A DNA stretch of 64,000 nt from a virus (lineage: Duplodnaviria > Caudoviricetes). The DNA is taken from positions 59,216 through 123,215 of the IMG/VR virus record IMGVR_UViG_3300020577_012633. One strand, 5' to 3'. Below, piece by piece: positions 1 to 64,000 of the stretch. The notes under the pieces were generated by a model. That model was given only the letters and a program-made list of their open reading frames with translations. It had not been told where the DNA came from and did no database searches. Made by a program: the position numbers and the translations under genes. Positions within the stretch are counted from its first letter, which is position 1, and every line of letters starts with the position of its first letter.

Positions 1-110
1 GATTCATGGCTTCATAAACTCTAATCGTGCCTTTCGAAGAATGTATGAACCAATCTTGATTGAAAACCTGCAAAACGATACAATTATAATTAGGCGTTGA
101 TAAAAGATCA

Positions 111-428
111 TTACCAGAAAGCTGAGTAATCTGAGAAATCGGAATTTTCGTCAAATTTGTCTGCCAGTTCTGCAAGAACAACGGCGTGACATCCTTTGGG
201 TAAGCAAAAACAACCAAGTCTTTTTCCTTTTATTTCATGAAGATCTGCTATTAAATTTGGCTGGGCTAATATCCAAAAAGAATATAGTCTAATCGCTTCG
301 TCTCTTGACTCAACTATAAACTTAGCTTTGCTTTTAGGATCATGACTGTATGGATTTCCCCACTTCGATCCTCTGCCAACATCAATATCAAAAGGTTCTT
401 TATACCGATTTACAGCTATTGTTAGCAT
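111..428 (-). CDS. DUF4326-like protein
   Basis: GRGSKWGNPY and LGCFCLPKGCHA motifs; start moved to MLTIAV (428). Confidence 0.75.
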   Translation of the reverse strand: MLTIAVNRYKEPFDIDVGRGSKWGNPYSHDPKSKAKFIVESRDEAIRLYSFWILAQPNLIADLHEIKGKRLGCFCLPKGCHAVVLAELADKFDENSDFSDYSAFW

Positions 429-1041
429 TTTCGTCAGCCCATTCAGATTCTTCTGTCTTATGTTCTGGTCTATGATGATCAAAAGGTTTCCATAAAGAAC
501 CTTCTTTGGCCCATTTAATTCTTGGATCTTCCCATTTCTTTTTAGACATGATATTTTTAACTTCATCAATATTTATTGGAGAATAATTATGGCAATCAAC
601 TCCTACATCAAATGCTTGAGCAGATTCATCATCAGGTAATCCTCCGTGACTATGACCATAAAGATGCCAAGATCCATAATGGGATTTATTCCAAACTTTC
701 AAAGCATAATGACAAAGAACAATATCTTTGTGTTGACCATCAATTTCTGTCTTCAATGTCAACATATCATAAACACCAGAGAACAAGGGGCTATTGTATC
801 TTATTCTGTCATGATTTCCTAAAATGAGTACAATAGTTTTACAATTGATAGCATTTCTAAAATACTCTACTCTATTTTTAGCAAAATCTCCCAAATGAAA
901 TAATCTATCATTGGGGTTGACTTTTGAATTAATATTTTCTATAAGCTTTTCATTCATTTCATCTACAGAGACAAATGGTCTCTTTGAATATTTAATAATA
1001 TTTGCGTGATCAAAATGAGTGTCTGAAATAAACCAGTCCAT
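400..1041 (-). CDS. Calcineurin-like metallophosphoesterase
   Basis: SDTHF, HLGDF, GNHD, GHSH motifs. Confidence 0.9.
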   Translation of the reverse strand: MDWFISDTHFDHANIIKYSKRPFVSVDEMNEKLIENINSKVNPNDRLFHLGDFAKNRVEYFRNAINCKTIVLILGNHDRIRYNSPLFSGVYDMLTLKTEIDGQHKDIVLCHYALKVWNKSHYGSWHLYGHSHGGLPDDESAQAFDVGVDCHNYSPINIDEVKNIMSKKKWEDPRIKWAKEGSLWKPFDHHRPEHKTEESEWADENANNSCKSV

Positions 1042-1160
1042 AAACAAAATCCTTTCATTGGCGAGTTTCATCTTCTGCCTCGCCTTTTTACATTGTTATT
1101 GAGTTATTATCGGCAACGTGGTTGCAAAAGAACAAATAAACACAAGCCGATATTTGTGTC

Positions 1161-1877
1161 ATGGAAACAATTATACCAAAAATATTTCACCAAATATGGC
1201 TCAATGGGAAACTTCCTGAAGAACATTGTTGTTTTAGAGATCATATGTTAGAACTGCATCCTGGATGGGAATATAAACTTTGGACAAAAAGAAATATGCC
1301 CAAACTCATAAATCAAGATATTTTTGACAAATGGCCTGAAATGTGTTTCAAAGCTGATGTACTTAGATATGAAATATTGTACAAATTTGGAGGGATTTAC
1401 ATAGATACTGATTTTTTGTTCTACAAAAATATAGAAGAATGTATGCAAAAGGAATATCTTATAGTCAATGAATTTGATGAACCGTATTTTCATGCGGGTT
1501 GTTATCATATGACGAATAATTGTCTTATAGGAGCTGTTCCAAAAAGCGCATTAATGCAATATGTTGTATACAAACTAAGAGAAAGTATGCAAAGATATGA
1601 GGAATTAAAGAACAAATATAATCATTTTGATGCAGGTCTTTCAACTGTTGGTCCATATTTTTTTGACAAATGCGTAGAAGAGATTATTGGAAGAAGTTTC
1701 TCTTACGATACAAAATATTTCTGTCCATTTAGACCTCATGATTTGCCTCATAAACAATATGAAAATTTTCCTGATGCATACGCAATTCATTTATGGAATA
1801 ATAACTGGAGAACCTATGGTGGAGCTGAAGTTTATAAAACTCTTCCATGTTACAAAAGAAAACATGGAATAAAATGA
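1161..1877 (+). CDS. Glycosyltransferase, GT32/OCH1-like
   Basis: IPKIFHQIW, ADVLRYEILYKFGGIYIDTD (DxD). Confidence 0.9.
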   Translation: METIIPKIFHQIWLNGKLPEEHCCFRDHMLELHPGWEYKLWTKRNMPKLINQDIFDKWPEMCFKADVLRYEILYKFGGIYIDTDFLFYKNIEECMQKEYLIVNEFDEPYFHAGCYHMTNNCLIGAVPKSALMQYVVYKLRESMQRYEELKNKYNHFDAGLSTVGPYFFDKCVEEIIGRSFSYDTKYFCPFRPHDLPHKQYENFPDAYAIHLWNNNWRTYGGAEVYKTLPCYKRKHGIK

Positions 1878-2551
1878 TACCAAAAATATTCCATCAGATA
1901 TGGTTTGAAGGTAAAATTCCAGAACCGTTTTTTTACTTTTCTGAACATTTAAAACAACTTCATCCTGGATGGGAATATAAGTTTTGGAATATAAATAATA
2001 TGCCAGAACTTATTAATCAAGAAGCATTTGAATTTTACAACAATGTAATATTCAAATCTGATATTCTTAGATATGAAATGCTTCATAAATTTGGAGGAAT
2101 ATATGTCGATTTTGATTTCCTGTTTTATAAAAATATAGAACCGTTAATAACAGATGATTATTTTTTAGTTTTTGATGTTGACAACTTGCATATAAATAAC
2201 TGCATTATGGGATTCTCAAAAGAAAATGAAATAATAAAATCAGTAATTGATGAAATACCAAAATCACTCGCAATTGCTAAACAAATAAAAAACGGAAGAG
2301 ACAATTTACAAGTTGGATTAAATGCAGTTGGTCCAAGATTCTTACAAAGAACTATTTCAAAGTTTGATAAAATCAAATTTATTGACAGAAAATTCACTCA
2401 TCCATTCGGAACAGAAGAGGTAATAGAAAAACAATTAAATGAGTTTCCAGACTCTTACGGAGCGCATTTTTGGAGTTCTCATAATGGAACATATTTTATA
2501 GAAGCTCATAAAAAGCTTCCATGCTACATCATGCGTGAGAATGTTCACTAA
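1874..2551 (+). CDS. Glycosyltransferase, GT32/OCH1-like (tandem paralog)
   Basis: IPKIFHQIW, SDILRYE..FGGIYVDFD; ATGA overlap with upstream paralog. Confidence 0.9.
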   Translation: MIPKIFHQIWFEGKIPEPFFYFSEHLKQLHPGWEYKFWNINNMPELINQEAFEFYNNVIFKSDILRYEMLHKFGGIYVDFDFLFYKNIEPLITDDYFLVFDVDNLHINNCIMGFSKENEIIKSVIDEIPKSLAIAKQIKNGRDNLQVGLNAVGPRFLQRTISKFDKIKFIDRKFTHPFGTEEVIEKQLNEFPDSYGAHFWSSHNGTYFIEAHKKLPCYIMRENVH

Positions 2552-3797
2552 GAGATACAGGTCCACCAGTTTTATCATCGAGATCAAAATTGGCGTCTAT
2601 GAAATTTATTACCTCTTGAGGATCAATGCCTTTGTTAAAGACAATATTTGGTCCATGATTGTCAAGATATACTGCATATAGATTGCCAAACTTAGCAAGC
2701 CCATTTGAAGTATTTTGACCGCACTGGTGAGAGCCACATTCGTATTCTCTTTGAGAAACAGTAGGAACAAGATCTCTTGGGTTTTGTTTCAACGGACAAT
2801 GAAAATGTACAATACAATCGCAATCTGGATGTTCTGCAAAAACAATACGTTGAGATTGTCCGCCTACGGAAGGTTTAGCGCCATAAGCAATAACTCTATC
2901 CGGCCCATCAGTCTCAATCTTTACAAGACCATTCTTTTCAATATCATTGAAGTTTGTTTTGCGAATAGAAGTCAAGAAAGTTGTTGGACCAATTTTTGCA
3001 GCAAAATGGCCGACAGTCGCCCCACTAGGACCAACCTTATATGCTCCATTTGCAACACAATAGTCTACAACCGTTCTAAGAACCTCAGGAACAAGATCTG
3101 ACTTCCAAGGAATAGGATCGCCAGCTATGACAGTAGAACGAGTAAAAGTAAGATGAGAACGAAGTTTAGTCATTTCAACAAGACCGCGAAGAGCTGCATC
3201 TCTGTCAAAGGTAACGTGATATCTTGCTTCTTCTGGCGTGATGACCATATTCAATCGCGTCTTTACGTCATTTGCAAGGACAAGGTTACAAGAAGCTTTC
3301 TTGCAAAGATCAAGACCTGCAATATATTGTTCATCTTCTGTTGCGTTACAGGTAGTCTTAAATCCAACAAGGAAAATATCCTTGCGACTATATTTTTCTG
3401 CGCGGAAAAATTTAATCACTTTCTTTTTCATGGATAGATCAATTTTATAACCATTCAAATTCCTTGAATTTAATCTGGTTTCATATTTACCAGGAGAATT
3501 TTCTCCAACCTTTCCTTCATAATCACACATAGCGCAAGAAAAGAAAACAATCTTGACGTTCAAATCAGAGACTATATCCTTTACCCATGCTTCAACATCT
3601 TCATTTGTTTCCATAGCAGAGCCAGGATCTGCCATTTTAGTTAGGCACATTGAGGTAGTCATGCTAGGAATCAATTCTTCGCAAAGAGATTGAAGCTTTC
3701 GTGCTGTTTTACCATAAGCAGGAGCGCACAAAGCTAAATGAGCAGTGACATGAGAAACAGTTCCGCCGCCAAAGATAGCGATTTTCTTGGGGTTCAT
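2529..3797 (-). CDS. CoaB/DFP-like domain fused to class II aldolase/adducin domain
   Basis: GGGT, AMCDY, LVGFKTT, LVLAND in N-half; CIVHFH and LDNHG in C-half. Confidence 0.65.
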   Translation of the reverse strand: MNPKKIAIFGGGTVSHVTAHLALCAPAYGKTARKLQSLCEELIPSMTTSMCLTKMADPGSAMETNEDVEAWVKDIVSDLNVKIVFFSCAMCDYEGKVGENSPGKYETRLNSRNLNGYKIDLSMKKKVIKFFRAEKYSRKDIFLVGFKTTCNATEDEQYIAGLDLCKKASCNLVLANDVKTRLNMVITPEEARYHVTFDRDAALRGLVEMTKLRSHLTFTRSTVIAGDPIPWKSDLVPEVLRTVVDYCVANGAYKVGPSGATVGHFAAKIGPTTFLTSIRKTNFNDIEKNGLVKIETDGPDRVIAYGAKPSVGGQSQRIVFAEHPDCDCIVHFHCPLKQNPRDLVPTVSQREYECGSHQCGQNTSNGLAKFGNLYAVYLDNHGPNIVFNKGIDPQEVINFIDANFDLDDKTGGPVSLSEHSHA

Positions 3798-3801
3798 TAT
3801 T

Positions 3802-4647
3802 TTAACTCCAATAAGTGTAAATGCAGGGACGCAATTCGTTTACGGTTTTTGCCCAATCTTTGAATAATCCAACGTAATAAGTCCACAGAATGACAGATGC
3901 ATGAATTTCAGGTCGATATGTTTCATTCATTTTAATAATATCAGCATTAGAAAGAGATGGTCTTATTTTTTCGCTGAAACGTCCTGTAAGAATATTATAT
4001 GTTCCGCCATTTATTCGATCAGGAAAAAATTCAAGATTATTTTCCATTAAAAAAGGAAGATCATGTACTAGATTTTCTTTAACAATTCTGATTTTATCTT
4101 TGTACGGAATTCTTATCATCATTCCATAAGGGTATATACCACAGAGACCAGTCCTTTGATCAAGCCATTGAATCTTTACATCTACTGAACCACCAGCTTC
4201 ATAGTAATCAATCATATCATCGCTGCGATAAAATGATTTTTGTTCTGGAGGTATAATACCAAAAACGTTTGGAAATCCGAACTCTCCGCAGTAAGCAAAT
4301 CCTAGATGGAAAATGCTTTCTATTTTAGACTTCTTTTCATTTTCAGGTAAAGCCATGAAATCTTTGGCATATTGATAAATACCCCAATTTATGCCAGAAA
4401 TATCTCCTTCCGAAGGACCATTTGCTTGCGCAAGTATTTCTTTGTGTTCTGAAAGCTTAGACTCGTCTAATATCCATTGAAGAAATGGAATAAACATCCT
4501 ACGAGGACGCTCATAATCTTCATCATCATATTCCTCTTTTATTCCAAGCATCCATTCCTGGAATCTTGAATCTGCTAGTCTTGTTTTTTTGTTTGTTACA
4601 ACGTTATCAAGAGCATAGCAAAGGTGTTTTTTAATCCTCATTCCCAT
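3802..4647 (-). CDS. Hypothetical protein
   Basis: 281-aa ORF abutting neighbours. Confidence 0.6.
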   Translation of the reverse strand: MGMRIKKHLCYALDNVVTNKKTRLADSRFQEWMLGIKEEYDDEDYERPRRMFIPFLQWILDESKLSEHKEILAQANGPSEGDISGINWGIYQYAKDFMALPENEKKSKIESIFHLGFAYCGEFGFPNVFGIIPPEQKSFYRSDDMIDYYEAGGSVDVKIQWLDQRTGLCGIYPYGMMIRIPYKDKIRIVKENLVHDLPFLMENNLEFFPDRINGGTYNILTGRFSEKIRPSLSNADIIKMNETYRPEIHASVILWTYYVGLFKDWAKTVNELRPCIYTYWS

Positions 4648-5306
4648 TAGGATCTCATCCTTAGTCCTTCAACAGCCCATTTTCCACTAACAAACTGTGG
4701 ATTTAATATTTCATGTTTCAAACCAATCGTAACGATACTACAATTCCCAGGAGTATCAATTGAGTCAAATTGCTCAACTGACAAATGCATAAATCTCATT
4801 ACAAAACATTTAATAATCATGCCGTGAGTAACAATTACAACGTCTTTCGTTGAGCCGTTTGGACCAATTTTTCTTTTCAGTTGTCTCATCATTGAATCAA
4901 GGAAGGTTGCGCATCGCTCAAAGCAATCTGCTCCGCTTTCGCCACCATCCATACGATACCAAAAGAAACCTTCATGTTCTCTTTTGTCTTTTTGGCTTTC
5001 AGGATCTCCATAGCCAAAATCAACCTCTCGCAAACGAGGATCTTCATAGACTCTTAGATTGTCTGTGTCTTCAGTAAAACCTGCTCCAACTTTTATGAAA
5101 TGCATTGTTTGTCTTGTTCTTTTGTAAGGAGAACAATATAGTAATGAGTCCTGTAGGAATTCTTTTCCTAGTAATTTGCCAGCATTTAAAGCTTGATCTA
5201 CGCCTTCAGGTTCCACAATAGGAATCTGATGGTTTGGCATATCTTGATGCTTAATAAGCTTAGCATTTAATGCAGAAAGAGCATGACGCACAAGTTTAAT
5301 CTGCAT
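4647..5306 (-). CDS. Histidine phosphatase (phosphoglycerate mutase family)
   Basis: LVRHA, SPYKRTRQT, LREVDFG, GES, VTHG. Confidence 0.9.
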   Translation of the reverse strand: MQIKLVRHALSALNAKLIKHQDMPNHQIPIVEPEGVDQALNAGKLLGKEFLQDSLLYCSPYKRTRQTMHFIKVGAGFTEDTDNLRVYEDPRLREVDFGYGDPESQKDKREHEGFFWYRMDGGESGADCFERCATFLDSMMRQLKRKIGPNGSTKDVVIVTHGMIIKCFVMRFMHLSVEQFDSIDTPGNCSIVTIGLKHEILNPQFVSGKWAVEGLRMRS

Positions 5307-5938
5307 GATATTTATCCAAGTTTCGCAGGATCAAAATTAAACTGTTTTTTGTATTTTACTTTAAGATCCTCGAAAACTTCTTTCGAGATCTGTTCCCATT
5401 CTGATTGCTTAATTCCTTTTACACCTTGAACACTTGAAACAAAATCAGTAGTTCCACTTATCATAAAATCTGAGGGCAAATAAATATTTGCAATAAGCAT
5501 TTTTGTATTATTTTCATCGTTCATGAATCCCATTACATACAAAAGAGCAGGGTTTTGATTTTCTGTATTTTTAAACTTATAAAAACAACCTTCTTTAAAG
5601 TTGTAGACACGAGTAGTTGGATCATCTTTTGTTGGGTCTATATTATCTGTGCCGCAATCTTCGCATGGATAAGACTGAGGATGTCTTTTTTGTACTACAG
5701 TACAATCTTCGTCTCCATACTTACAACCATGAACGATGCAACAATGTTCTGTGTGAACGTCTTTAGCCATTGTTGTTTTTTCTTTTCTGTATAAGTATGC
5801 CAAGAACAGAATCGGCACGGACAGCAAGTATTTTATCATATACCCCTGTTTCTTTATTCCAAACAGGAACATGAAGCATTTTTACCGTCTTAGCCTCGGT
5901 TCTGCAAATAGGACAGATTTTGGTTTCTTGTTTTTCCA

Positions 5939-7516
5939 TTATGCGGAAAATTCGACCAGGTAACGAAGCTGATGCTGATCTCGATCAAAAGTAATGAACT
6001 CGTTGTTCATAACCTGACTTACATTTGCCTTTCCAAAAATACAGTGGTGGCCCTTTGGAGGTTCAGTATAACCGCGAGGACCAGGAGCTACGAAAGGATT
6101 GCCAAGTGCAGTATCAGAGACGAACATGAACGCATGGCGACCAGCAACGGAACCTCCTCCGCCGCCCCAACGAGAATATCCAGAAGTATAGCCAGCGCTC
6201 TTTTTCCAGTCATCAGCCCAATATAGACCGCCTCCGAACATAGCACCAGTAATAACAACGCCAACGAGAGTCTTAGGAAGGCGAAGGTTCTCTCGAAGAA
6301 TACCAGGAACGTTCACAGAGCGAGTTCCGTGGAACATCATAGAAACGTTAGCTTTTTCATAGAAAGGAGCTTCATTCGGGTCAACATCATTGCGAGAATG
6401 AGGTTGGTGCAAAGCTTTTTCTGAAATCTTTGATTTACTGGCAGCGATTTCTTTGATAGCCTTTCGCCATCCATCAACATGAGCAAGCTGACGAACAGCC
6501 CACATGTTATGAATCTTCATTCCTCCAACGTCACTATGACGATTTCGCGTAGCATTAGGCATCCATCCAAGAATAAACTTGCCACGCTCCGATTTAGGAT
6601 CAATATAGGCCATTTCAATGTTGAAACCAGCAAGAGGATCAACATCTTTATCAAGGCCCATGTCAACAGCATATAGAGCAGACTCGAAAGCATCGAGATC
6701 CTGGTCCCATGCAGTAATGTTGTCTTTATTCAAAATCCAGTTAACATCGCCAACTCGCTTTACCTTCGGAATACGAGAGTAAAGATGGTTGGTGAGAGCC
6801 TTAAGCTCTGTATCATTCATCTGGTCTTTTTCATTATCGCCAACTGCTTTGACCCGCTTACGAGCTTCGGTCAAGATTTCTCGACCTTCATCAAGAGATG
6901 CCTGAGTTGGGATATTGCCACCTTGAACAACAGTCTTTGCATAAGCAACAGTACCTACGTTCATATCTCTCATCAATTTGAGAGTCTGCTCGTCCCATTT
7001 TGGCTTTGTATTTACGTTAGCTGTTGAAGTATTTGTAACCTGAGCCGTCTTTTTTGCTCCGTCATTGAAAGCAATCTTTTTTGCATCAGGAAGACCAGTT
7101 GTACGAGTTGCAAGAGGACGAACAAGATAGCAATCCTCTCCAGATTTTGCTTGGAGAACTTTGCGACCAGCAATGGTTGTCCATTCACCTCTTTTATCAT
7201 TCTTGGAATGAAGCTGTTTTTCGTATTCGCGTTGCGCTTCATCTTCACTACCGCATTCAACAAAAGTGAAATCAGCTTTTGTTGCGCCAGTGCGACCCCA
7301 TTCAAAATATGCGAACCAGGAATTGGTTTTTTTACTCTTTACCACTGATCCGTGGTAATATTTGTTTGAATCTTTTCCGTCCTGCGTAAAGCAACCCATG
7401 TCAGCAAGTTTAGTGCCTGAGAAATTGCCGTCTTGGGTAGCGGGAGGACCAAAGCATTCAAAATCATCAACCGTGTGACCTTTAGGAAGCGTGCCTCGAC
7501 CAAGTTTGGTTGCCAT
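5939..7516 (-). CDS. WGR-domain PARP-like ADP-ribosyltransferase
   Basis: EWGRTG (WGR), helical regulatory-like region (LYSRIP), FHGT / GAMFGGGLYWAD / NNEF = H-Y-E triad. Confidence 0.88.
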   Translation of the reverse strand: MATKLGRGTLPKGHTVDDFECFGPPATQDGNFSGTKLADMGCFTQDGKDSNKYYHGSVVKSKKTNSWFAYFEWGRTGATKADFTFVECGSEDEAQREYEKQLHSKNDKRGEWTTIAGRKVLQAKSGEDCYLVRPLATRTTGLPDAKKIAFNDGAKKTAQVTNTSTANVNTKPKWDEQTLKLMRDMNVGTVAYAKTVVQGGNIPTQASLDEGREILTEARKRVKAVGDNEKDQMNDTELKALTNHLYSRIPKVKRVGDVNWILNKDNITAWDQDLDAFESALYAVDMGLDKDVDPLAGFNIEMAYIDPKSERGKFILGWMPNATRNRHSDVGGMKIHNMWAVRQLAHVDGWRKAIKEIAASKSKISEKALHQPHSRNDVDPNEAPFYEKANVSMMFHGTRSVNVPGILRENLRLPKTLVGVVITGAMFGGGLYWADDWKKSAGYTSGYSRWGGGGGSVAGRHAFMFVSDTALGNPFVAPGPRGYTEPPKGHHCIFGKANVSQVMNNEFITFDRDQHQLRYLVEFSA

Positions 7517-7650
7517 TTGAGATTCTTTCAAAACAGGTTTTAGTTGGAGATCTCAAACGATCTCTCGCACACCATATTTTAGCCAAAAAAGTCTAGAGTC
7601 AAAGGCTGAGCAAGTGACAGAACAATAAAGTTTCTTCAGGTTCTTTTATT

Positions 7651-7926
7651 TTACTTCATTTTATTTTTAAAATATCCAATACTAAATCCCATGCTTAGGA
7701 ATTCAGAAAGATTTCTTTTTGCATCTTTATTATTTATTCCAGAAAAAACAACGCCCTTTGTATCTATCCCTTCAGGGAATCTTGATAAGCATTGATCAAA
7801 TATGTCTTTTATAGAATCTCCAACAAGAGTTATAGAATCATCTGAATCTGTAACGAGTTGGCATACAAACCTTGGAGGGCCAGGAATTTTTAAGATTTCA
7901 AAATCAAAAGCTTTCATTCTTTTCAT
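7651..7926 (-). CDS. Hypothetical protein, paralog of 8377-8625
   Basis: DSITLVGDS..IF...RFPE...FSG shared with 8377-8625. Confidence 0.6.
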   Translation of the reverse strand: MKRMKAFDFEILKIPGPPRFVCQLVTDSDDSITLVGDSIKDIFDQCLSRFPEGIDTKGVVFSGINNKDAKRNLSEFLSMGFSIGYFKNKMK

Positions 7927-8376
7927 TATTGTTTTCTTTTATATGAGCATCATAGAGATCAGATACTAGCTTTATCAAATCTTCTTTTGAGTTGAATTCA
8001 ATAGAAAATCCAGGAATCCACAATTCCATATCTCCATCTTTCTCTTTTACTATAAATCTATTTACGTCTTTCATTTCTCTATCAGTAATTCCAAGACCAC
8101 CATTTATAAACATAAATACTCCTTATACTAGATCATTGAATCCTATATCATTTTCTATATATTTATCTTCGCAAGATTTATATATAGCATCATAAAGCAA
8201 TTTAGGAATACTTAGAAGAAACTTTTTCCCATCTTTCTTTTCGACAATAATAGTTCTTTCTTTATCATCGGTAGATATAATAGATTTTATTTCATTCCAA
8301 TCAGATTGACTAAAACTATTTAATTTTAGTGGAAATGGACATTCCAGAGATCCTAAATCTATATCAAGATGCTTAT

Positions 8377-8625
8377 TCATTGTTGATTGTACCTGCTAAT
8401 AAGATGCAAAAACTCATTAAGATACTGTTGTGATTCTTCTTTCGTTTGTCCAGAAAACCCAATAGCTTTGAATGGAAATTTTTCTGGAAATTTGCGAGAA
8501 AATTCAAAAAATATATGAGATACGGAATTTCCTCCTATTGTTATAGAATCATTATTTTCTAATATGAATTGTAAAACAATCGGAAATTCAAATTGCTCAT
8601 CATATTCATGTATATTATTTTCCAT
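8377..8625 (-). CDS. Hypothetical protein, paralog of 7651-7926
   Basis: DSITIGGNS..IF...KFPE...FSG. Confidence 0.6.
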   Translation of the reverse strand: MENNIHEYDEQFEFPIVLQFILENNDSITIGGNSVSHIFFEFSRKFPEKFPFKAIGFSGQTKEESQQYLNEFLHLISRYNQQ

Positions 8626-9229
8626 TGTGATTTTGTTGACAATATGAATACATCGCTATCCCTGAAGCAACTCCAACATTTAAACTTCTAACACTTCCAA
8701 ATTGCTTAATATATACAATCTCTTTACATTCATTTATTACATCAGATGTAAGACCTACAGTTTCCTGACCAAAACACATAATAACATGTTTTTCTTTTGG
8801 CCAAACGTATTCGTCTAATGGTTTGGCATTAGGCAGATCATCAAATCCTATAAATACATTATCGCCCATAATATCTTTGATACTATCAATATGTATTATG
8901 TTTTCATAATGATTTGTTCCTACCGCCCCTCTGGAATCAAATTTTCTTTTGCCCAAAACATAAAGATTCTTACCTAGAAACGCATTTGAATTTCTGATAA
9001 CGCTACCTATATTGAAATCATGAAAATGATTTGTTATAAGGACTGAAAAATTGTGTCTCTTTGTGTCAAGCTTTACCTTGATAGCATCTGTTGTCCAATA
9101 TTTATATACATCAATTATGTTTCTTTTATCTACCTGACATTTCTTTTTACATTCATAAGCTTCATCTATAGTGCTATAACGCTTCTTACAAGAAGTGCAT
9201 TGAAATTTTATTGTTATTTCAGTTGTCAT
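8615..9229 (-). CDS. SpoU/TrmH family RNA methyltransferase
   Basis: NIGSVIR, FGQE..GL, SLNVGVASGI. Confidence 0.9.
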   Translation of the reverse strand: MTTEITIKFQCTSCKKRYSTIDEAYECKKKCQVDKRNIIDVYKYWTTDAIKVKLDTKRHNFSVLITNHFHDFNIGSVIRNSNAFLGKNLYVLGKRKFDSRGAVGTNHYENIIHIDSIKDIMGDNVFIGFDDLPNAKPLDEYVWPKEKHVIMCFGQETVGLTSDVINECKEIVYIKQFGSVRSLNVGVASGIAMYSYCQQNHNGK

Positions 9230-9288
9230 AAAAGAATAACGACCAAACAAAAAGAAAAGACCATGAATTCACCTTATAAATTTTGCAC

Positions 9289-9319
9289 AAAAAGAACAAG
9301 ACTGCTCTCGCAGTCTTGT
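9289..9319 (-). terminator. Intrinsic terminator after porin
   Basis: ACAAGACTGC-GAGA-GCAGTCTTGT hairpin followed by a U-rich tract. Confidence 0.75.
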
Positions 9320-9341
9320 CTTTGGATAATCTTATAAACGA

Positions 9342-10526
9342 TTAGAACAAAAGTTGGAACTGCATACGGAATGACATTTCGCCATCGCCAGTAGATCCAA
9401 GAAGTCCTGTATTAGAAAAATTCGTCATATTTGCGAGATTCGAAGTATCATCGAATGAATAGACCATATCCGTAGTAATCTTTGCAGCCTGCCCATAAAG
9501 GTAGTAATTCAAACCAACAGTTGCAAATGCGAAATTGTTATTTGAAAAGCCTCTTGCCGAATCAGCAAAAACTTCATCATAGCGAACAAATGGTTCAATT
9601 CTTTCTGTAACTCTGTATCCGCCTTGAGCAGCTAATCCAAAGTCTTCATATGTTGCAGCAGGATCTTCAACACTTCGTCCAACGCCAGAAACAAACGCAT
9701 TCCATCCATGATTCTTCCAAGTCAAATCACCTGTGTAAGAATATGAAGTGCTTTGAGTTGAGCCTTCTTGATAATGGAATGCAGCTCCAGCTAGCAAAGC
9801 ATTCTCGTCATTAGTTTCAGAAGTAAACTGGCTAAAATCTCCGTTATTTCCCAAAATGGAATATTCGCCTCTTACAGTAAGAGCAGTATTAGATTCAGAA
9901 GGATCTGTATATTCTGTGTTGACTGTATTAAAGCCATCAGAAACAGCTCCAACCAAACGGAAACTATCAGTATTGTAAGATAGCTGAACTCCCTGAGAAC
10001 GTCCTTGACCAAAAACGTAAGAAACGATAGAACGATCTATTGCAAGCTGATAGCGATCAGAAACATTAACTTCCTTCATAAAAGGAAGCTTAAACTGTCC
10101 AACCTGGAATCTGCCACCATCAAAAGCCCTAATACCTGCATAAGCATCAAACAAAGTAAAATTTCCGCCTTGGCGATTAAATCCGCCTTCTAGCATGAAA
10201 TCAATTTGTTCATTTATATTTCCGCTAAAACGGATTCGAGCAAGAGGATCACTAAATCCTACATTGTTATCACTATTGCCTTCGCGGTTTGTATTCCAAG
10301 TATAACGGAACTGCACATCACCGCCGATATTCAATCTCGCTCCATTGCCATTAGTAATGAAAAAGCCGTTGGCATCATGACCTGAACTATTCAAATTAGA
10401 ACGAGACTGAGCATCTGCTACCAAAGCAGCATTCTGCAATCTTGCAACATCTGAAGTCTGTCCGATTGCAACAGAACCAAGAAAAACAGAAATCCCAAAG
10501 AAACCTAAACTAGAAATCTTTCTCAT
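9342..10526 (-). CDS. Outer-membrane porin (phosphate-selective porin O/P-like)
   Basis: Signal peptide, QFRY, DAY, GQFKLPF..E, C-terminal Phe. Confidence 0.8.
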   Translation of the reverse strand: MRKISSLGFFGISVFLGSVAIGQTSDVARLQNAALVADAQSRSNLNSSGHDANGFFITNGNGARLNIGGDVQFRYTWNTNREGNSDNNVGFSDPLARIRFSGNINEQIDFMLEGGFNRQGGNFTLFDAYAGIRAFDGGRFQVGQFKLPFMKEVNVSDRYQLAIDRSIVSYVFGQGRSQGVQLSYNTDSFRLVGAVSDGFNTVNTEYTDPSESNTALTVRGEYSILGNNGDFSQFTSETNDENALLAGAAFHYQEGSTQSTSYSYTGDLTWKNHGWNAFVSGVGRSVEDPAATYEDFGLAAQGGYRVTERIEPFVRYDEVFADSARGFSNNNFAFATVGLNYYLYGQAAKITTDMVYSFDDTSNLANMTNFSNTGLLGSTGDGEMSFRMQFQLLF

Positions 10527-10767
10527 TTCAAAATCCTTTAATTGGGTAATTACAAAAATTATACTAAACCTACCCTGGTCTAATATAAATAAACTAAGCC
10601 ATACGAAAAGGTATCGGCTGATAGCGAACGCTAACTCCTTAGCATTCACACAATCTCTTTCGGCTTTTGATGATATTTTTCTTTAGGAATAGAAACAGTC
10701 ACATTTGGGTATGTTGTACATAAATCTTTACAAAATGAAATTTTAGGCTAAATTTTGCCAAAAATCA

Positions 10768-10962
10768 TTATTTTATTTTTTCATTTGGATTGTATTCGGT
10801 TCTTCCAGACTTAAGAGAATCCTTGATATAAGGAAAGCACAGTCTGCATTTTGTGCCGCATTTTAAGTTTTCTTGAACTTCCTGTGCGGACCAATTTTTT
10901 TCTTTTGCAATAGAAAGAATTTCGCTAAAAGTTTTGTTGAAGCATATACATTTGTTTATCAT
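10768..10962 (-). CDS. BFD-like [2Fe-2S] protein
   Basis: CIC...CGTKCRLC. Confidence 0.7.
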   Translation of the reverse strand: MINKCICFNKTFSEILSIAKEKNWSAQEVQENLKCGTKCRLCFPYIKDSLKSGRTEYNPNEKIK

Positions 10963-11003
10963 TAAAAAGCCATTCAAGATTTCTCTTGAGTGGCCCTTGT
11001 GTT

Positions 11004-11456
11004 TTAGGACTCGAATTCTTCAAGATGAGCAAGCATATTGTCGATCTGATCAGGAGTCAGCCCAATAGATTTCACATCATCAGGAGTTGCATACGGATAT
11101 CTTGCGATTGCGTAAGCAGCTTCAATGCCCATGCTATTAAGGGCATGGCATCCTTCAGGAACAAAATTCAATTTTCCAAAAACAGGATATCGCTGAGGCT
11201 CAGGCTTAGGACCAACAATTTCAAAGCCGGTTTTCTGACCATTCTCATTACGATACCACTTACGAAGAATGCGATTCTGGGGTTCTTTGCGATTCCATCG
11301 CTCCCATTCTGCATTACGACGAAGAGCCTTCCAGTAGAAGCTATAGAGTTTCTTGAGCTTCTTGAAAGTATCGAAATCGCAAGCATGATAACCCCAACGA
11401 CCTTGATAAGTATTCTGGTTGAACTTATTCTTCTGTGCATTCTGAATCGTAGTCAT
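11004..11456 (-). CDS. Hypothetical protein
   Basis: 150-aa ORF with RBS. Confidence 0.6.
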   Translation of the reverse strand: MTTIQNAQKNKFNQNTYQGRWGYHACDFDTFKKLKKLYSFYWKALRRNAEWERWNRKEPQNRILRKWYRNENGQKTGFEIVGPKPEPQRYPVFGKLNFVPEGCHALNSMGIEAAYAIARYPYATPDDVKSIGLTPDQIDNMLAHLEEFES

Positions 11457-11476
11457 AAATTTTCCTTTTTCTAAAA

Positions 11477-12040
11477 TTACTGGTTTCCGTACTTTTCTTT
11501 GAGACGAGCATATTCTTGTTTATCATGCTCTTCATTTAACAGTTTCATTCTTTCTTTTTCTTGCTGTTCTTCTTGTTTCTTTTTTTGCTCCTTTTCTAGT
11601 TTTTGTTTTTCCTCGTTTGCAAGCCTAATTGCTGTCGCATTTTTCTTTTTCTGGTTAACTATATTTAAGAGTTCTTCCCGATGTTCCCAGTCAGTCGGAG
11701 TATCTAGAGTTCCGTTTTCTCCGCTAATACAAAAATTTTCATCAGTGAAGCTATATTTTGAAATAATCAGGTGTGAATATTCGTATTCAGGATCATGTTC
11801 TTTGGTCCGAGACTTAGCGATGCTTTCTTCAAACTCGCTATAGTATTTGCATCTGTGAACTTCATCATAGAATTCTCTATCAAGTTTAACAATATGATTG
11901 GCGATATCTTCAAGAGAATTGAAAATTTCAGTTACCATATTGGCATCCTTGGAGTGCCGCCAATCGCACTCGCCTCTGAAATAACTTGCAAGTTCGCAGT
12001 TATTGATATGACTGATAACGATGACAGGAAAACTGTTCAT
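11477..12040 (-). CDS. Hypothetical protein (C-terminal coiled coil)
   Basis: 187-aa ORF. Confidence 0.55.
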   Translation of the reverse strand: MNSFPVIVISHINNCELASYFRGECDWRHSKDANMVTEIFNSLEDIANHIVKLDREFYDEVHRCKYYSEFEESIAKSRTKEHDPEYEYSHLIISKYSFTDENFCISGENGTLDTPTDWEHREELLNIVNQKKKNATAIRLANEEKQKLEKEQKKKQEEQQEKERMKLLNEEHDKQEYARLKEKYGNQ

Positions 12041-13206
12041 GATCTATTCTCCATATTTGATAAGTTCAAAAGTTGATATTTACGAAAAAGATTTCTCTTT
12101 TTAGAATCAGCAGGAATCGGTTCTGTGGCAATGGCAGTCACTTCGTAATCCTCACAATTATTGTTTATTGATGAAACAGTCGATACTACATTGTATGGAG
12201 GTTTATTATGACAAACATTACCGTTGGATCTTCCTTTGGGAAATGGAAAGTCATCTCTGTTGGGCATAGACCCGAAGGAAGCCTTTCTAGGGCCAAATAT
12301 TTTCTTTGTGAATGCCAATGTCCTGCTAAAACTAGAAGAATGGTTATAGGGCGTAGTCTTCGCGAGGGAACTAGCAAAAGTTGTGGATGCATTGGTCCAT
12401 CTCAAAATACTGGGAAAAATGAAATTAACAAAACGTATGGAAAATGGACGGTTCTTGATGAAGCTAAAAAACCTGTTCATATAACTGGAAGAGGTAAGTA
12501 TTTTTTGTGCGAATGTTCTTGTATTCATAAGACTAGAAGAATCATTTCTGGTCACGCACTCCGTAGCGGAGGATCTAATAATTGTGGCTGTAAATGGAGA
12601 TATTCGATTAGAAATGTAGACGCTCCATTTAATATGTTGCTTGGAAATTATATAAACAGCGCGAATAAAAGAAACAAGTCTTTTAACTTGTCTTTGGATG
12701 ACATTAAGCGTCTTTCGCAAGATATTTGTTTTTATTGCGGACAACAACCAATGGCAACTTTGAAGCCATTTGGCAAGCATAATTTTGTTTATAATGGTAT
12801 TGACAGGATAGACAATTCTCTTGGATATACCATTAAAAATTGTGTTTCTTGTTGCAAGAACTGCAATACCGCAAAACTTGACATGAACGTTGACCAGTTT
12901 AAGAATTGGATTACATCGGTCTACCTGAGACTTTGTAAGTGAATTCGAATTTCTTGGTCTATCAGGTTCTTGAAACTTGGCGACCTGAATGCCATAATAT
13001 TGGAGACGATCGTGAGCTTTCAAAAGCTCGCTTTCGTTCTTTACGCCAATAAGAACAAGATGAGGATGTTCTTGGTTCTAACCAGGAGCAAAAGCTCTGA
13101 TTGCCTCAATCACAGCGTGTGCGCTTTGAACAGCGATCTGCGACTGCGAGAGGTCTTCTCTAACGAGAACGTACATGTAAACAGTTTGTGATTGTACCTA
13201 CGTCAT
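12037..13206 (-). CDS. Pth2-like (peptidyl-tRNA hydrolase II-like) gene with two in-frame TAG and an 807-bp in-frame insertion; recoded gene or pseudogene
   Basis: Manual translation MT*VQSQTVYMYVLVREDLSQSQIAVQSAHAVIEA..G*NQEHPHLVLIGV..FQEPDR[insert]DYEVTAIATEP; AGGAG RBS and promoter upstream. Confidence 0.7.
12208..12942 (+). CDS. HNH-type homing endonuclease inserted antisense in the Pth2-like gene
   Basis: Two CECxC..SCGC repeats, CFYCG, GIDRIDN..GY..NCVSCCKNCN..K. Confidence 0.85.
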   Translation: MTNITVGSSFGKWKVISVGHRPEGSLSRAKYFLCECQCPAKTRRMVIGRSLREGTSKSCGCIGPSQNTGKNEINKTYGKWTVLDEAKKPVHITGRGKYFLCECSCIHKTRRIISGHALRSGGSNNCGCKWRYSIRNVDAPFNMLLGNYINSANKRNKSFNLSLDDIKRLSQDICFYCGQQPMATLKPFGKHNFVYNGIDRIDNSLGYTIKNCVSCCKNCNTAKLDMNVDQFKNWITSVYLRLCK

Positions 13207-13227
13207 ATTTTGTCTCCTAAGTAAGTC

Positions 13228-13251
13228 TATCGTCATTTTTCCCAAAGTCAA
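13228..13251 (-). promoter_or_regulatory. Putative promoter (TTGACT ... GACGATA)
   Basis: -35-like hexamer plus the recurrent GNCGATA motif upstream of the RBS. Confidence 0.55.
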
Positions 13252-13308
13252 GCCTTGTTGGAATTTTTTGTGAAAATTATTAGTGTTAGTAATCTATTTT
13301 TACAAGAT

Positions 13309-14226
13309 TTACGAAAGAATCCAGTTGCAAATTCTTTCCAGCAAACTTTTCTTTTTTACTTCCGGTTTTGGTGACACTGAAGGATTCATTGAGAATTTGC
13401 CTTCATTTAGTCCATCTCTTATCATTTTAAGACCAATTAGGTGGGATTGAACTCTCAAAGATATTGTTTTGCCAATATCTGCATATTCGTAATATTCTGA
13501 ACCAAAAAAATCATCGCCATAATCTGACAAAAATTGCACCCAATTAAATTCGGTTTCACAAGCTCCGATTGCCTCGTGACGCAAATCTTCAAAAACGTTT
13601 TTATTTTTAATGACTTCGTAACGATAATCAGTCTTATTCAAAGACTCCCACTTCCCGCTCGTATAAAGATCTCTGAGATAATCTTTAGAAACGGAAATTA
13701 TTTTATTTTTCTCGTCAGCAGAAAGATCTTTCCAAGCTTTATAACCATCTTCAGTATAAAGAACAGCCATTTCAGGATATTTATTTTTCAATACATCTTC
13801 AATATGTCCATCAAGATAAAGATCGCTAAACAAAGAATCGCCTTGATCTTCTCCAAAAGTATGAGTTTCAATGTATTGTTTTACAAAATCAATAGCAACT
13901 TCTTGATTCCAGGTTTTGCCTCTTTCTCCACAAGAACTTGCTCGGCATTTCCCGTCAAAATAGTCCAAATCACAACCGCCTAAAAAGTTTATACTAATAG
14001 GAGAACCCCAACTATATACAGCTTCTCCCAGATCACCAGAAACAAAAAGAGTAGCAGAATTCTGGTCAATATAGTAAATAACAGCAAAGTTCCAATCGCC
14101 GGGCTTTTTCCATTTAATTTTAATTATGTTACCATCTTCAGAATAAGTAAAAGTAGGAACATGGTCTTTAAACCAGTTTTCTCGTATATTTTTATCTTCT
14201 CTTTTGTAAATCTCATACTTGCTCAC
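13309..14226 (-). CDS. Hypothetical phage protein
   Basis: 305-aa ORF. Confidence 0.6.
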   Translation of the reverse strand: MSKYEIYKREDKNIRENWFKDHVPTFTYSEDGNIIKIKWKKPGDWNFAVIYYIDQNSATLFVSGDLGEAVYSWGSPISINFLGGCDLDYFDGKCRASSCGERGKTWNQEVAIDFVKQYIETHTFGEDQGDSLFSDLYLDGHIEDVLKNKYPEMAVLYTEDGYKAWKDLSADEKNKIISVSKDYLRDLYTSGKWESLNKTDYRYEVIKNKNVFEDLRHEAIGACETEFNWVQFLSDYGDDFFGSEYYEYADIGKTISLRVQSHLIGLKMIRDGLNEGKFSMNPSVSPKPEVKKKSLLERICNWILS

Positions 14227-14551
14227 AGATCAATTCTCCGAGTTTCTGAGTATGGAGTCTGGTCACAAGAAGGACATGCAGGATAAACGAAACCATCACA
14301 TGAAACCATGTTCTTGTCAAGTCTCAAAGAAAAATCATAAATCTTTCCACAAGCACAATGAATAGAACCTTCTCCTGCATCATTATCTGAAATAGTTCTA
14401 TGATCAAATTTGGTAATATTGACTTTACTTACGATCTTCATTGGATATGACCTTTTTAGGCTTGTGTTTTCTGAAAATAAACTTAACAGGCTTTGGAACT
14501 TCCTTTTTCGGTTCTTCTTTATTATTTTGAGAATCTTTCACAGATTATTCC

Positions 14552-14761
14552 TTATTTTTTGTGTCCTAATTTATTGAAAATAGAAAGAGCTTCTTCAACA
14601 GAAACTCCATGTCCTGCAATTGCTATTTTGTCCTTTGGAAATTCAAAACCAACACGGATTTTTCCTTGTCCAATACTGACAATTTTTATTTCTCCAATCT
14701 TCTTACCGTCTTTAGTATAAAGAGTTGAAGTTTCCTCAGGTTTCATTGTAAAAACCAACAT
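14552..14761 (-). CDS. CsrA-like protein (divergent)
   Basis: MLVFTMKPEET...IKIVSI..GKIRVGFEFPKD resembles CsrA. Confidence 0.55.
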   Translation of the reverse strand: MLVFTMKPEETSTLYTKDGKKIGEIKIVSIGQGKIRVGFEFPKDKIAIAGHGVSVEEALSIFNKLGHKK

Positions 14762-14766
14762 AACTT

Positions 14767-15144
14767 TTACTCCTTCAAAGAAGCAAGATATGCATAAAGA
14801 TCTTCAACAGAATCAAACACTGGAATTTTTAGAAAATTTGCAATATTAATTTCTCTTTCAACACCAGAGCTTTCTCCTGGAAGGCGAAGGACCGCATGAC
14901 AAAGAGGAAGGAAAGACATGCAATAAGCAAGCCAATCTTCATAGCTACGAGGTATGATGCAATGGTAAAAATGCGTCCACAACATATTGACAGGAACGCA
15001 TTTTCCTTCATCCATCAACCTGTTAAACATCTTTACTGAAATGTTAATGTTTACAGCAGGATCAGGCTTGGTGTATGGAGAACAAATGAAAACACGTTTC
15101 TTGTTCTTTGAATTCAGCAGGATTTGTTCAGCAGTAAGTTCCAT
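14767..15144 (-). CDS. DUF4406/nucleoside-deoxyribosyltransferase-like protein
   Basis: VFICSPY, C.AVLRLPGESSG..RE, IPVF. Confidence 0.7.
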   Translation of the reverse strand: MELTAEQILLNSKNKKRVFICSPYTKPDPAVNINISVKMFNRLMDEGKCVPVNMLWTHFYHCIIPRSYEDWLAYCMSFLPLCHAVLRLPGESSGVEREINIANFLKIPVFDSVEDLYAYLASLKE

Positions 15145-15158
15145 TTTAACCTTTCAAA

Positions 15159-15233
15159 TGCCCTCGGCGGGACTCGAACCCACAACTCTCAGAATTTTAG
15201 AGATTCCGGTTCTGCCAATTGAACTACGAGAGC
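15159..15233 (-). tRNA. Amber suppressor tRNA (CTA)
   Basis: Full cloverleaf; anticodon arm GGAAT-CTCTAAA-ATTCT. Confidence 0.88.
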
Positions 15234-16617
15234 AATATCAGTCACCTTCAAACGAAAGAGAAAAAGGCTTTCTCCACATTCCGTAATTGTTCTTAATTTT
15301 CATACCATCAATAACTTCCTGGGGAGGAGAATTTGGAATGATAGTACACTGGTCTTCATGAACATTGAAGTCTCTATCTCCTTCGGCAGTTTTCGGGTCC
15401 ATGACCTTGTAAATAGCGCCAAACCAGGAGAAAGCAAACTTACCGTCATCACACTTCCACCAGCCAATATCTCCAATTGCATCACGATTCTTGCGAATCC
15501 TTCGCATAAGAGAAAGCGCCTCTTTAGAAACTTTAACCATTTCCTTAGAGTTTATAACAACGCATCCAAGGTTATCGTTCCCAGTAGGAAAGAAACCTTT
15601 GTTCTTCTTATGAGAAGAAGGACAAAAGACAATCTTGCCATCAATAGCAAAAATATTTACAGTAAATGGATTTGCCTTTTTTGTTGGTTTTTTGGTTTTT
15701 GTTTTACTGGTTAGAATTTTTGAACCAACATTTTTATTTTTTACTGTCATATTCTTATTTCCCGTACCAAGCCGCGATTGGTTTAATAATAGCAAAAGCT
15801 GACCAACAATGATAAACATAGCCAAAATCGTGACAATTCATTCTAAAACCTTTACCAATCGTCCCGTCAAAATCTTTAATTTCTTTTTCCCAATTATTAT
15901 CTAGATCAAAGTCATTCAAGTTTGCATTTTTCAACCATGCAATTACAAAATCTTTCCAGTCGATATCAAAAGTTTTTACTTCTATTTTTCTGGCTTCAGA
16001 ATTAATCGTAAAATATTGGTCTTTTGGGTCAGTCCAAAAAAGAACAAGACCTTTTCTTGGTACAATAGTATAATGAGAGGCTCCTTTAGGACAAAGAGCA
16101 GACAAATAATCAAGACACGCATTTAGTGTCTTATAATCGCCTCTAATATCGAATAATATGTTATTCATTTTATTCTGGATCTTTTTCAATAGCGACAGAA
16201 TGACCTGCTAATCCAAAGAAAACAACATCCGCAATTGAAAGCATGAACTCTCTATGTGGAGTCCTCTTAAACTCATGCAGGAATACTTCGCAATTTTCAG
16301 CCTGAACGGCAGCTTGTTCCAGCCTAGCTTTGATCTTTTCAATTTGACCGCTATTTATGGCGATAGAACGATCAGCAAGAAGCTGTGTCATCTTGCTTCT
16401 AAAATATTCTTCTTGCTCTTTGTAAAAGGAAACTTTTTTAGTAGCAGCCTCTATCAGCAAAGAACCTGGATATGTAAATTTCCATGTTTCCCGATTTCTG
16501 TCTTTGAATTCACTGTACATTTTAAATTCCTTTTTGAAGTTTTTCTTACTCTAAATTCGCCTTGAAAAGTCTAGGGCCAATTTTGTTGATGGAGGCAATC
16601 TCAATAACCAGTCTGTA

Positions 16618-17850
16618 CTAAATGGTAATTTTATCTTTTGCTACCAGCATTGATTTTACGCAATCTCTTCGAGATCCTGAACTAACATAAACTCTCAACA
16701 CATTGCAAGATTTTGCAACAGTATGTATAAGATCATTATACCCTGAAACTTTTACAATTTCATTGTTATTCTTTATTTCTACATCAGGAGGAATTTGATC
16801 AATATGAGTTATTGCAACCTGATGTGAAACTGAAATTTTACTTGTATATGTTTGCTGCAAATCATTTTCTATGGTTTTTGACAAAAGATCCACATCCAGA
16901 CATCCAAAACGCAATTTTCCCTGAAATTCATTTGGAACATTAGTGCTATCTTTATAGGAAAGATTAGGATCTTCTGTTGGAAATGGACCAAGACCATGAC
17001 GAGTCATGTAAGCTCTAGTTACATATACCGTATCAAGATTTTTGATTTCAAATTCTTTGCAAAGACTAAGTACATTTTTTAGACCTGTTTTACTTCTTGT
17101 TACATGCGGGAAAAATTCATGATCTTCATCTAACAGAAGACCTTGAGCGCCTTCAAAAACAACAGATTCTGCTTGAGAGTCTTCAAGAACCTCTTTATCG
17201 TCAACTATTGTGCTATTTTCAATAAAAAGCTCAATATCACTAATGAAATTCTCTAAAAGATTATCTGAATCAAATATTTCAAAAAACTTTTTATCTGGTT
17301 TTAGGTTAAGCTGTTCAATACGATTTCGGAAATACCCGTCTCTTAGATGTTCGTATTGTCTTTTTCTTTCTATACGATCTAAATATGTTGCAATAGTTGT
17401 ATGATATGTATCGTTTATATTTTCTATTCCACCAAGAAATCTGGTGACGGTTTCATTAATACCCATTCCACAAGAACCATGTTTATTATTTCTTTCTCTC
17501 TCAACCTGTTGATTTATCAACATATCATATGGAAGAGTCATGCAAGCAAGATCAGAAACAAACAATTTAGGTTTTTTTATGCCTATTCCATTGAGTATTT
17601 TGAATTCTTTTTTCCAGAGTATTGGATTGATGATAAAGTAATGACTTAGAAAAGTAGCAGCCCCAGCTAAGGAGCCGCTACCAAAGTGACTGAAAACATG
17701 GCGCAAACCTTCAGGAGTAACAACAGTATGTCCTGCTTGAGCGCCACCGTTATATCTGACAACCAGCGTATCATTGGAGCTAAAATAATCGGTCATAAGG
17801 CCTTTGCCTTCATCACCAAAGTTCGCTCCAATGATCGCTGTAGCCTTCAT
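16618..17850 (-). CDS. purA: Adenylosuccinate synthetase
   Basis: GANFGDEGKG, GGAQAGHT, FEGAQG, TRHG.GPFPTE. Confidence 0.88.
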   Translation of the reverse strand: MKATAIIGANFGDEGKGLMTDYFSSNDTLVVRYNGGAQAGHTVVTPEGLRHVFSHFGSGSLAGAATFLSHYFIINPILWKKEFKILNGIGIKKPKLFVSDLACMTLPYDMLINQQVERERNNKHGSCGMGINETVTRFLGGIENINDTYHTTIATYLDRIERKRQYEHLRDGYFRNRIEQLNLKPDKKFFEIFDSDNLLENFISDIELFIENSTIVDDKEVLEDSQAESVVFEGAQGLLLDEDHEFFPHVTRSKTGLKNVLSLCKEFEIKNLDTVYVTRAYMTRHGLGPFPTEDPNLSYKDSTNVPNEFQGKLRFGCLDVDLLSKTIENDLQQTYTSKISVSHQVAITHIDQIPPDVEIKNNNEIVKVSGYNDLIHTVAKSCNVLRVYVSSGSRRDCVKSMLVAKDKITI

Positions 17851-17865
17851 AACGATTCCTTACGA

Positions 17866-18771
17866 TTAGAGGCGAATGAGGTCGGTATTTGAACTAGAAG
17901 CCTTATCGAGGTTCTTGATTGCGTTACGAACAACAACAGAAGTAGTCCCGTCCCAGCTATCCGCAACCTTATCAGCATCCTCGCCTTCGATAACCTGAAT
18001 GGTTGAAACAATTACTTCTGCCAACTTGGATTCGTCAGGAATTACAATAGCTCGCTGGCCAAGCAAGTCACGCCATACTTTTATAGCGCCCTGTGTTTCG
18101 GTAGCGCCGGTCTTAACAATGATATGGAAGACTTCCCAGTTCTTCTCAGCCAACTTGAGAAGATCTTTAATGGACATATCCGACTCAACATCATCACCAA
18201 AAAATTGCTTGATTTGGCTCTTGGAAAGCTTGATTGGGCATTCGTCGCCAACGGTAAAGAGATAACCCTTGCGCTTGCGCTTGGTGATGGCATCGCATTT
18301 GGTCTTATTAGCAGCAAAATACCATAGAATCGGGTACGATTCGCCACCGTTTCCTCCGCCGTTTCCTTCGATGTATATTTTTTCAACCTGCTTGGTGATT
18401 TCGGTAACACCAGCTTCAAATTGAGTCACTTGAATCGGAGCGCGATCACAAGTTGCGTCTCCAATACCTGCAATAAGAATATGAGGATCAGATACAGGCT
18501 TTCTCTCGTAAATTTCCTTCATGACAATACCAAGACCTTTCTTGATAATGTCTTCCGCAAGACGACCCATAGAGCCAGTTTCATCAACGCCAATAATGAG
18601 AGGAGTTGAATTAGGATTCTTGTCTGAATCAACAGATTCACGGAACTTGAACTTAGAAGGATCAAGTCCGTTATCCATGCCAGAACTTGTAAAAATAGCA
18701 GATGCTGGTTTAGATGAAACTGAAGAACTATAGCTGGTCCAATCACTTGCGTCAAAACGTGTGCCGCCCAT
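17866..18771 (-). CDS. vWA-like domain protein
   Basis: GVDETGSMG MIDAS-like motif, GGGNGGESY, FTVGDE. Confidence 0.75.
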   Translation of the reverse strand: MGGTRFDASDWTSYSSSVSSKPASAIFTSSGMDNGLDPSKFKFRESVDSDKNPNSTPLIIGVDETGSMGRLAEDIIKKGLGIVMKEIYERKPVSDPHILIAGIGDATCDRAPIQVTQFEAGVTEITKQVEKIYIEGNGGGNGGESYPILWYFAANKTKCDAITKRKRKGYLFTVGDECPIKLSKSQIKQFFGDDVESDMSIKDLLKLAEKNWEVFHIIVKTGATETQGAIKVWRDLLGQRAIVIPDESKLAEVIVSTIQVIEGEDADKVADSWDGTTSVVVRNAIKNLDKASSSNTDLIRL

Positions 18772-18774
18772 AAA

Positions 18775-19803
18775 CTACTCCTTGTAAATGTCGCTATCTT
18801 TTACCGTCATTTCAACGAAGCGACGTTCGCCGAAACTTTTATCTCTTACTTTTTCCCATTTTTTATATTCTTCAAAAGCATTACCGTTATTTGAATTTCT
18901 TAAGAAGTTTATAAATGGCTTCGGAAAAGAATCGTCATGTAATAGATTCATACCTGTTGAATCACCAAGACATTCTAAACCCACTTGTTTAATCAAAGTT
19001 AGATCCAAAACAGGATCAGCTATTTTTTTATCAAATATATCTGATGGACAATTATTCTTGGAATGAGCTGGTAAAGCAACAAGATTTTTGCCGGCAGTTT
19101 GAGAATACCACCATCCTCCATAGAGCAATACACTATGGAATTTTGGAGAAATAAAACAAGTTGTAGTTGAAATGGCATTATGCGTAATGCCAATTGTTCG
19201 CATATAACATGCTAAGTTATGCAAAGAACTCATAATCCAAGCAACATGCTTTGGGTCAATCGGACCAAGAAAATCAATTACATCTTGAAGCAAGAAAACA
19301 TCTGGAGTTTTCGCCAACACTAGAACAGATTTGCCGTCAGATGTTTCAAAATTATCAAGAACTACAGGCAAATATTTTTCAATTTCTTTTTTCAGTTTAT
19401 CATCTTTGTAAACAAAGGAATGTTTTATAGTTTCAAGACCTCTACCGAATAGGTCTTTTGCAGAATTGTCAACAATATAACAAAGGACTCTTTTACCATA
19501 GGCGACTTCACCTAGTTCAAAAGCCCTTTTGCGAAGATATTTTATTGTTCTGATTTTACTATCAGCGCCTTTGAGTACAAGAGTATTAGGTTCTGCCCAG
19601 GTTTTGTTTTTTATTTTTGAATTAACGAGATCGTATAATTGTCTAATATGTTCTACTATTTTACCTGAATTTTTTGATTTATTTACATCAGGATGCCATT
19701 TTAGGAGAAGCTTCCTAAAAACAGCTTTAGCATCTTCTTCTGAATTAGGAAAAAGACGTTCTGGTTCGCTATTTGGGATACTAAGAATTTCTTCTTCTGT
19801 CAT
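18775..19803 (-). CDS. J-domain (HPD) protein with kinase-like C-terminal region
   Basis: KWHPD; HVAWI..THNAI..LYGGWWY. Confidence 0.65.
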   Translation of the reverse strand: MTEEEILSIPNSEPERLFPNSEEDAKAVFRKLLLKWHPDVNKSKNSGKIVEHIRQLYDLVNSKIKNKTWAEPNTLVLKGADSKIRTIKYLRKRAFELGEVAYGKRVLCYIVDNSAKDLFGRGLETIKHSFVYKDDKLKKEIEKYLPVVLDNFETSDGKSVLVLAKTPDVFLLQDVIDFLGPIDPKHVAWIMSSLHNLACYMRTIGITHNAISTTTCFISPKFHSVLLYGGWWYSQTAGKNLVALPAHSKNNCPSDIFDKKIADPVLDLTLIKQVGLECLGDSTGMNLLHDDSFPKPFINFLRNSNNGNAFEEYKKWEKVRDKSFGERRFVEMTVKDSDIYKE

Positions 19804-20610
19804 ATAGGCTAATGCTTTCCTAAAAAAGTCATTTTCAAAGACTCATCTCTTCTACGGATTTTGAGTCTCTTTTCTTGTTTCTTTGTTTTTTTTCGCTTTG
19901 ACAACAGTTTTGTGTCTTATTTGCATTATGTTACTGGATGTTCTACCGCTATGCGATTTAATTATACTTGCAACAAAAGCAAACACAGCCGCTATTATAC
20001 AAGTAAAAAGAATCCAAATAACAATTTTTATCTGGTCTGCGGTCAACCCGTAAGGGTGAAGTTCGGAAAACTTTTCGTTCATTTCATGTAAGTGTATCAA
20101 AGACATTTCCACTTTTTTGATATTTCGTGTCTATTTGAGCATTTACAAACGAATGGGATAGTCAGTAGAAATAAAGTAAGAAATCAGGAAATAAAATACA
20201 AAAAAAACAATACATATAATTATAGCAACTATAATTGATGAAGCAAATAAAAATAAACTAAACATCAAAGTCTTTTCAAGTTCTTCTATGAAGTTTTTCA
20301 TCTAACAATCCTGAGTTTTTTCTCTAATACTTCTATTTTTAGTTTCGATGAAATATTTTTGCCAGCAAAATTCTATATTGACTTAGAATTTGAGCTGACT
20401 GTTCTATTCCCTGGTCTTTTGTTTCCAGTGACGAAAACTCATTCCAATCTTTTCCAGCCAATTCTCCAGCTTTATGATACAAATTGAGCAACAATTCCCT
20501 TTCTTCTGGGCTACCTTGTGATTCTATCCAAGCTTCTTTTCGAGCTTGAATATAAGCACATAAACTTTCGTTGTCTCCATATCCAACATTCATTTATTTC
20601 ACCAAAAAAT

Positions 20611-20838
20611 GAGCAAGAACAACAAGGCCTCATAAATGCCGTTCTGTTTTTATCCTATCATTTCTCTAATGGCCTCAACCCGTCCTCATAGAGCCACCGA
20701 CACTCTCAGACTGTTTGAGTTGCTACTTAGGTTGTTCAATCGACTTTTCAGGTCTCCAACCGTAGGTGGAGTAGCGGCAATTTTCCTCACGTCTTTTTCA
20801 AGATGGTGCGATAGGCCGGGCCTCGTTGTCCTATGCTC
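20611..20838 (-). ncRNA. rnpB: Minimal RNase P RNA
   Basis: CR-I GAGGAAAAUUGCCG and CR-V ACAGAACGGCAUUUAU form P4 with a bulged U; P1, P2 (CCUAUCG/UGAUAGG), P3, P5, P15 and CR-IV AGAGAAAUG present. Confidence 0.85.
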
Positions 20839-21234
20839 GTAAATATCTTAGCGATTTATCGACAAGAAAGCAATCCTTATTGCATTTTTTGTGGTTTTCT
20901 AAAAAATCGGGATTTATCAACATTCAAGTATTGAATTTTCATCTGGTTTTGGTTGCATAGGAAGGTTTTCCGGTTTATAAAAAACACCTATCATAGAATG
21001 ATTAACTAAAAATCTATAATATTTATATTTATCATTAAAGACTGACCAGCAACCAGTTTGATTCAGTTTCAGATTCATAAAAAATACAATATCTTTTTCG
21101 TTACTGGAAATGTTATAAGAAGAACCTCCAAATAATAAATCATTATAAAGACTATTAGCTTTACCTCCAACTACTATTTGGTTATAATTAGAATCTGAAT
21201 TTCCGCCATTCAAAATAAAGTTTTCCATTTTATA

Positions 21235-21867
21235 TTACTCTATTTTATAAATTAAATAACTTCCTGAAACAATAGTTGAGCTAAAATCCATAGGATATAT
21301 TCTTGATTGTTTTGTTTTCAAAGATATAATTCCAGAAGAAGATGTTTTAACAATACCGTCTATGTAAAAATAAAAATACTCATTTTCAGCATGAGACTCT
21401 AAATTAATTGAAGTTCCATAATCGGTTTCAATTAAATAATTGCCTTTAGGTCTTGTTGAATTTGAAATTATTTCATTAGTTAAAATTCCTGAACTTCCAA
21501 TTGGGGAATTAATTCCAAACAAAAAACTTGCATTAAAACTTGAATAATAGTTTGTATTTATTTTTATATAAGATTGAATGCGATAATTTTTATTAGCTTC
21601 AGCTTCAAATGACAATTCATTAATAGAATACCATTCTGAATCCAAAACTATATTTTGATTATTTTGTTTTACTATTTTTGAAAATAAACCAGGAATAAAT
21701 TGAGAAGGAGGTAATACATAAGACAAAGAGTTCCATCTAGAAACTCCGTCTCCAATCTTGAAAAAATTTGAGCTAGTTTCAAATCCTATTTCTCCGCTTA
21801 GAAGAATAGGATTATGTAAAGACCAATTTGCAGCAGAATCGTGTCGAATTTGTATATTTGTTGCCAT
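21235..21867 (-). CDS. Tail-fibre-like protein with Mtd-N/hyaluronidase-N-type domain
   Basis: IQIRHDSAANW..NPILLSGEIGFET..FKIGDG..WNSL.Y. Confidence 0.7.
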   Translation of the reverse strand: MATNIQIRHDSAANWSLHNPILLSGEIGFETSSNFFKIGDGVSRWNSLSYVLPPSQFIPGLFSKIVKQNNQNIVLDSEWYSINELSFEAEANKNYRIQSYIKINTNYYSSFNASFLFGINSPIGSSGILTNEIISNSTRPKGNYLIETDYGTSINLESHAENEYFYFYIDGIVKTSSSGIISLKTKQSRIYPMDFSSTIVSGSYLIYKIE

Positions 21868-22234
21868 ACTACATATTACTGTAGTATTAATTATTCATCC
21901 TTCTTGCGAAAAGAAAAATTTGGTTTCCATCCATTTTTAAAAGCTCTAATTCAAATTTTAGTATTTCCCTATGGCAATTTACACCATTTTCAACAATATC
22001 TCCGTAAACCATCATACTTCGCAATGGATCTTGTGCATGTTCAGATTTAAGTTCTTTTCTTATTCTTTCTTTTATATGTTCAGGAAGTTGATTATAAAAT
22101 TTTCCTGGTTTTCTTTGTGGATCTAAAATATTTCTTTTGATAGATGAAAGATATCCAAATTTTACTTCACCATCATTTCGTGCTTGTTCGCAAATATCTA
22201 AAAACAAAGATTGTATGCTTATTTCCATATTAAT

Positions 22235-23323
22235 TTATATTCCCAATTTATTCGTCTCTCCAGAATTTCCAAAGAACCAATGTTCATTTGCTGTAACGTG
22301 TCCTTTTCTAACAAATTTTGCTATAGACCTTGAAAAATCTTTATAATGAAAACTATCGGCCAACCGAACAACGTATCCCTCACAGTCCTCACCATTTATT
22401 ACTGGTTTATAAAGTTCTTTAATCGTTTTTTCATTCCATATTCCTCTATAAATAATCGGTACTATTGGAATGCCAAGAAGTTGAAACCATTCGTTAGTTG
22501 TATCCCAATCAAGACAAATTAGATTGTTCCAAGCTGAAATCCCATAGCAATAACTTTCCAAATTCTTATATGGAATGGAATGTTTTGCATAAAGATTTTC
22601 TACAACAAATCTCATGTTCTCAGGAATATCATGACAAATATTCCCGTGAAAATTCTTTATCCAACTTTTTGACCAGTGTTTCTTATCTGCTAAAGAACGA
22701 GCATGAATATAGTCATTATACATTGTTGTATTTTCACCATCCATCTTGATGGTTACTACAACCTCTTTGCCATTAAATATGTCTATATTCTTTATAATGC
22801 GATCATCGTCAGTAGCTCCAGGAGACCAAGGCAAATGCCAAGTTCTTGGATACTTTACATAACGACTAAATAAATTAAGTACATTGCCTTCGTTCAATAC
22901 TTTTTGAACAGAAATATCATCAAAAAGCTCGCCTCTGAGTCTTGTCCCATTGGGCATAATAGGATTAGCCCATTTATCATACACTTGATCATCGTAAAGA
23001 TGTTCTGGTATAATCTTATCTTTTTCTAGGATTCCGCAAGCTGCTCTAATCTCTTCAACACATAAAATTGTCATTTCAGCTTTGATATGACATTCAGGGC
23101 AAAGGCTAGAGCCGTTGTTGATTAGATATCCACCGAAAGTTTCCGGGTCTATCCATAGTCGTCTTTCTAAGATATGATGAGCATCGAGATTCGTCTTAGT
23201 TGATGTCTTAAGACAAATAACGCATTTGTGATCATCACGAGCAAAAACCTTCTCTCTAAATTCGTTTCTAGAAAGAATTTTCCGTGACCGATTTACATAG
23301 TTGTTTGAATTTGACTTCATCAA
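22235..23323 (-). CDS. HNH domain fused to ATP-dependent RNA ligase (start uncertain)
   Basis: CVIC..AHHI..LCPECH; KYPRTWHLPWS, KMDGEN, EGYVVR, AKFVR. Confidence 0.85.
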   Translation of the reverse strand: MMKSNSNNYVNRSRKILSRNEFREKVFARDDHKCVICLKTSTKTNLDAHHILERRLWIDPETFGGYLINNGSSLCPECHIKAEMTILCVEEIRAACGILEKDKIIPEHLYDDQVYDKWANPIMPNGTRLRGELFDDISVQKVLNEGNVLNLFSRYVKYPRTWHLPWSPGATDDDRIIKNIDIFNGKEVVVTIKMDGENTTMYNDYIHARSLADKKHWSKSWIKNFHGNICHDIPENMRFVVENLYAKHSIPYKNLESYCYGISAWNNLICLDWDTTNEWFQLLGIPIVPIIYRGIWNEKTIKELYKPVINGEDCEGYVVRLADSFHYKDFSRSIAKFVRKGHVTANEHWFFGNSGETNKLGI

Positions 23324-23999
23324 AATTTCTTTTCATTAGGTTAATGTCCTTATGCGTCCATTGAACATTGCCCTCGATATATCCTTTACTTGAGTCTATG
23401 CGATCAAGAGAAGCAGTTGCGCTACCGTGACTGGTTTTTGGAAAGGAAATCTCCAAACCCGAAAGTGCGCATTTCCCTTTTTGGTCAAGATAGAGTTTCC
23501 AACCATATTGAATAGAAATGGAAAAGTCTAATTTTCGTTTTGATGCCTGAATTCTATACAAGGACCATCTACTTGCATTAATGTCTCCACAACCTTTGAA
23601 TAGCGGATTGCTTTCACCGAATCTGCGAATTTCATTTCTGGCACAGCCGCAAGACTTGACTTCGTTTCGAAGAAGAACCCCAGGTAATCTTTCTACATTT
23701 TTCTTTCCGCAAGAACAATCACACATTGCGATCCATCGTCTTCCCCATTTACCCTCCTTGACTCGCATATCAATGACGGATAATTTACCAAAAACTTTAC
23801 CGATAAGTTCTCCGTTGTATTCAGGAACATCTCGATTTTTTCTATCTATTGCTGAACAATTTTTGCGTTTTCTTAATCTATTTAGGGTGGTTTTACTAAT
23901 ATCAAATTTTGAACATATTTCTTCTATAAACTCCCCTGAACGATAAGCTTCTACTATCGCCTTTTCCTGCGATTCCGTAAGTCTCTTTCCTTTAACCAT
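23268..23999 (-). CDS. HTH + HNH homing endonuclease
   Basis: CDCSCG..SCGC, CALSG, ASLDRIDSSKGYIEGNVQW..N.MK. Confidence 0.88.
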   Translation of the reverse strand: MVKGKRLTESQEKAIVEAYRSGEFIEEICSKFDISKTTLNRLRKRKNCSAIDRKNRDVPEYNGELIGKVFGKLSVIDMRVKEGKWGRRWIAMCDCSCGKKNVERLPGVLLRNEVKSCGCARNEIRRFGESNPLFKGCGDINASRWSLYRIQASKRKLDFSISIQYGWKLYLDQKGKCALSGLEISFPKTSHGSATASLDRIDSSKGYIEGNVQWTHKDINLMKRNFDEVKFKQLCKSVTENSF

Positions 24000-24721
24000 A
24001 AATGCTCCTTTCGACAACATGAAAGGAATACAAAAATGATTAGTCTCATTCCTTCTTAGAAGATATCATTTTTACAAATTGCCATTCACTTGCCATTAAT
24101 TTGTTTATTTGCTTCAATGGCGTAATATGGTTGACTCCATTGACGATTTTTCTTGTCTATAGAAAACAATAAACCCCATATACGATATACAGGAATATCC
24201 CCATCATCAAGATATCTTCCTACAAATCCTCTTGGATTTTCTATCCATCTTTTAATTATTTCTATATCGTTTGGATTATACTTTTCAAGAAGTCTAAGTC
24301 CTTCTTGTTCAAGATATTTAATCTCTATTTTGCTTCTTTGAATAAATTGACCAGAAGCTATTTTAACCTTCAAAAAGGGCGCAACAACAGCATCAACATC
24401 TTTAATATATCTATCTCTTCTTGCAGCTTCTTTTATATCAGAATAAACTGAACCATCATCAGCTTGGAATACTTTTTTCATATTCTCTTACCGTCCTTTG
24501 TTACCGCACAAGTTTTTTGTTCAGCTTCAATATAAGGCAAACCCTTAATCCTAGACTCATGATATTTTTCACAATTAGCTAAAAATTCTGATTTACCAGG
24601 AACTGTATCATGATTATATTGAGCATTAGGATCAATAACTCTCCAAAGTTCAAGATCATTTTCCCAGCAAAGACCATTGCCGCTTTGTTCTTTGTGTTTT
24701 TTAATAGCATTAACCAGTATC

Positions 24722-25795
24722 TCAACTGTTAGTTTTTGCATTTTTCTTAGCTTTCTTTTTAGGTTTATTAGAAATGATTACTTTCTTTTCAGGAGTAGCG
24801 TTATAGCCGTACAAATTATACGGTTGATATTTTTCTTCATGTGTTCTATTTGAATCTTTATCATATTCTATCTTAGCATTTTTGCAGGCTTTAAACTCTG
24901 CTGATAAAGCTGAAAGAAATTTCTTGTCAGAAAAATCCTTGTCTTTGCTAATAATTTCAATAAGATTTTTATGCTGATGATCATAATAATGACGACGACC
25001 AGACATTCGCAAAGCAACAAGTATACGATTCCTTTTAAGCTCAACACCTTCTGAACCAAGCAAAATAAGATGCTGATTAACAATCCATTCTATATCTTCA
25101 CCAGTGTCTGAAATGACTCTAGTTATGTCATGATGCATATTTTGATAATGCAACCATTCGTCAACAACATCTTTGTATTTATCCTGATAATTAATTCTAT
25201 AATGATCCGCATAAAGAATCTTACATATTTGATGTACAATATAACATTTAGAAAAATCTGGATTTTCATAAAGAATAGAAAAACAGGTTCCCTGAATATT
25301 GGCTATTAAATCAGAAAACTCTTTCTTTTGTTCCAAGTATTCATCATTATATCTCCTAAGAGCATAAATGATATTTTCTACTAACTCATATATTTCACAA
25401 ATACATGCAATATCTTTTTTATCAGAGTCCACAAGCAATGACGGAATAGTAAGAACGTCTTTTATTGGATTATATCCATCATTATCTGGTGTAATATCTT
25501 TACTAATTTTACCTTCATCTACCCTTGGAATTGAAGAAGTAACAGCAACAGACCACAAATCTTCATTATCAATAACTACTGGATTATGGCTTGAAGAACC
25601 AAGTAACCAATGAACAGAATTACTTTCTGATCCGAGCAAAGTAGGCCAAAGGTTATTACAGAAAACAATTAATCTTTCAATCTTATCCTTACAGGAATAA
25701 GATAAAGAAAATCCTTTAAGGCTTTCTGCCTTTTCAATTATTTCACGAACACAATAAAGAATTTTACCTGTACGTTCTCTGTTGCTCAGTCCCAT
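24722..25795 (-). CDS. Hypothetical protein
   Basis: 357-aa ORF. Confidence 0.6.
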   Translation of the reverse strand: MGLSNRERTGKILYCVREIIEKAESLKGFSLSYSCKDKIERLIVFCNNLWPTLLGSESNSVHWLLGSSSHNPVVIDNEDLWSVAVTSSIPRVDEGKISKDITPDNDGYNPIKDVLTIPSLLVDSDKKDIACICEIYELVENIIYALRRYNDEYLEQKKEFSDLIANIQGTCFSILYENPDFSKCYIVHQICKILYADHYRINYQDKYKDVVDEWLHYQNMHHDITRVISDTGEDIEWIVNQHLILLGSEGVELKRNRILVALRMSGRRHYYDHQHKNLIEIISKDKDFSDKKFLSALSAEFKACKNAKIEYDKDSNRTHEEKYQPYNLYGYNATPEKKVIISNKPKKKAKKNAKTNS

Positions 25796-26284
25796 TTGAT
25801 GCTTTCTCTTTTTAATGACTTTTTATACTATCTCAGGAGCCATTACATAAATACCTTCATATTCATGACCCGATCTATGAGAAAGAATTGAATATGCTGA
25901 CCATCCATCATTATTTGAAAGTGCTGATTGAATGCTATTCCAAACAATTTTATTTTTCTCATGATATTTCAATTCGCCTTCGTATAATTCCCATATATTC
26001 AAAAGAGCTTCTCTTAATATTTTAGGAGAAGCCTTGCCAGCTTCTTCTTTACTTATTGATGGAAGTTTAGGAAGTTCACTCTTTTCAGGATTTATGTAAT
26101 ACATTTCGCTTTCCAAGCGATCTTTCAATACGCTTAAGCAATATTTTAAAAAATTATCTTCACTTTTGATAAGAACTTCATGATCTCCATGCTTCCCATT
26201 AAGTACAAAAAGAATGATAGAACCTTCAGAAAACCATTTCTGAATATGTTTTTTAGATGGAGTATACGGTGTGAATCCCATAAT

Positions 26285-26884
26285 TTATCCTGGTTTTACA
26301 GCAATATGCCTTGTCCAGAAATCAACTGATTCCATGTACTTATTGCGGTCCAGAGGAACACCAGAGCCTCCCTCAGCTACCCCAAGCGCATTACGCATCA
26401 TAGTTATAGGAGGCAAAGGAGGCTCTTCCAAGGTCATTGTACGAAGAATATTGACTACCGCAAAATCTCCATCAATAGGAGATCCCTCCTTCGCCATTTG
26501 ATCTTTGTCATAAACAATAACACAAAGATATTTAGCGCGAAGAATTAAATTACCATCACTAGAATCTCGTATCAACGCTGGAAGTTCCAAATATCGCGTC
26601 AACACTGGAAGTTCAGTTTCACGACGTGCTTCATATTCGGTCCTAATAAATGGCAAAGCTTCATTTGTAAGTGGAACAATGCCAGCTTGAGCATTCGTCC
26701 AATTTTCAAACCATATAAGAGAACAAAAAGGCGCATATCCTTTTTCAACCTGAACAGGAACTCTTTCGTTTATTTCAGTCCTAAACTGTTCGGGTGTAAT
26801 GCCAGGAATAGCTGGGCTATGTTTTGTCCCATCAAAATGACTAAGAGCGAATTCTGGCAATACGATTTTTAGATAAGCCGCCAT
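26285..26884 (-). CDS. DUF3228-like protein
   Basis: GYAPFC, YEARRETELPVLTR, PITMMRNALG..GGSGVPLDR. Confidence 0.75.
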   Translation of the reverse strand: MAAYLKIVLPEFALSHFDGTKHSPAIPGITPEQFRTEINERVPVQVEKGYAPFCSLIWFENWTNAQAGIVPLTNEALPFIRTEYEARRETELPVLTRYLELPALIRDSSDGNLILRAKYLCVIVYDKDQMAKEGSPIDGDFAVVNILRTMTLEEPPLPPITMMRNALGVAEGGSGVPLDRNKYMESVDFWTRHIAVKPG

Positions 26885-27653
26885 AAAGATCCTTTTATGA
26901 CATGATTGCTGCATGACGTTTTTGAAAAGCCAAATGAATCAAATCTACAGCGTTTATTGCTGATTCAAGTTCAAGTTTTTGATCTGTAGTAAGTCCTGAA
27001 GTATTTAGAACCTTTTCTTTTGTTGATTCTCCTTGCCTGCATATTTTATAGTCAAAATATTCTGCCGCAAGATTTGCAACATCCATTATTTGTTCTTGCG
27101 ATAAAGAAGTACCAGATTTCATGTTTTTCCTTTAATTTTCTCAGACTCTTACTACTATGATATCAAATAAATGATATCCTGTCAAAGAAGTGAACGCCTT
27201 CAGCAGATCCATCCTTAGCTGTAAATGTTTCCAATATTTTAAAATCTCGTCCAACAAAAATCCAGAGGCCACTTCTTTTTAATTTGCCTGGTTCATTTTT
27301 GGCAAAACCTTCCCAGCTTTTTCTTACTTCATCTTCTTTTTCGCCATATACAAAACAATTCCAACGTTGATCTGCTTTTGTCTTGCAGAATATAAAACAT
27401 CTTTCTTTTCTCCATTTTGCATAATGATTTACAGCATCATTTATTGAAGTAAATCGAGTAGAAGAAATAAAATTATCTGTTCTATTCGATGGACTGCTTT
27501 CATGTTCCCATTCACCAGTGTTCTTATCTAAGCAACGGCTCCAATGAACCAACGCCCAGGTATTTTCACTTCTACGTTCAAGCGTAACGTCGAAAAGAGG
27601 GTCAATGATAAATGAATTAGCCATTTCTAGAAATTCATCGTTTGTAAACATTT

Positions 27654-28286
27654 TTACCTCGTAAATTTAGACCACCCTTTTCCTAACACAAAACCGTCTT
27701 TTTGCATCATTTTTTTAATTGATTTATAACCAGCAGGAGTATTTGAAAAACAAATAACATTGATAGGAGAAAGATCCAAACGAAGATGATGAATACTATA
27801 ATTTTCGTTTAATTTCTTTAATTCTGCTTGGATCTCTTCAAGAGATTTACCTCTAAAATCACCAACATCTTCAAATTCGGTTTTGTCTATAGGACTTTGA
27901 TTTGAATAACGACAAGGAGCAAGAATCCTGTTTTGTTTAGCAAGAATTTTTAAATCACGGATTATTTCTTCTTTGCTACTAAAGATTTCAGGAGAAGTAA
28001 CATTGAAAGAAGACAAGAAGCCAAATAAAGAGTAGTCATTACATGAATAAAGCTTATCAAGTTTCCAATCAAGAACTACCAATCCGTATCCATTAGGAGC
28101 AACCCTATTTTGAGATTCAGGAGCAGCGTAAATGTTTGGTCGATTAATAACCTCATCTACAACAGAACGGTCTTTCTGGTATATCCTAGGGTCCATTAAG
28201 ACATAAGGCATGGAATTAGTCCATGTCAATCTTTTATGAACAGACCCATCAGTATCTCGAAATACAAATTGAATAGTTCCGCCCAT
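27654..28286 (-). CDS. Hypothetical protein
   Basis: 210-aa ORF in a gene run. Confidence 0.55.
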   Translation of the reverse strand: MGGTIQFVFRDTDGSVHKRLTWTNSMPYVLMDPRIYQKDRSVVDEVINRPNIYAAPESQNRVAPNGYGLVVLDWKLDKLYSCNDYSLFGFLSSFNVTSPEIFSSKEEIIRDLKILAKQNRILAPCRYSNQSPIDKTEFEDVGDFRGKSLEEIQAELKKLNENYSIHHLRLDLSPINVICFSNTPAGYKSIKKMMQKDGFVLGKGWSKFTR

Positions 28287-28783
28287 TATTACTTCTTTCT
28301 CAGGAAAGGATGATTATCAGCACTAATGTCATAATTGAGCATAAATTCATGCGCCCAATCTTGAGTGTATCCGCATTTATCTGGACAAATCCAGCCTTCA
28401 TTAGTAGCAACAAGGATTGAACGACAATATTTGCCGTCTTTTTGACCGCCGCAAGTGAATGGATGATAAACACCACAGTTTTGGTAATCATTTAGATTTT
28501 TAACTTGTTTATCTGTCCAATTTGCAGGCATTAAAACCTTCCTCCAGACCAAACACATTCGGCTTTGTCGTTATAAACATAGGCTTTGAGCATTTCACCA
28601 GAATGTTGTCTAGCGATTTCGATAGCTTTTTCTAGAGTTTTTTCATCTCCATGATTCAAATCAGATCCATCAAAAGTATCTACGGAAACAACTCTAAATT
28701 TCCCCTTAGGAGCTTTTAATTCAAATTCTTCTCCTGCTGCTCTATTACCACCTTTGCTTATTGGTCTTGGATCGTATGGCATG

Positions 28784-29086
28784 TTATTTCTCGCTTTCAT
28801 TGTTAGCAATAGGCAATCTTGTTGGGTCTGTTATTCCTCTTTCAGCATTAGAAAGAATAACAGCATCAATTCCTAACATTTCAGCTTCTTTTCTAAGCGT
28901 ATTACCTCTCTGTAGTCTATCTTTTCTCATTGTATTACCCAAATGAATCCAGGTTTCTTGAACATCAGGTACTTCTCCTGATTCTTCGCAACGATAACAT
29001 GGTATAGAATCAATAAATTGTCCATATCTATTATATTTTGGTATAATAGCTATTTCTTTTGCGCCTTGACAATCAGGACATATCAT
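28784..29086 (-). CDS. Zn-finger + XRE-type HTH protein
   Basis: CPDCQG/CYRC; TLRKEAEMLGI..LSNAERG. Confidence 0.6.
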   Translation of the reverse strand: MICPDCQGAKEIAIIPKYNRYGQFIDSIPCYRCEESGEVPDVQETWIHLGNTMRKDRLQRGNTLRKEAEMLGIDAVILSNAERGITDPTRLPIANNESEK

Positions 29087-29842
29087 TTTTTGAACTCCCT
29101 TTTTATATTAAAATCAATAAGCATATCTCTAGCGTTTTTTAAATGATCTTTTACTTCTTGTGGTAACTCTGAAAATTCTTGTGGTGTAAGTTCCTCTAGT
29201 TGTAAATCTTTATTGAATCTAGCTATGGTCGTACAATACATACAAATTGAAATGTCGCCTGGAGATGGAGAAACATCTTCTCCTTTTGACTCCGTAGCTC
29301 CATTTAAGGACTTGCCACAACAAAGGCAATTATGAGTTTTATCAAGTTTCAAAATATTAGTCCTTTCTTTTTTGAACTAATCTATTCCCTCTCCAATAAA
29401 ACCTTTTAAAAGGAATATCTGATTTTTCCCAGCTTTTATCTATTTCATCATATGTATCAAGATTCCAAAAACTTTTCTTTTTTCCAGCCAAATTATTGGC
29501 AATTTTCCAAAGTTCAGGAACAACTTGCTTATGCCAATTTATTCCTTTTCCAGGAATACGAACCAAAACAAAATTGAGATTCGTTTCTCCATATGAGAAT
29601 TCTCCGTACATCAAAAATGTATGATATTTAGGAGGCGGAGGTTTGATCTCAATTTCTTTTTTCCAGCACTTTAATTCAGCATTCCAAAAATAAGAAGTTC
29701 TATCAGTTCCAAATCCTTCGCCATCAGGTCTTGTCTCTGGAGGTTTTTTACCAAATGAAAAATCCATAAAATCTTTCTCAACTGCTCTATTCTTTGCAGG
29801 AGAAAGATCAACTAATTTAGTTTCAGGAAGTTTCCAGCCCAA

Positions 29843-31759
29843 TCAAACTCCTGCCATTCTTAGGAATTGATCCTCAGTAATAAGCTTGATCCCAAGCTTA
29901 CGAGCTTTTACTGCCTTGCTAGAAGTGCTATTCAAATCAGCAATTACAAGGTAATTCAAAGTATTATCAACACTGTCATACGGAGTTCCGCCATTATCTT
30001 CAACAATCTTCAGAAGTTCCTTACGAGGCTTATTGGCCGCGCCAGTAAAGCAGAACGAAAGACCTGACAAAGATCCCTTAGAATGAACCTTAGGAGCAGC
30101 CTGACCCTCTTTTACATTAAGAATAGATGCCAATTCTTCAATAGTCTTCCAGTTTGCCTTAAGACTCTTATGAATTCTGCCAGCTTTCGTGTCTTGAAAA
30201 CCACCAAGCTTCAGCAAATCAGATTCTTCCATATTGCGCCAACTGGCAATAGTATAGAATCCTCCATCGACAATATTCTCTGCCTGAGATCTTCCAAGCA
30301 AATCAATAGACAAAGAACCAATCAAATCAGCGAGCGTAACATCCATAGATTTCTTGATTTCATCAAGAATCTTTTTGGACATTTCTTCTCCAAGACCAGC
30401 TTTGACCATTGATTCAACAGTAAGGAAATACAAATCCTTAACGCAAGTTACCGAACCAGCATCAATAAGCTTGTCAAGAGCAGAATCGCCAAGGAACATG
30501 ATTTCACGTTTCTTGATATACTTCATAATGCGTTTATTCAAAACGCCTTCGCAATTGTCGTTAGTGCAACGAAGGAAAGGCCCATCCTGCTTGACAGAGC
30601 TATCACAAGCAGGACATTTTGAACAAGTAATAGTTTTGCGAATTGATCCTTGCTTGACAACGCGAACAATCTTTGGAATAACATCGCCAGCTCGAACAAC
30701 TTCAATATCATCGCCAATTTGGATGCCAAGACGATCAATCTCGTCCATGTTATGAAGCGTTACATTTCGGATTGTTACGCCACCTACTTCGACAGGCTCA
30801 ATCAATGCCACTGGATTGATAGTCCCACGAGTTCCTACGTCCCATGAAACATCAAGAAGCTTACTGAAGCCTCCCATTGATGGAAACTTCCAGGCTCTTG
30901 CCCAATAAGGCAAACCGTCTTTTTCTCCAAGACGATCTTGATGAATTACGTTATCTACGCTAATAACCAGACCGTCAATCTCATAAGCAAGATTGGCACG
31001 GTTAGCTAAAGTCTGATCAACAACCTGTTTTACCAAATTAGAAGTAACAAAATATGTTTGGCTCACTTCAAAACCATTATCATTCAACCAAGTGAGTTTT
31101 TCTTTATAGGTTTGCCATTTTTTCGCGCCAAGAATATTGAAAGCAACACAATGAATGTGTTCAGAATTGCGAGAATCTGTTCTACGAACTGTTCCAGCAC
31201 AGGCATTACGAGGATTCTTGCCTTCTTTATGAAGAAACTTATTCCAGTCAGAAAGACGAAACAAGGCTTCTGCTCGAACAGAAATATCAACTTTCTCATC
31301 AAGTTGTTTAGGAAAGCCTTTTGCGTTTTTAATCGTATGAGTTACATCTTCTCCGACTTCGCCATCGCCTCTGGTAATCGCTTGTACAAATTTACCAGCT
31401 TTGTAGACAAGCTCAATGCTTGATCCATCTAGTTTCCAGTTTACAGAAAGAATAGGATTAGCACCAGTAACAGGAATAATCGAGTTCAACCAAGTTTGAT
31501 ATTCGCCTTCTGAGTTGTTGATCTTTTTCAACGAACCCATAGGAATTTCGTGCTTTACTTCTGTCAATTTATTATCAGAGACAGGAGCGCCAACCGTTTT
31601 CAAAAACGGGTTAGAAGGATCTAATGAAACCAGTTCGTCTTTTGCTATATCAAAAGCAGCATCAGACATTATAGGAGCATCGCTATTGTAGTAGGCGTTA
31701 CAGGCTTCTTTGAGCTTTGAAACCAGATTTTCTACTTTTGCTTTTGTCGTAGAGTCCAT
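29843..31759 (-). CDS. ligA: NAD-dependent DNA ligase
   Basis: KLDG, TRGDG, IDG, Zn finger, HhH, BRCT (FCFTG). Confidence 0.95.
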   Translation of the reverse strand: MDSTTKAKVENLVSKLKEACNAYYNSDAPIMSDAAFDIAKDELVSLDPSNPFLKTVGAPVSDNKLTEVKHEIPMGSLKKINNSEGEYQTWLNSIIPVTGANPILSVNWKLDGSSIELVYKAGKFVQAITRGDGEVGEDVTHTIKNAKGFPKQLDEKVDISVRAEALFRLSDWNKFLHKEGKNPRNACAGTVRRTDSRNSEHIHCVAFNILGAKKWQTYKEKLTWLNDNGFEVSQTYFVTSNLVKQVVDQTLANRANLAYEIDGLVISVDNVIHQDRLGEKDGLPYWARAWKFPSMGGFSKLLDVSWDVGTRGTINPVALIEPVEVGGVTIRNVTLHNMDEIDRLGIQIGDDIEVVRAGDVIPKIVRVVKQGSIRKTITCSKCPACDSSVKQDGPFLRCTNDNCEGVLNKRIMKYIKKREIMFLGDSALDKLIDAGSVTCVKDLYFLTVESMVKAGLGEEMSKKILDEIKKSMDVTLADLIGSLSIDLLGRSQAENIVDGGFYTIASWRNMEESDLLKLGGFQDTKAGRIHKSLKANWKTIEELASILNVKEGQAAPKVHSKGSLSGLSFCFTGAANKPRKELLKIVEDNGGTPYDSVDNTLNYLVIADLNSTSSKAVKARKLGIKLITEDQFLRMAGV

Positions 31760-31962
31760 TGCTTTTTCCTAAAAAATTTCGCTGACCCATATCCTAAATA
31801 TTGTATAAAAAGTCTAGGGATAAGTCATCAAGATTTTCGTCCAAAAACAGAAGACTTTTTACGAAACACAAATAACACTTCCTGAAGAATAGTATAAAAA
31901 CAAAAGATATGCTGTAGTAAGCATATCCTTGGTTGATTTTATTTTCCACTTTTTGTGCAGAT

Positions 31963-33123
31963 TCAAATAACTGTAAATTCAATCCAATTTGTAATGCTGG
32001 ATGTTTTAAAAACATTTGTATCTGGAAAACTATAAGCAGATCTTATCGCATAACGATATTTTCCAGGACTTCTAGGAGACCTAGTATAAGAACTTCTATT
32101 TGAGGGTATTCTTATCATATCTTGTCTAATCCATGAATTATTTATCCATTTTTCTTCAAGTAAATGAAAGACAGTTTCATCTTTTGAATTATCTTGCCAA
32201 ACAAAATAAATACTCTTATCAGATTTAGATGTTCCTCCAAAATTTGAAGGAGAAACTGGTTCTTTAAAATTTCCGTCTACTAATATATAAACATAATCAC
32301 TAATAGCAGAATATGTTATTGAAGAATCTGTTTTAAAAGTTACCTTTTGTAATGGATCTTTTGGATTTACAGATACTTTTCTATTAAAAGACCAATTATC
32401 TTCAGGAGTGGAAATAGCTGAACGTATAGAAAATCTATAATAACCCGGTTGAATAGGATATTCTAATTCTGTTGTATTAGCATTTGCTCTTATATATGAA
32501 GGTAGTCTTGTCCATTTGTCTCCAATATATTGATCTACAATTATATGGAAAGCAGTTTCATTATTTAAAGTATCATTCCATGAAATTTTTACTTTTTGTT
32601 GACCAATACTCTTAACAGATAAACCAGTAGGAGTAATAGCTGTAATAACTCTTGTATCAATTACGAAACTCTCAGTTACTAGATTTGGTCCTCTTGACTG
32701 TATATAATAAACTCCTGACTGAGGAAGAGTTATGTCAAAAAATCCATTTATATTAAGATCAACATCATTAACTGTTGTTTGTTGTTTAAAAACTGTTTTT
32801 ACTTCTTGAGAAGGCAAAGCATACCAATATTTACACTTTCCATCTACAATCACTTCATTTACTGTTTTCATATTAGAGCAAATGGGTTTTTCTTTTTGAG
32901 GAGTTAAGCAGTATATCTGAACAAAATGAGGGCTATTTAATCTTATGACATTATTGCCTAATTTTTCAAAAAGAGGTTTTGAATCATAATTTTCTTGTAT
33001 TGGCATCATTGAAACAAATAATGGAAAATCAAAACCATATAGTTCTGGATCTAATGCAGGATTTTCTACTTTAGATACAGTAGATTTTGAAACCGATACC
33101 ATTTTAATTTTGTCTGATTTCAT
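31963..33123 (-). CDS. Fibronectin type III repeat protein
   Basis: Two repeats W.D...NET.FH...Y.F.IRSA. Confidence 0.65.
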   Translation of the reverse strand: MKSDKIKMVSVSKSTVSKVENPALDPELYGFDFPLFVSMMPIQENYDSKPLFEKLGNNVIRLNSPHFVQIYCLTPQKEKPICSNMKTVNEVIVDGKCKYWYALPSQEVKTVFKQQTTVNDVDLNINGFFDITLPQSGVYYIQSRGPNLVTESFVIDTRVITAITPTGLSVKSIGQQKVKISWNDTLNNETAFHIIVDQYIGDKWTRLPSYIRANANTTELEYPIQPGYYRFSIRSAISTPEDNWSFNRKVSVNPKDPLQKVTFKTDSSITYSAISDYVYILVDGNFKEPVSPSNFGGTSKSDKSIYFVWQDNSKDETVFHLLEEKWINNSWIRQDMIRIPSNRSSYTRSPRSPGKYRYAIRSAYSFPDTNVFKTSSITNWIEFTVI

Positions 33124-33463
33124 TTATATTTCCTTGATCTTTTTGCATTTTATTTATACCGATAACATCTTGAAATAGCTTTATTGAGGCTTTACTTCCT
33201 CCAGCAATAGCAGCAGCAGTTAGAATAAAACCAAGAGTTTTAACTCCTTGAGTATTTGTCATAAAAGATATTACATCTATTTGCCAAAGTTTACATACAA
33301 AAAAGCAAACAGAAAATGCTATAATTTCTTTTATAGCTTTATTCTTTATAAGTTTTATTATATGTTTTTGTTCAAATACTAAAGCTAGTGACCTTTCTAC
33401 AAGGACTGCCAATATTGTTAATAACATAAAAGAATCAAGTATTGCAGTGGTGTTTATTTGCAT
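33104..33463 (-). CDS. Small membrane protein (holin-like)
   Basis: About 3 hydrophobic segments, AGGSK motif. Confidence 0.45.
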   Translation of the reverse strand: MQINTTAILDSFMLLTILAVLVERSLALVFEQKHIIKLIKNKAIKEIIAFSVCFFVCKLWQIDVISFMTNTQGVKTLGFILTAAAIAGGSKASIKLFQDVIGINKMQKDQGNINEIRQN

Positions 33464-34012
33464 ATATTCCCTTTTGTTTAGGCAATAAATCTCTAAGTCT
33501 TTATATTCAAGACAAAAAGATTAACAACCTCCAAGGAAATATCTATCAATTATGATGGAATCTATTACCCATATTCCAGGATCTAGGCCAAGGACATACA
33601 AAAATATCCCATAATTCATGCCTATAAACAAAAAGACCGACTCCGCTACCATCAGGAATCTTCGGAGGAGGGCTTTCTATATTTAGGCCATTATTTACAG
33701 ATTCTTCGTATTGATCACGAAAATCTTGATCTGCTATATCTTGTTTTCTTTGGTTCCCGCCCAAGCAATATTCGCAACGACAGCGCCAAGAATATCTACG
33801 ATCCTTGCACTGTCCTTTTTTTCTTGCTTGTTCTTGCGCGTTATATCTACGAAAAAACCAGGATTCTGGAGTTCCATGATATCCACAAAACAACTGACGA
33901 AATCGTTTTTCAGCAACGATTCGCGTTCTAAATCGACGTTCAGCTCTGTTCATTCATTTTTCCTTTGTAAGTTAAACAACCTACAAAGGAGCAAATGTTA
34001 TCCACCTTTTCA

Positions 34013-35251
34013 TTATGACAATTTCCTAACTATTTTAACGTTTTTCTTTCCCTTTTTAATTATCAAAAATTTATCATAGAAAAACTGATTAATTTTTACG
34101 ATTGGTTCATTTACTTTTGCGCCATTTATTGTTATACCGCCAGATTCGATTATTCGAACTGCATCTGATTTGCTAGTCGCTAATCCGCTTTGAATAAGGA
34201 CTGACACAACCGGAACAGTTTCGCTATCAATGTTTGCAGATCCAAGAACCTTACATGCCAACTCAAATTCTTCTTGGGTTAAATTATCCCAATCTTCGTA
34301 GTACATTGATCTAGAAATATTCCTACATTTGTAGGCTGAATCTTTACCGTGAACAAGTTCTGTCATTTCTATTGCTAGCGCATTTTGCAAAATTCTAGCA
34401 GATTTGTCTTTATTATGTAGTTCTATATTTGTATCAAGCTGTTCATCTGAAGACAGACTAAACATTTTAAATACATTTTCAATTTCATCATCTTCAATAT
34501 TCATCCAAAACTGGAAAAAATCCCATACTGAAGTTTTGGAAGAATCTAGCCAAACTGCTCCTTCAGAAGACTTGCCAAATTTTGTTCCATCTTTTTTAGT
34601 TAGAAGAGGGAAAGTTAATCCGAAAACTTCATTCTTTTTCTTTCTACAAAGCTGTATTCCAGAGCAAATGTTTCCCCATTGGTCATTGCCTCCAATTTGA
34701 AGTATGCATCTAAATTTTTCAAATAGCATATCAAAATCTGAAGCCTGAAATAAAGTATAACTCATTTCGCCAAAGGTAAGTCCACCATTTGACAATCTCG
34801 CATGAATAGCTTCATTTTCTAGCATGTTATTAACAGAAAATCTACAAGCAACATCTCTTATAAATTCTAGTATGCTCACATTTTCGTAAAATGAACCATT
34901 AAAAACAATCTGAAAAGGCGCTCCAACAATAAGAGAACACTGTACTGCAATCTTCTGAGAATTTATATGAATTTCATGTTCAGTAAGTTGAGGCCTATCA
35001 GTTCTCCGACCAGTTGGATCTCCAATCATTGCAGTAAAATTACCAACTAAAATTATTGGCATATGGCCATGCTTAGAAAACCTTTTAAGGGTTATCAATG
35101 CAAGAAGATTGCCTACAGTGAGGCTATCTGAAGTTGGATCAAATCCACAATAGACAGGTATAGTTCTATTATCAATGATTTGAGAGACTTTATCAAAGTC
35201 TGAACATTGAGCAATAAGATCTCTAGACTGTAGTTCTTTAAATAAACTCAT
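34013..35251 (-). CDS. tyrS: Tyrosyl-tRNA synthetase
   Basis: YCGFDPT, GDPTG, QIGGNDQWGNI, KFGKS, C-terminal S4 domain. Confidence 0.95.
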   Translation of the reverse strand: MSLFKELQSRDLIAQCSDFDKVSQIIDNRTIPVYCGFDPTSDSLTVGNLLALITLKRFSKHGHMPIILVGNFTAMIGDPTGRRTDRPQLTEHEIHINSQKIAVQCSLIVGAPFQIVFNGSFYENVSILEFIRDVACRFSVNNMLENEAIHARLSNGGLTFGEMSYTLFQASDFDMLFEKFRCILQIGGNDQWGNICSGIQLCRKKKNEVFGLTFPLLTKKDGTKFGKSSEGAVWLDSSKTSVWDFFQFWMNIEDDEIENVFKMFSLSSDEQLDTNIELHNKDKSARILQNALAIEMTELVHGKDSAYKCRNISRSMYYEDWDNLTQEEFELACKVLGSANIDSETVPVVSVLIQSGLATSKSDAVRIIESGGITINGAKVNEPIVKINQFFYDKFLIIKKGKKNVKIVRKLS

Positions 35252-35542
35252 TTTACCTGCCATTCAACTTCAACTGTTTCTGTATCAATTTTGTACTTGC
35301 CAGAATTTGATCCATACAATTCTGTATCAAGTCCTCTCCAACTTAATGCAATGTTGTGCTTTATTGCAGTCTTTACAAGATGATCTTCTGGAACTTCTTC
35401 AATAGGAACAATGTCCCAAAATGATATATTATTTTTTGAAGAATAATTTATAAGTTCGCAAAGAATACTTCTTTTTGCAGTAAGTGTCCCAAAAATTCCT
35501 TGAATTTTTACTCTTCCTGATTTAGGAGGAATTTCAGCCATT

Positions 35543-36301
35543 TTAATTCCTGTTATTTACAACAAATGGTTCTGCTACTTCAAGAAAACGAGTTACCTTG
35601 TCTAAATCAAGTTTAGAATCATCTTCTGAACGAACTCTTCTTTCGACATCAATCCAAATACGAGAATCTCCAGCCACTAACTTGATCTTTTCAATTTGTT
35701 CTGCTACATTATCTGGAGAAAGGCCTCCAGCATAGCCAGTATAAGATTCCTTAGCCTCAGGCCAATAGGATGGAAGGATTCCAGCTCCTCCTGATAGATC
35801 AAACAATGGGCTTGCGATAATCCCCATTTTCTTAGCTTCATCAAGAAGAGAATTATTTACGTTATCCATCTGAAAAATCAAAGACGAATTATATACTTGA
35901 AGGAATTCTATTCCTCCATAGAAAAACTTTTCCCTATTCAAATTGTGAACTTGAGCATGAAAATTAAGCTGAAATCTTTGGAAAGAATGTAAAATATCAG
36001 ACAAATCTGGAACCATAGGTAATTTATCTTTAACAATAGTCCAGTTACCTTCGCAAATATCTCTTACCCAACGACCACAAATATGACCAGATAGATTTAT
36101 AGTATTAGAATGTTTTCTTTCTTTAATTGCGTTTATAAGACTTTGTATCCACGTTCTTGTTGGGAAACGAAAAGATCCTTCGCTACTCTTTGAAAAAAGT
36201 ATACCCCACTCAACAAAAGGAAATCTAATAGAAAGTTCTATTAGATCCTCTGGTCTAGTGCTATCATCTGCTCCCGTAACGGTTACTCTATCAAGTATCA
36301 T
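35543..36301 (-). CDS. TrpF-like TIM-barrel protein
   Basis: VTGADD, VEWGIL, FDLSGGAG, YAGGLSPDNV, WIDVE. Confidence 0.6.
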   Translation of the reverse strand: MILDRVTVTGADDSTRPEDLIELSIRFPFVEWGILFSKSSEGSFRFPTRTWIQSLINAIKERKHSNTINLSGHICGRWVRDICEGNWTIVKDKLPMVPDLSDILHSFQRFQLNFHAQVHNLNREKFFYGGIEFLQVYNSSLIFQMDNVNNSLLDEAKKMGIIASPLFDLSGGAGILPSYWPEAKESYTGYAGGLSPDNVAEQIEKIKLVAGDSRIWIDVERRVRSEDDSKLDLDKVTRFLEVAEPFVVNNRN

Positions 36302-36698
36302 CTTTCTTCTTTCTTTTTCGGATAAACCCAATATCTCTTTTTTACACATTGTTCAAATGGAATAACCCAGGATGTTCCTTCGCTATCATTAAAGGAATAA
36401 CATTCTAAGTTGCCACTATCCCATCCTCTATTCGGGAAGATGTCTCCACCTTCCCAAACAAACGACATTTCTTTCCCTTTATACATAAAAGATAATTCTG
36501 TTCTTATATACGGAGCATCTTGTGGATTTGACACAGATTTAGTATCTTTTGTATCTAATACATTAAAAGAATGAATTGCAAGAATTGCAAAAATTACACT
36601 ACATAACGCAACGAATACATAAAATATTACATTTTTTGTTTCTAACCAATTAGATTTTGGAGTTCTTGAAACTAAAGTTGGCATCGTGAATTTCCTAA

Positions 36699-36835
36699 AG
36701 GGGTTGACGGGACTCGAACCCGCATCTTCTTCGTTATGAACAGATGCTTTCGGCTTATTACGCCTTTTCCTTGGAGTCTTTTCTAGAACTTATGATCACT
36801 AGATTCTAGATATCCCTCGCTTAAGCTACAACCCC
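36699..36835 (-). tRNA. tRNA-Met(CAT)-like with ~60-nt D-loop insert and a weak anticodon stem
   Basis: GGGGTTG/CAACCCC acceptor, T arm GCGGG-TTCGAGT-CCCGT, loop TTCATAA. Confidence 0.6.
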
Positions 36836-37075
36836 GACTTTAATGCTTTTATCTCATTTAAAAGCTTTTCAATTTCCTTTTCTAAAGAGTTTTCAAATTT
36901 TGGTCTTTTGAATACCAGAAATTCAGCAGCAGTTTCTGCGCACATTTCCCAACCTTGCTCTCCTAAAGAGTTGAGCTGTTTTGTGTACTCTACCGTTGAA
37001 GAGGCTCCGGTAATAGATTGTACTACTTTGTATTCCCAAATCATAATTCACCTAATGGAGCCGAGGGGAATCGAA

Positions 37076-37483
37076 CTATTTCCCAGTAACTATAAAAACC
37101 TGCTCAAGCATCAATCGAGTAATCCTAATGCATTCTTCAGCTTGCCTTTTTGTTGAACTCTTAATGTCATGGTTTGCAATATTTCCATGTTTTCTTAATC
37201 TCGTAAGAGCAGGTTTCATTTTCTTGGAAAGAAGATTAGTGTTGACTATAAAATCAACATAAGCAGCAAAATTCAAACCAACTACCGCGCCTTCTTTAAC
37301 AGCAGCATTCATTATCATTTTCCTGCAAAGCATTGTACATGCCGTATAATGCCCACAAGAAAAAGACGACTTAGCTTCTCTATAAAGAGAATCTAAAGAT
37401 TTTGGAAGTCCATTGATATCAGCAGGAAGATATTTAATAAAACTAGTTACTAGTTGTTTGCTTAGATCAGAAGTTTGAGTCAC
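37076..37483 (-). CDS. DUF4145 (HEPN-like) protein
   Basis: YTACTMLCRK, LRKHGNIANH. Confidence 0.75.
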   Translation of the reverse strand: MTQTSDLSKQLVTSFIKYLPADINGLPKSLDSLYREAKSSFSCGHYTACTMLCRKMIMNAAVKEGAVVGLNFAAYVDFIVNTNLLSKKMKPALTRLRKHGNIANHDIKSSTKRQAEECIRITRLMLEQVFIVTGK

Positions 37484-38021
37484 TTTGTTTCTCCGTAACT
37501 GCTTTGCAAAACTCTATTACTTCTTTGTCGTCAAATTTATTTCTTGCGTAGTTGGCAATCACGGAAACAAATCGAACATTCCCTTGTATGTACCCCTTAG
37601 AGCAGTCTATACGATCAAGACTTGCTCTATTTGTTACGGGTTTACTACTCCATTTAACGGTTCCAAGAGGAAGCTCCATTTGCCAACCAGTAAAAGGACA
37701 AATGCCTTTTTGTCTATCCCAAATCTCTTTCAGATATTCAAGAGTTAGAGTGTTTTCTTTTCCTTGTTCTTTTACTCTTGTTCTGATCCTTGCTAAATAC
37801 CAACGAAAAGGACTAAAATCATCTTGTTTTTTACCTTTTTGAAGGTTTTCAGGTCTTGGCTTAAATAATCCATTTGCAAAGTTTTCTTTTGCCGCGATAG
37901 AAGAGGAACAATCTCTACTACAGAAGTGCCTCTTTTTTCTTTTGATTGTTCTGTTGTATTCTGATACGGTTTTCTTAAACTTCACTTTGCATGAGAAACA
38001 TTCACATTCAAAATAATTCAT
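37467..38021 (-). CDS. HNH homing endonuclease
   Basis: CPFTG, ASLDRIDCSKGYIQGNVRFV..N. Confidence 0.85.
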   Translation of the reverse strand: MNYFECECFSCKVKFKKTVSEYNRTIKRKKRHFCSRDCSSSIAAKENFANGLFKPRPENLQKGKKQDDFSPFRWYLARIRTRVKEQGKENTLTLEYLKEIWDRQKGICPFTGWQMELPLGTVKWSSKPVTNRASLDRIDCSKGYIQGNVRFVSVIANYARNKFDDKEVIEFCKAVTEKQSDSNF

Positions 38022-38104
38022 AACTAGATTCCTCCTAGTTATGAATTACTGTATTATAATGGAGCAGTCCTCTAAAAAATGGAGGAAAGCTCATGTATTT
38101 TTAC

Positions 38105-38452
38105 TGGAGCCGAGGGGAATCGAACCCCTGTCTTTAGCGAATCTTTCAAGCGTTACTACAAGTTTGTTTGATGATTTATCTTATCTCAATGTCTATCATC
38201 AACGAACATACATTGAGAGCATTTTTCTCTTATCTCAAACTGACTTAATGAAAAAGGTTTGGGTCAGTTCCAGCAGATGTTTTTCGCTAAACTCATTATC
38301 TGCGTCAAAAATTTAGCGGGTAGCCTTAATTAGGCTGCCATTGCGAGAGTGCTGTTGCCAGCTAGTTTTTTGCATACTTTTTACGAGTCCAGCATGCTCC
38401 TCGACTTGCAACGTTCTTGTCTAATCCCTAAATCGAATACCAGTACGGCCCC
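38105..38452 (-). ncRNA. ssrA: tmRNA, predicted tag (A)GNSTLAMAA*
   Basis: GGGGCCG/CGGCTCCA acceptor with G3.U70, T arm, internal ORF GGC AAC AGC ACT CTC GCA ATG GCA GCC TAA. Confidence 0.92.
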
Positions 38453-39381
38453 TTGTTTTTTGTTCTCTTCAAACGGTTGACCAGCCCTTTTGACTTTCTT
38501 AATCCTTCTGATCTCAAATGGGGGCGGTCATCTCTGAATTCTCGCATCTTCTTCTGCTTCTGAGCGGCCATGAAGTAATCTCCATAGCCAACGTAATTGT
38601 TGGCTAATTAGATTTCATGGCACGCTCCTTTCTGAGATTTATCATCTTACTTCCTTGGTGTTCTAAATGGATGCCTGTTACCAGGCAAGTTGTCTCTTCT
38701 TATCGGAATTTGCTGACCTGGAACTTTATACTTTTTTGATGGAACATAAACACTTTGTTTTGGAATATTGCTTCTTTTGCTTTTTATTGCTTCTTGGGTG
38801 TATTTTATTTCTAGAGGAGGAGGTATTATCTTCTTCAGGTTTGTTAATTTATCGTATTCTTTCTTGTTATTCTTTTTCAACCATTTCGCATATTTTTCAT
38901 TAGTATTTAGAAGTTGAATAGATCTCTCAGCAAATTTCAACATGTCATTTCTATCATCTCTTTGCATTGCGTCATAAAAATATTGAAGGTTCCATTTTAT
39001 AAGATCAGGTTGTTCAATATATTCGACTTGACGAATAGTGACTATCTTTGCCTCATGCTTGATTGTAGGAGGCAAATGCAAAAAACAAGATATAAAAAGT
39101 GCAGAGAGCATAAATCATTGCGGGGCTTTTCAACCCCGCAACGAAAATTCAAAATTCTTCACAGTTTCTATCGACAAGCAATTTTTTTATAACTGCTCGG
39201 AGAGATTTCTTCATTTCGGTTCTACTATTTTCCACCAAAGTTAAACCAGCGTAAAAAGATTTTTCCGTCTCAAGAACTCTATGCTTTTCTTTAAGGAATT
39301 GCAATACTTCTTCCGTTACGGAATCAATCTCTTTATCATCCGGCATATGTGGACCCATACATGGCATTCAAATATATCCTT

Positions 39382-40194
39382 TTATACCAAACAGGTTGAA
39401 CACTCAGAGCAATACTTTGCGCTAGATTTGCAAGCCTTACCGCAAGTAGGGCATTCAACCTTTTTACGAGTAAGAATAGGAGTAACAACCGCATTTCCTT
39501 GAGTTGTTTCGCCCTTCAATTCAAAGACAATAACATGCTTTGTTGGATTAAGACTCCATAGAGTAGTGCTTCCAAAATTTTGATTTACATGAGATCCTGC
39601 AACAGTTATGCCTGCTTCGTTTTGAGAAACAGTATGACCTCTTTTTACATTCGATTCTTCAACTACAGTAGAACTCTGAAAATTTTGGCTCTTTATGCCT
39701 TTAGTCTTTACAGATCTAAGATTATTTAGAGTCCAATTATCAGGACGAACCCAAGTAGGTTTTGTCTTATAATGATCATCAAAAGTTACTAGAGGACGAA
39801 CAGGATAAGTGGGAAGCTGATTTTCGTATTGGAATTCAATACGAATAATTCCATCGTCAATTCTGTCTCCGCGATGATTGCTTATCTTTTCAGTTTTTTC
39901 GATGAAACGAAAAGCGTTCTTAGCAACATTGCCAGAATCGTCTAGGAAACCTTTGATTTCGCTTTCAGAATTTCCATCAATAACGAGCTGACGATTATTC
40001 AGAACATCTTTTCCATCAACTGTTACTCTTACTGCTGCTCTGCGAACATCGTTATTCTTGAAGCGAATACTATATTCACTTCCAAATGGAAGATAAACCG
40101 CTCGGCTTCCTCCATTATTGATTTCGCGAGCAATCTTCCCATTAACTGCAACTACTGCTACCAAGCCTGCTGTATACATCATAGTATACTCCAT
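39382..40194 (-). CDS. Hypothetical protein with C-terminal zinc ribbon
   Basis: CPTCG..CSEC. Confidence 0.65.
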   Translation of the reverse strand: MEYTMMYTAGLVAVVAVNGKIAREINNGGSRAVYLPFGSEYSIRFKNNDVRRAAVRVTVDGKDVLNNRQLVIDGNSESEIKGFLDDSGNVAKNAFRFIEKTEKISNHRGDRIDDGIIRIEFQYENQLPTYPVRPLVTFDDHYKTKPTWVRPDNWTLNNLRSVKTKGIKSQNFQSSTVVEESNVKRGHTVSQNEAGITVAGSHVNQNFGSTTLWSLNPTKHVIVFELKGETTQGNAVVTPILTRKKVECPTCGKACKSSAKYCSECSTCLV

Positions 40195-40278
40195 TTTTTA
40201 GAGCGTTCCGGCTAGCCGCTCAACCTGTTTTAAGCCGGATGGAACTTCTTTGAGGAACAACCTCTTAGAAGCATGATA

Positions 40279-40306
40279 AGTATATCGTCTTTTTTTCACT
40301 TGTCAA
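40279..40306 (-). promoter_or_regulatory. sigma70-like promoter
   Basis: TTGACA-N16-TATACT overlapping the GACGATA motif. Confidence 0.65.
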
Positions 40307-40612
40307 GAACATTTCACGCTCTCATTTCATTTTTTCCAATTTCCTGCTTATTTTTTCTCCTCTTTTTTCCAGTTCAACAATACATTTATGATAAAATGAT
40401 TTTCTATTCTTGAAATTTTCTTTTTTATCCCAAGTTGCATCCAGGTATGCAATCATCATTTCTTGATTCATGTCTAAAATATTTGCACTTGAAAATATAG
40501 TGTCAATTAGGCTATATTGCTGAGCCTTACAAATATCTTCTGTAGCTAAATAAATATTATTGATATCGCCAAGCGAATTCGCCATTAATAGCTCCTTATT
40601 TTTATGGGAAAA

Positions 40613-40740
40613 TGGACGAGAAGGAATTGAACCTTCAATCTTTGATCGGCGGACCTGCAAAGGTTGTCTAGTTTTCACCAGACTGCGAAGTGAGAGCGGC
40701 AGGTTCCTAATTCAATGTTCTACCTTTGAACTAATCGTCC
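40613..40740 (-). ncRNA. tRNA-like RNA with the anticodon arm replaced by a large structured domain
   Basis: GGACGA/TCGTCC acceptor, D arm GTTC-AAAGGTA-GAAC, T arm GAAGG-TTCAATT-CCTTC. Confidence 0.7.
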
Positions 40741-41548
40741 TCGATATTATATGGTATAAATTCTTCAAAATCTTCAATACAAGCTTCATAAGGTTCAAAA
40801 TCTTCATATGCCAAAAATTCTGCATAAATATTTGTTGGAAAACTAGTTACAGAATATTCTGCTATACGCTTCTCTGTATCTGCTGTAAGTTTGTTTATAA
40901 AAGACGGGTCAATCATACAAGGACCAATTTCTTCTTTTATAATAAAATCAAGTTTTTCATGTTTATTATGTGAATTATTTTCCATGTTTTAAATATTTAG
41001 ACCTTAAAAAAGGTTCTGCGCAAGAATCATAAGGTTGCCAACGATCTTTATAAAATGCATCAAGATCATCAATCTTATCATCTATATCGCTATTTGATGC
41101 CCAACGATCAATGTCGTCCCATTCTCTTTTACATTTAGAGGCATCTTCAGTAAGATGATCACACTCTTTAATAATATTCAATATCTTTTTATTATGCTTC
41201 ATTATTTAAAACGAGTTGTTCTTCTTTAATAACATTTATATAAGCCTTAAATATACCAAAATATTTTCGCATTTCTATATCAATTTTGTTTAAGAAAGCT
41301 TCAGCTTTTTCTGGACTATTAAAGAAAACTCGTTCTCCCCATCTATTATTCGTTATACCCTCAGAATAACTCATGCCAATAACTTTACTAGAATCAGGGA
41401 ATTCACCATTTTTTTGCTTGCAAGCAACTAGCCAAACTTCATCTAATAAAACAGAATTTTTATTTTGTGACATATATTTTTTTCGACTAGAAAACTAGGA
41501 ATCAAAAACGTCTCACATCAATCATTCATAGAATCTATATAAAATTCC

Positions 41549-41627
41549 TCTATGATAGCTTCACGATCATTGATAACTATAAAATTTATCTATGGTCGCT
41601 TCACGATCATTGATAACTATAAAATTT
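41549..41627. repeat. Tandem duplication, 40-bp period, 2 copies
   Basis: TCTATG(A/G)T(A/C)GCTTCACGATCATTGATAACTATAAAATTT twice. Confidence 0.9.
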
Positions 41628-42095
41628 GTGGATATTTCATCATTTGTTATTGGAGGATAAAATTTTAGAACATTATTGCTTATTGAAATAGAATGGACAA
41701 TTCCAAAACCTGATATAATTCTTTGACCTTCTAAAAATCCACTATCTCCTAAAGGAATATCATCAACTTCTTTTCCAAAGGATAGAATAGAATAATCTTG
41801 ATTATTCTTATAATCAATAACAAAAAATATAGTTTCTTTATTAGAATTAGAACAATACATAAGTTTAACATTGTCTTTTATATCTAAGCAATGCCAAACA
41901 TTATCTTTGTAAATTGTCGTATTTTTGATTTGTTGTTTAGCTAAATCAATGTAGTTTTTTGGATCAACGTAAAAATAAAGCAAAAATTCTTTAACTAAAA
42001 GAATTGAAACTATTATCCATATTAAAAAACAAAAAACTATGAAAGCAGTTAGATGTATTTTTTTCATATTCCATTCATCGGAAAATATGAAAAAA

Positions 42096-42701
42096 TCATC
42101 CAATTATAGATTCGTCATCAGCATCGACAAGATCTCTCAAGCAAGCTCTATCGTTCTTGAGAAGTTCATCCTGATTAGGAATAAATTCTTCTCCGTTTTG
42201 ATGTCTTTTGAGTAATCTATCATACATTACAATAGATACAGCAGTTGCTAGATTAAGACAATGCCTAGTAGGAATAACAACCCTTCTATGACAATAGACA
42301 AGTTCATCTCTTCTCAAACTTCCATCTTCAGGTCCAAAAACATAAAGAGATTTTTCTGGATGAACAAAATCATGAAGTTGTTCTGCGCCTTCTTTAAGTT
42401 CAATAGCAACAGGAACAACATCTTTAGGAAACATATCAAAAAACATATCATTCTGTAAAAGTTGAACGTTAGAATACCCTTTCATGCGTTCTTCACGAGG
42501 TATTCTTTCTTTCCCATTAGGATCAAGATTTAGTCTATCTCCACTAAACCATACCTGCTTTATTCCAAAACAAGAAGCAATTCTTATAACTGCTCCAACA
42601 TTTCTAGAAAACTTTGGATTTACCAATGCTATAGCAGGAGATTCTCCGACCTGTGGAGCGTTTTTACCAATCAGCATTTTCTTAACAGCATTGTTTGTCA
42701 T
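42096..42701 (-). CDS. SpoU/TrmH family RNA methyltransferase
   Basis: NVGAVIR, FGPEDG, CLNLATAV. Confidence 0.88.
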   Translation of the reverse strand: MTNNAVKKMLIGKNAPQVGESPAIALVNPKFSRNVGAVIRIASCFGIKQVWFSGDRLNLDPNGKERIPREERMKGYSNVQLLQNDMFFDMFPKDVVPVAIELKEGAEQLHDFVHPEKSLYVFGPEDGSLRRDELVYCHRRVVIPTRHCLNLATAVSIVMYDRLLKRHQNGEEFIPNQDELLKNDRACLRDLVDADDESIIG

Positions 42702-43119
42702 ATTTATACTTCAACAAATTCATCAAAAAGCTGAGAACCTAGATCTTCAGGAGAAGGTATATATTCAAAATTTCTAAAATCTTCAATGCTTTTCAATACA
42801 AGATTATCAATATTTTCTTCTTTTGTATGAAACGCTTTTTGGCCAAAAGCAAAAATAGCTGCATCAATTTCGCTTCTGTCTCTTTTTGGGAATTTAGCAA
42901 TAAGGTATTCAGAAAGCCATCTACCTGAAAAATCACATTTCTTAAAATGTGAAAGATTTACATGAGAGAAAAACTTTTTAGCTTCTGGTCGTGTTTCTAA
43001 CAAATCATGCAAAAATTTTTCTCTAATCTTGAACTGTCCAATTTTACCACTGTACAAAAAGTCTTCTTCATATCTAGCAAGTTGTTCACTAGTAAAAATC
43101 GGAACGCCATTACTGATTA

Positions 43120-43671
43120 TCATTGGTTCAATTCCTCTTTGATTTGGTCTAGAACTTTTCTAGCAGCATCAAAGTCGCTTAGTTTCCCGCCTTTTGCTCC
43201 ACGAGAGAAATGGCAAGATTCGCATAGTGTACGCAGCCAATAACCACCCGAAGCTGAAGTTGTGACAGATTCTTTAGTGCCACAATCCTCGCAAATAAAA
43301 CTGGAGCGATTACATATTTCCTGAAGTTTATCGTAAATCTCTTTACAAAGTTCTTGAGAAGCATGATTGAAACCAATATAAATCGTTAGTCTAGCAAATT
43401 TTTCTTTAATCTGTAATATATGTATTTCTGGACATTGATTTCTATACGATTCAAGCATTTGACAAGCTTCATCTAATAAAGAATACCAACCTTTACCAAT
43501 GCCAAGTCCTCCATTCATGGAGTTCATTGGCTTTCCTCTTTTGATAAATAGTTCCGGGTATTTAGCTTGAAAAGCATCAGCAGCTTTTTCGTCTTCTTTC
43601 CACATTTCAGCATCTACACTCATAATAAACTCTTTATAATTTATAAGGCTCACATACACCACAGAAGCCAT
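43120..43671 (-). CDS. Hypothetical phage protein with C-terminal Zn site
   Basis: GWYSLL, QIKEKF..L.IY, CEDCG..LCESC. Confidence 0.6.
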   Translation of the reverse strand: MASVVYVSLINYKEFIMSVDAEMWKEDEKAADAFQAKYPELFIKRGKPMNSMNGGLGIGKGWYSLLDEACQMLESYRNQCPEIHILQIKEKFARLTIYIGFNHASQELCKEIYDKLQEICNRSSFICEDCGTKESVTTSASGGYWLRTLCESCHFSRGAKGGKLSDFDAARKVLDQIKEELNQ

Positions 43672-44584
43672 ATGTTGAGTATACTGGAGTTTGACATTTA
43701 GGACATTTTCCTATTGGCTTAGGATTTTTCTTTTCAAGACATTCTTTACCGTCACAATCAACTGAATTACAATGGTCGCATCCGGTCAATTTGCCATTGA
43801 TTTCAAGAGCCTTAAATCCATTTCCTTCAATCTTCTGAATACACTTGGTATTCTTATCTTTGTCAAAAATCCAAAAAAGTTCTCCGGTCGGAGGGTAAAC
43901 AAGAATATTTCTTTTCTTATTGTGCCACTCAAAAGGACCAGAGTTTCCAACACTTACCTTGCCATTAATTTCAACAATCTTATCAAAATCACTATGAAGT
44001 TCAATTGGATTACCTTCGCCAAGCTCATACCAAGGACGAGACATTCTACATGGAGGTGGTTTAGGAAGCGGATCTTTACCAGAAAGAACCCTAAACAGCA
44101 AAGCAGAATGATCTGCATCTGCGCTACTGGGTTTTGATTTTATTTTATCAAGCCATAATCCAACTCTCTTAATAGCATAATGAATTTGACTATTGCTCAA
44201 TCCAATAAAACTAAGATTATAAGGCTTTATTATTTTTGAATTTTGCGCAAAAGAAGAAATAGCTTCAATTTCTTCAAGCCTTTGTTTAATCATTTCTGAA
44301 ACAGATGATTCATCAACTTTATGGCAATAAAAAGCATCGCACTTATTTGTTTTCTTTTTCTTTCCAGAAGGTTTGAATTTCGAATCAAAAGCTAACTCGT
44401 AATTAATCAATGAACTTTTCTGATCGCCGGTTTTACCGAATCTTCCTTGATACTGGGAGTTTTCACTTTCGGTAACGAATCTCTTTTCTATAGAAGTTAC
44501 TATCCAATAGCCGCTGTGATAGGCAGTAATTAAGTCTCCTACCTTGATCCCGTTTTCATGATCTACCATATTTAAAAGAGCCAT
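43634..44584 (-). CDS. Hypothetical protein
   Basis: 316-aa ORF. Confidence 0.55.
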   Translation of the reverse strand: MALLNMVDHENGIKVGDLITAYHSGYWIVTSIEKRFVTESENSQYQGRFGKTGDQKSSLINYELAFDSKFKPSGKKKKTNKCDAFYCHKVDESSVSEMIKQRLEEIEAISSFAQNSKIIKPYNLSFIGLSNSQIHYAIKRVGLWLDKIKSKPSSADADHSALLFRVLSGKDPLPKPPPCRMSRPWYELGEGNPIELHSDFDKIVEINGKVSVGNSGPFEWHNKKRNILVYPPTGELFWIFDKDKNTKCIQKIEGNGFKALEINGKLTGCDHCNSVDCDGKECLEKKNPKPIGKCPKCQTPVYSTYGFCGVCEPYKL

Positions 44585-45523
44585 TTTTTACCCTTATCCA
44601 ACAACAATAGATCTAGCTACACCATTATGATTAATCATGGTAATCCTATCATAATCAAAATCGCAAGTTATAAGTTCACCTTCTTCTAAAAGATATACTT
44701 TGTAATCTGGAAATTCTTTTTTAATAGCTTGTAAAGCCTCTTGAGCCGGTTTGCCTTCGTATTTTTCTAAAGCTTTATTTGCTTCTTCAAACTGGATAAC
44801 ACATTGCTCTTCTTTGGTTAGTTTTGATGGATAGCATTGTCTTAGAAAGAAAAATAAAGCCATTGCTGCCCAAATACCTTCAACAGTTGCTGCTTGCCAT
44901 ACTTGTCCAGCTATGCAGGAATAACATACAAAAGATGCTCCCGTAAAATTGAAAAAATGATAGAGTTTACGGGTTCTAATAAGATTAAATGAAAGAAGCG
45001 CATACATTCCTAGTATTTGCGCCGCTCCAACCCAAGCTGCTATTTCAAGATAAATTGACTAGTTCTCCTGCAAAAATTATCAGAGCAACAAAAACGTAAC
45101 CAAGAGATAAATCAAAATATTTCAGGAATTTATTTTTATCTTTTTTGAAAGCATGATATATTGAAATTCCTAGCATAAAAAAACCAATGCAAAGAAAAAA
45201 TATCCCAATTCCATACATAAAAATTTTCATTACAATTTTCCTGCATACGAAAAAGCATTTATACTATCTGAAATGAAAACTTTATTACCTTTAGCTATTT
45301 CAGAAAGAACCTTTATGTGTTTATGCGCAGTCAGTAAACCTGAAGTTTCTTGCTTCAAAGTTTTACGAAGAAATTCAATTTCTTCTTTTAGTTTATTAAT
45401 CTGATTTTCCTGTTCATTCAAAATGTCCGCAACTCGTTCTTCACTAATACCAGACCCATTTTGTCTAAACGTATAGCTGTTGTCGTATGTCAAATAAGCA
45501 TATTCGTAAGTTTTTTTCATAAA

Positions 45524-45611
45524 CGGATGATGCAGGATTCGAACCTGCGTAGGCTTTAGACCTCTCTTGTTTTCGAAACAAGTGCATTAAACCAGACTCT
45601 GCCAATCATCC
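45524..45611 (-). tRNA. tRNA-Ser(CGA)
   Basis: CTTGT-TTCGAAA-ACAAG, long variable arm. Confidence 0.92.
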
Positions 45612-46262
45612 CAATCATAAACCATGTTTTTTGAAGGTTTCAATATCTTGTTTTAGATTTGTCGCCATCATTGTCAAATATATAAGTATTTGACCTTGAG
45701 AACAGGAAGCCCAACCTTTATTTTCAAAATCCAAATAAAACTTGTTTTCTTCTATGTATCTGTGTATTTCTTTTTCTACCTGTAATAGCAAAATAGATAG
45801 ATTTGTAGAAAGTTTATCCATGCATTAACTTGGCATGAATAATTGTATTTATCCTCTATAATTCCTACTCAAATTCTCCAGCAGAAAAAGACCAATCATC
45901 CTCGTCTTTCCATTCCATTTTCCTGCTAACTCTTTCTTCCCAACCTGGATATTTTCTTAAACAATAATCAAAGTGGTTCAATTCTTCATTTTTAGTATTT
46001 TCAACAATCAGGAAAAACTCTTCAACTGAAAACGTTTTCTCGTATTCATCTATTATAGGCCTTTCCATTCCACTATTTTCAATTTCTCTCTTCCAGTCCT
46101 CCCAAGAAATAATATGAGGGATATTATCGACAAGCCCATGAAAAGAGAATTTCCAGCCAGAAGATCTTTTACCTATGTGAATCTTTTCGTGTCTATTACA
46201 AGATTCACATTTGTTTTTTATCAAATAATAGTTAGTACCCATGAATACATCCTTATTTAAGC

Positions 46263-47825
46263 TTATACCAAAACTCTAGCTTCATTCATGGCATCTTTAA
46301 TTTTCGCCTCTTCACCAGCCGCCATAAACTTGGCCAATTTTATTCCCCATCCGGTAAGCTGCGAAGTTGCCCATTCAGACGCTTTATTTACGCAATTGCG
46401 AGGACCATAGGACTGAACAACCTTACCTTGATTGTTGATCATAATAGAAGCTTTTTCGCCATTATAATCAACATGGAACAGGAAACATTCGCCTTTAATG
46501 GCAGTCCTTGAATAACTTGCTATACAATGTCCCATATCAACGCCTTCAGCGATAATCTCTTCAACCGTTTTTAGAAAACGTATATTTTCATTTTCTGGCA
46601 AATCAATAGGAGGCATTTTTGCAGGCATAAGCTTTTCAGCCTCCTGCTCAGCAAGTCTTTCTGCTTCTCTTATAGCATACTCAGCCGCTCTTTGAGGAGC
46701 AAGCCTTACATATTCCTCTTCTCTTCTTATTGCTTCAATGCGTAACAATTCATAACGAGCCTGTCTTATTAAATCTGCATCCTGATGCCAGCGATGAGAC
46801 TTCTCAAGAAGTCCAATTATCTCTCCTTCATGCTTTTGATCGTAATCACAAACATAATTTACAAAGTATTGAATACCTTTATGTCCTCTAAGAGTAAAAG
46901 AGCATGACTTATGCTTTTTTATATAACTTTTCCTGAATAGCTTGAATGCCTTACGAATCTGTTCAGGACTAGATCTCATAAAACAATCAACATGATTTAT
47001 TTTGTCTGGTTGCCAAGAGTTATGCTCATTAGCCATAATTACAGCCATAATTTTAATTCTGTCAAATATAGGCTCACTGAGATGAATTTTATTAAGTTTC
47101 TTGGCAAGATTTACAGGAATGCCACGAGGCCAATTATCCAAAGTCTTATTAAGTGCTTTGTATGTTTTAGGAATGTCTGAAAAAAGAAGACGCCAATTGT
47201 CAGCTTTTCTTTCTACTCTGGCATAATCACCTTCAAACTGGAAAACAATTTTATCTCCATCAAAAATAGATTTATCTAAACAAAGATGAATAGCATTATA
47301 AGTAAGAAGATCGTTTATAAAAGCTTTATTGCTAAAGATCTTAGATTCCATAAGAATACGAGGAACTAAGGCCTTTGGGCCTCTTGTAACAAAGAACTTC
47401 TTATGAATAGAAGAAACTTCTGGTTGAACGTTTTCCAACATACTCTTCCATGCTGGATAAAGGTAATAACCAAGACCCTTTGTGAATTTAGCCTTGGCCC
47501 ATTCTTTAAGCTTTTTACCAGGCAAACATTTAAATTGCGTTTTTCCTTGAGCCGCTAACTTATCAGATCTAATCTGTATCCAGTTAAACATAATCTCATC
47601 TATCATCTTCTCTTTCAAGAGAGGATAGTTCATAATGGAAATAAGATCGCTATGGTGACGAACACCGTTGCGATGAAATTCTATTTCAATGTTATTATCT
47701 ATCTTGATTTTAGCATCAAGAAGACCTTCTCTCTTGATATTACAACCAGTATCTGTTTTCTCTACATTATAGAGAACTGGTTTAGTTGCATCAAAAACGA
47801 AGGTTTTAACTATTTTCTCTGGCAT
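46263..47825 (-). CDS. Large protein with C-terminal PcfJ-like domain
   Basis: IAEG.DMGHCIASY, VQSYGPRN. Confidence 0.65.
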   Translation of the reverse strand: MPEKIVKTFVFDATKPVLYNVEKTDTGCNIKREGLLDAKIKIDNNIEIEFHRNGVRHHSDLISIMNYPLLKEKMIDEIMFNWIQIRSDKLAAQGKTQFKCLPGKKLKEWAKAKFTKGLGYYLYPAWKSMLENVQPEVSSIHKKFFVTRGPKALVPRILMESKIFSNKAFINDLLTYNAIHLCLDKSIFDGDKIVFQFEGDYARVERKADNWRLLFSDIPKTYKALNKTLDNWPRGIPVNLAKKLNKIHLSEPIFDRIKIMAVIMANEHNSWQPDKINHVDCFMRSSPEQIRKAFKLFRKSYIKKHKSCSFTLRGHKGIQYFVNYVCDYDQKHEGEIIGLLEKSHRWHQDADLIRQARYELLRIEAIRREEEYVRLAPQRAAEYAIREAERLAEQEAEKLMPAKMPPIDLPENENIRFLKTVEEIIAEGVDMGHCIASYSRTAIKGECFLFHVDYNGEKASIMINNQGKVVQSYGPRNCVNKASEWATSQLTGWGIKLAKFMAAGEEAKIKDAMNEARVLV

Positions 47826-47840
47826 GTCTGTTACCTCTAA

Positions 47841-47922
47841 AGCCACCGACAGGACTTGAACCTGCAATATCTTTCGATGCCACTTTACAAAAGTGGTCCC
47901 TTGCCATTCGGGTCACAGTGGC
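47841..47922 (-). tRNA. tRNA-Thr(TGT) with long variable arm
   Basis: CCACT-TTTGTAA-AGTGG; variable arm ATC-GAAA-GAT. Confidence 0.85.
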
Positions 47923-49193
47923 GTATTGTTATTATTTTCCTAACAATGCAATTCTTATATTTTCGACTATTCCTGAAAGTTTCCTTTCATCTTCTTTGTG
48001 AGATTGATCACAAAATTCATAACCCATAAGCCCATTCTGCTGCATTCCTCCTATAACAGAAAAAGCTTCATTTACTAAATGATGAACAAGAGCCATTTGT
48101 TGTCCCGTAAAATCAAATTCAGGATTATTAGGATTCCCAGCTCCCATAAAGATTTGATCATCAAACAATATTTTGTCAGCTATGCTTTCAAGAGAATATC
48201 CGCTTCTATCAATAGCTATTTCGAGAACTGATTTCATATAGCAACCTTAGAACAATTCGCCTTTGACTGAATCATTGCACTTTCCAGTTCATTTGCGAGC
48301 TTACGAAGATTATCAGGATTTAAAGATATTCCTATAAGATTAAACTCAGCAGAATTTCTATATGATTGCAAAGTAAGTTTTTGATTGGTATAAATTCCAG
48401 TTTTAGGACCATTTCCATTATCAAAAAATTCTGTTTCAAGAAAAAGAGATTCTTCGCGATCATCATTTGGATTGAAAACGAAAACGTGTTTACCAACATT
48501 TTTGTCTCTATTTGCCATTGCCAATCCTTTACTTAAACAAGAACCTGTGTTTATTCAACCATTCTGCTTCAAGACTAATCTCATCTTCATCATCTTCTAT
48601 TTCTTCATCATCGTCACAATTTTTATCTATTATATCTTGGTCATCACAGCAAGGACCGCACCAAAGAATACCATTCCCGTAATAGTCATTAAGTTCATCT
48701 ATTGAAAAGCCACTTGTTCCGCATTTCTTACATTTCATCTTTATCCTCCTGTTTCTTTGATATATGAATATTTTTTGAGAAAAGAGAAAGCATTCCGCCA
48801 TTAAAGCTTATATAATAATCTTTCTTAAGAATATCAAGAAAAACTTTGGCGTTTGCGTCTTTTATTAATTTTTTCAAATTAGAACAAAAACTTAGAAAAT
48901 CTTTGTCATTTGGCAATAACATAATCATATCCAATAAGAAATTTCTTCTGGAACCATTATTTCTTTATTTTGTTTTGTAGCTTTTTGGGAACTTCCACCA
49001 TATCGGTTTTTTATAAACCGATCTTCTTGAAGACAATAAACAAAATCAGCAGTAGCTAGTTTGTGAGAACTAAGCTTTAGTGATTCTTTGACAGAATCGC
49101 AAACTATGGCAATGGCTTCTTTCATAGTCTTTAATCGTCAATCAAAGACTATATGCTCAAGAAATACACCAAGGAATTTATTTTATGTGCAAA

Positions 49194-49286
49194 CGGTTGA
49201 GGTTGGTATCGAAACCAACTAATCCAATAATCTTTGTTCGTCGGCCTATTTACATAGACATAGATTTGAAGAAAGATTTCTCAACC
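49194..49286 (-). ncRNA. tRNA-like RNA (acceptor + T arm only) with Y-RNA-like motif
   Basis: GGTTGAG/CTCAACC, GTTGG-TTTCGATA-CCAAC, internal GGCCGA-N8-GATTATTG. Confidence 0.6.
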
Positions 49287-49290
49287 AAAA

Positions 49291-49412
49291 TCGCTTCGGA
49301 CGGGATTCGAACCCGCCAACCTCTTCATTATGAGTGATAACCGTCAACAATCGACCTATTCGGTATGTTGGAGTCAACGGGCTTTAGCGCTCTACCATTG
49401 AGCTACGAAGCG
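49291..49412 (-). tRNA. tRNA-Met(CAT) with 48-nt Y-RNA-like insert in the anticodon stem
   Basis: CGCTTCG/CGAAGCG, D arm, CT[insert]TCA-CTCATAA-TGAAG, T arm. Confidence 0.75.
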
Positions 49413-49416
49413 AAAA

Positions 49417-49487
49417 TTGCTAGGAAGGAGTCGAACCTTCATCTCCAAGTTAAAAGCCTGGAATGTTACCAATTACAACACTAGCTA
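49417..49487 (-). tRNA. Atypical tRNA-Lys(TTT)-like
   Basis: TCCAGG-CTTTTAA-CTTGGA and T arm; imperfect acceptor, no clear 8-9 linker. Confidence 0.55.
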
Positions 49488-49642
49488 GCTGTCTTTCCAG
49501 CAGTCCAACCTCGTTTATTGTCATCATTTCAAGCCCATCGGGCTTGTGATTTACTTTAGGAGTATGGTTTATTCCTATCCTCGTTTTGCTCTTGCCAGAG
49601 ACTTATAGGAGTTTGGACTATTCCTTTGGCAATCAAGTTTGT

Positions 49643-50410
49643 TTAATTCGCAAATAATTCCTTCACTTGCAAAGCTGTAGATCGAACACTTCTGAACAGA
49701 TTCAACTGAGGCTCAATAATGTCATAATACAGATCATCAAGCTTATCCTTTTCAACATCCTCAGGGATAGAACTCTTCTCAAGTTCAATTGGCACTTGAG
49801 CATCCAGTTCTTCATAACGAGCTTTTACAACTTCAACAGGAATCTCTCCATGACGAACCTGACGAAGAAAATCCGCGTTAGGCCTAGGAAAAGTAATCGT
49901 GCCTGTCTGTAGAAGCTCAATACACTCTTCAAGCAATCTTACTGCATGGTAAGCATTCTTAATACTGTAACCATAAGCAACAATATGCTCTTTACGTTGC
50001 GCTCCAAGTTTTCTCATTTGCTCGAAATAATCTACAGCCTTTTTCCACTCTCCAAAAGCAAAACCCTGCATTGGCTTAATAAGCTTTTTAGAAACAAATA
50101 GATGTTTATTATCAATTAGTTTCTGACCAGCTTCAGTAATTTCAAGAATATGTTCTTTCGGCGCAAAAAGAATTTCTGCCGTATTAGGACTGAAACGTTC
50201 AAGCAAGTTAAAAAACTTAGGAAAAGACCATATTACTGTATCTGGATCTTTACTTTCATACTGATCCCAGTGACGACGGCCAAGAAGATATTCAGCATAA
50301 GGCACCGCAAAACCGCGAGTATCAATGTCGCTTGTTGGCGTGCTACATCCATAAAGATGAGAACCAGTTCTGACTAGCAAGTCTGGTCTCTTATAAAAAT
50401 CAGCTATCAT
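49643..50410 (-). CDS. Pol-beta superfamily nucleotidyltransferase (RlaP/YcgL-like)
   Basis: GSHLYG..TPTSDIDTRG, PN..EIL, HAVRLL. Confidence 0.85.
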   Translation of the reverse strand: MIADFYKRPDLLVRTGSHLYGCSTPTSDIDTRGFAVPYAEYLLGRRHWDQYESKDPDTVIWSFPKFFNLLERFSPNTAEILFAPKEHILEITEAGQKLIDNKHLFVSKKLIKPMQGFAFGEWKKAVDYFEQMRKLGAQRKEHIVAYGYSIKNAYHAVRLLEECIELLQTGTITFPRPNADFLRQVRHGEIPVEVVKARYEELDAQVPIELEKSSIPEDVEKDKLDDLYYDIIEPQLNLFRSVRSTALQVKELFAN

Positions 50411-50502
50411 AACTTGGTCCTCCTTTCTTCTATGAAATCAACTATTTGAACTTTTGGTTTATCAAATATTCTAAGCAATCTTGTAATAACTCGCAAAAAA
50501 AG

Positions 50503-51071
50503 TCAAGGTGACAGGATTCGAACCTGCGGACTCGTGGACCCTACCATATAAAATCATTAGCCCATTTAATATTCTTTTTTTGCCCGTTTTTAGGCTTTTC
50601 AATTCTCACGCATAACATTCTTTTATTTTCAAATTGTTCTGGCCCAAAACACAGGATTTTATCTATTTTTGGAACATAAACAAGAACTAAATCAATATCT
50701 TTTGAAGAATAAGTATCATGTTTATATTTAGTAAGAGCTGTTTTTCTTGCCATTTCAATTCTAACAGAACCTTCACTATCTTTAGATACTTTCCCGTCTC
50801 CATATTTACATTGAATCTTTAGTATTTTGCCATTATTTTCAATAAGTAAATCGTACACTGATTCTGTTGTGGGTATTGATACTATGAAATCTTTTTCCAT
50901 AGCTCTTTGTTGTATCTTAAGCACTGCTAACTGACCTTTATTATTTGTATTCATTTAAATTCCTATATTAGTATTAGAACCTTGTGGTATAGTTACATAG
51001 GGTTATTGAATATCCTTCTTATACAAATAAAATTACTAACCACGCACTCTACCAAGCTGAGCTACACCCTG
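50503..51071 (-). tRNA. Split tRNA-Pro (reconstructed AGG); halves 51036-51071 and 50503-50543
   Basis: Halves join to CGTGG-TTAGGGT-CCACG; TAG duplicated at the junctions. Confidence 0.8.
50541..50954 (-). CDS. PD-(D/E)XK endonuclease (I-Ssp6803I-like family)
   Basis: KGQLA, VSIP...YDLLIE..KIQCKY, IDLVLVY. Confidence 0.8.
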   Translation of the reverse strand: MNTNNKGQLAVLKIQQRAMEKDFIVSIPTTESVYDLLIENNGKILKIQCKYGDGKVSKDSEGSVRIEMARKTALTKYKHDTYSSKDIDLVLVYVPKIDKILCFGPEQFENKRMLCVRIEKPKNGQKKNIKWANDFIW

Positions 51072-51594
51072 AAAACTTAAGCCTCACTCATACCAATTAA
51101 CATGTAACTTTTTCAATCTCGCAAGCTGTATGATAGTCCTTATCAATAGCTGATTCAATCTCATCCATTTTTTTCAAATAACATTCTATAAGATCAGGAT
51201 CTTCTAGACCATCAACAATATTAGACAAAGAAATCATTTCATCAAGACCTGCTACAGTCTTAAGGATATATTCTTTTTGCAACTGAATAAGCTTTATTTT
51301 CTTTTCGTTATTTTGATTAGTGCTACTCATGTAACATTAATCGTCTTATTTTTTACGAGATTTTAGGCTATCACGCCATTTATCGCTTGTATGATATTGC
51401 CACAAATTACATTTTTTACACTTATAGCCATGTTCATATATCTTTTTCTTTAAATTCAAAATACTAACTAAAGGGTGCAATGCACATTTAACATAAGTCA
51501 TTGTTTTTTTACAATTAGCACACTTTACTAATGTATTTTCATCTACATCTATTACTCGATATAGATTATTCTTTTTACGGATAGATCCCATAAG

Positions 51595-51668
51595 TCAGAA
51601 TAACAGGATTTGAACCTGTAGCCTTCTCGTCCCGAACGAGATGCTCTACCAAATTGAGCTACATTCTG
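51595..51668 (-). tRNA. tRNA-Pro(CGG)
   Basis: TCTCG-TTCGGGA-CGAGA. Confidence 0.9.
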
Positions 51669-51675
51669 AATTTAT

Positions 51676-51981
51676 TTATGAAGAAACTTTTTGAATGGCT
51701 TCTTTTATTTTGGCCTCAGTCTGAAGACCAACTAGCTTTTCAGCAAAAACTCCATCTTTGAAAATTACAATAGAAGGAATAGATGTTACATTATACGTTT
51801 TTGCAAGATCTGTATTTTCTTCAACATTCGCTTTCAAAAAGGTAACATTTGATATTTCTTTAGAAAGCTTTGTTAGAAGAGGCATAAGCATTTTACATGG
51901 CATGCACCAATCTGCCCAAAAATCAACAACAACTATAGGATAGTCTGAAGGTTCAAATTTAGATTCTATTATTTCTTTCAT
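51676..51981 (-). CDS. trxA: Thioredoxin
   Basis: DFWADWCMPC, SIP. Confidence 0.9.
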   Translation of the reverse strand: MKEIIESKFEPSDYPIVVVDFWADWCMPCKMLMPLLTKLSKEISNVTFLKANVEENTDLAKTYNVTSIPSIVIFKDGVFAEKLVGLQTEAKIKEAIQKVSS

Positions 51982-52006
51982 TTTTTACTCACAATAACGA
52001 ACAAAG

Positions 52007-52081
52007 TCAGGGAGACAGGATTCGAACCTGCGACTTCTTGGACCCAAACCAAGCGCTCTAGCCAAGCTGAGCTACACCCTG
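52007..52081 (-). tRNA. tRNA-Pro(TGG)
   Basis: CTTGG-TTTGGGT-CCAAG. Confidence 0.93.
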
Positions 52082-52161
52082 AAAGCCCGTCCTTGATTCT
52101 GGTCACTCTTTCGAGGAGAGCAGAGACGGGAAGTCAGCACGCGTGCTGACATTATATGTTG

Positions 52162-52288
52162 CTGACAAATATAGGGCCGTATCTAGGAGTTTCAGAATAC
52201 TGGAAGCCATTGCTGGATAGTCTCTTTATCTGAGTCATAAAGACCACTTCTACGCATAATGTTAACCTAGAAAACATCGACTTGTCAG
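52162..52288 (-). ncRNA. Y-RNA-like ncRNA
   Basis: CTGACAAGT/ATTTGTCAG closing stem, GTCGA-N9-GGTTAACA. Confidence 0.65.
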
Positions 52289-52304
52289 TGACTACTAAAA
52301 CTAA

Positions 52305-52435
52305 AGACAAATATGTTGTTGCATTTAGCGATCTCAGAAACTGTACCTCATTCCGAGGCTAGGTCATCTCTGATGAACAACCTACTGAACGAACTTCTCC
52401 TATTAGTATGTTAAGCTAAACGCTCCGACTTGTCT
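52305..52435 (-). ncRNA. Y-RNA-like ncRNA
   Basis: AGACAAGT/ATTTGTCT closing stem, GTCGG-N8-GCTTAACA; GTCGATA motif just upstream. Confidence 0.65.
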
Positions 52436-52647
52436 AATAAAGTATCGACATTTCTATAAAGAAATCTCGAACTACACGCTTTTCAACCTTGGGCCGCTAC
52501 AACATTTCCTTTATCATCATATATCAAAACTTTACCATTTTGATCCACTCCAAAAACTCTTTTCCCTTTTGGAGCTTTTAAATCTGTTTCATATTTTTTA
52601 GTCTTATTATTGAACTTTACATTAACTTGTTTGGCTTTTTTCATAAG

Positions 52648-52720
52648 TGGAGACTACGGGAGTCGAACCCGTGACCTTTTGCATGCCATGCAAACGCTCT
52701 GCCAACTGAGCTAAATCCCC
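52648..52720 (-). tRNA. tRNA-Ala(GGC)
   Basis: TTTGC-ATGGCAT-GCAAA; G3.U70. Confidence 0.93.
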
Positions 52721-52744
52721 AAAAAGGAGGGATAAAACCCTCCT
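52721..52744 (-). terminator. Intrinsic terminator after the RF gene
   Basis: AGGAGGG/CCCTCCT hairpin followed by TTTT. Confidence 0.7.
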
Positions 52745-52749
52745 ACTAT

Positions 52750-53500
52750 TTACTTCAATATGATATCAAGATTTCCCTTTATAACATCTTTGATATCATA
52801 TGTTTTCTTGCCTGTCAAATGATCAGAAACATAGCCCTTATAGAAACAATAAGTTCTTCTAGCTCCGCCTCTTCCTGTATTGCTGAGAATGTTTTTACGC
52901 TTTTCAGCATAATCCTTATTTTGTTCAGCAAACTTCATTTCTTGAATACGTCCGCACAGAAGCTCATAAGCATGAGCTTTATTCTGCTGAGGAGAACGAT
53001 GAACCTGAGACTTAACAAAGATTCCTGTTGGAATATGTTTCATTCTACATGCACTCTTGCATGTATTAACTCCTTGACCACCTGGTCCTGAAGCATTTTG
53101 AAACATAATCTCAATGTCTTCGTCTCTAATAATCGCTCCTTTGAAAGCAAATATTGGCAAGATTCCAACTGTTACAGTTGAAGTATGACGACGACCGCTT
53201 CTTTCGGAAGGAGGACATCTTTGAACAACATGCTTGCCTGATTCATTTTCAAAAGCAGATAATACATTTTTACCGCTTATTTCAAGAGTAGAAGAACCGT
53301 AATCAACATCAACAATCGAAATGGTTAGGTTCTTCTTTGTTGCGTATCTAACATATATTTCGGAGAGTTCGTGAACAAAGTTTTTAGCATCTTCTCCACC
53401 CTCTCCTGCTCTTATTTCAATAAGAATAGAAGAAGGGTCAAAGAGACTCCTGTGCCTTATGCTGAAGGCCATCGTTCCAGCGATTTCTGTTACTATTCAT
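52750..53500 (-). CDS. Class I peptide release factor homolog (lacks domain 1) with a predicted +1 programmed frameshift
   Basis: EIRAGEGG, GRRHTS, GPGGQ; AGGAG-TCT-CTT-TGA-C at 53451-53437 in frame with ATG 53500. Confidence 0.85.
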
Positions 53501-54107
53501 AGCAAAACCCTTTCAATTAAAAGTCCACTGGCTTCTTGCAAAAATAACAAGACTACGGTTCGCTTGCCGCTGCGCTACATCGTTGTTTTCATATTGAAAA
53601 CATTAGGTTCTTTAATTGGATGAATGCTGGCGACATCCCCACTCCACTGAACTGTTCCAATACAAAATAAATGGAACTTAGGCTCTCCATTAACTTCTTT
53701 TTCTACTGTCCTGGCTTTTGCATGTATATGAACTTCAGAAGCTAAATGCTCAATATCATTTATGACAACTCTCCATTTGCGACCTTCTGGATCATTTTGC
53801 CATTTGGTATTGAATCTCAAAAGTATATTATCATATTCTATCATGGTAATTCATTTTTTGCTTCTACTTCAATTTCTCTTGAAGAATAACATTCTGATAT
53901 TAATCGAAAATGTTGTATTTTTGGGCCACCAAGACCTTCATATGTTGCAATACGCAGTCCTTTAGTATTATATCCACGAGGAATTCTACAAACAACATTA
54001 TCTTTTGGACCAAAAGGATCTGAATCTTTTTCTATAGACCAACAAAAATCTCCAGCTAAAAGAAGTATTCCATCTTTTGTTATAGGAAGAGACTTTTTCA
54101 TAGTAAA

Positions 54108-54178
54108 CTGACCTACTAGGATTCGAACCTAGGCAACAGACTCCAAAGGACTGCGTGCTACCGTTACACCATAGGTCA
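54108..54178 (-). tRNA. tRNA-Gln(TTG)
   Basis: Loop CTTTGGA, cloverleaf. Confidence 0.9.
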
Positions 54179-54376
54179 ATATAATTATCTTCTTTTGGAA
54201 GACTTTATAGCAAGAAGTGCTTCTTGCATTTTTCTCTTAAGTCTAGCTTGTCTTTTACGATGCCTTTTTGCTGTATTCTTTTGCTTACTTGTCATTTCTT
54301 GCCTTTCTGATTAATTTCTGCGCCAGAAATATAATCATCGTATACATATGATGTAAAATTCAACCATTCACCAAAA

Positions 54377-54447
54377 TAGCCCGACAAGGATTTGAACCTA
54401 GACTAATTGAATCAGAATCAACTGTGCTACCGTTACACTATCAGGCT
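54377..54447 (-). tRNA. tRNA-Gln(CTG)
   Basis: GTTGA-TTCTGAT-TCAAT. Confidence 0.88.
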
Positions 54448-54733
54448 AAAACTTTCCAAACCATTCTTTTACGCTGCCGTCATTCCTGTCGTCTTCATCT
54501 TCTTGCGACATTCTTTCAAACTCTTTTTCTTGATTCTTGTATGCTTCATCATTGAATATTTTCATCATTCTTATGGCATGAGCGTATTTAGAACAAGATT
54601 CTTTATGACCAAAAGCAGGCTCTTCGCTATTATTACAAGTCATTTCTTTGCATTCATCGCATCGAATCTTCCATTGACTCATAACAGCAAAATATGCCTG
54701 CTTCTTTTCTTTATCAGAAATCTCTTCCATAAG

Positions 54734-54807
54734 TGGACCTGACGAGCATCGAACTCGCTTCCTCAACGTTGCGAACGTTGCGCTCTACCCAACTGAGCTT
54801 CAGGCCC
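54734..54807 (-). tRNA. tRNA-Ala(CGC)
   Basis: CAACG-TTCGCAA-CGTTG; G3.U70. Confidence 0.9.
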
Positions 54808-54811
54808 AAAA

Positions 54812-54872
54812 ACCAGTATGTTTGTGAAATAAGGGGTACGTTACAAGTGATAACCTTATTTCTTCGACTGGT
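54812..54872 (-). ncRNA. Minimal Y-RNA-like hairpin
   Basis: ACCAGT-CGAA-GAAATAAGG...CCTTATTTC-ACAAACAT-ACTGGT. Confidence 0.65.
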
Positions 54873-55081
54873 ATTTATTTCAACGACGGTGATGATAGTA
54901 AGAATGAGAATGATAGTAGTACGGAGCTGGTTGCACAAAAATTACAGTTCTTGGAGGTGGGCAATAATATGGCCCACTATCAACAACATAAGTTGTACAA
55001 CCTGTTAAACTCAAACCACAAACTGCTAACAAAAGAAAACAAACTAGTTTTTTCATATCTTCCCCCAAATATACTCTAAAG

Positions 55082-55154
55082 TGGAGCCTGCGAGATTCGA
55101 ACTCGCCGCCTATTGCTTGCAAAGCAATCGCTCTACCAAATGAGCTAAGACCCC
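55082..55154 (-). tRNA. tRNA-Ala(TGC)
   Basis: ATTGC-TTTGCAA-GCAAT. Confidence 0.92.
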
Positions 55155-55172
55155 AATAATCTATCAAACAAT

Positions 55173-55541
55173 TTATTTCTTATTTGATTCTCTTTCTTCC
55201 CAATGTAATTTTTTATGACAATTTGAACACAGAACGTCACACTTTTTCATTTCTTGTTTTATTCTTTTTAGAGAATAACCGTTTTTAATAGCCCAACTTA
55301 TTTCAAAGTCCTTTTCTGCTGAGTCTCTATGATGAAATTCTAGACAAGCTACATGACATTCGGAGCATTTTGCGCAACCATTTATTGTCTTAAATCTATT
55401 TATATATTCGTATCCAATTTTCATGTACTTATCTCTAAGAATAGATGAATTCTTGATATGCTTTTTCTTGTTTTTCTTATACCATTCTTTTTGATATTTC
55501 TTCTGGTAGGCTTTATGGTCTTCAATGTTTTTGTATGGCAT
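55173..55541 (-). CDS. Free-standing HNH endonuclease between tRNAs
   Basis: CAKC, LEFHH, CDVLCSNCHKKLH. Confidence 0.85.
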   Translation of the reverse strand: MPYKNIEDHKAYQKKYQKEWYKKNKKKHIKNSSILRDKYMKIGYEYINRFKTINGCAKCSECHVACLEFHHRDSAEKDFEISWAIKNGYSLKRIKQEMKKCDVLCSNCHKKLHWEERESNKK

Positions 55542-55596
55542 AATTTATATGTCCATATAGGACTTTTGAGTTTATAACTTCAATTTTACTTTCAAA

Positions 55597-55669
55597 TGCG
55601 TTCGGAGGGAGTCGAACCCTCAACTTCGGGCTTAAAAGGCCCTTACTCTGCCAATTGAGTTACAAACGC
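55597..55669 (-). tRNA. tRNA-Lys(TTT)
   Basis: Loop CTTTTAA, cloverleaf. Confidence 0.9.
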
Positions 55670-55742
55670 TATCTTTTACCATCATCGTCAGTCTGTTTTC
55701 GACATTTCATTGCAACACCATTCCTTTTTATATAAACACAAA

Positions 55743-55814
55743 AGCGGCTTCAGGGATCGAACCTAACTTGGGAGATAATGACTCTCCCCAGACCACCAAG
55801 GCCTAGCCAACCGC
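55743..55814 (-). ncRNA. Atypical tRNA-like RNA (6-bp D stem, loop GTCATTA)
   Basis: GCGGTT/AGCCGC, TAGGCC/GGTCTG, GGAGA/TCTCC, GGTTCGATCC. Confidence 0.55.
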
Positions 55815-56095
55815 ATCTTAATCATCTGATTGATCAAACTCAGAATCATCAGATATGTCAAAAGCTCTTGTATAATTTATTCCAATAAATTTAGAAACAT
55901 CCTCTAAGATTTCATCTATTTCTATATGCTCATTACCTTCATTACCGTGATATTCACCAGAAGCTACCTCAAAAAGCATATGCATTTTAGAAATCATTTC
56001 TTGTAAAATCTTTGATACATCCTGAAGACTTGGATCTTCATTATATTTGATATTATTTTTTAATAAATCAATAGCTTCTTGTGGTTTTATCATAA

Positions 56096-56170
56096 AGCTC
56101 CCGGTGGGACTTGAACCCACACACTTCAGTTTTGCAGACTGAGCCATTTGTCCAATTCTGGTACAGGAGC
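56096..56170 (-). tRNA. tRNA-Cys(GCA)
   Basis: TCAGT-CTGCAAA-ACTGA; U73. Confidence 0.9.
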
Positions 56171-56571
56171 AATTCTAAACTAACACCATTTATTCTTATT
56201 CTTATGAAGGGCATTTCTTTTGTTATTTATAAAACTTCGCGCCTTTTTTATTGCAACTTCTTCTGGAAGATTTTGTAGTTTCTTTATTTCTTCTAAGCTT
56301 TTCTTAACTTTATTTGGATCGGTTGAAAGATTTGCAATATATCCAATAACAACAGCAAGCGTTATTCCATTACCTTTAGCATGAGGGCTTGCCCAATCCC
56401 AAATCTTGTCAAAAATTCTCTGTTGAAAAGCAATAGCTTTCCAATTGATTTTAACTTTACAATTATTTTTCTTTCTAAGCAAACGAATTTCTTTTATTTG
56501 TTTAGAAAGAACCTTTTGTTGTTTGAGAAGTTCTTCCAATCGTTTCGATATTTCATCTTGCTCATTCATAA

Positions 56572-56642
56572 AGACCAGATCAGGAATCGAACCTGCGATA
56601 TCAGTTTTGCAGACTGAACCCTTACCACTCAGGCATCCGGCC
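56572..56642 (-). tRNA. tRNA-Cys(GCA)
   Basis: TCAGT-CTGCAAA-ACTGA; U73. Confidence 0.9.
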
Positions 56643-56645
56643 AAT

Positions 56646-56790
56646 AGCTAGTATATTTAATTGGTCTGGGGTTAGCTCTCTAATCTTTCGACTTTGAGAG
56701 GTGCCTTACCGTTAGGCTACCCCGCCATATTTTCAAAAGGCGGGGATAAGATTTGAACTTATAATGTTAACCCATTCCATTCGACTAGCT
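56646..56790 (-). ncRNA. YrlA-like Y RNA (circularly permuted tRNA mimic)
   Basis: Order: stem with GTCGAATG, T arm, closed acceptor CCCCGCC/GGCGGGG, D arm, 3' stem. Confidence 0.8.
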
Positions 56791-56825
56791 GAATTTAGTT
56801 ATCGGCTTTTCAGCCAAAACTAACT

Positions 56826-57143
56826 CTATTTCACTCTTTTATTCCAAGCCTTCACAGCATCTCTTACTAACCAAGCTTCCCAAGGTTCTTTTTTAGAACC
56901 ATTCTTACTATTAGTTACTACGACCTTAGCAGGACATTTTGTACAGAAAGCTTTGACTACTTTATATGAGTCTGTAAAGACTTCGCCGGAATCCCATGAG
57001 CTGTGCCAATTCCTTTCATAATCAAGCTTAATATCAGGTTCTTTGTTGCCGCAAAATGGACAAGGTTTAAGATTACGATGAACTACAGTAAACTTTTGCG
57101 TTCCAACCTTGCTAGTATCAAGATATTCTATATTAGTTTTCAT
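56826..57143 (-). CDS. Lar-like (restriction alleviation) zinc-ribbon protein
   Basis: LKPCPFCG..CTKC..AWNKR. Confidence 0.7.
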   Translation of the reverse strand: MKTNIEYLDTSKVGTQKFTVVHRNLKPCPFCGNKEPDIKLDYERNWHSSWDSGEVFTDSYKVVKAFCTKCPAKVVVTNSKNGSKKEPWEAWLVRDAVKAWNKRVK

Positions 57144-57604
57144 AAACTCAATATATCCCAAGCAGCAGATGCAGCTATAGGACGACTCTTATAAGTACAT
57201 TGACCCGTATTTTCATTTTCAGCCCACCACCAATAGCAGCCAGCTTCGATTTTATGTAAAAGTCTCCAGCCATGAAGTTGTAAAGTGGACCAACAAGAAG
57301 GAAACAAGTCTTCCCTTATTACATCAATCGTTTCAGCTTGAATAATCATTTCTCATCACCATAATCAATTAATTTGCCTTTTTCTATCGTATAGCGGCAG
57401 TTCTCGTTTTGATAACCAAAAACTTTATCAAGTATTTTCTTTTCTTTAAGAGTTATTTCGCCTACATGAAAAAGACCAAAAATATATCCTTGACAAAAAT
57501 CCATAGTTGATTCATGTCCAAGAGCTAATCTATCTGTAATGTTTTTCAACTTTGTTGCATTTTTGTCAATATTCTTTTCGCTTTTATTCATTATTTTTGA
57601 CATA

Positions 57605-58252
57605 CTAAATATTTCCTTTTGGGTTACTCAGAAACAAAAGTTGTTCTCTATCAGAAGTATGATGCTCATATTGTATGGGCCTAGTTTCTACATGATTGAA
57701 CATATTCTCAAACATAGAAATAGGATATAAACCTTCTCTTACTCCAAATACCATTTTACAATCTGGAGTAGCAATCTTTAATATATTTGGCATTATATCT
57801 TCAAGAGGATAATGATATCCTGCACTCAAAAATGACATAATAAAATCTACTTTATCAAGCTTATCAAAACTGTCAACTTCAACATTGAAACATTCAATGT
57901 TTGTGAGATTGTTCATTATGCAGAATTTTTCTGTCATTGATAAATCGTTATATATTCTTTTATTTCTAGAAAAACCGAACATCTTACTATTTATTTTAGC
58001 AGGAAAAGTATTTCCGTCTGCAAGTATGAATCTAGTATCATTCAATTCAGCAACATTTTTTACATAAACAGACATTCTTCCTAATCCGCAACCAATTTCA
58101 AGTAATCTTTTTGGTTTGCCAATAAGGTCAGAAAAAGCAGAATATTCAGCTCTTGATATTTCATCATATGCAGATTTATCAATGTGCAATTGAGAAACAT
58201 GAGCCAAAGCTATTTTCATAAAAGGGGTTGGTATGTCAAATACAAAAAGCAT
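57605..58252 (-). CDS. Class I SAM-dependent methyltransferase
   Basis: LLEIGCGLGR, SFLSAGYHYP. Confidence 0.75.
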   Translation of the reverse strand: MLFVFDIPTPFMKIALAHVSQLHIDKSAYDEISRAEYSAFSDLIGKPKRLLEIGCGLGRMSVYVKNVAELNDTRFILADGNTFPAKINSKMFGFSRNKRIYNDLSMTEKFCIMNNLTNIECFNVEVDSFDKLDKVDFIMSFLSAGYHYPLEDIMPNILKIATPDCKMVFGVREGLYPISMFENMFNHVETRPIQYEHHTSDREQLLFLSNPKGNI

Positions 58253-58255
58253 AAG

Positions 58256-58343
58256 CGGAAGCGACAGGATTCGAACCTGTGGGACTTTTTACATCCGTCA
58301 CCTTTCCAAGATGATGCATTAAACCAGACTCTGCCACACTTCC
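58256..58343 (-). tRNA. tRNA-Ser(GGA)
   Basis: Loop TTGGAAA, long variable arm. Confidence 0.92.
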
Positions 58344-58638
58344 AAAAGACAATTTATTCAAACCACTACTTCCAAGGATCATTTTCTATTTCTGCTCTAT
58401 TTGACATAATCTCGTCAATATTTTCTATTTGATTTCTCAATTTTGCATCAATTTTATCTATAAGTTCCCAAACTTCTTTAGAATACTTATCGTATTCTTT
58501 CTTTGTTAGAAGTTTAAGCCTTCTATCAAAAATTCTTTTTGGATATGTTGTTCCAAGATGAAACATAAGCAACCTGAAAAATTCAAGATGATCTGTTTCA
58601 GCAGCTATTGGTGGTTGTCTTTTTTTCTTTTTCATAAG

Positions 58639-58730
58639 CGGATGGTGTCAGAGTTGAACTGACGGTCGCCTATTAAAGACGACGGCGGTTTAGCAAACCG
58701 CTGGGAAAAACCGACATTCCCGTACCATCC
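58639..58730 (-). tRNA. tRNA-Ser(GCT)
   Basis: GCGGT-TTGCTAA-ACCGC, long variable arm. Confidence 0.88.
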
Positions 58731-59740
58731 ATTCTCAAATGCTAAACTCATGCTTAGCATAAACCTTAATTTCTTCTTCGTATTTTATTCGACTAGAAAT
58801 GATATTCTTTATTTTTTCTCTATCTCTTTTTTGCGTCTTAAGATAATCTTCGTCTCCTCTTGATGAACAAGGATAATCGGTAACATCTCGTATTTTTGCT
58901 ATTCTAATAAACTCAGTAGGAGATAAAAGCCATTTTTCTTTTGTTACTGAAACATCATAAACATTATAAGTACAGGAAGCTCTAACCTTGTTCTTTGTTC
59001 TATAAACAAAATATTCAGAATATTTATCAGGGTATATTGCGCTAAAACAACATGAAATAGAGGGAGCAACGCAAATTCTCTTTATGTCTGGTTCTCTTTG
59101 ATCAGCATTAACAATGCTTCTAGGAACAAAAGTATAACTAGAACCAAGATTTTTAGGAGTAACATGATAATAATATCTTGAAATTTTGCTCTTTATTATT
59201 TTTCGCATAAAATAAAAATCGACAAAGAATATTCACAATATTATACTTTCACAGTATCAAAAAAATAGCTATTCCCCAAAATCATTCCATCTTATTAATG
59301 GATTCCAACTAATATTTAGTTCGTCAAAGAATTCTCTATTAAAACCATCATCTTCAATCTGATCAAACTTCCAATGTGTTTGATAGCCTATCTCTCTAAG
59401 AATATCTTTAATATTCTGCAAAGCCTTGCGATTTCTTTTATTATATTGACTTTCAAACTGACGAACACCAATCTGTACTGAACAAGAATCATGAAGATCA
59501 AGAATAGCACAAGATATAGAAGCTGAAACTTTTAAAAGCATTTCTTGGTAAGCTTTTTCATAGAGAAACTCTTCAGATTCTACTTTTTTTGTTTCTCTTT
59601 TATTTTCAGACTTAATTCTTTCTTCACGAGCTTTTTCTAATTTTTTGCGAGCAGTATCAGCAGTCATTAGTTCAATAGATATTTTATCCATAATCACAAA
59701 TCGACTTAAACTTAGCTTACTGATACAAATTCACCATAAG

Positions 59741-59883
59741 TGGAGACGGTAGGAGTCGAACCTACAATAGTCCTTATCGGACAACCCGGTGTACAGTCGG
59801 GCTTGCTCGCCTTTTCTTTAGCATAATACAACTGATTATTCTAAAGATTGGAACTCGCTTTAGCTTATCCTTGCCGCGTCCCC
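59741..59883 (-). tRNA. tRNA-Tyr(GTA) with large D-arm insert
   Basis: GGGGACG/CGTCTCC, loop CTGTACA, variable arm GTCC/GGAC, T arm. Confidence 0.7.
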
Positions 59884-60183
59884 GTCAATTCAATAGTCTT
59901 TCGAAAGACTACGATACCTCTCTGAACAACATTTCGGATCAACTGCATCTATCCCTGGAATCAAAAGCGTAAAATTATGACTCTTTGGGAAATACTTTAT
60001 CCCGAACCAACCAGTTAAAGGAAAAACAAACCACATCAAAAGCAATTGTCTTCTTACTGTAATATATCCATCCAAAGCAGGATCAACCTTTATCGCAAGC
60101 CTTACAAAAAACCATTGTAAGATAAAAAAGTTTACGAAACCCATAAGAAGCGGTGTTTTTTCATTATTTTGCATATATTCCCT

Positions 60184-60687
60184 TTATGATGGTAATTCTA
60201 AATGTAATTTATCTTGATCTAGGCCGTATTTGGTTGGAGGAGCATTCTTTTTAAGCTGAACCATAGCATTATCGTTTATCAGCTCGGCTTTCGTCGCAAA
60301 GCCTCTATAAGTAAACCTAGCCCCATCTTTCAAACTGCCAGTCATAAGAACATAGTAATCGTTTTCACCAGTGCAATGAGGAGCAGCTAAAAGCCTCCCA
60401 TTTGGATGCTTTGTCTGTTTGACATCGACCTTTTTTCCAGATGGAAGTAAAAGATCCACTCCGCCTTTTCTAGCTCCAATACTAAGATCAGGATACAAAT
60501 TCATTAACTTTGCAAAAGCAAGTTCTGCTGCAAAGCCATCAGTATCAGTTTCTTCATTAGATTGATCGCCAATCTTTTTGTTTTCAACACCAGACGCTCT
60601 TGCTGTCTGATACCTTGCACGGCCAAAAGATACACAAAGCTTTTGTTCATACTCTTCAAGAATTATTTCTATTGGAGCTTTTCTCAT
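60184..60687 (-). CDS. PD-(D/E)XK-like nuclease fold protein
   Basis: AELAFAK, GVDL, VDVKQT. Confidence 0.55.
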   Translation of the reverse strand: MRKAPIEIILEEYEQKLCVSFGRARYQTARASGVENKKIGDQSNEETDTDGFAAELAFAKLMNLYPDLSIGARKGGVDLLLPSGKKVDVKQTKHPNGRLLAAPHCTGENDYYVLMTGSLKDGARFTYRGFATKAELINDNAMVQLKKNAPPTKYGLDQDKLHLELPS

Positions 60688-60770
60688 ATTCTTTTATCGC
60701 CAAAAAAAGAATATTACTCTGCAATCCACAAGCTTCCTCCCGGAATCGAACCGAGTTATCTGAGATACGA

Positions 60771-61433
60771 TTACTCAGACCATCTAGGACAATGAAATTT
60801 ACCGTATTCCTGTATCGCTCCAAACACCATTTGAACTATTTCGGTGCTATGAACGGAAATTATACAAATACCATATGGAAGTTTGGTTTTATTTTGTTTT
60901 TTAGGATAATATTCGCTTTTTATTGTTACTTTTCTTTTGTTTTGAGAAAGAAGATTAAGTGACTTTTTCCAATATTCTTCTACTTCTTCAATAGAAAAAC
61001 CACAATCGAGCCTGCAATTAACTTTCCATATAACCTCTTTACTGGATATATTGAAATGTTTTTGCAAAAAATCTAAAAACACTTTTAACAAGTTGCAATC
61101 AGAATTACAAATTTGTAAACTATTGCGACCTTTTGATCCTTCACCCCAGTAAAGCATGCAACCTGCTATAAAACTTGGATCAAGTTTACGAGCAATGGAT
61201 GCCCCCATTTTTTGCCACTCAAGTCGCTTTGCTAAAGCATCAGAAGATCTTTTTACAGAAGCCATAGTTGAACTTCTTTTTAGTAAAAAAATTTTCTGTT
61301 CCTCAGAAATTAGAATTTCTCTAACCCATAAAGAAACACTAGACTTAGAAACATTAAGAATAGAAGCAATTTGAGTTATTGAAATACCAGATTTCCTGAG
61401 TTCTATTGCTTTATTTTTTAACTTCTTTTTCAT
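60771..61433 (-). CDS. HTH + LAGLIDADG-like endonuclease
   Basis: N-terminal HTH (IASILNVSKSSVSLWV), AGCMLYWGEG, NSD..L. Confidence 0.65.
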   Translation of the reverse strand: MKKKLKNKAIELRKSGISITQIASILNVSKSSVSLWVREILISEEQKIFLLKRSSTMASVKRSSDALAKRLEWQKMGASIARKLDPSFIAGCMLYWGEGSKGRNSLQICNSDCNLLKVFLDFLQKHFNISSKEVIWKVNCRLDCGFSIEEVEEYWKKSLNLLSQNKRKVTIKSEYYPKKQNKTKLPYGICIISVHSTEIVQMVFGAIQEYGKFHCPRWSE

Positions 61434-61499
61434 TTGATACTCTCTTTTTAGAACCTTGTGCTATAGTTATATACTAGGAGTATCATATGAATCCTTCAA

Positions 61500-61574
61500 A
61501 GTTCTTGGCAGGACTTGAACCCGCAACCTCCTTATTACGAGTAAGGCACTCTACCAAAATTGAGCTACAAGAAC
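61500..61574 (-). tRNA. tRNA-Thr(CGT), carried inside the insertion
   Basis: CCTTA-CTCGTAA-TAAGG, complete cloverleaf. Confidence 0.92.
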
Positions 61575-61835
61575 ATATACGAACTCAGCGCATCGCCAGC
61601 AATGCTTAGGAAGCATTTCTTATGAGCTTCATCATCATTTTGTAACACATAGGTATTGAATTCTTATAAGAAAAAGAAAAAGCATGTTTTAGATTTTCTA
61701 TTTTGCGAAAACCATACTCTTTACCTGTCAAGGAAAGTATAGCATAATAAAACAAAATTAGAAATCGCACTGTTCTCATGACAATGTATACAATTACTTA
61801 AAATGTTTTCCTATATGTAAAATAAATTTACATAA

Positions 61836-61908
61836 TAGCGATACCAGGACTCGAACCTGATACTCAGTCTTATGAGGACTGCGCGTTTGCCCGTTACGCC
61901 ATATCGCC
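61836..61908 (-). tRNA. tRNA-Met/Ile2(CAT)
   Basis: CAGTC-CTCATAA-GACTG. Confidence 0.9.
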
Positions 61909-62343
61909 GTCAAATCTTCTTATGTTTTTCTCTATATCTGTCTAAATGTAATATTTCTTTCTTTCTTTTCTCTACAGCAGCTTGAGCATTTTCAAGTGAA
62001 GAAAAACAAGAAAAACTAGCAGTCAAAATTCCATCATGAGAAAGGTTAAATATTTTATTAGGATCTCTATCTTCTGGATACTTCCAAAGACTTAAACTTC
62101 CGCCTTTCAAAATAAACCTAACCATACCAGTTATAATCTTCAAATCCTTACTGTATGGATGAAAATGCCATACCTGCATACCAAGCTTTACATCAACACT
62201 ATCAGCCAACTTATATGGTTTTTTGCGAATGCAAGGTAAATATTTTTTACCATCACGAATCATCTTGTGATATTCTTTTGCATAGCCACATCGCTGACAA
62301 GTCTTGTCATCGTCAAATCTCATTGGCTCGTCAATGTTTGGCA

Positions 62344-63240
62344 TTATAGTATTTTTTCTAAATATTCTTCAATCAATTCTTTACCAGATAAGCCATTAAT
62401 AAATCTTTCTGGAATTGATCTGTATCCGTAAAAAGCACCAGCAAATTGTCCTGCTATTGCTCCAGTTGTATCGGCATCATTACCTAGATTTACAGCTTTG
62501 AGAACAATATCTTCAAAAGAATCGCCAGTAGCAAAAGCCCATAGAGAAGAATGCAAACTACTTACAACATTGAAATCGCCATGAGCTTCTTCTGTGAGAA
62601 AATTTCCATTTGCTATAGCCCTAATCTCTTCATGAAGATCAAGATTTCTAGTCTTTTCCCAATCTTTGTCCAAAACAATCTCTTTGGCTAGACCGTTCAA
62701 CAAACCTGCAAGCACAACTGCCATGTATTCGCAAGCTGATTTGCATACAGGACTATTATGGGTTGTAGAACTTGATTCATTTGCGAAATTTACAATATTT
62801 TCATCATCGAAATACTTTATGCAAACTGGAGCAAGTCTCATGATAGAACCGTTACCTCTAGTATCAACCAGGCTTGATTCCAATTGACCTGTTTGAATAT
62901 AATCTTTAATAGCTTGTCTAGTAGTGCCGCCTATTCCAAAACACTTACCAACAGTCGTATATTTGCCATTATTATACCAATCAACATACTTATCAAGTTG
63001 ATCTTTTCTGGAATGACCATTGGAAAGAGAATCAGCAAGAGCTAAAGCCATGCTAGTATCATCAGTCCATTCACCAGCTTTTGAACCAGGTTGTCCCCAA
63101 TTTCTTGGTTTTCCATTTCTATAACCTGTTACTATGGGAAACGTGCCTGCTTTTTTCTTTTCTATAGGAGTTCCAAGGGCATCTCCAATAGCAAGGCCAT
63201 AAAAACAGCCTTTTTTACGATCACGAATATCTGTTGTCAT
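62344..63240 (-). CDS. ADP-ribosylglycohydrolase (DraG/ARH family)
   Basis: GDALG, WTDDT, GNGSIMR, DADTTGAIAG. Confidence 0.93.
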   Translation of the reverse strand: MTTDIRDRKKGCFYGLAIGDALGTPIEKKKAGTFPIVTGYRNGKPRNWGQPGSKAGEWTDDTSMALALADSLSNGHSRKDQLDKYVDWYNNGKYTTVGKCFGIGGTTRQAIKDYIQTGQLESSLVDTRGNGSIMRLAPVCIKYFDDENIVNFANESSSTTHNSPVCKSACEYMAVVLAGLLNGLAKEIVLDKDWEKTRNLDLHEEIRAIANGNFLTEEAHGDFNVVSSLHSSLWAFATGDSFEDIVLKAVNLGNDADTTGAIAGQFAGAFYGYRSIPERFINGLSGKELIEEYLEKIL

Positions 63241-63274
63241 GTTCAAAGTATAGACAAAAAGAATGCACAAGTAA

Positions 63275-63347
63275 AGCCTTCTGTGGGATTCGAACCCACT
63301 ACCCCTTCCTTACCAAGGAAGTATTCAACCATATGAAATTAGAAGGC
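63275..63347 (-). tRNA. tRNA-Thr(GGT)
   Basis: CTTCC-TTGGTAA-GGAAG. Confidence 0.88.
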
Positions 63348-63368
63348 GTTTAATACAGAACTTATCAA

Positions 63369-63440
63369 AGGCTCCTGAGGGAGTTGAACCCTCGACAAGT
63401 TGCTTAACAGGCAACCACTCTACCGCTGAGTTAAAGAGCC
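63369..63440 (-). tRNA. tRNA-Asn(GTT)
   Basis: GTTGC-CTGTTAA-GCAAC. Confidence 0.9.
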
Positions 63441-63451
63441 ATTAGTTTCAA

Positions 63452-63524
63452 CGGTATGGGACGGTTTTGACCCGCCATCCTTCCACTATTCAAGTGGTCG
63501 CTCTACATTTGGAGCTACCATACC
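63452..63524 (-). tRNA. tRNA-Phe(GAA), atypical D and T loops
   Basis: CCAC-TTGAATA-GTGG; T loop GTCAAAA. Confidence 0.65.
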
Positions 63525-63528
63525 ATAA

Positions 63529-63600
63529 AGTTCTCTCAGAGACTCGAACTCTGCTAACTGGGATACAAATCCAGCCCCTCGCCATCTAGGGTTAGAGAAC
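63529..63600 (-). tRNA. tRNA-Thr(TGT)
   Basis: Loop TTTGTAT, cloverleaf. Confidence 0.85.
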
Positions 63601-63747
63601 GTAACTTGTAGGCTCCTCATGGTTTGGAGTTATTCCTACAAAGCGGTAAATCTTACGAATTACACTCTTGGAGCATCGTTTTATAATGGTGATTCCCATG
63701 CCGACATCACCTGCTAGTATTTTTTCCATCGGTCTAGCTACGATAAG

Positions 63748-63821
63748 CTCCAGGAGCAGGCCTCGAACCTGCACTCACCAAGTTAACAGCTTGGCTGCTT
63801 ACCTACTTTGCATACCCTGGA
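63748..63821 (-). tRNA. tRNA-Asn(GTT)
   Basis: CCAAG-CTGTTAA-CTTGG. Confidence 0.88.
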
Positions 63822-63904
63822 ATGACGCCCTTTTCAATTCTATGATATTAACCCGTTGCCCCGGTACTTCATAGTTTTTATACGAAAAGGATTTGATGCA
63901 AAAG

Positions 63905-63946
63905 CTCCCTGAGTAGGACTCGAACCTACGACATGCGAGTTATTAA
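63905..63946 (-). tRNA. 3' half of a tRNA (Ile-like); 5' half not adjacent
   Basis: ATAA-CTCGC-ATGTC-GTAGG-TTCGAGT-CCTAC-TCAGGGA-G preceded by AT-rich non-tRNA sequence. Confidence 0.7.
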
Positions 63947-63961
63947 TTTTTAAAATAAAGA

Positions 63962-64000
63962 TTAATTTAGTCGAAGTAATTCTTCGTGAACCTCTGCATG
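63962..64000 (-). CDS. Probable C-terminus of an HNH endonuclease (truncated by window)
   Basis: HAEVHEELLRLN* resembles the CxxCHxxxH tail. Confidence 0.5.
   Translation of the reverse strand, partial: HAEVHEELLRLN

What the first reader, a model, noticed from the sequence alone, without database searches (positions are those of the whole stretch)
13023..13251. Hidden Pth2-like gene with two in-frame amber codons near an amber suppressor tRNA
Seen: promoter, AGGAG RBS, then ATG ACG TAG (codon 3, 13198-13200) and a second TAG at codon 43 (13078-13080). The motifs are otherwise intact (YVLVREDL, AVQSAHA, HLVL, FQEPD, TAIA) and there is no frameshift. Both stops fall outside the conserved blocks and both are TAG. 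Inference: expression needs UAG read-through, via the suppressor at 15159 or low RF1. With the UGA-gated RF this would form a two-arm termination-sensing rescue system alongside tmRNA. A pseudogene cannot be excluded.
Basis: partly seen in the sequence, partly recalled or inferred. Interest (0 to 1): 0.85.

Follow-up and report, generated by a model that had tools for sequence, protein, structure and literature searches.

The report
Suppressor-tRNA-gated phage Pth2-like gene
A giant phage that otherwise uses the normal genetic code keeps two UAG stop codons inside a small tRNA-hydrolase-like gene and carries its own UAG-reading tRNA nearby; dozens of distant phages pair an early stop with a matching tRNA, so the protein is probably made only when that tRNA overrides the stop.

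Summary
On the minus strand an AGGAG site and ATG (13206) open a PTH2-fold gene with TAG at codon 3 (13200-13198) and codon 43 (13080-13078).

It is not a pseudogene. Four independent relatives keep both TAGs, although 58-84% of synonymous sites differ and dN/dS is 0.07-0.23.

Of 76 distinct family loci, 61 have an in-frame stop shortly after the start or inside the domain. In all 31 loci that hold both a gate and a suppressor tRNA, the stop type matches the anticodon: 27 TAG/CUA, 3 TGA/UCA, 1 TAA/UUA. All 51 rule-scored TAG gates are followed by a purine.

The 123-kb genome fragment uses TAG as a true terminator. I therefore read this as a gene-specific lock opened by the phage's tRNA(CUA) at 15159-15233, not as genome-wide recoding.

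The tie to the release factor and tmRNA was not tested. The hydrolase's substrate and the amino acid inserted at UAG are unknown.

This scan has noted the same module on many other genomes. I found no paper that describes it. Two cultured phages, CBB and RsoM2USA, carry it and could be used to test it.

The parts
13224..13251 (-). Promoter-like site TTGACT-16-TAGACT upstream of the gene
   Evidence: Consensus scan, 9 of 12 matches. A pattern match only, not evidence of function.
13214..13218 (-). Shine-Dalgarno AGGAG, 7 nt before the ATG
   Evidence: Read directly from the sequence. L001 has AGGAG at the same place.
12958..13206 (-). N-terminal part of the PTH2-like gene (codons 1-83, ATG to ..FQEPDR)
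   Evidence: Pfam PTH2 matches residues 10-80. It is 65-88% identical to uninterrupted metagenomic homologs. dN/dS is 0.07-0.14 in the two pairs where dS was computable.
13198..13200 (-). Gate 1: in-frame TAG at codon 3, followed by G
   Evidence: TAG lies 2-13 residues before the Y.Y..VR.DL motif (codon 3-11 of the gene) in 51 distinct loci by a strict rule, plus 3 by eye.
13078..13080 (-). Gate 2: in-frame TAG at codon 43, followed by A, in the loop before EHPHLV
   Evidence: Conserved in L001/2/6, L004, L005, L008 and L012. In the AlphaFold model of the L004 homolog it falls in loop 40-48.
12151..12957 (-). In-frame insert of 269 codons, the antisense of the HNH gene. It has no stop in the host frame. 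Boundaries are good to about +/-6 nt.
   Evidence: Uninterrupted homologs read EPD-RNNE-TAIA. The frame is open in three diverged copies. No Rfam intron was found.
12208..12942 (+). HNH homing-endonuclease gene (244 aa) with its own GGAGG ribosome-binding site, codon-aligned antisense to the host frame
   Evidence: PHROG endonuclease VII / HNH endonuclease families, E=1.8e-15 to 1e-12. It has no TTA, CTA or TCA codon; P is about 5e-5 given genome codon usage.
12037..12150 (-). C-terminal part of the PTH2-like gene (DYEVTAIATEPIPADSKK...), ending at TGA 12039-12037
   Evidence: Aligns to the C-terminus of uninterrupted homologs. In the full-length model it completes the Pth2 fold: Z 10.4, rmsd 2.3 A over 91 residues, model range 8..378.
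15159..15233 (-). Suppressor tRNA with anticodon CUA, same strand, 1.95 kb upstream
   Evidence: ARAGORN; Rfam tRNA 51.7 bits. Across 12 family-linked suppressor tRNAs, 17 of 20 stem pairs show compensatory changes and the CUCUAAA loop is invariant.

Best explanation
This is a gene-specific translational lock. The phage's PTH2-fold (peptidyl-tRNA-hydrolase-like) gene can be translated in full only if UAG at codon 3 and codon 43 is decoded as an amino acid. The decoder is the phage's own tRNA(CUA), encoded 1.95 kb upstream on the same strand.

Without an active suppressor, RF1 would release a dipeptide at codon 3. With it, the ribosome reads on through both UAGs, and probably also straight through the stop-free antisense HNH insert, to give a 389-residue protein whose two ends form the Pth2 fold.

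Synthesis of the hydrolase-like protein is therefore tied to the presence, charging and competitive strength of the suppressor tRNA.

Shown by comparison:
- the lock is conserved;
- it is under purifying selection;
- the stop type matches the neighbouring tRNA's anticodon;
- the stop sits in a suppression-friendly context.

Inferred:
- that read-through actually occurs;
- which amino acid goes in. Discriminator bases differ among close relatives and the gates lie in unconserved segments, so the residue probably does not matter;
- what the protein does. My best guess is that it clears or recycles peptidyl- or aminoacyl-tRNA species that arise when a suppressor competes with termination, possibly acting on the suppressor tRNA itself.
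For: 1. Both TAGs are invariant in five lineages, while pS is 0.58-0.84 and dN/dS is 0.07-0.23.
2. 61 of 76 distinct family loci carry an in-frame stop just after the start or inside the domain. 54 are TAG, 5 TGA and 2 TAA.
3. The M/L/V codon before the domain is mostly GTC, GTT, CTT or CTC, so it is not an alternative start.
4. A suppressor tRNA lies in 34 of 76 loci, often about 20-55 nt upstream of the ATG on the same strand.
5. In all 31 loci with both a gate and a suppressor, stop type equals anticodon: 27 TAG/CUA, 3 TGA/UCA, 1 TAA/UUA, with no mismatch. The random-pairing probability is about 8e-6, not corrected for phylogeny.
6. The base after the gate TAG is a purine in 51 of 51 cases, against a 56% baseline (p=2e-13). 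From my own knowledge of the classical E. coli context studies, this is the context that favours amber suppression. True TAG terminators in this genome show 13 purines in 22.
7. TAG is a real terminator here. 22 of 154 long ORFs end in TAG, and the topoisomerase II and kinase-like genes end at TAG directly followed by an SD and the ATG of the next gene. DNA ligase, TyrRS and RNA ligase match their full-length profiles uninterrupted under code 11.
8. The tRNAs are under structural selection.
9. The fold is Pth2: the L004 homolog model has pLDDT 88.6 and its top 12 listed Foldseek hits are Pth2-fold structures.
10. Cultured phages carry the lock. CBB has M-A-Q-TAG and a tRNA(CUA) 3.7 kb away. 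RsoM2USA has M-L-TAG, and its paper reports one CUA tRNA (PMC8504454).
Against: - Nothing is experimental. Expression, charging and read-through are all unobserved.
- I could not obtain RNA data or encoding contigs.
- TAG ends about 14% of this phage's long ORFs. A strong suppressor would extend those proteins, and backup stops after TAG are no closer than after TGA.
- Three loci have a suppressor but no gate (L058, L063, L079), and 15 loci have no gate.
- Many gate-bearing loci show no tRNA, though most of those are short contigs.
- The canonical Pth2 catalytic Lys (GK motif) aligns to Gln, so hydrolase activity is not assured.
- Only 24% of the genome is in hand. Recoded late genes elsewhere cannot be excluded.
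Confidence: 0.82

Rival explanations
1. The whole phage uses genetic code 15 (TAG = Gln), at least in part of its genome. The two TAGs are then ordinary sense codons, not a lock.
For: The phage encodes a tRNA(CUA), as recoded phages do (bioRxiv 10.1101/2021.08.26.457843, listed). Only about 24% of the genome is available. Database homologs were called with Q at these positions.
Against: - In the 123-kb fragment no other gene is split by TAG with homology on both sides.
- 22 of 154 long ORFs end at TAG, two of them directly followed by an SD and the ATG of the next gene.
- If TAG were synonymous with CAA/CAG it would drift. Instead it is fixed at one place across relatives down to about 35% identity, and it switches to TGA or TAA exactly where the neighbouring tRNA reads those codons.
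Confidence: 0.06
2. The early stop ends a two-codon mini-ORF (M-T-stop). It senses RF1 activity or peptidyl-tRNA drop-off, and the hydrolase is made by reinitiation or by near-cognate read-through when RF1 is limiting. No dedicated suppressor is needed.
For: The stop sits at codon 3 in 26 of 51 gates, and the next codon is often GTN or ATN, which is near-cognate to a start. From my own knowledge, two-codon minigenes are classic sources of peptidyl-tRNA (lambda bar). The phage encodes an RF1-type factor.
Against: - TAG at codon 43 lies inside the domain and cannot be bypassed by reinitiation.
- A generic terminator would vary freely among TAA, TAG and TGA. Instead the type follows the adjacent anticodon in 31 of 31 loci.
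- The residues between the gate and the domain are conserved as protein, for example the Tyr before the motif.
- The +4 purine favours suppression.
Confidence: 0.07
3. The gene is a decaying pseudogene, hit by two nonsense mutations and an endonuclease insertion. Alternatively the TAGs are sequencing errors.
For: Two premature stops plus an 807-nt insertion would normally mean a dead gene.
Against: - The same two TAGs occur in four other independently assembled relatives.
- dN/dS is 0.07-0.23 with synonymous sites near saturation, and the part downstream of the insert is also constrained.
- The insert avoids every codon that would stop the host frame in three diverged copies, P about 1e-4 each.
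Confidence: 0.02

Closest known systems
Stop-codon-recoded phages with phage-encoded suppressor tRNAs (TAG read as Gln, 'code 15'; crAss-like and Lak phages; bioRxiv 10.1101/2021.08.26.457843; PMC9523058)
   Same: A phage infecting a standard-code host carries a tRNA(CUA), and phage genes contain in-frame UAG that must be decoded. Expression is thereby tied to the phage's own translation parts.
   Different: Here one small gene is affected, not blocks of late genes. TAG stays a terminator for about 14% of long ORFs. The stop sits at a conserved place just after the start. The same design exists for TGA and TAA with matching tRNAs.
prfB (RF2) autoregulation through an early in-frame UGA
   Same: An early in-frame stop makes synthesis of a translation-termination-related factor depend on how efficiently that stop is recognised.
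   Different: prfB escapes by a +1 frameshift and senses its own product. Here the frame continues in phase, and the escape is by a dedicated, co-inherited tRNA. Feedback by the product is only a hypothesis.
Archaeal/eukaryotic peptidyl-tRNA hydrolase 2 (Pfam PF01981; PDB 2zv3, 1q7s Bit1, 1wn2, 3erj, 1xty)
   Same: Same alpha/beta fold (TM 0.65-0.74). Shared R.DL, Q..HA, D and TA.A..P signature positions.
   Different: Only a remote sequence relative (E=5e-4 to 2zv3). The GK lysine aligns to Gln. The helical segment between helix 1 and strand 2 is shorter. The family is phage-borne. Its activity is untested.
Orphan CUA suppressor tRNAs of cultured jumbo phages (XacN1, PMC5852040; RsoM2USA, PMC8504454)
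   Same: Standard-code jumbo phages that carry CUA tRNAs. RsoM2USA also has the gated PTH2-like gene.
   Different: Those papers report no target gene. XacN1's authors read 18 amber stops through in silico and found nothing. XacN1's own homolog is an ungated fusion.
ShiLan 'hidden HNH' insertion in actinophage DNA methylase (PMC11855218)
   Same: An HNH endonuclease gene sits inside a host gene, leaves the host frame free of stops, and has no intron or intein signature.
   Different: ShiLan's HNH lies out of frame on the same strand. Here it lies on the opposite strand, codon for codon, with its own ribosome-binding site.

Membership tests
Pth2 peptidyl-tRNA hydrolase (PF01981) | Sequence match to the family profile above the curated cut-off | tested here: met
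   24.5 bits against a cut-off of 23, E=3.3e-5, residues 10-80 to profile positions 2-81 of 115. The rest of the profile lies beyond the insert. Uninterrupted homologs carry PF01981.
Pth2 peptidyl-tRNA hydrolase (PF01981) | Pth2 alpha/beta fold | tested here: met
   For the L004 homolog model (pLDDT 88.6), the top 12 listed Foldseek PDB hits are Pth2-fold structures, E down to 6.8e-7 and TM 0.65-0.74. The window's full-length model aligns over 8..378 with Z 10.4, but its C-terminal part has a pLDDT of only 51-58.
Pth2 peptidyl-tRNA hydrolase (PF01981) | Catalytic Lys of the GK motif and catalytic Asp (residues recalled from the S. solfataricus and human Pth2 literature; my own knowledge) | tested here: inconclusive
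   In the profile alignment to 2zv3, the K of 'GK' aligns to Gln23. Asp82 of EPD is nearly invariant, but its equivalence to the catalytic Asp rests on motif comparison by eye.
Pth2 peptidyl-tRNA hydrolase (PF01981) | Hydrolysis of peptidyl-tRNA | not testable with these tools
   Needs an enzyme assay or complementation of a pth(ts) strain.
Genome-wide TAG-recoded phage (code 15) | Phage-encoded suppressor tRNA(CUA) | tested here: met
Genome-wide TAG-recoded phage (code 15) | Many genes, typically late ones, with in-frame TAG; TAG not used as a terminator | tested here: not met
   In the 123-kb fragment only this gene is split by TAG. 22 of 154 long ORFs end at TAG, two of them directly before the next gene's SD and ATG. 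The other 76% of the genome is unseen. Searches for terminase and portal in the 494-kb relative found nothing.
prfB-type autoregulatory stop | Bypass of the in-frame stop by a +1 frameshift at a slippery CUU-UGA site | tested here: not met
   The reading frame continues in phase across both TAGs. There is no slippery motif: the context is ACG-TAG-GTA.
Pseudogene | Relaxed selection and lineage-specific, randomly placed stops | tested here: not met
   dN/dS is 0.07-0.23, and the stops are fixed in the same columns in five lineages and across the family.
Group I/II intron or intein (for the 807-nt insert) | Ribozyme core, or Hint splicing blocks with a nucleophile at the junctions | tested here: inconclusive
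   No Rfam intron hit up to E=5. Only about 15 and 57 nt of the insert lie outside the HNH ORF. The junction residues (R/L at the N side) are not intein-like. Splicing itself could not be tested, because no RNA data were available.

The most novel reading that the evidence does not exclude
The tRNA and the hydrolase-like gene form a self-contained feedback circuit. The suppressor tRNA licenses synthesis of an enzyme that acts back on the products of suppression: peptidyl-tRNA from aborted termination or read-through, or the suppressor's own aminoacyl or peptidyl ester. This sets the level of stop-codon read-through in the infected cell. In this phage it would work alongside a frameshift-gated RF1-type factor and a phage tmRNA as a virus-encoded termination-control system.
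Probability: 0.2. Interest if true: 0.9.

Novelty: new variant of a known kind. Interest (0 to 1): 0.8.

Why it matters
Cultured jumbo phages are known to carry amber-suppressor tRNAs for which no target gene has been found. The XacN1 authors looked and found none (PMC5852040). The RsoM2USA paper reported only that UAG is abundant (PMC8504454).

A conserved, matched stop-and-tRNA pair gives those tRNAs a concrete client gene. It would also be a natural case of a single gene switched by a dedicated suppressor tRNA, a design otherwise known to me from engineered genetic-code-expansion systems.

It can be tested directly in lab-grown phages (CBB, RsoM2USA). It also matters for annotation. GenBank truncates the gene in CBB and omits it in RsoM2USA.

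The antisense HNH insert that the host frame reads through adds a second unusual feature in the same gene.

Tried and rejected
The DNA behind homologs P0002-P0014 could not be fetched, so I used the search for related loci instead.
I have no RNA or read evidence on expression, splicing or variants, and read laying was not used.
- Megablast of the region against cultured phages found nothing.
- A mixed alignment (A1) was too diverse for the locus search.
- An Rfam scan of 11900-13400 at E up to 5 gave no intron, only a sub-threshold glutamine-riboswitch hit.
- I tried to learn whether late genes of the complete 494-kb relative (G001) contain in-frame TAG. Terminase_6N, Terminase_6C and Portal_T4 profiles found no match, so that question stays open.
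- A 7-nt anticodon-loop pattern search in CBB was uninformative on its own. The tRNA was then found with Rfam and ARAGORN.
- MAFFT misplaced the short C-terminal rows of uninterrupted homologs (A4, A6, A7). The full-length model therefore rests on a shallow alignment for the C-terminal part and the insert.
- tRNA identity: no tRNA of this genome is more than 72% identical to the suppressor. The inserted amino acid is undetermined, and 'Q' in my translations is a placeholder.
- Backup stops after TAG-terminated genes are no closer than after TGA. There is no sign of adaptation to leaky TAG.
- Rejected: an alternative start at the M/L/V position, a pseudogene, and an intein.

Full report
**What is in the sequence**

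The minus strand reads AGGAG (13218-13214), then ATG ACG TAG (TAG at 13200-13198), and has a second in-frame TAG at 13080-13078. A promoter-like TTGACT-16-TAGACT lies at 13251-13224; this is a consensus match only. The frame runs without any other stop or frameshift to TGA at 12039-12037. Residues 10-80 match Pfam PTH2 just above its cut-off (E=3.3e-5). A tRNA with anticodon CUA lies at 15159-15233 on the same strand.

The gene is interrupted. After ..FQEPDR (about 12958) comes an 807-nt segment that is the exact codon-for-codon antisense of a plus-strand HNH endonuclease gene. That gene spans 12208-12942, has its own GGAGG site, and matches PHROG endonuclease and HNH endonuclease families with a best E of 1.8e-15. 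The PTH2 sequence resumes at DYEVTAIATEP.. (12150). Uninterrupted relatives read EPD-RNNE-TAIA.

**The genome**

The window is part of a 123-kb IMG/VR virus record that CheckV rates 24% complete. Relatives with the same locus sit on contigs of 464-506 kb, and one of them is rated 98% complete at 494 kb with 72 tRNA hits. This is a giant phage.

It is not TAG-recoded in the part I can see:
- 22 of 154 long ORFs end at TAG.
- The topoisomerase II gene and a kinase-like gene end at TAG directly followed by an SD and the ATG of the next gene.
- DNA ligase, TyrRS and RNA ligase match their profiles end to end under code 11.
- A scan for TAG-split ORFs found only the PTH2-like gene with homology on both sides.

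**Not a pseudogene**

Close homologs in the protein database (65-88% identity) show Q at both positions. Locus searches gave DNA for 80 further family members.

In L001/L002/L006, L004, L005 and L008, both TAGs are in the same alignment columns as in the window. Pairwise synonymous differences are 0.58-0.84, and dN/dS is 0.07-0.23 where it could be computed. The part downstream of the insert is also constrained.

**A family-wide lock**

I compared 76 distinct sequences (32-78% identical to the query).
- 51 have ATG, then 1-9 sense codons, then TAG, then 2-13 residues before the invariant Y.Y..VR.DL motif. Three more do so by eye. In 26 of the 51 the TAG is at codon 3.
- The codon at the M/L/V position before the motif is mostly GTC, GTT, CTT or CTC, so it is not a hidden start.
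- Five loci have TGA instead: three near the start and two inside the domain. Two loci have TAA.

ARAGORN finds a suppressor tRNA in 34 of the 76 loci. It is often about 20-55 nt upstream of the ATG on the same strand.

In every one of the 31 loci with both a gate and a suppressor, the stop type equals the anticodon:
- 27 TAG with CUA;
- 3 TGA with UCA (L047, L064, L072);
- 1 TAA with UUA (L049).

Random pairing would give this about 8e-6 of the time. That figure is not corrected for shared ancestry.

Three loci have a suppressor but no gate, and 15 have no gate. Most gate-bearing loci without a tRNA are short contigs.

**Context of the stop**

The base after the gate TAG is a purine in 51 of 51 cases, against a baseline of 56% (p=2e-13). 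True TAG terminators of this genome show 13 purines in 22. A 3' purine is the classical context that favours amber suppression; that statement rests on my own knowledge of the E. coli context literature. This fits a codon that is selected to be read, not to terminate.

**The tRNA**

Twelve family-linked suppressor tRNAs fold as cloverleaves. 17 of 20 stem pairs show compensatory changes, and the CUCUAAA anticodon loop is invariant.

The window's tRNA has G1-C72, A73 and a short variable arm. It is at most 72% identical to any other tRNA of the genome. Discriminator bases differ among close relatives: A in the window, G in L001, U in L008.

The inserted residue is therefore unknown and probably not conserved. 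That fits gates placed in an unstructured N-terminal tail and in a loop (residues 1-8 and 40-48 of the model).

**The protein**

An AlphaFold model of the uninterrupted L004 homolog (49-row alignment, pLDDT 88.6) finds Pth2-fold structures as its top 12 listed PDB matches: 2zv3, 1q7s, 1wn2, 3erj, 1xty and 1rlk, with TM 0.65-0.74.

Sequence similarity to solved Pth2 is remote (E=5e-4). The lysine of the GK motif aligns to Gln. I therefore call the gene PTH2-like, and its enzymatic activity is not assured.

**The insert**

Three diverged copies (window, L001/L006, L008) keep the host frame open for 379-399 codons. Their HNH genes contain no TTA, CTA or TCA codon, with P of about 5e-5 to 1.5e-4 each given genome codon usage. 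No intron model matches, too little sequence lies outside the HNH ORF for a ribozyme core, and the junctions are not intein-like.

In a full-length model, residues 8-82 and 355-378 together superpose on Pth2 (Z 10.4, rmsd 2.3 A, 91 residues) with the insert looped out. The insert and the C-terminal part are of low confidence (pLDDT 28-58 for residues 300-389).

The most economical reading is translation straight through the insert. The nearest published case is the ShiLan hidden-HNH insertion (PMC11855218), where the HNH gene is on the same strand but out of frame.

The window's C-terminal part is nearly identical to that of L008 (pS 0.29), while the N-terminal part is saturated (pS 0.84). That looks like co-conversion during homing.

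**Cultured phages and the literature**

- Pectobacterium phage CBB has M-A-Q-TAG before the domain. Its GenBank CDS starts downstream of the gate, and a tRNA(CUA) lies 3.7 kb away.
- Ralstonia phage RsoM2USA has M-L-TAG and no annotated gene there. Its paper reports one CUA tRNA without a defined target.
- The authors of XacN1 searched for targets of its CUA tRNAs and found none. Its homolog is an ungated fusion.
- RaK2's homolog is ungated.
- Four full-text searches found no paper that links a suppressor tRNA to a Pth2-like gene (the ShiLan search is).

**Relation to earlier notes of this scan**

I reached the conservation, adjacency and covariation results before I looked. The look-up then showed that the scan has recorded the same module on many other genomes. 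Searches showed notes on the antisense HNH insert and on a frameshift-gated RF1-type gene in this genome. These notes are unchecked AI notes. I re-derived what I use here, and I took from them only the pointer to the ShiLan paper.

**Verdict**

Read-through by the phage's own tRNA(CUA) is the best-supported explanation, with a confidence of about 0.8. What the protein does remains open, and so does any link to the release factor (52750-53472) and the tmRNA (38102-38452).

Noticed in passing
window 12151-12957 (HNH gene 12208-12942, + strand): An HNH endonuclease gene lies codon for codon antisense inside the PTH2-like gene. Three diverged copies avoid every TTA, CTA and TCA codon, so the host frame stays open. 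There is no intron or intein signature.
   Followed up: yes
window 12037-12150 versus L008 6990-7137: The C-terminal part of the gene is almost identical to that of L008 (pS 0.29, pN 0.06), while the N-terminal part is saturated (pS 0.84). This mosaic looks like co-conversion of the flank during HNH homing.
   Followed up: partly
window 52750-53472 (-): A 240-aa RF-1-domain ORF with GGQ, and with PPS where RF1 has P-x-T. It is an RF1-type factor encoded by a phage that also carries an amber suppressor. Another report of this scan describes a +1 frameshift gate upstream of it.
   Followed up: partly
window 38102-38452 (-): A phage-encoded tmRNA (Rfam RF00023, 125.8 bits, full length).
   Followed up: no
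window 34013-35263 (-): A full-length tyrosyl-tRNA synthetase (PHROG 9270, E=1e-118). The 123-kb fragment has no tRNA-Tyr. The suppressor has A73 but a short variable arm, so this enzyme is a candidate for charging it. This is untested.
   Followed up: no
window 16618-17859 (-): An adenylosuccinate-synthetase-like gene matches the PHROG family named '2-aminooxy adenylosuccinate synthetase' (E=1.9e-65). It may be PurZ-like, which would hint at modified adenine in the DNA.
   Followed up: no
window 40613-40740 and 63452-63524 (-): Rfam finds two tRNA matches that ARAGORN does not report. One is 128 nt long, so it may be a tRNA with an insertion or a tRNA-like RNA.
   Followed up: no
L085 (KU574722.1 286003-286341) and L118 (MG752970.1 68880-69206): GenBank annotation is affected by the gate. 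The CBB gene is annotated only from an internal start, and the RsoM2USA gene is not annotated at all.
   Followed up: yes
L084 (AP018399.1 243756-244595), L041, L048: A subfamily (XacN1 ORF364 and two metagenomic loci) has the PTH2-like domain fused behind an N-terminal domain and has no gate, although XacN1 carries two CUA tRNAs.
   Followed up: partly
window 22235-23332 (-): An RNA ligase gene (PHROG 24030, E=3e-125) also matches HNH endonuclease families at its N-terminus (residues 16-90). This may be another endonuclease-associated arrangement.
   Followed up: no

Follow-up and report, generated by a model that had tools for sequence, protein, structure and literature searches.

A phage Pth2-like gene interrupted by an antisense HNH endonuclease gene, with a host reading frame that appears to be kept translatable across the insert

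The 64,000-nucleotide stretch of DNA analyzed here (the window) spans the final 64 kb of an IMG/VR viral contig of 123 kb, with a GC content of 36% and a CheckV completeness of 24%, from which we estimate a genome of about 500 kb for the source phage. The minus strand harbors a gene (12037-13206) that starts at an ATG at 13204-13206, with the ribosome-binding site (RBS) AGGAGA 6 nt ahead of it (13213-13218), and ends at a TGA at 12037-12039, comprising 389 codons if two internal TAG codons are read. The Pth2-like residues of its product are the first ~83 and the last ~37. The former are encoded by an N-terminal segment (12958-13206) that ends in ...VAKFQEPDR and is 88% identical to the uninterrupted homolog P0121, and the latter by a C-terminal segment (12037-12150; DYEVTAIATEPIPADSKKRNLFRKYQLL... 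and the stop codon). The next gene downstream (11477-12040, minus strand) has its own GGAG, and its ATG overlaps the TGA of the host gene (ATGA). This overlap is shared by L003, a related copy of the locus; in a third copy, L086, the host gene stops 17 nt short of the next ATG.

Residues 1-70 of the host product matched the Pfam family PTH2 (PF01981) with 23.5 bits against a cut-off of 23, and the same family is precomputed for the HNH-free homologs P0121-P0124. We are confident that the predicted structure of P0121 (pLDDT 82) has the Pth2 fold, as it retrieved 2zv3, 3erj, 1q7s and 1xty in Foldseek with E values of 3e-6 to 7e-5. The Glu in EPD aligns with the catalytic Asp in ...RDA... of solved Pth2 structures. 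We refer to the gene as Pth2-like, its role as a hydrolase being putative. Omega in the interrupted alleles amounts to 0.05 for the N-terminal part (window versus L003) and ~0.11 for the C-terminal part, with dS saturated, and the C-terminal flank retains the T, A, A, R and F residues that are invariant in the family. This substitution pattern indicates that both flanks are under purifying selection and that the interrupted host gene is alive. It should be noted that gene callers will give an HNH gene or a 328-aa "hypothetical protein" at this locus, overlooking the Pth2-like gene.

The two host segments are separated by an insert of 807 nt (12151-12957; boundaries approximate to +/-15 nt), located by comparison with HNH-free alleles. 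An earlier reading, made from the sequence alone (the sequence-only reading), had placed an 807-bp insert between EPDR and DYEVTAIA, and the alleles agree with it. They read ...FQEPDRNNE(I/T/V)TAIA... at this site (empty site, ...GAACCCGACCGTAACAATGAAATAACAGC...), so that the turn RNN is replaced and the net gain is 269 codons, each a sense codon when read in the host frame. The P0121 model places the insertion point in a predicted beta-hairpin turn between strands 76-81 and 87-93, two residues past the Glu aligned with the catalytic Asp.

On the plus strand, the insert encodes a predicted PacI-like (beta-beta-alpha-metal) HNH endonuclease of 244 amino acids followed by a TGA (12208-12942), with a GGAGG RBS (12197-12201) that is kept in L003 and L086. 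The protein matched phrog_1035, phrog_3118, phrog_3322 and phrog_374, all HNH/endonuclease VII families, with E values of 1e-15 to 1e-12; no Pfam family reached threshold. The motif CxxC ... GIDRxDNxxGYxxxNCVxCCxxCNxAK is invariant in 5 relatives, and dN/dS of the HNH frame is about 0.2 (0.18-0.21 across three lineages). The protein also aligns with the active restriction enzyme PacI (3ldy, E = 0.007) and carries an Arg at the position of the first His of many HNH enzymes, likewise found in the aligned PacI. The plus-strand HNH gene with its own GGAGG, as described in the sequence-only reading, is thus supported by the ORF, the RBS and PHROG matches at E values of 1e-15 to 1e-13. The HNH ORF fills all but 72 nt of the insert. 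These 72 nt include a 35-nt block 5' of the gene (12155-12189, plus strand) that is near-invariant in alignments of the three lineages and contains the GTCGATA motif (12179-12185) pointed out in that reading. The motif is indeed present, but the window shows no enrichment of it (7 occurrences versus 4 expected), and it was rejected as a recurrent promoter motif. The whole block, which occurs once in the window, has only a weak sigma-70-like match and is a candidate regulatory element, probably the HNH promoter or operator. Based on these features, the insert is predicted to be a mobile HNH homing-endonuclease gene with its own expression signals.

The N-terminal half of the HNH gene (12237-12542, plus strand) consists of an internal tandem duplication with a spacing of 201 nt, in which "GKWKVIS...YFLCECxC...SCGC" occurs twice in all three lineages. 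The duplicated modules presumably form a pair of DNA-binding zinc modules.

The nested architecture was found in three diverged phage lineages, two of them deep: the window, L003/L004 (corresponding to the 494-kb genome G001, 98% complete) and L086 (a 465-kb contig). The distance from EPD to YE is 813, 801 and 801 nt, respectively, the differences being multiples of three, and the antisense open frame spans 267-271 codons. The HNH protein of the window is ~65% identical to those of L003 and L086, which are 84% identical to each other, and further HNH relatives (P0003-P0005) show 52-62% identity. HNH-free alleles are present in P0121-P0124, L133-L137 and L140, and the HNH-free P0121 is identical to the N-terminal part of the occupied L003 at 82 of 83 residues. 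The kinship of the HNH gene and its flanks is a mosaic: the HNH gene of L086 is close to that of L003, yet its C-terminal flank is nearly identical to that of the window. Taken together, presence/absence alleles and mosaic kinship are as expected of a homing element that co-converts its flanks.

Several other searches for relatives and mobility features were negative. No inverted or direct repeats at the insert ends were common to the three lineages, megablast of the locus against GenBank phages gave no match, and a peptide-pattern search of IMG/VR with the window HNH alone returned nothing. Among called read-through proteins in the databases there were no further nested alleles, only fusions of HD-like and Pth2-like domains. 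The terminase family PF03237 had no match in G000 or G001.

A related arrangement was identified in L020 (IMGVR_UViG_3300033145_001595; 2423-4216), in which the 3' end of a 395-aa gene has an HNH gene of the same family, 37% identical, on its opposite strand. The sole antisense stop of this HNH gene is the TGA of the 395-aa gene itself. Beyond this TGA the same frame continues without a stop for 197 codons, at the end of which the host C-terminus occurs a second time (NNWAN..LGLFDAA versus NNWAN..LGLFDTA). A search for relatives of this arrangement was negative. To judge from its layout, L020 may represent a related "read-through" state that was resolved via C-terminal duplication.

The HNH frame is codon-aligned and antisense to the host frame, and because of this alignment stops in the host frame can arise only from TTA, CTA and TCA codons of the HNH gene. 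Codon counts and translation of the frame upheld the observation of the sequence-only reading that there are none: no stop interrupts the minus-strand frame between 13077 and its TGA at 12037-12039, and the three codons are absent from all 244 HNH codons. Across the insert, the four other non-coding frames have 4-33 stops each, versus zero in the host frame. As TTA, CTA and TCA make up 3.6% of codons in genes of the contig, the probability of finding none in 244 is 1.2e-4, and given the 16 Leu and 21 Ser residues of the protein and the codon use of the genome it is 3e-5. The copies in L003/L006 and in L086 are likewise devoid of the three codons (0 of 247 each). Given amino acid sequence and genome codon use, the probabilities of an open frame for the three copies are 3e-5, 1e-4 and 6e-5. 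Counting as draws the distinct Leu/Ser codon states across copies, the joint probability of three open copies is 1.6e-8; on the condition of an open ancestor, it becomes 2.4e-4 x 0.012 (~3e-6).

These related copies have stayed open despite extensive synonymous divergence. HNH dS is 1.1-1.3 between the window and the other two lineages and 0.43 between L006 and L086, which places synonymous sites near saturation between the window and the others. Each copy offers 23-31 single-base changes that are synonymous in the HNH gene and able to create an antisense stop; none has been fixed. In the three copies pooled, TCA was found 0 times versus 12.7 expected, CTA 0 versus 4.8 and TTA 0 versus 5.4, and ACA, GCA, CCA, GGA, AAA, GAA, CAA and AGA occur at their expected counts. 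Free-standing homologs do not avoid the three codons equally: across 63 IMG/VR loci, retrieved with an alignment query, TTA, CTA and TCA average 4.9% of codons and 0 of 63 lack them. The two outcomes that the sequence-only reading had named as refuting, equal avoidance in free-standing homologs and stops in related copies, were thus not observed, and both results speak against chance. Among genes of at least 200 codons and normal composition, no other in the 123-kb contig or the 494-kb relative is without these codons. The other long genes of the 494-kb relative that lack them have a GC content of 0.53 or 0.66, or only 3 Leu, versus a GC content of 0.37, 10-16 Leu and 21-24 Ser in the nested HNH copies.

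The antisense frame itself has an omega of 1.2-1.35, and its amino acid identity is 44-46% where that of the HNH protein is 65%. This codon record argues that selection keeps the antisense frame open and leaves its amino acid sequence unconstrained. The sequence-only reading had weighed selection for dual coding against chance helped by codon bias; selection for translatability is supported by our analysis, but the peptide sequence is not what is selected, and "dual coding" therefore holds only in a weak sense. The loss of three codons at saturated synonymous sites is an unusually clean signature of selection that can be searched for genome-wide. The locus also shows that selection can preserve long antisense ORFs that encode no functional protein, which bears on gene calling and on claims of overlapping genes.

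Other genes with open antisense frames were observed. Two genes downstream of the host gene, a 150-aa gene (11004-11456, minus strand) lacks TTA, CTA and TCA codons, and its full-length antisense ORF is open in the window (10986-11474, plus strand) and in L003 (4705-5211). Here chance is a plausible explanation, given the short length of the gene and its few Leu and Ser (P ~0.004 per gene). The antisense frames of two genes of G001 (236768-238468 and 292204-292857), with GC contents of 0.53 and 0.66 in a genome of 40% GC, are also fully open; both genes are likely recent acquisitions from a GC-rich source.

The host gene contains two in-frame TAG codons, which were absent from the sequence-only reading. 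The first, at codon 3 (13198-13200), is part of an ATG-NNN-TAG start kept in L003 and L086; the second, at codon 43 (13078-13080), falls between helix 1 and strand 2, in a loop that spans residues 41-49 in the P0121 model. Both are conserved in the three nested lineages and in the HNH-free L133-L137 and L140. Upstream on the same strand, ARAGORN identified a tRNA with anticodon CUA, an amber suppressor (15158-15234; Rfam tRNA, 51.7 bits), and in all three nested lineages such a tRNA lies 2-2.7 kb upstream of the host gene. The tRNA-CUA genes of L003 and L086 show compensatory changes in the acceptor stem and an invariant anticodon loop. The suppressor is not close to the phage tRNA-Gln and somewhat closer to one tRNA-Lys, and its discriminator base varies among lineages. 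Where database proteins show Q at the TAG positions, this may reflect gene calling under code 15.

Genome-wide recoding of TAG (code 15), which would place in-frame TAGs in many, typically late, genes, is not supported, as G001 shows high ORF coverage when code 11 is used. Reading TAG through gives no bin of G001 a specific gain in ORF coverage, and TAG terminates many genes in the phage genome. No gene other than the Pth2-like gene has a conserved internal TAG in the 123 kb compared. The pattern extends well beyond the nested alleles: among 52 distinct Pth2-like loci of phages, 42 show an in-frame stop 1-6 codons past the start, and 32 of these 42 stop-gated loci encode a suppressor tRNA inside the ~6-kb locus. 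Stop and anticodon are cognate in 32 of 32 cases (31 TAG with CUA, and one TGA with tRNA-UCA in L148), and 11 loci also have a second stop, in the loop that connects helix 1 to strand 2. Since the stops are cognate with a nearby suppressor tRNA, the Pth2-like gene seems meant for read-through, which in turn supports the notion that ribosomes cross its whole frame. A suppressor tRNA and a stop-gated Pth2-like gene thus appear, from their co-occurrence, to constitute a widespread cassette that is independent of the HNH insertion. This arrangement suggests that the Pth2-like protein is made only when the suppressor works, and stop-gating is possibly a form of feedback on suppression. The phage encodes a very large set of tRNAs, with 21 in the window (45524-63821), 26 in the contig and 71 in G001 (122-310 kb).

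Taking these observations into account, we propose that a mobile HNH gene inserted backwards and in frame at a beta-hairpin turn of a phage Pth2-like gene. The HNH protein would be made from its own plus-strand message via the gene's own ribosome-binding site. A ribosome on the minus-strand message would start at the ATG at 13206, the phage tRNA-CUA would decode the two UAGs, and the ribosome would next read 269 sense codons, the reverse complement of the HNH gene, before entering the strand and helices of the conserved host C-terminus, with nothing excised. The product would be a ~45-kDa Pth2-like protein bearing a large loop. Each new TTA, CTA or TCA codon in the HNH gene would cut the host protein short and be purged by purifying selection, and the amino acid sequence of the passenger loop would drift freely. 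We consider it probable that translation of the host gene runs across the insert and that no splicing takes place; both this translation and the activity of the ~45-kDa product are inferred from the features of the locus. The origin of the insert counts against such read-through and is awkward to accommodate, as a typical member of this HNH family has ~10 antisense stops: the founder must have been unusually stop-poor, or the stops must have been lost while the gene was dispensable. To our knowledge, homing endonuclease genes have been thought to persist inside genes only via removal as introns or inteins or via gene splitting. We lean towards the view that this locus represents a third lifestyle besides introns and inteins, in which the endonuclease gene sits on the opposite strand with its own expression signals, stays stop-free in the host frame, adds a 269-residue passenger loop that is selected solely against three codons, and resides in a host that belongs to a suppressor-tRNA/stop-gated Pth2-like cassette.

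The main rival explanation is that the frame is open for the transit of ribosomes alone, which would shield a polycistronic mRNA from Rho-dependent termination or decay and feed the next start, the fusion protein itself being junk. The ATGA overlap in the window and L003 and the unconstrained antisense peptide (omega > 1) would both fit, and since the insert adjoins the presumed active site, 269 unselected residues at this position could well abolish activity. However, the C-terminal flank would then hardly be expected to show an omega of ~0.11 and to keep its family-invariant residues. The downstream gene, moreover, has its own GGAG, the overlap is replaced by a 17-nt gap in L086, and re-initiation after a stop would solve the problem more simply. 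Taken together, we regard transit alone as unlikely.

Removal of the insert by an unrecognized form of RNA or protein splicing, with the open frame as a by-product, seems less probable still. Such a process would account for an in-frame insertion of intron or intein type at a conserved site with presence/absence polymorphism, and a conserved Asn-Asn-Cys lies near the 3' junction. The sequence-only reading had seen no intron or intein hallmarks, and neither Rfam nor Pfam revealed any. Rfam searches of both strands between 11800 and 15400 (E <= 1) detected no intron, only the tRNA and one sub-threshold riboswitch match elsewhere, and no terminal pairing or stem was common to the three lineages. 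Given that non-ORF sequence makes up just 72 nt of the insert and that synonymous sites of the HNH gene are saturated, there is no room for a conserved ribozyme or an extended conserved RNA fold. At the protein level, Pfam found only PTH2 in the read-through protein and no Hint/intein domain. The junction nucleophiles of inteins are absent, the residues at the N-terminal junction being R or L in place of a conserved Cys or Ser, and an omega above 1 would be odd for an intein. RNA splicing, furthermore, has no need of an open frame. AlphaFold2 modeling of the 389-aa read-through protein from a 3-sequence alignment gave an uninformative mean pLDDT of 33 and was weighed neither for nor against any reading; an alignment in which MAFFT had set the C-terminal flank of uninterrupted homologs against the start of the insert was left out of the folding.

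True dual coding, in which the antisense frame would encode a functional domain and both proteins would be selected, is disfavored and retains only a slim chance: the frame of 267-271 codons is kept in three lineages, but its omega and its low identity relative to the HNH protein speak against it, and it has no Pfam or PHROG matches beyond the Pth2 flanks. That the host gene is dead and its open frame a meaningless product of chance or codon bias is scarcely credible and was rejected on the codon counts, for although some G001 genes also lack TTA, CTA and TCA, these are GC-rich or have 3 Leu, the joint probability is ~1e-8, both flanks are conserved, and so are the tRNA-matched TAGs.

The closest precedent is the ShiLan domain, a "hidden" out-of-frame HNH endonuclease in DNA methylase genes of mycobacteriophages (Arsenault, Gosselin and Gogarten, 2025, PMC11855218; first reported in PMC9957025). 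As in the present case, that HNH lies at a conserved site in a phage coding gene whose frame is stop-free, has no detectable intron or intein and a disjunct distribution, and is proposed to yield a non-spliced loop; both studies are purely computational. Of the traits of the ShiLan type, a stop-free host frame, the lack of a splicing signature and a disjunct HNH are found here, and a same-strand alternative frame is not. The ShiLan HNH uses the +3 frame of the same strand and lacks an RBS, and its route of translation is unexplained (PMC11855218), whereas the HNH described here is antisense, codon-aligned and provided with its own GGAGG; an antisense arrangement is not mentioned in PMC11855218. 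In addition, stop avoidance is quantified here over saturated synonymous sites, and the host is an amber-gated Pth2-like gene of a ~500-kb phage. What appears to be new is therefore an antisense HNH insertion that has its own expression signals and for which the signature of selection is quantitative. The antisense layout with its own RBS removes the puzzle of how the endonuclease is produced, and the locus, like ShiLan, suggests a simpler route by which homing endonuclease genes may survive, that is, as translatable, harmless filler.

Other mobile elements share part of this behavior. Endonuclease-bearing inteins are also in frame, translated with the host protein and mobile by homing, but they carry the endonuclease in the same polypeptide and splice themselves out, whereas the present insert has no Hint blocks or junction nucleophile and an omega above 1. 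Group I introns with HNH ORFs, such as I-PfoP3I (PMC3428280), likewise place an HNH gene within a phage gene that has intron-less alleles; they have a ribozyme core of ~250 nt and usually stops in the host frame, in contrast to an insert with no ribozyme, 72 nt of non-ORF sequence and an open frame. The mobE gene in nrdA of Aeromonas phage Aeh1 (PMC3045599; reviewed in PMC2988022) is an intron-less homing endonuclease gene in an essential or useful gene, and host function is retained there by an unorthodox route, as we propose for the present case. However, mobE splits nrdA into two separately translated pieces that reassemble, and the present host is a single frame with no stop and restart. 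The mobA-linked bypass cassette of T4 gene 60 (bioRxiv 10.1101/2022.08.31.505936) is also mobile and passed by ribosomes, which hop over 50 nt, whereas the 807 nt described here are apparently read codon by codon. Finally, stop-recoded phages (bioRxiv 10.1101/2021.08.26.457843) resemble the present phage in encoding a tRNA-CUA and having in-frame TAGs, but the present genome is not recoded.

Additional observations concern Pth2-like genes elsewhere. In P0130, P0132 and P0133, an HD-like domain (...FHDCGKP...HFPNH...HDM...) is fused to the N-terminal side of the Pth2-like domain, and in L086 an HD-like homolog is encoded as a separate gene (1145-1825, minus strand) two genes downstream of the Pth2-like gene, which hints that the HD-like and Pth2-like proteins act in one pathway. 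In L005, a distant Pth2-like gene without an HNH insert (2956-3300) is located in a tRNA cluster. This gene shifts frame in an A-rich run (...GVKNEKN* / ...KRKKLKAALDKA...), a change that could correspond to an assembly error or to a programmed frameshift.

Follow-up and report, generated by a model that had tools for sequence, protein, structure and literature searches.

Whether a phage can carry an RNase P RNA of its own is the question raised by an ORF-free gap of 323 nt in a 64,000-nt stretch of viral DNA (hereafter the window). The source record, a 123-kb virus contig in IMG/VR, is estimated to be 24% complete, and the carrier is a huge uncultured phage. The gap lies between the minus-strand ORFs 20339-20593 and 20917-21228 and has a GC content of 0.45-0.46, vs. 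0.23-0.37 in the flanks. A sequence-only reading had placed a phage-borne, strongly reduced RNase P RNA here, and the coordinates and strand that it gave were right. The 228-nt gene occupies 20611-20838 of the minus strand and is read from 20838 downwards (RNA position i is window position 20839-i). Both RNA ends coincide exactly with the two ends of an interrupted 17-bp helix, P1.

The RNA contains the complete catalytic-domain (C-domain) set of a type A RNase P RNA: P1, P2, P3, CR-I, P4, P5, P6, P15/L15, P16, P17, CR-IV, and CR-V, all on the minus strand. The hand-assigned pairs of the window copy are canonical without exception (68/68). P1 is formed by a 5′ strand at 20819-20838 (RNA 1-20) and its partner at 20611-20629 (RNA 210-228), which make 17 canonical pairs in four blocks. 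P2 consists of 6 bp between CCUAUC (20810-20815; RNA 24-29) and GAUAGG (20654-20659; RNA 180-185). The P3 hairpin, CAC-CA-UCUU-GAAA-AAGA-C-GUG (20788-20808; RNA 31-51), is capped by GAAA. CR-I (GAGGAAAA) and the 5′ strand of P4 (AAA, the bulged U, and UGCCG) occupy 20775-20788. P4 is a pseudoknot in which AAA (56-58), bulged U59 (window position 20780), and UGCCG (60-64) face CGGCA (198-202) and UUU (203-205), exactly the compensated helix described in the earlier reading. It is flanked by GAGGAAAA on one side and ACAGAA of CR-V on the other. J2/4 and CR-V (AUAAAAACAGAA, 20642-20653) lead into the 3′ strand of P4 (CGGCAUUU, 20634-20641), the two together spanning 20634-20653. P5 pairs CUACU (20770-20774; RNA 65-69) with AGUAG (20723-20727), and the P6 pseudoknot pairs CCACC (20765-20769; RNA 70-74) with GGUGG in the P17 loop (20694-20698). 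The stretch at 20674-20723, assigned by pairing and family covariation, holds J5/15 (GCAA), P15 (CUC/GAG), L15 (AAACAG on the 5′ side and GGGUU, including the GGU motif, on the 3′ side), P16 (GUCU/GGAC), and P17 (AGAG/CUCU). CR-IV (UAGAGAAAUGA, 20658-20668) runs into the 3′ strand of P2, GAUAGG. The core bases that are universally conserved in RNase P RNA are thus kept: GAGGAA, the bulged U, the J5/15 adenosines, ACAGAA, and the GGU of L15. The single-sequence MFE fold is only slightly more stable than those of shuffled sequences (z -2.35), misses the pseudoknots, and is uninformative when taken alone.

The specificity domain (S-domain) is reduced to a stub. It had been put at about 45 nt; the reduction is real, and the remnant is shorter, at 37 nt (RNA 75-111), with P8-P14 and CR-II/CR-III missing. 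Its body is a 32-nt stem-loop (20730-20761; RNA 78-109), in which a P7-like 5-bp helix (GGUUG/CAACC) encloses an internal loop (AG / CGAUUGAA) and a 3-bp hairpin. The absence of P18, also proposed earlier, is borne out by the 5 nt that separate the 3′ strand of P15 from CR-IV (UAGAGAAAUGA).

The closest known system is the bacterial type A RNA (E. coli M1/rnpB, RF00010). The order and pairing of P1-P6 and P15-P17 are the same in both, as are the P4 pseudoknot with its bulged U, the P6 pseudoknot into L17, and a P2 of 6 bp. CR-I (GAGGAAA), CR-IV (AGA..AAUGA), CR-V (ACAGAA), the J5/15 adenosines, and the GGU of L15 are shared, and so are the P1-P2-P3 stack and the placement of the 3′ strand of P2 directly after CR-IV. 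The differences lie in size, 228 nt vs. about 330-400 nt for type A (377 nt for E. coli M1), and in the replacement of P8-P14, including CR-II/CR-III, by the 37-nt stem-loop, with P18 gone. In P4, an A-U pair stands where E. coli has G68-C358, and the distal sequence differs. The phage RNA is also virus-encoded and falls below every Rfam threshold.

The sequence-only reading had expected RNase P models to find the RNA by cmsearch. With Rfam 15, in which the gathering threshold of RF00010 is 100 bits, no RNase P match was obtained over the window at gathering, and the RNase P models gave none on 20400-21050 even at E<=10. The type T model RF02357 likewise gave no match at E<=10 on 20400-21050. 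Matches of other models on the element (mir-2542, PsrR1, snoR71, and others) had E values of 3-8 and were rejected as noise. The expectation did hold in part for homologues in other phages. One of them, L019, matches RF00010 over the whole model at 44.1 bits (E 1e-10 to 1e-12), with P15-P17, CR-I, CR-IV, and CR-V lined up as expected, and another, L024, matches RF00373 at 47.2 bits; both are sub-threshold. None of the seven longer phage versions reaches the gathering threshold of RF00010, and the phage genes are therefore unannotated. The lack of a model hit had been named as one half of what would refute the earlier reading, and with Rfam that half came about. The failure of Rfam on the window RNA is a limit of the Rfam models. 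Nucleotide searches fare no better: blastn of the element against GenBank phages returned only short pieces, in LR756501/03 and LR756511, and blastn with two other family members returned no match. Sequence search alone cannot trace the phage family.

The homologues were collected by pattern. A CR-IV/J2/4 pattern search of IMG/VR gave 21 loci, of which 18 show the full arrangement; the other three (L010, L012, and L013) were rejected as chance matches in coding sequence. In each of the 18, the P2 3′ strand finds its exact complement upstream, where P2 would have it, and by eye P1, P2, P4, P5, P6, P15, P16, and P17 vary with compensation between members. The length of P3 varies among the relatives and reaches about 100 nt in L004. 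Between P15 and CR-IV, where the window RNA has no hairpin, L001 and L014-L016 have additional ones with GAAA loops. A MAFFT alignment of 12 members placed P2 off by 4 nt in four rows, and a second alignment misaligned L005 and L006. The covariance model, R1, was therefore built from six well-aligned rows, and the sequences were then realigned. The window RNA was excluded from these six phage members, and the nested helices of R1 were assigned by hand and checked. P4 and P6 were omitted from the model because they are pseudoknots.

R1 matches the window RNA over its full length (model positions 1-258) at 152.9 bits (E~1e-40), and it finds a single copy in the 123-kb record. A relaxed form of the pattern gave 81 viral loci, 63 of them new. 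Among these 63, R1 has 49 matches at E<=0.001, 205-383 nt in length, many of them on contigs of 100-488 kb. Besides the window, R1 finds about 45 viral contigs, as well as the published huge phages LR756501 (735 kb) and LR756511 (595 kb). The family also reaches a cultured phage, Stenotrophomonas phage DLP6 (KU682439.2), where R1 matches 105761-106033 at 113.8 bits (E 2.5e-30), in a gap without annotation that separates a CDS from a tRNA-Arg gene. Since DLP6 carries a copy, the family can be tested at the bench. When R1 was run on bacterial and archaeal loci found with the same pattern, a sample biased by that pattern, it gave E values of 1e-9 to 1e-17. The five best bacterial loci are RF00010 genes by Rfam at the same coordinates (191-243 bits). 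Recognition between the phage model and bona fide rnpB is thus mutual. Its bases and pairing mark the window RNA as a miniature RNase P RNA descended from bacterial type A.

Much of the ancestral molecule is gone and Rfam is blind to what is left, as would also be the case if a captured host rnpB were decaying by deletion into a non-functional relic. We therefore looked at covariation in 49 distinct phage sequences aligned to R1 (2524 cells, 55 pairs). Standard pairs fill 94.2% of the cells, vs. 60.7% in column shuffles, none of 500 of which reaches the observed value. When the partners are slid by 1-3 columns, 29-43% of the cells are paired. Both sides have changed in 50 of the 55 pairs, and the covariation score is 0.767 vs. 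0.19. All nine modeled pairs of P1 and all four of P3 covary. P2 is paired in 99.0% of its cells (double changes in 5/6 pairs), P5 in 99.0% (4/4), and helices 9-11, which are P15-P17, in 97.3%, 96.9%, and 88.2%, with every pair doubly changed. The two stub helices, 7 and 8, are paired in 94.6% and 98.5% of their cells and also show double changes. The alignment leans to the nested helices, to which it was fitted. P4 (95.9% paired, double changes in 6/8 pairs) and P6 (93.8%, 5/5) lie outside the R1 structure and are unfitted. The covariation of P4, to which attention had been drawn as a feature of this phage, is thus real, but it is not special to it; compensated variation of P4 is found family-wide.

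Among bases that the search pattern does not force, GAGGAA is conserved in 48-49 of the 49 sequences, the bulged U and the J5/15 AA in all 49, and G160 and U161 of L15 in 48 and 41, respectively. The conservation of CR-IV and of CR-V (AAACAGRA) is partly forced by the search patterns. Within the stub loop, A84 (45/49), G98 (43/49), and A104 (45/49) are kept, and this conserved internal loop may provide a residual substrate contact or a tertiary contact. The family is under strong structural selection in at least 45 viral contigs. We regard it as highly probable that the window RNA is homologous to RNase P RNA and is selected for. Compensatory changes are found in every helix of 49 divergent sequences from many habitats, the pairs of the window copy are intact throughout, and the same modules have been deleted family-wide. 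A decaying relic is excluded by the covariation, and we give this explanation next to no weight.

As the sequence-only reading had noted, a T-tract is present, and this U6 tract (20604-20609, minus strand) lies directly 3′ of P1. A terminator scan called no hairpin terminator beside the RNA; the U6 tract escaped the call because its "loop" would be the whole RNA. The promoter motif of its own that had been ascribed to the gene did not hold up. A consensus scan found no sigma-70-like promoter upstream on the minus strand, and the best candidate by eye agrees at about 7 of 12 positions. In three relatives, L014, L015, and L016, a Bacteroidetes-type -7 box, TAnnTTTG, was seen by eye a few bases 5′ of P1 (TAACTTTG, TAACTTTG, and TATATTTG, respectively). 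It hints at Bacteroidota hosts and a promoter of the gene's own in those relatives, and it is absent upstream of the window RNA. The sequencing runs that contain the stretch are DNA runs, some labelled riverine metagenome, with no RNA run among them.

We next consider the protein partner, RnpA. A search of the 123-kb record with PF00825 (RnpA) gave no match, and the small ORFs near the gene (20339-20593, 20917-21228, 21887-22228, and others) carry no signature of RnpA or another RNase P protein. No RnpA was found in LR756501, in LR756511, or in five complete or near-complete carrier genomes. Two other carriers do encode an RnpA-like ORF that matches Pfam Ribonuclease_P. One (L208:1498-1797, minus strand) is on IMGVR_UViG_3300032236_002285, the 476-kb contig that also holds the RNA locus L040, and the RNA of L040 resembles the window RNA. 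The other (L215:1501-1794, plus strand) is on IMGVR_UViG_3300033075_001536, the 170-kb contig of L085. Both proteins are about 98 aa long and score about 50 bits vs. a cut-off of 22.3. They share 36% identity with each other, and both contain an RNR-motif stretch. The ORF on the L040 contig adjoins a ClpP-like phage head maturation protease and has no rpmH or yidC context. An origin of this ORF in host flanking sequence was rejected on these two grounds, with some doubt left by the label "provirus" that the contig bears in IMG/VR. From their gene content, these two carriers may encode a complete phage RNase P, RNA plus RnpA. Most carriers lack an RnpA of their own, and the host would have to supply the protein partner there.

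A rival reading is that of a decoy or regulator. A catalytically idle RNA might titrate host RnpA or compete with M1 RNA, and host tRNA maturation would then be redirected or shut down. In type A RNAs, RnpA binds P2-P3, J2/4, CR-IV/V, and P15. These regions are kept in the phage RNA, and most carriers have no RnpA of their own, as a decoy or regulator of this kind would have it. A decoy has no need for the chemistry, but the bases that serve it (the bulged U, GAGGAA, the J5/15 adenosines, and the GGU of L15) are conserved in 48-49 of 49 sequences. Large tRNA sets call for processing and not for inhibition, and two carriers add their own RnpA. We hold inhibition of the host enzyme to be quite improbable.

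Precedents for catalysis by a C-domain come from nature and from the laboratory. In archaeal type T RNAs (Thermoproteaceae, Pyrobaculum; RF02357), the catalytic domain is kept and most of the S-domain is lost, and these RNAs escaped the standard models until a dedicated model was built (PMC3579882). The phage RNA is likewise a natural RNase P RNA that retains its catalytic domain, has lost most of its S-domain, and is not seen by standard models. In type T the C-domain is archaeal, P2 has 3 bp, P15 is shortened, and 2 nt link P5 to P15 (PMC3579882), whereas the phage RNA has a 6-bp P2, the linker GCAA, and bacterial P6, P15-P17, and L15 GGU, and is not matched by RF02357. The loss of the S-domain in the two is convergent and does not reflect shared ancestry. 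The isolated C-domain of the E. coli RNA (Eco CP RPR; Mao et al. 2018) cleaves, with an efficiency that depends on a P6-like pairing, and P18 becomes dispensable in it once the S-domain, which holds its docking partner P8, has been removed (PMC5839562). The phage RNA is also C-domain-only, with a covarying P6 and without P18; P6 is kept and P18 dropped as the E. coli C-domain data predict. Eco CP RPR is a laboratory truncation of reduced efficiency, whereas the phage RNA comes from a natural gene under selection and has a conserved stub in place of the S-domain. The RNAs of CPR bacteria and of Mycoplasma fermentans are without P12, P13, P14, and P18 and score below the Rfam noise cut-offs (Lui et al. 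2021, PMC8172020). Unlike the phage RNA, these are cellular, single essential copies, and they retain more of the S-domain.

The covarying P6, the absence of P18, the stub in place of the S-domain, and the C-domain and type T precedents are the reasons for reading the phage RNA as an active RNase P RNA. We consider it likely, on comparative grounds, that it is a streamlined ribozyme that acts, most probably together with RnpA, in maturing the precursors of phage tRNAs and tmRNA. The transcript would fold into the catalytic core and cut the 5′ leaders off these precursors. It would probably do so as a holoenzyme with host RnpA, or with a phage RnpA encoded in genome regions that the record does not cover (two relatives have such a gene). 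With a stub alone, the normal contacts to the T-loop and D-loop would be impossible. The substrate would instead be bound by the contacts of the C-domain to the acceptor stem, the -1 base, and the 3′-CCA (the last with L15), together with contacts between the protein and the leader. By analogy, this binding mode would be that of engineered C-domain-only ribozymes and of archaeal type T. The benefit to the phage would be additional or host-independent capacity for tRNA maturation while its large tRNA set is being expressed.

The candidate substrates are close at hand. By Rfam, the window holds 22 tRNA genes and a tmRNA (21-23 tRNAs overall, one with a CUA anticodon), and family members elsewhere sit inside or beside tRNA arrays, several directly abutting tRNA genes. 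The 22 tRNAs are ordinary cloverleaves that score 43-68 bits on RF00005, vs. a gathering score of 29. A 128-nt match at 40613-40740 (minus strand; RF00005, 43 bits), unreported by ARAGORN, is the only one with a long insert; it probably represents a tRNA gene interrupted by such an insert or by an intron. CCA is encoded by none of the 22 tRNA genes, and the conserved GGU of L15 is therefore without an encoded partner until CCA is added. Either CCA addition would have to come first, or the L15 contact would have to be less important.

This tRNA set bears on a further proposal. Without an S-domain that reads the T-loop, the ribozyme could be specialized for atypical tRNA-like or non-tRNA phage RNAs that the host enzyme handles poorly, for example intron-bearing tRNAs, tmRNA, or mRNA leaders. 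The S-domain is indeed a stub, the window contains a tmRNA and the tRNA with a long insert (40613-40740), and some relatives have group I introns and Y-RNA-like matches next to the gene. The tRNAs in the window (43-68 bits on RF00005) and beside the relatives are canonical, however, and the internal loop of the stub is itself conserved and may retain some recognition role. No observation links the RNA to atypical substrates. The sequence-only reading had linked the S-domain loss to many non-canonical tRNA-like RNAs in this phage, a link that finds no support in 22 canonical tRNAs with one long insert. Loss of the S-domain is also a family-wide trait of phages with canonical tRNA arrays, and no observation here requires the idea. 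Specialization for atypical substrates is unlikely, and we retain maturation of ordinary phage tRNA and tmRNA precursors as the preferred role.

To our knowledge, all RNase P RNAs described so far come from cells or organelles. A full-text literature search, with most subscription journals outside its scope, returned no report of a viral or phage RNase P RNA. The huge-phage paper makes no mention of RNase P (PMC7162821), and a search of megaphages with all Rfam models found only tRNAs and a tmRNA (PMC8172020). A virus-borne variant of a known ribozyme that is devoid of the S-domain is new, and the family was not found in Rfam. We find it reasonably probable that a working bacterial RNase P ribozyme, reduced by nature to its catalytic domain, is present in large phages of many lineages, in a few of them as RNA plus RnpA. 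If this is true, RNase P is also a virus-encoded enzyme, phages have their own step of tRNA 5′-maturation, and the specificity domain is lost time and again in evolution where substrates and partners permit. An active ribozyme would extend the set of translation functions that phages carry (tRNAs, tmRNA, synthetases, and RNA ligase) and would serve as a natural experiment on how far a bacterial RNase P RNA can be cut down. With a covariance model of its own, the gene could be annotated in hundreds of large phage genomes in which current pipelines overlook it.

Several further features of the window and of the relatives were noted. An RNA ligase (22235-23323, minus strand; phrog_24030, E 3e-125) is encoded 1.4 kb upstream of the RNase P RNA, with HNH-like matches within its N-terminal 90 residues. 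TyrRS and an NAD-dependent DNA ligase are also encoded in the window. The RNA ligase, TyrRS, and tmRNA around the RNase P RNA have the appearance of a tRNA repair/translation island. At 45524-63821 (minus strand), the motif YTTATG stands right after the discriminator base of many tRNA genes, and its ATG suggests small ORFs that would start at tRNA 3′ ends. Among the relatives, L014 has a group I intron (5812-6025, plus strand; RF00028, 64 bits, above gathering) in the tRNA array by its RNase P RNA, and L024 has a Y-RNA-like YrlA match (3688-3790, plus strand; 40.7 bits, below gathering) beside its copy. R1 also matches 264-270 nt of two small contigs binned as Aenigmatarchaeota or "uncultured archaeon" (L099:5464-5733 and L164:7702-7965, both plus strand). 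These contigs are phage DNA in the wrong bin or else carry reduced RNase P RNAs of DPANN-associated elements. In L055, a complete phage genome of 488 kb, two differing copies of the mini RNase P RNA lie about 300 nt apart on the minus strand, at 1867-2078 and 2359-2632, with R1 scores of 75.7 and 134.7 bits, respectively.

What the first reader, a model, noticed from the sequence alone, without database searches (positions are those of the whole stretch)
36699..59883. Two unrelated tRNAs carry D-arm inserts with the same boundary motif
Seen: tRNA-Met-like (motif span 36761-36822) and tRNA-Tyr (59808-59860), 23 kb apart, both have GCT(T/A)-AAGCGAG-[hairpin]-GAAAAGGCG-..AGC in the D arm. The hairpins differ in sequence (TCTAGAA/TTCTAGA versus TCTTTAG/CTAAAGA). 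Both tRNAs have imperfect anticodon stems. I do not recognise this motif. Inference: a second class of tRNA-embedded module, either a protein-binding internal loop or a mini-intron.
Basis: partly seen in the sequence, partly recalled or inferred. Interest (0 to 1): 0.8.

Follow-up and report, generated by a model that had tools for sequence, protein, structure and literature searches.

The report
Extra arm on phage tRNA mimics
A giant phage carries a tyrosine-tRNA look-alike with a conserved extra hairpin arm, and a second tRNA-like RNA beside the phage's own tyrosine-charging enzyme has picked up the same flanking words; neither looks able to decode, so they are probably tRNA-shaped carriers of a docking arm, not tRNAs with introns.

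Summary

RNA B (59741-59883, minus) has positional orthologues in at least five related phage contigs. All share:
- a complete small D arm;
- a 60-nt extra arm between the D arm and the anticodon stem, with invariant flanks and a hairpin that varies by compensatory changes;
- a GUA loop with C37 (G33 in the relatives);
- a long variable arm and A73.

A 333-kb relative also has a normal tRNA-Tyr. B is therefore an extra, non-canonical Tyr-like RNA, and its insert is not in the D arm.

RNA A (36699-36835, minus) lies 1.4 kb upstream of a phage TyrRS gene. Its orthologues sit next to TyrRS and do carry a D-loop hairpin, but without the motif. A's insert is a mosaic whose flanks resemble B's arm.

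I found no bulge-helix-bulge, group I core or K-turn.

Best reading: a conserved docking arm on non-decoding tRNA mimics, with the partner unknown.

Earlier notes of this scan describe similar five-armed tRNA-Tyr mimics in other TyrRS-carrying giant phages.

The parts
59741..59883 (-). RNA B: tRNA-Tyr-like gene of 143 nt (acceptor, C8, D arm, extra arm, GUA anticodon arm, long variable arm, T arm, A73)
   Evidence: Acceptor and T arm scan; sequence; orthologues and alignment A2; same place in the tRNA array as in relative G006, between tRNA-Thr(CGT) and tRNA-Ser(GCT)
59862..59875 (-). B: complete D arm, GGC / AAGGAUAA / GCU
   Evidence: RNAfold. The relatives have GGC / AUGGAUA / GCC, so the G-U pair becomes G-C
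59802..59861 (-). B: extra arm inserted between the D arm and the anticodon stem
   Evidence: Flanks invariant in 6 sequences; the hairpin has 4 pairs changed on both sides; 99% of cells paired against 33-58% when slid
59854..59860 (-). B: 5' word AAGCGAG. Its GCGAG can pair with CGAGC of the 3' flank through tandem G-A pairs
   Evidence: invariant in A2/A4
59815..59847 (-). B: variable hairpin of the arm (7 bp, mismatch, 5 bp, 7-nt loop)
59808..59816 (-). B: 3' word GAAAAGGCG, continued by AGCAAG, which is also invariant in the orthologues
59785..59801 (-). B: anticodon arm CCCGA / CUGUACA / CCGGG (GUA anticodon, C37, A x C at 31-39)
   Evidence: The relatives have CCCAG / CGGUACA / CUGGG, with G33 and C37
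59770..59782 (-). B: long variable arm
   Evidence: compensatory changes against the relatives
36699..36835 (-). RNA A: tRNA-like gene of 137 nt with a 73-nt D loop (best constrained model), irregular anticodon arm, discriminator U
   Evidence: orthologues A' in L267 and L270
36816..36822 (-). A: 5' word AAGCGAG = A14, A15 and the 5' strand of the basal helix of the D-loop insert
   Evidence: A' has AAUGCAG at the same place
36782..36810 (-). A: hairpin of the D-loop insert. The basal pairs UCU/AGA match B; the apical loop resembles A'
36773..36783 (-). A: first copy GAAAAGAC-UCC. Its CUC(C) pairs with GAG of the 5' word
   Evidence: RNAfold. The arm model aligns this copy, not the second, to B's 3' flank
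36752..36769 (-). A: second copy GAAAAGGCG plus UAAUAAGCC. This stretch is absent from A' and 14/17 identical to B's 3' flank; it can fold as a GGC / 7 nt / GCC mini-hairpin
34013..35263 (-). Phage tyrosyl-tRNA synthetase gene, 1.4 kb downstream of A on the same strand
   Evidence: Pfam tRNA-synt_1b 5e-63 and SYY C-terminal domain. In relative L267 the A-type RNA ends 20 nt before the TyrRS ATG

Best explanation
These are two tRNA-shaped non-coding RNAs, not two tRNAs with the same intron.

B belongs to a conserved lineage of phage tRNA-Tyr look-alikes.
- It keeps the marks a bacterial TyrRS reads: G1-C72, A73, GUA and a long variable arm.
- It has one linker nucleotide instead of two before the D arm, and C at position 37 (G at 33 in the relatives).
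- It carries a 60-nt extra arm at the hinge between the D and anticodon stems.
- The base of that arm (AAGCGAGUUCC ... AAGGCGAGCAA) is held invariant, while the hairpin above it drifts with compensation. That is the signature of a sequence-specifically recognised docking site.

A is a second tRNA-like RNA tied to the TyrRS locus. Its lineage carries a hairpin in the D loop. In this phage only, the flanks of that hairpin have become B-like, through a partly ancestral 5' strand plus a 17-nt B-like stretch.

Inferred, not shown: the RNAs are made and trimmed like tRNAs, do not decode, and present the arm to a phage or host factor. For B this happens in the setting of the known phage-host conflict over tRNA-Tyr, as a decoy, a chargeable non-decoding Tyr carrier or a TyrRS ligand.
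For: - Motif real and non-random; tRNA frame present.
- Five orthologues of B in IMG/VR contigs whose TyrRS is 61-62% identical, at the same place in the tRNA array.
- Flanks invariant; the hairpin has 4 pairs changed on both sides; 99% of cells paired against 33-58% when slid.
- D arm complete upstream of the arm, with a G-U to G-C change.
- The relative G006 also has a canonical 85-nt tRNA-Tyr with a CUGUAAA loop.
- C37 in all six sequences and G33 in five.
- A' is accepted by Rfam's tRNA model with a 56-nt D-loop insert and an 11-nt anticodon loop, and ends 20 nt before the TyrRS ATG.
- Insert similarity: A-B z 5.6, A-A' 2.6, A'-B' -0.3.
- The motif occurs once per related record, only in the B type.
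- The same phage encodes Ro60 and other tRNA-scaffold RNAs, TyrRS and an HNH-RNA ligase.
Against: - No expression or end-mapping data.
- No partner identified, and no conserved neighbouring gene for B.
- The pairing of the invariant flanks cannot be settled because they never vary. Tandem G-A, GUUCC/GGCGAGC with a bulged C and, in the relatives, a local CUCGC/GCGAG hairpin all compete.
- A's insert scores only 21 bits with the arm model and is not found at window scale. Its likeness to B may be a recombination scar without function.
- B of this phage has U33, so it may be less crippled than its relatives.
Confidence: 0.45

Rival explanations
1. Intervening sequences: the inserts are removed after transcription by a phage- or host-encoded endonuclease and ligase that read the conserved flanks. 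This would leave a tRNA-Tyr and a CAU tRNA.
For: - Removing B's arm leaves the canonical single nucleotide between the D stem and the anticodon stem.
- The flanks are conserved, as splice signals would be.
- The phage has an RNA ligase fused to an HNH nuclease.
- Several other tRNA genes here are interrupted by inserts.
Against: - No bulge-helix-bulge can be drawn at either junction (inspection).
- Too small for group I or II, and no Rfam intron or ribozyme match at E up to 10.
- After removal B still has one linker nucleotide and C37 (G33 in relatives), and A still has no regular anticodon arm.
- The insertion sites differ (D loop against position 26).
- A' has an insert without the motif.
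- A relative keeps a normal tRNA-Tyr as well.
Confidence: 0.12
2. The arm is a second form of Ro60 (Rsr) docking site, so A and B are further members of this phage's Y-RNA-like family.
For: - The phage encodes a TROVE/Ro60 protein and tRNA-scaffold RNAs with GGUCGA-type modules.
- YrlA RNAs carry GNCGAAN0-1G, thought to be the Rsr contact (PMC4201824).
- B's 3' flank reads GGCGAG, and RNAalifold pairs it with a bulged C before GA, as in GGUC(C)GA.
- The relatives have an exact GGCGAAG just 5' of the arm.
Against: - GNCGA has only four fixed bases, so it is expected by chance in about half of all 140-nt RNAs.
- No Rfam Y_RNA or YrlA match.
- The exact GGCGAAG is absent from this phage's B.
- No TROVE gene was found in the 333-kb relative that has B', though that record is only 66% complete.
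- A and B lie 60-85 kb from the Ro60 gene.
Confidence: 0.15
3. Working tRNAs with tolerated expansions: B is the phage's tRNA-Tyr partner for its own TyrRS, and A is a Met/Ile-type tRNA. The arms are harmless or protect against anticodon or variable-loop nucleases.
For: - B keeps the TyrRS identity marks and lies in a tRNA array.
- No other tRNA-Tyr is seen in the 123 kb held for this phage.
- The phage encodes TyrRS.
Against: - The record is only about 24% complete. In the relative the normal tRNA-Tyr lies further along the same array, beyond where this contig ends.
- C37 is conserved, the relatives have G33, and there is a single 8/9 linker.
- A 60-nt arm at the hinge should clash on the ribosome (inference).
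- A and A' have 11-14-nt or closed anticodon loops.
Confidence: 0.12
4. For A only: the shared words are a by-product of recombination or templated repair between two tRNA-like genes of one genome, and have no function of their own.
For: - The motif is absent from A' in two relatives.
- A carries a near-duplicate (GAAAAGAC... then GAAAAGGCG...) and a 17-nt stretch 14/17 identical to B, in a different structural place.
- HNH homing endonuclease genes sit next to these loci.
Against: - Both flanks of A's hairpin are B-like while its apical loop resembles A'. One conversion tract would not give that pattern; selection on the flanks would.
- The A gene otherwise keeps an intact acceptor stem and T arm.
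Confidence: 0.16

Closest known systems
Bacterial class II tRNA-Tyr (Rfam RF00005), including the canonical tRNA-Tyr of the related phage G006
   Same: G1-C72, A73, GUA anticodon, long variable arm, regular T arm, and a place in a phage tRNA array.
   Different: A 60-nt extra arm at the D/anticodon junction, one linker nucleotide before the D arm, C37 (G33 in relatives), and no detection by Rfam or ARAGORN.
YrlA / bacterial Y RNAs (Chen et al. 2014, PMC4201824) and the tRNA-scaffold Y-like RNAs of this phage
   Same: A tRNA-like body carrying a separate conserved module, with Ro60 encoded in the same genome.
   Different: The module sequence differs (no GGUCGA/UUGAC helix), it sits in the D loop or at position 26 and not in place of the anticodon loop, the anticodon arm is kept, and no Rfam match was found.
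Archaeal/eukaryal tRNA introns at non-canonical sites (bulge-helix-bulge), e.g. Aeropyrum pernix (PMC3241643), and bacterial group I introns in tRNA genes
   Same: Extra sequence inside a tRNA gene at a D-arm-proximal site, with conserved junctions.
   Different: No bulge-helix-bulge, no group I core, a bacterial phage setting (tmRNA, bacterial-type TyrRS), and bodies that are not canonical after removal.
Tyrosine-accepting viral tRNA-like structures (BMV TLS-Tyr; PMC10870377, PMC11791061)
   Same: A viral RNA that imitates tRNA-Tyr and carries additional helices.
   Different: Those are 3' ends of plant RNA virus genomes, with a pseudoknotted acceptor and no cloverleaf. Here there are free-standing genes with true acceptor, D, anticodon, variable and T arms.
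Engineered tRNA scaffolds and aptamer-tagged tRNAs (PMC3753655, PMC7590224)
   Same: A foreign hairpin is grafted on a tRNA frame, which gives stability and processing.
   Different: Those are man-made and graft mostly in the anticodon stem or variable region. Here the graft is natural, conserved and at other sites.
'Five-armed tRNA-Tyr mimics' noted earlier by this scan in other giant phages (unpublished AI notes)
   Same: A Tyr-tRNA shape, an extra hairpin, an impaired anticodon loop (G33), and a phage that carries TyrRS and RNA repair genes.
   Different: Those notes place the hairpin in the D loop and describe tandem copies. Here the arm follows the D arm, there is one copy per genome, and no sequence likeness was found by the index.

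Membership tests
Canonical tRNA (RF00005) | Score at or above the Rfam gathering threshold (29 bits), or detection by ARAGORN | tested here: not met
   A and B are absent at the gathering threshold and at E up to 10, and absent from ARAGORN with and without intron mode. The orthologue A' does pass, at 36.9 bits.
Canonical tRNA (RF00005) | 7-bp acceptor stem and 5-bp T stem with a UUCRANY loop | tested here: met
   for both A and B.
Canonical tRNA (RF00005) | 7-nt anticodon loop with U33 and a purine at 37, and two nucleotides (8, 9) before the D stem | tested here: not met
   B has C37 and a single linker C8. The relatives have G33 as well. A has no regular 5-bp stem with a 7-nt loop.
Bulge-helix-bulge tRNA intron | Two 3-nt bulges separated by a 4-bp helix at the exon-intron junctions | tested here: not met
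   By inspection of both junctions in A and B, no arrangement gives the 4-bp helix between intron start and 3' exon start.
Group I intron in a tRNA gene | P1-P9 catalytic core (over 200 nt) and an Rfam Intron_gpI match | tested here: not met
   The inserts are about 50-60 nt, and no match was found.
Y RNA / YrlA | Ro60 contact motif GNCGAAN0-1G or GGUCCGA in a stem | tested here: inconclusive
   B's 3' flank reads GGCGAG, 5 of 6. The relatives have an exact GGCGAAG beside the arm. The motif holds too little information to decide.
Y RNA / YrlA | Rfam Y_RNA or YrlA model match | tested here: not met
Y RNA / YrlA | Binding to Ro60 | not testable with these tools
   No RNA-protein prediction or assay is on hand. 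A Ro60 gene is present in the genome.
Kink-turn | C helix, 3-nt bulge, then tandem G-A / A-G pairs | tested here: not met
   B's tandem G-A (GCGAG against CGAGC) is flanked by Watson-Crick pairs on both sides, without the 3-nt bulge.
Phage tRNA-Tyr mimic with extra arm (B lineage, defined here) | Invariant flanks AAGCGAGUUCC ... AAGGCGAGCAA around a covarying hairpin, downstream of a complete D arm | tested here: met
   B meets it at 76 bits with model R1, as do five orthologues. A does not: 21 bits with filters off, and not found at window scale.

The most novel reading that the evidence does not exclude
Giant phages that carry their own TyrRS maintain a class of chargeable but non-decoding tRNA-Tyr mimics. 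Their conserved extra arm is a portable docking module that can move between tRNA-like scaffolds (here from B into A). The system would act in the fight over tRNA-Tyr with defences such as Septu or retron PtuAB, for instance as an uncleavable decoy or as a tether that brings a repair or charging enzyme to damaged tRNA.
Probability: 0.25. Interest if true: 0.8.

Novelty: new variant of a known kind. Interest (0 to 1): 0.6.

Why it matters
tRNA-shaped RNAs that do something other than decode are known from only a few cases: Y RNA-like YrlA, plant-virus tRNA-like structures and tmRNA. Here a phage lineage keeps a five- or six-helix tRNA-Tyr look-alike next to a normal tRNA-Tyr and its own TyrRS. 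The invariant base of the extra arm says that something reads it.

If the arm is a docking site, it gives a handle (pull-down with a 60-nt RNA) on an unknown phage or host factor. That matters in a setting where host defences are already known to cut tRNA-Tyr.

It also matters for annotation. Standard tRNA finders miss these genes entirely, so tRNA counts and 'intergenic' space in huge phages are misread.

Finally, the case shows that a shared 'boundary motif' need not mean an intron.

Tried and rejected
My first spacing to the T loop was wrong and was corrected.
- **GenBank phages:** no relative.
- **Proteins next to A:** no relatives. TyrRS alone as a single query found none in IMG/VR. An alignment of TyrRS homologues did.
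- **Other occurrences of AAAAGGCG** in the window (10 against 2.4 expected) lie in coding DNA or in other tRNA flanks.
- **Ideas rejected on inspection:**
  - a K-turn;
  - a mimic of the 23S GTPase-centre;
  - SRP or 5S loop E likeness;
  - small ribozymes (hammerhead, twister, pistol), with no Rfam support;
  - a CsrA-type GGA site, because the shared 6-mer is expected by chance.
- **A model with tandem G-A pairs** written as pairs (R2) did not raise A's score, so it is uninformative.
- **Pairing with TyrRS mRNA:** a 9-nt complement to GAAAAGGCG lies in the TyrRS coding region, but it falls on the conserved Pro-Phe codons and the complementarity is not kept in relatives. I treat it as chance.
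- **Neighbour genes of B** are not conserved. The conserved neighbour of A is an HNH endonuclease.
- **A tRNA-model sweep of five distant TyrRS-carrying giant phages** listed only the high-scoring tRNAs and did not help.

Full report
**Setting.** The window is the last 64 kb of a 123-kb IMG/VR virus record that CheckV rates 24% complete, so the phage is very large. All genes run on the minus strand. The window holds:
- a long tRNA array, a tmRNA and an amber-suppressor-type tRNA;
- a tyrosyl-tRNA synthetase gene at 34013-35263;
- an NAD ligase, an HNH-RNA ligase fusion, and PARP-like and ADP-ribosylglycohydrolase genes.

The same genome encodes a Ro60 (TROVE) protein. According to earlier notes of this scan it also encodes several tRNA-scaffold Y-RNA-like RNAs. 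One of these I saw myself at 40613-40740, with a 62-nt insert holding GGUCCG in the anticodon loop.

**The observation.** AAGCGAG followed within 20-50 nt by AAAAGGCG occurs exactly twice, at 36761-36822 and 59808-59860 on the minus strand. Shuffles expect 0.01. A scan for a T arm followed by a 7-nt strand whose complement lies upstream puts each copy inside a tRNA-shaped gene: A at 36700-36835 and B at 59742-59883. ARAGORN and Rfam find neither, even at E up to 10. So the words, their places and the hairpins between them are real.

**Finding relatives.**
- Exact-motif scans of the viral, metagenome and genome collections gave only chance hits.
- The neighbouring small proteins have no relatives.
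- The TyrRS does. Ten homologues of 42-65% identity stand apart from bacterial TyrRS at about 40%.
- An alignment of them (A1) retrieved related phage contigs from IMG/VR. Four have TyrRS at 61-62% identity and one at 50%.

**RNA B.** A BLAST of B against those records found a 76% identical copy (sequence). A pattern taken from the two copies found five in all: L329, L331, L338, L349 and L366.

The alignment A2 and its consensus fold show one design:
- acceptor stem GGGGACG;
- a single C;
- a complete D arm, GGC / AUGGAUA / GCC in the relatives and GGC / AAGGAUAA / GCU here (the closing G-U becomes G-C);
- an extra arm;
- a 5-bp anticodon stem with a 7-nt loop;
- a long variable arm with compensatory changes;
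- a T arm and A73.

So the extra arm lies between the D arm and the anticodon stem, at the position-26 junction, and not in the D arm.

Within the arm, the eleven 5' bases (AAGCGAGUUCC) and the eleven 3' bases (AAGGCGAGCAA) are identical in all six sequences. The 12-bp hairpin between them has four pairs changed on both sides. With the proposed pairing 99% of cells pair, against 33-58% when the partners are slid.

The anticodon loop reads CUGUACA here and CGGUACA in the relatives. GUA is kept, position 37 is always C, and position 33 is G in five of six.

In the 333-kb relative G006, B' lies between tRNA-Thr(CGT) and tRNA-Ser(GCT), exactly as B does in the window. Ten kilobases further along the same array there is a normal 85-nt tRNA-Tyr with a CUGUAAA loop. 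That part of the array would lie beyond the end of this contig.

B is therefore a conserved, additional, non-canonical Tyr-like RNA.

**How the invariant flanks pair cannot be decided from comparison, because they never vary.** Three options compete:
- RNAfold pairs GCGAG with CGAGC through two Watson-Crick pairs, a tandem G-A/A-G and a further G-C. This is the arrangement known from GGCGAGCC-type duplexes (from my own knowledge).
- RNAalifold prefers GUUCC with G(C)GAGC and a bulged C.
- The relatives have an 11-nt addition whose CUCGC can sequester GCGAG locally.

In addition, the GGC of the 3' flank repeats the 5' strand of the D stem, so the D stem's 3' strand has two possible partners. 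None of these forms a kink-turn, because there is no 3-nt bulge next to the G-A pairs.

**RNA A.** The same relatives hold, next to TyrRS, a 126-nt RNA, A' (L267:9854-9979, L270:9463-9588). Rfam's tRNA model accepts it at 36.9 bits, with a 56-nt insert in the D loop after AAUG and an 11-nt anticodon loop. Its D stem GCUC/GAGC is unambiguous. The two copies differ by a compensatory A-U to G-C change in the inserted hairpin. In L267 it ends 20 nt before the TyrRS start codon.

The surrounding genes (an HNH endonuclease and a PRAI-like protein) are shared with the window's A locus. So A and A' are the same kind of RNA in the same neighbourhood, and a D-loop insert is a lineage trait. But A' has neither word.

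Global alignment scores against 500 shuffles show where A's insert stands:

| Insert pair | z-score |
|---|---|
| A and B | 5.6 |
| A and A' | 2.6 |
| B and B' | 8.9 |
| A' and B' | -0.3 |

Reading the alignments:
- A's apical loop (AGUGAUCAUAAGUUC) resembles that of A'.
- Its 5' word differs from A' (AAUGCAG) by little.
- Its basal pairs UCU/AGA and the following AAAAG match B.
- After the GG of its D loop, A carries a 17-nt stretch that A' lacks and that is 14/17 identical to B's 3' flank.
- The arm model aligns B's 3' flank to A's first, degenerate copy (GAAAAGAC-UCC), whose CUC pairs with GAG. The exact GAAAAGGCG is a second copy.

With acceptor stem and T arm enforced, the most stable cloverleaf uses D stem 10-13/87-90. 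It puts both the large hairpin and a GGC / 7 nt / GCC mini-hairpin in a 73-nt D loop, and it gives a closed anticodon hairpin with a 5-nt loop.

A's insert scores only 21 bits with the arm model and is not found at window scale. In related records the motif occurs once, in the B type only.

So the sharing of the words by A and B is specific to this phage lineage. Either A's flanks were selected to resemble B's, or they were copied by recombination. HNH endonuclease genes next to these loci make the latter easy.

**Is it an intron?**
- I could not draw a bulge-helix-bulge at any junction.
- The inserts are far below group I size, and no intron or ribozyme family matches.
- The sites differ between A and B, and A' has an insert without the words.
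- Removal of the inserts leaves bodies that are still irregular.

Against that, removing B's arm would restore the normal one-nucleotide spacing, and the phage has an RNA ligase. I could not look at reads. I keep splicing at about one in eight.

**What it most likely does.**

Shown:
- a conserved, structured arm with a sequence-invariant base;
- on an RNA that keeps TyrRS identity marks but departs from decoding tRNAs at positions 8/9, 33 and 37;
- beside a normal tRNA-Tyr in a relative, and in phages with their own TyrRS.

Inferred:
- A 60-nt helix at the hinge would not fit the ribosome, so B is a mimic and not a decoder.
- The invariant base is read by a protein, or holds a defined non-Watson-Crick fold that is read.

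Candidate partners:
- **TyrRS.** A-type RNAs sit at its gene.
- **Ro60.** The 3' flank GGCGAG is a near match to the GNCGAA motif of YrlA. But that motif has too little information, and no TROVE gene was found in the incomplete relative.
- **The RNA ligase.**

[quoted passage not shown] A decoy or repair-tether role fits this background but is untested.

**Known or new?** I found no paper describing such RNAs in limited full-text searches. The nearest published things are:
- YrlA;
- plant-virus TLS-Tyr;
- allo-tRNAs (tRNAs with novel cloverleaf structures, PMC5389517);
- engineered tRNA scaffolds.

Earlier notes of this same scan report 'five-armed tRNA-Tyr mimics' with G33 in other TyrRS-carrying giant phages. 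Those came to my notice after I had reached the same reading from my own alignments. They agree with it. I checked on my own genomes only the parts that overlap: TyrRS present, a normal tRNA-Tyr alongside, G33, and RNA ligase present.

I rate the finding a new variant of a known kind (tRNA-like non-coding RNA) and of moderate to high interest.

Noticed in passing
window 34013-35263 (-): A phage tyrosyl-tRNA synthetase of bacterial type with the S4-like C-terminal domain. Its closest homologues (50-65% identity) come from related huge-phage contigs, and bacterial TyrRS is about 40% identical.
   Followed up: partly
window 38102-38452 (-): A full-length tmRNA gene (Rfam 125.8 bits), 1.3 kb upstream of RNA A.
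   Followed up: no
window 40613-40740 (-): A tRNA-family match of 128 nt with a 62-nt insert in the anticodon loop holding GGUCCG. It is one of the Ro60-type tRNA-scaffold RNAs. Relatives have similar RNAs sharing CUUCGCA followed by a GAAA-loop hairpin (L267:5051-5168, L269:2506-2628, L270:6167-6286).
   Followed up: partly
window 56740-56830 (-): A T arm and a 3' acceptor strand (CCCCGCC) lie directly upstream of tRNA-Cys, whose 5' strand GGCGGGG can pair with it. This looks like a permuted or split tRNA-like arrangement.
   Followed up: no
window 34913-34920 (+ strand word; TyrRS codons 115-117): The TyrRS mRNA holds CGCCUUUUC, a perfect 9-nt complement of GAAAAGGCG. It falls on Ala-Pro-Phe codons, and relatives do not keep the full complement, so it is probably chance.
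   Followed up: yes
whole window: The 8-mer AAAAGGCG occurs 10 times against 2.4 expected. Apart from A and B, the copies lie in coding DNA or tRNA flanks.
   Followed up: partly
L268:9930-9980 and L270:9430-9460: In relatives, a lone tRNA 3' half (T arm plus ACGGCUCCA) follows directly on an ORF just upstream of TyrRS or of A'. These look like tRNA genes split by inserted ORFs.
   Followed up: no
window 22235-23320 (-): A fusion of an HNH nuclease domain with an RNA ligase domain (Pfam RNA_ligase 6e-23). It is a candidate tRNA repair or processing enzyme.
   Followed up: no
window 37467-38021 (-): An HNH / endonuclease VII-like gene conserved beside the TyrRS locus in all five relatives (58-79% identity).
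   Followed up: partly
window 5939-7516 (-) and 62344-63240 (-): A WGR-PARP-like protein and an ADP-ribosylglycohydrolase in the same phage.
   Followed up: no
G006 (L405) 19389-19529, 20176-20302, 21384-21498 (-): The 333-kb relative has at least three further long tRNA-like genes with inserts in the anticodon region. One has CUGGUCGAUAGG, as in this phage's Ro60-type RNAs, although no TROVE gene was found in that 66%-complete record.
   Followed up: partly
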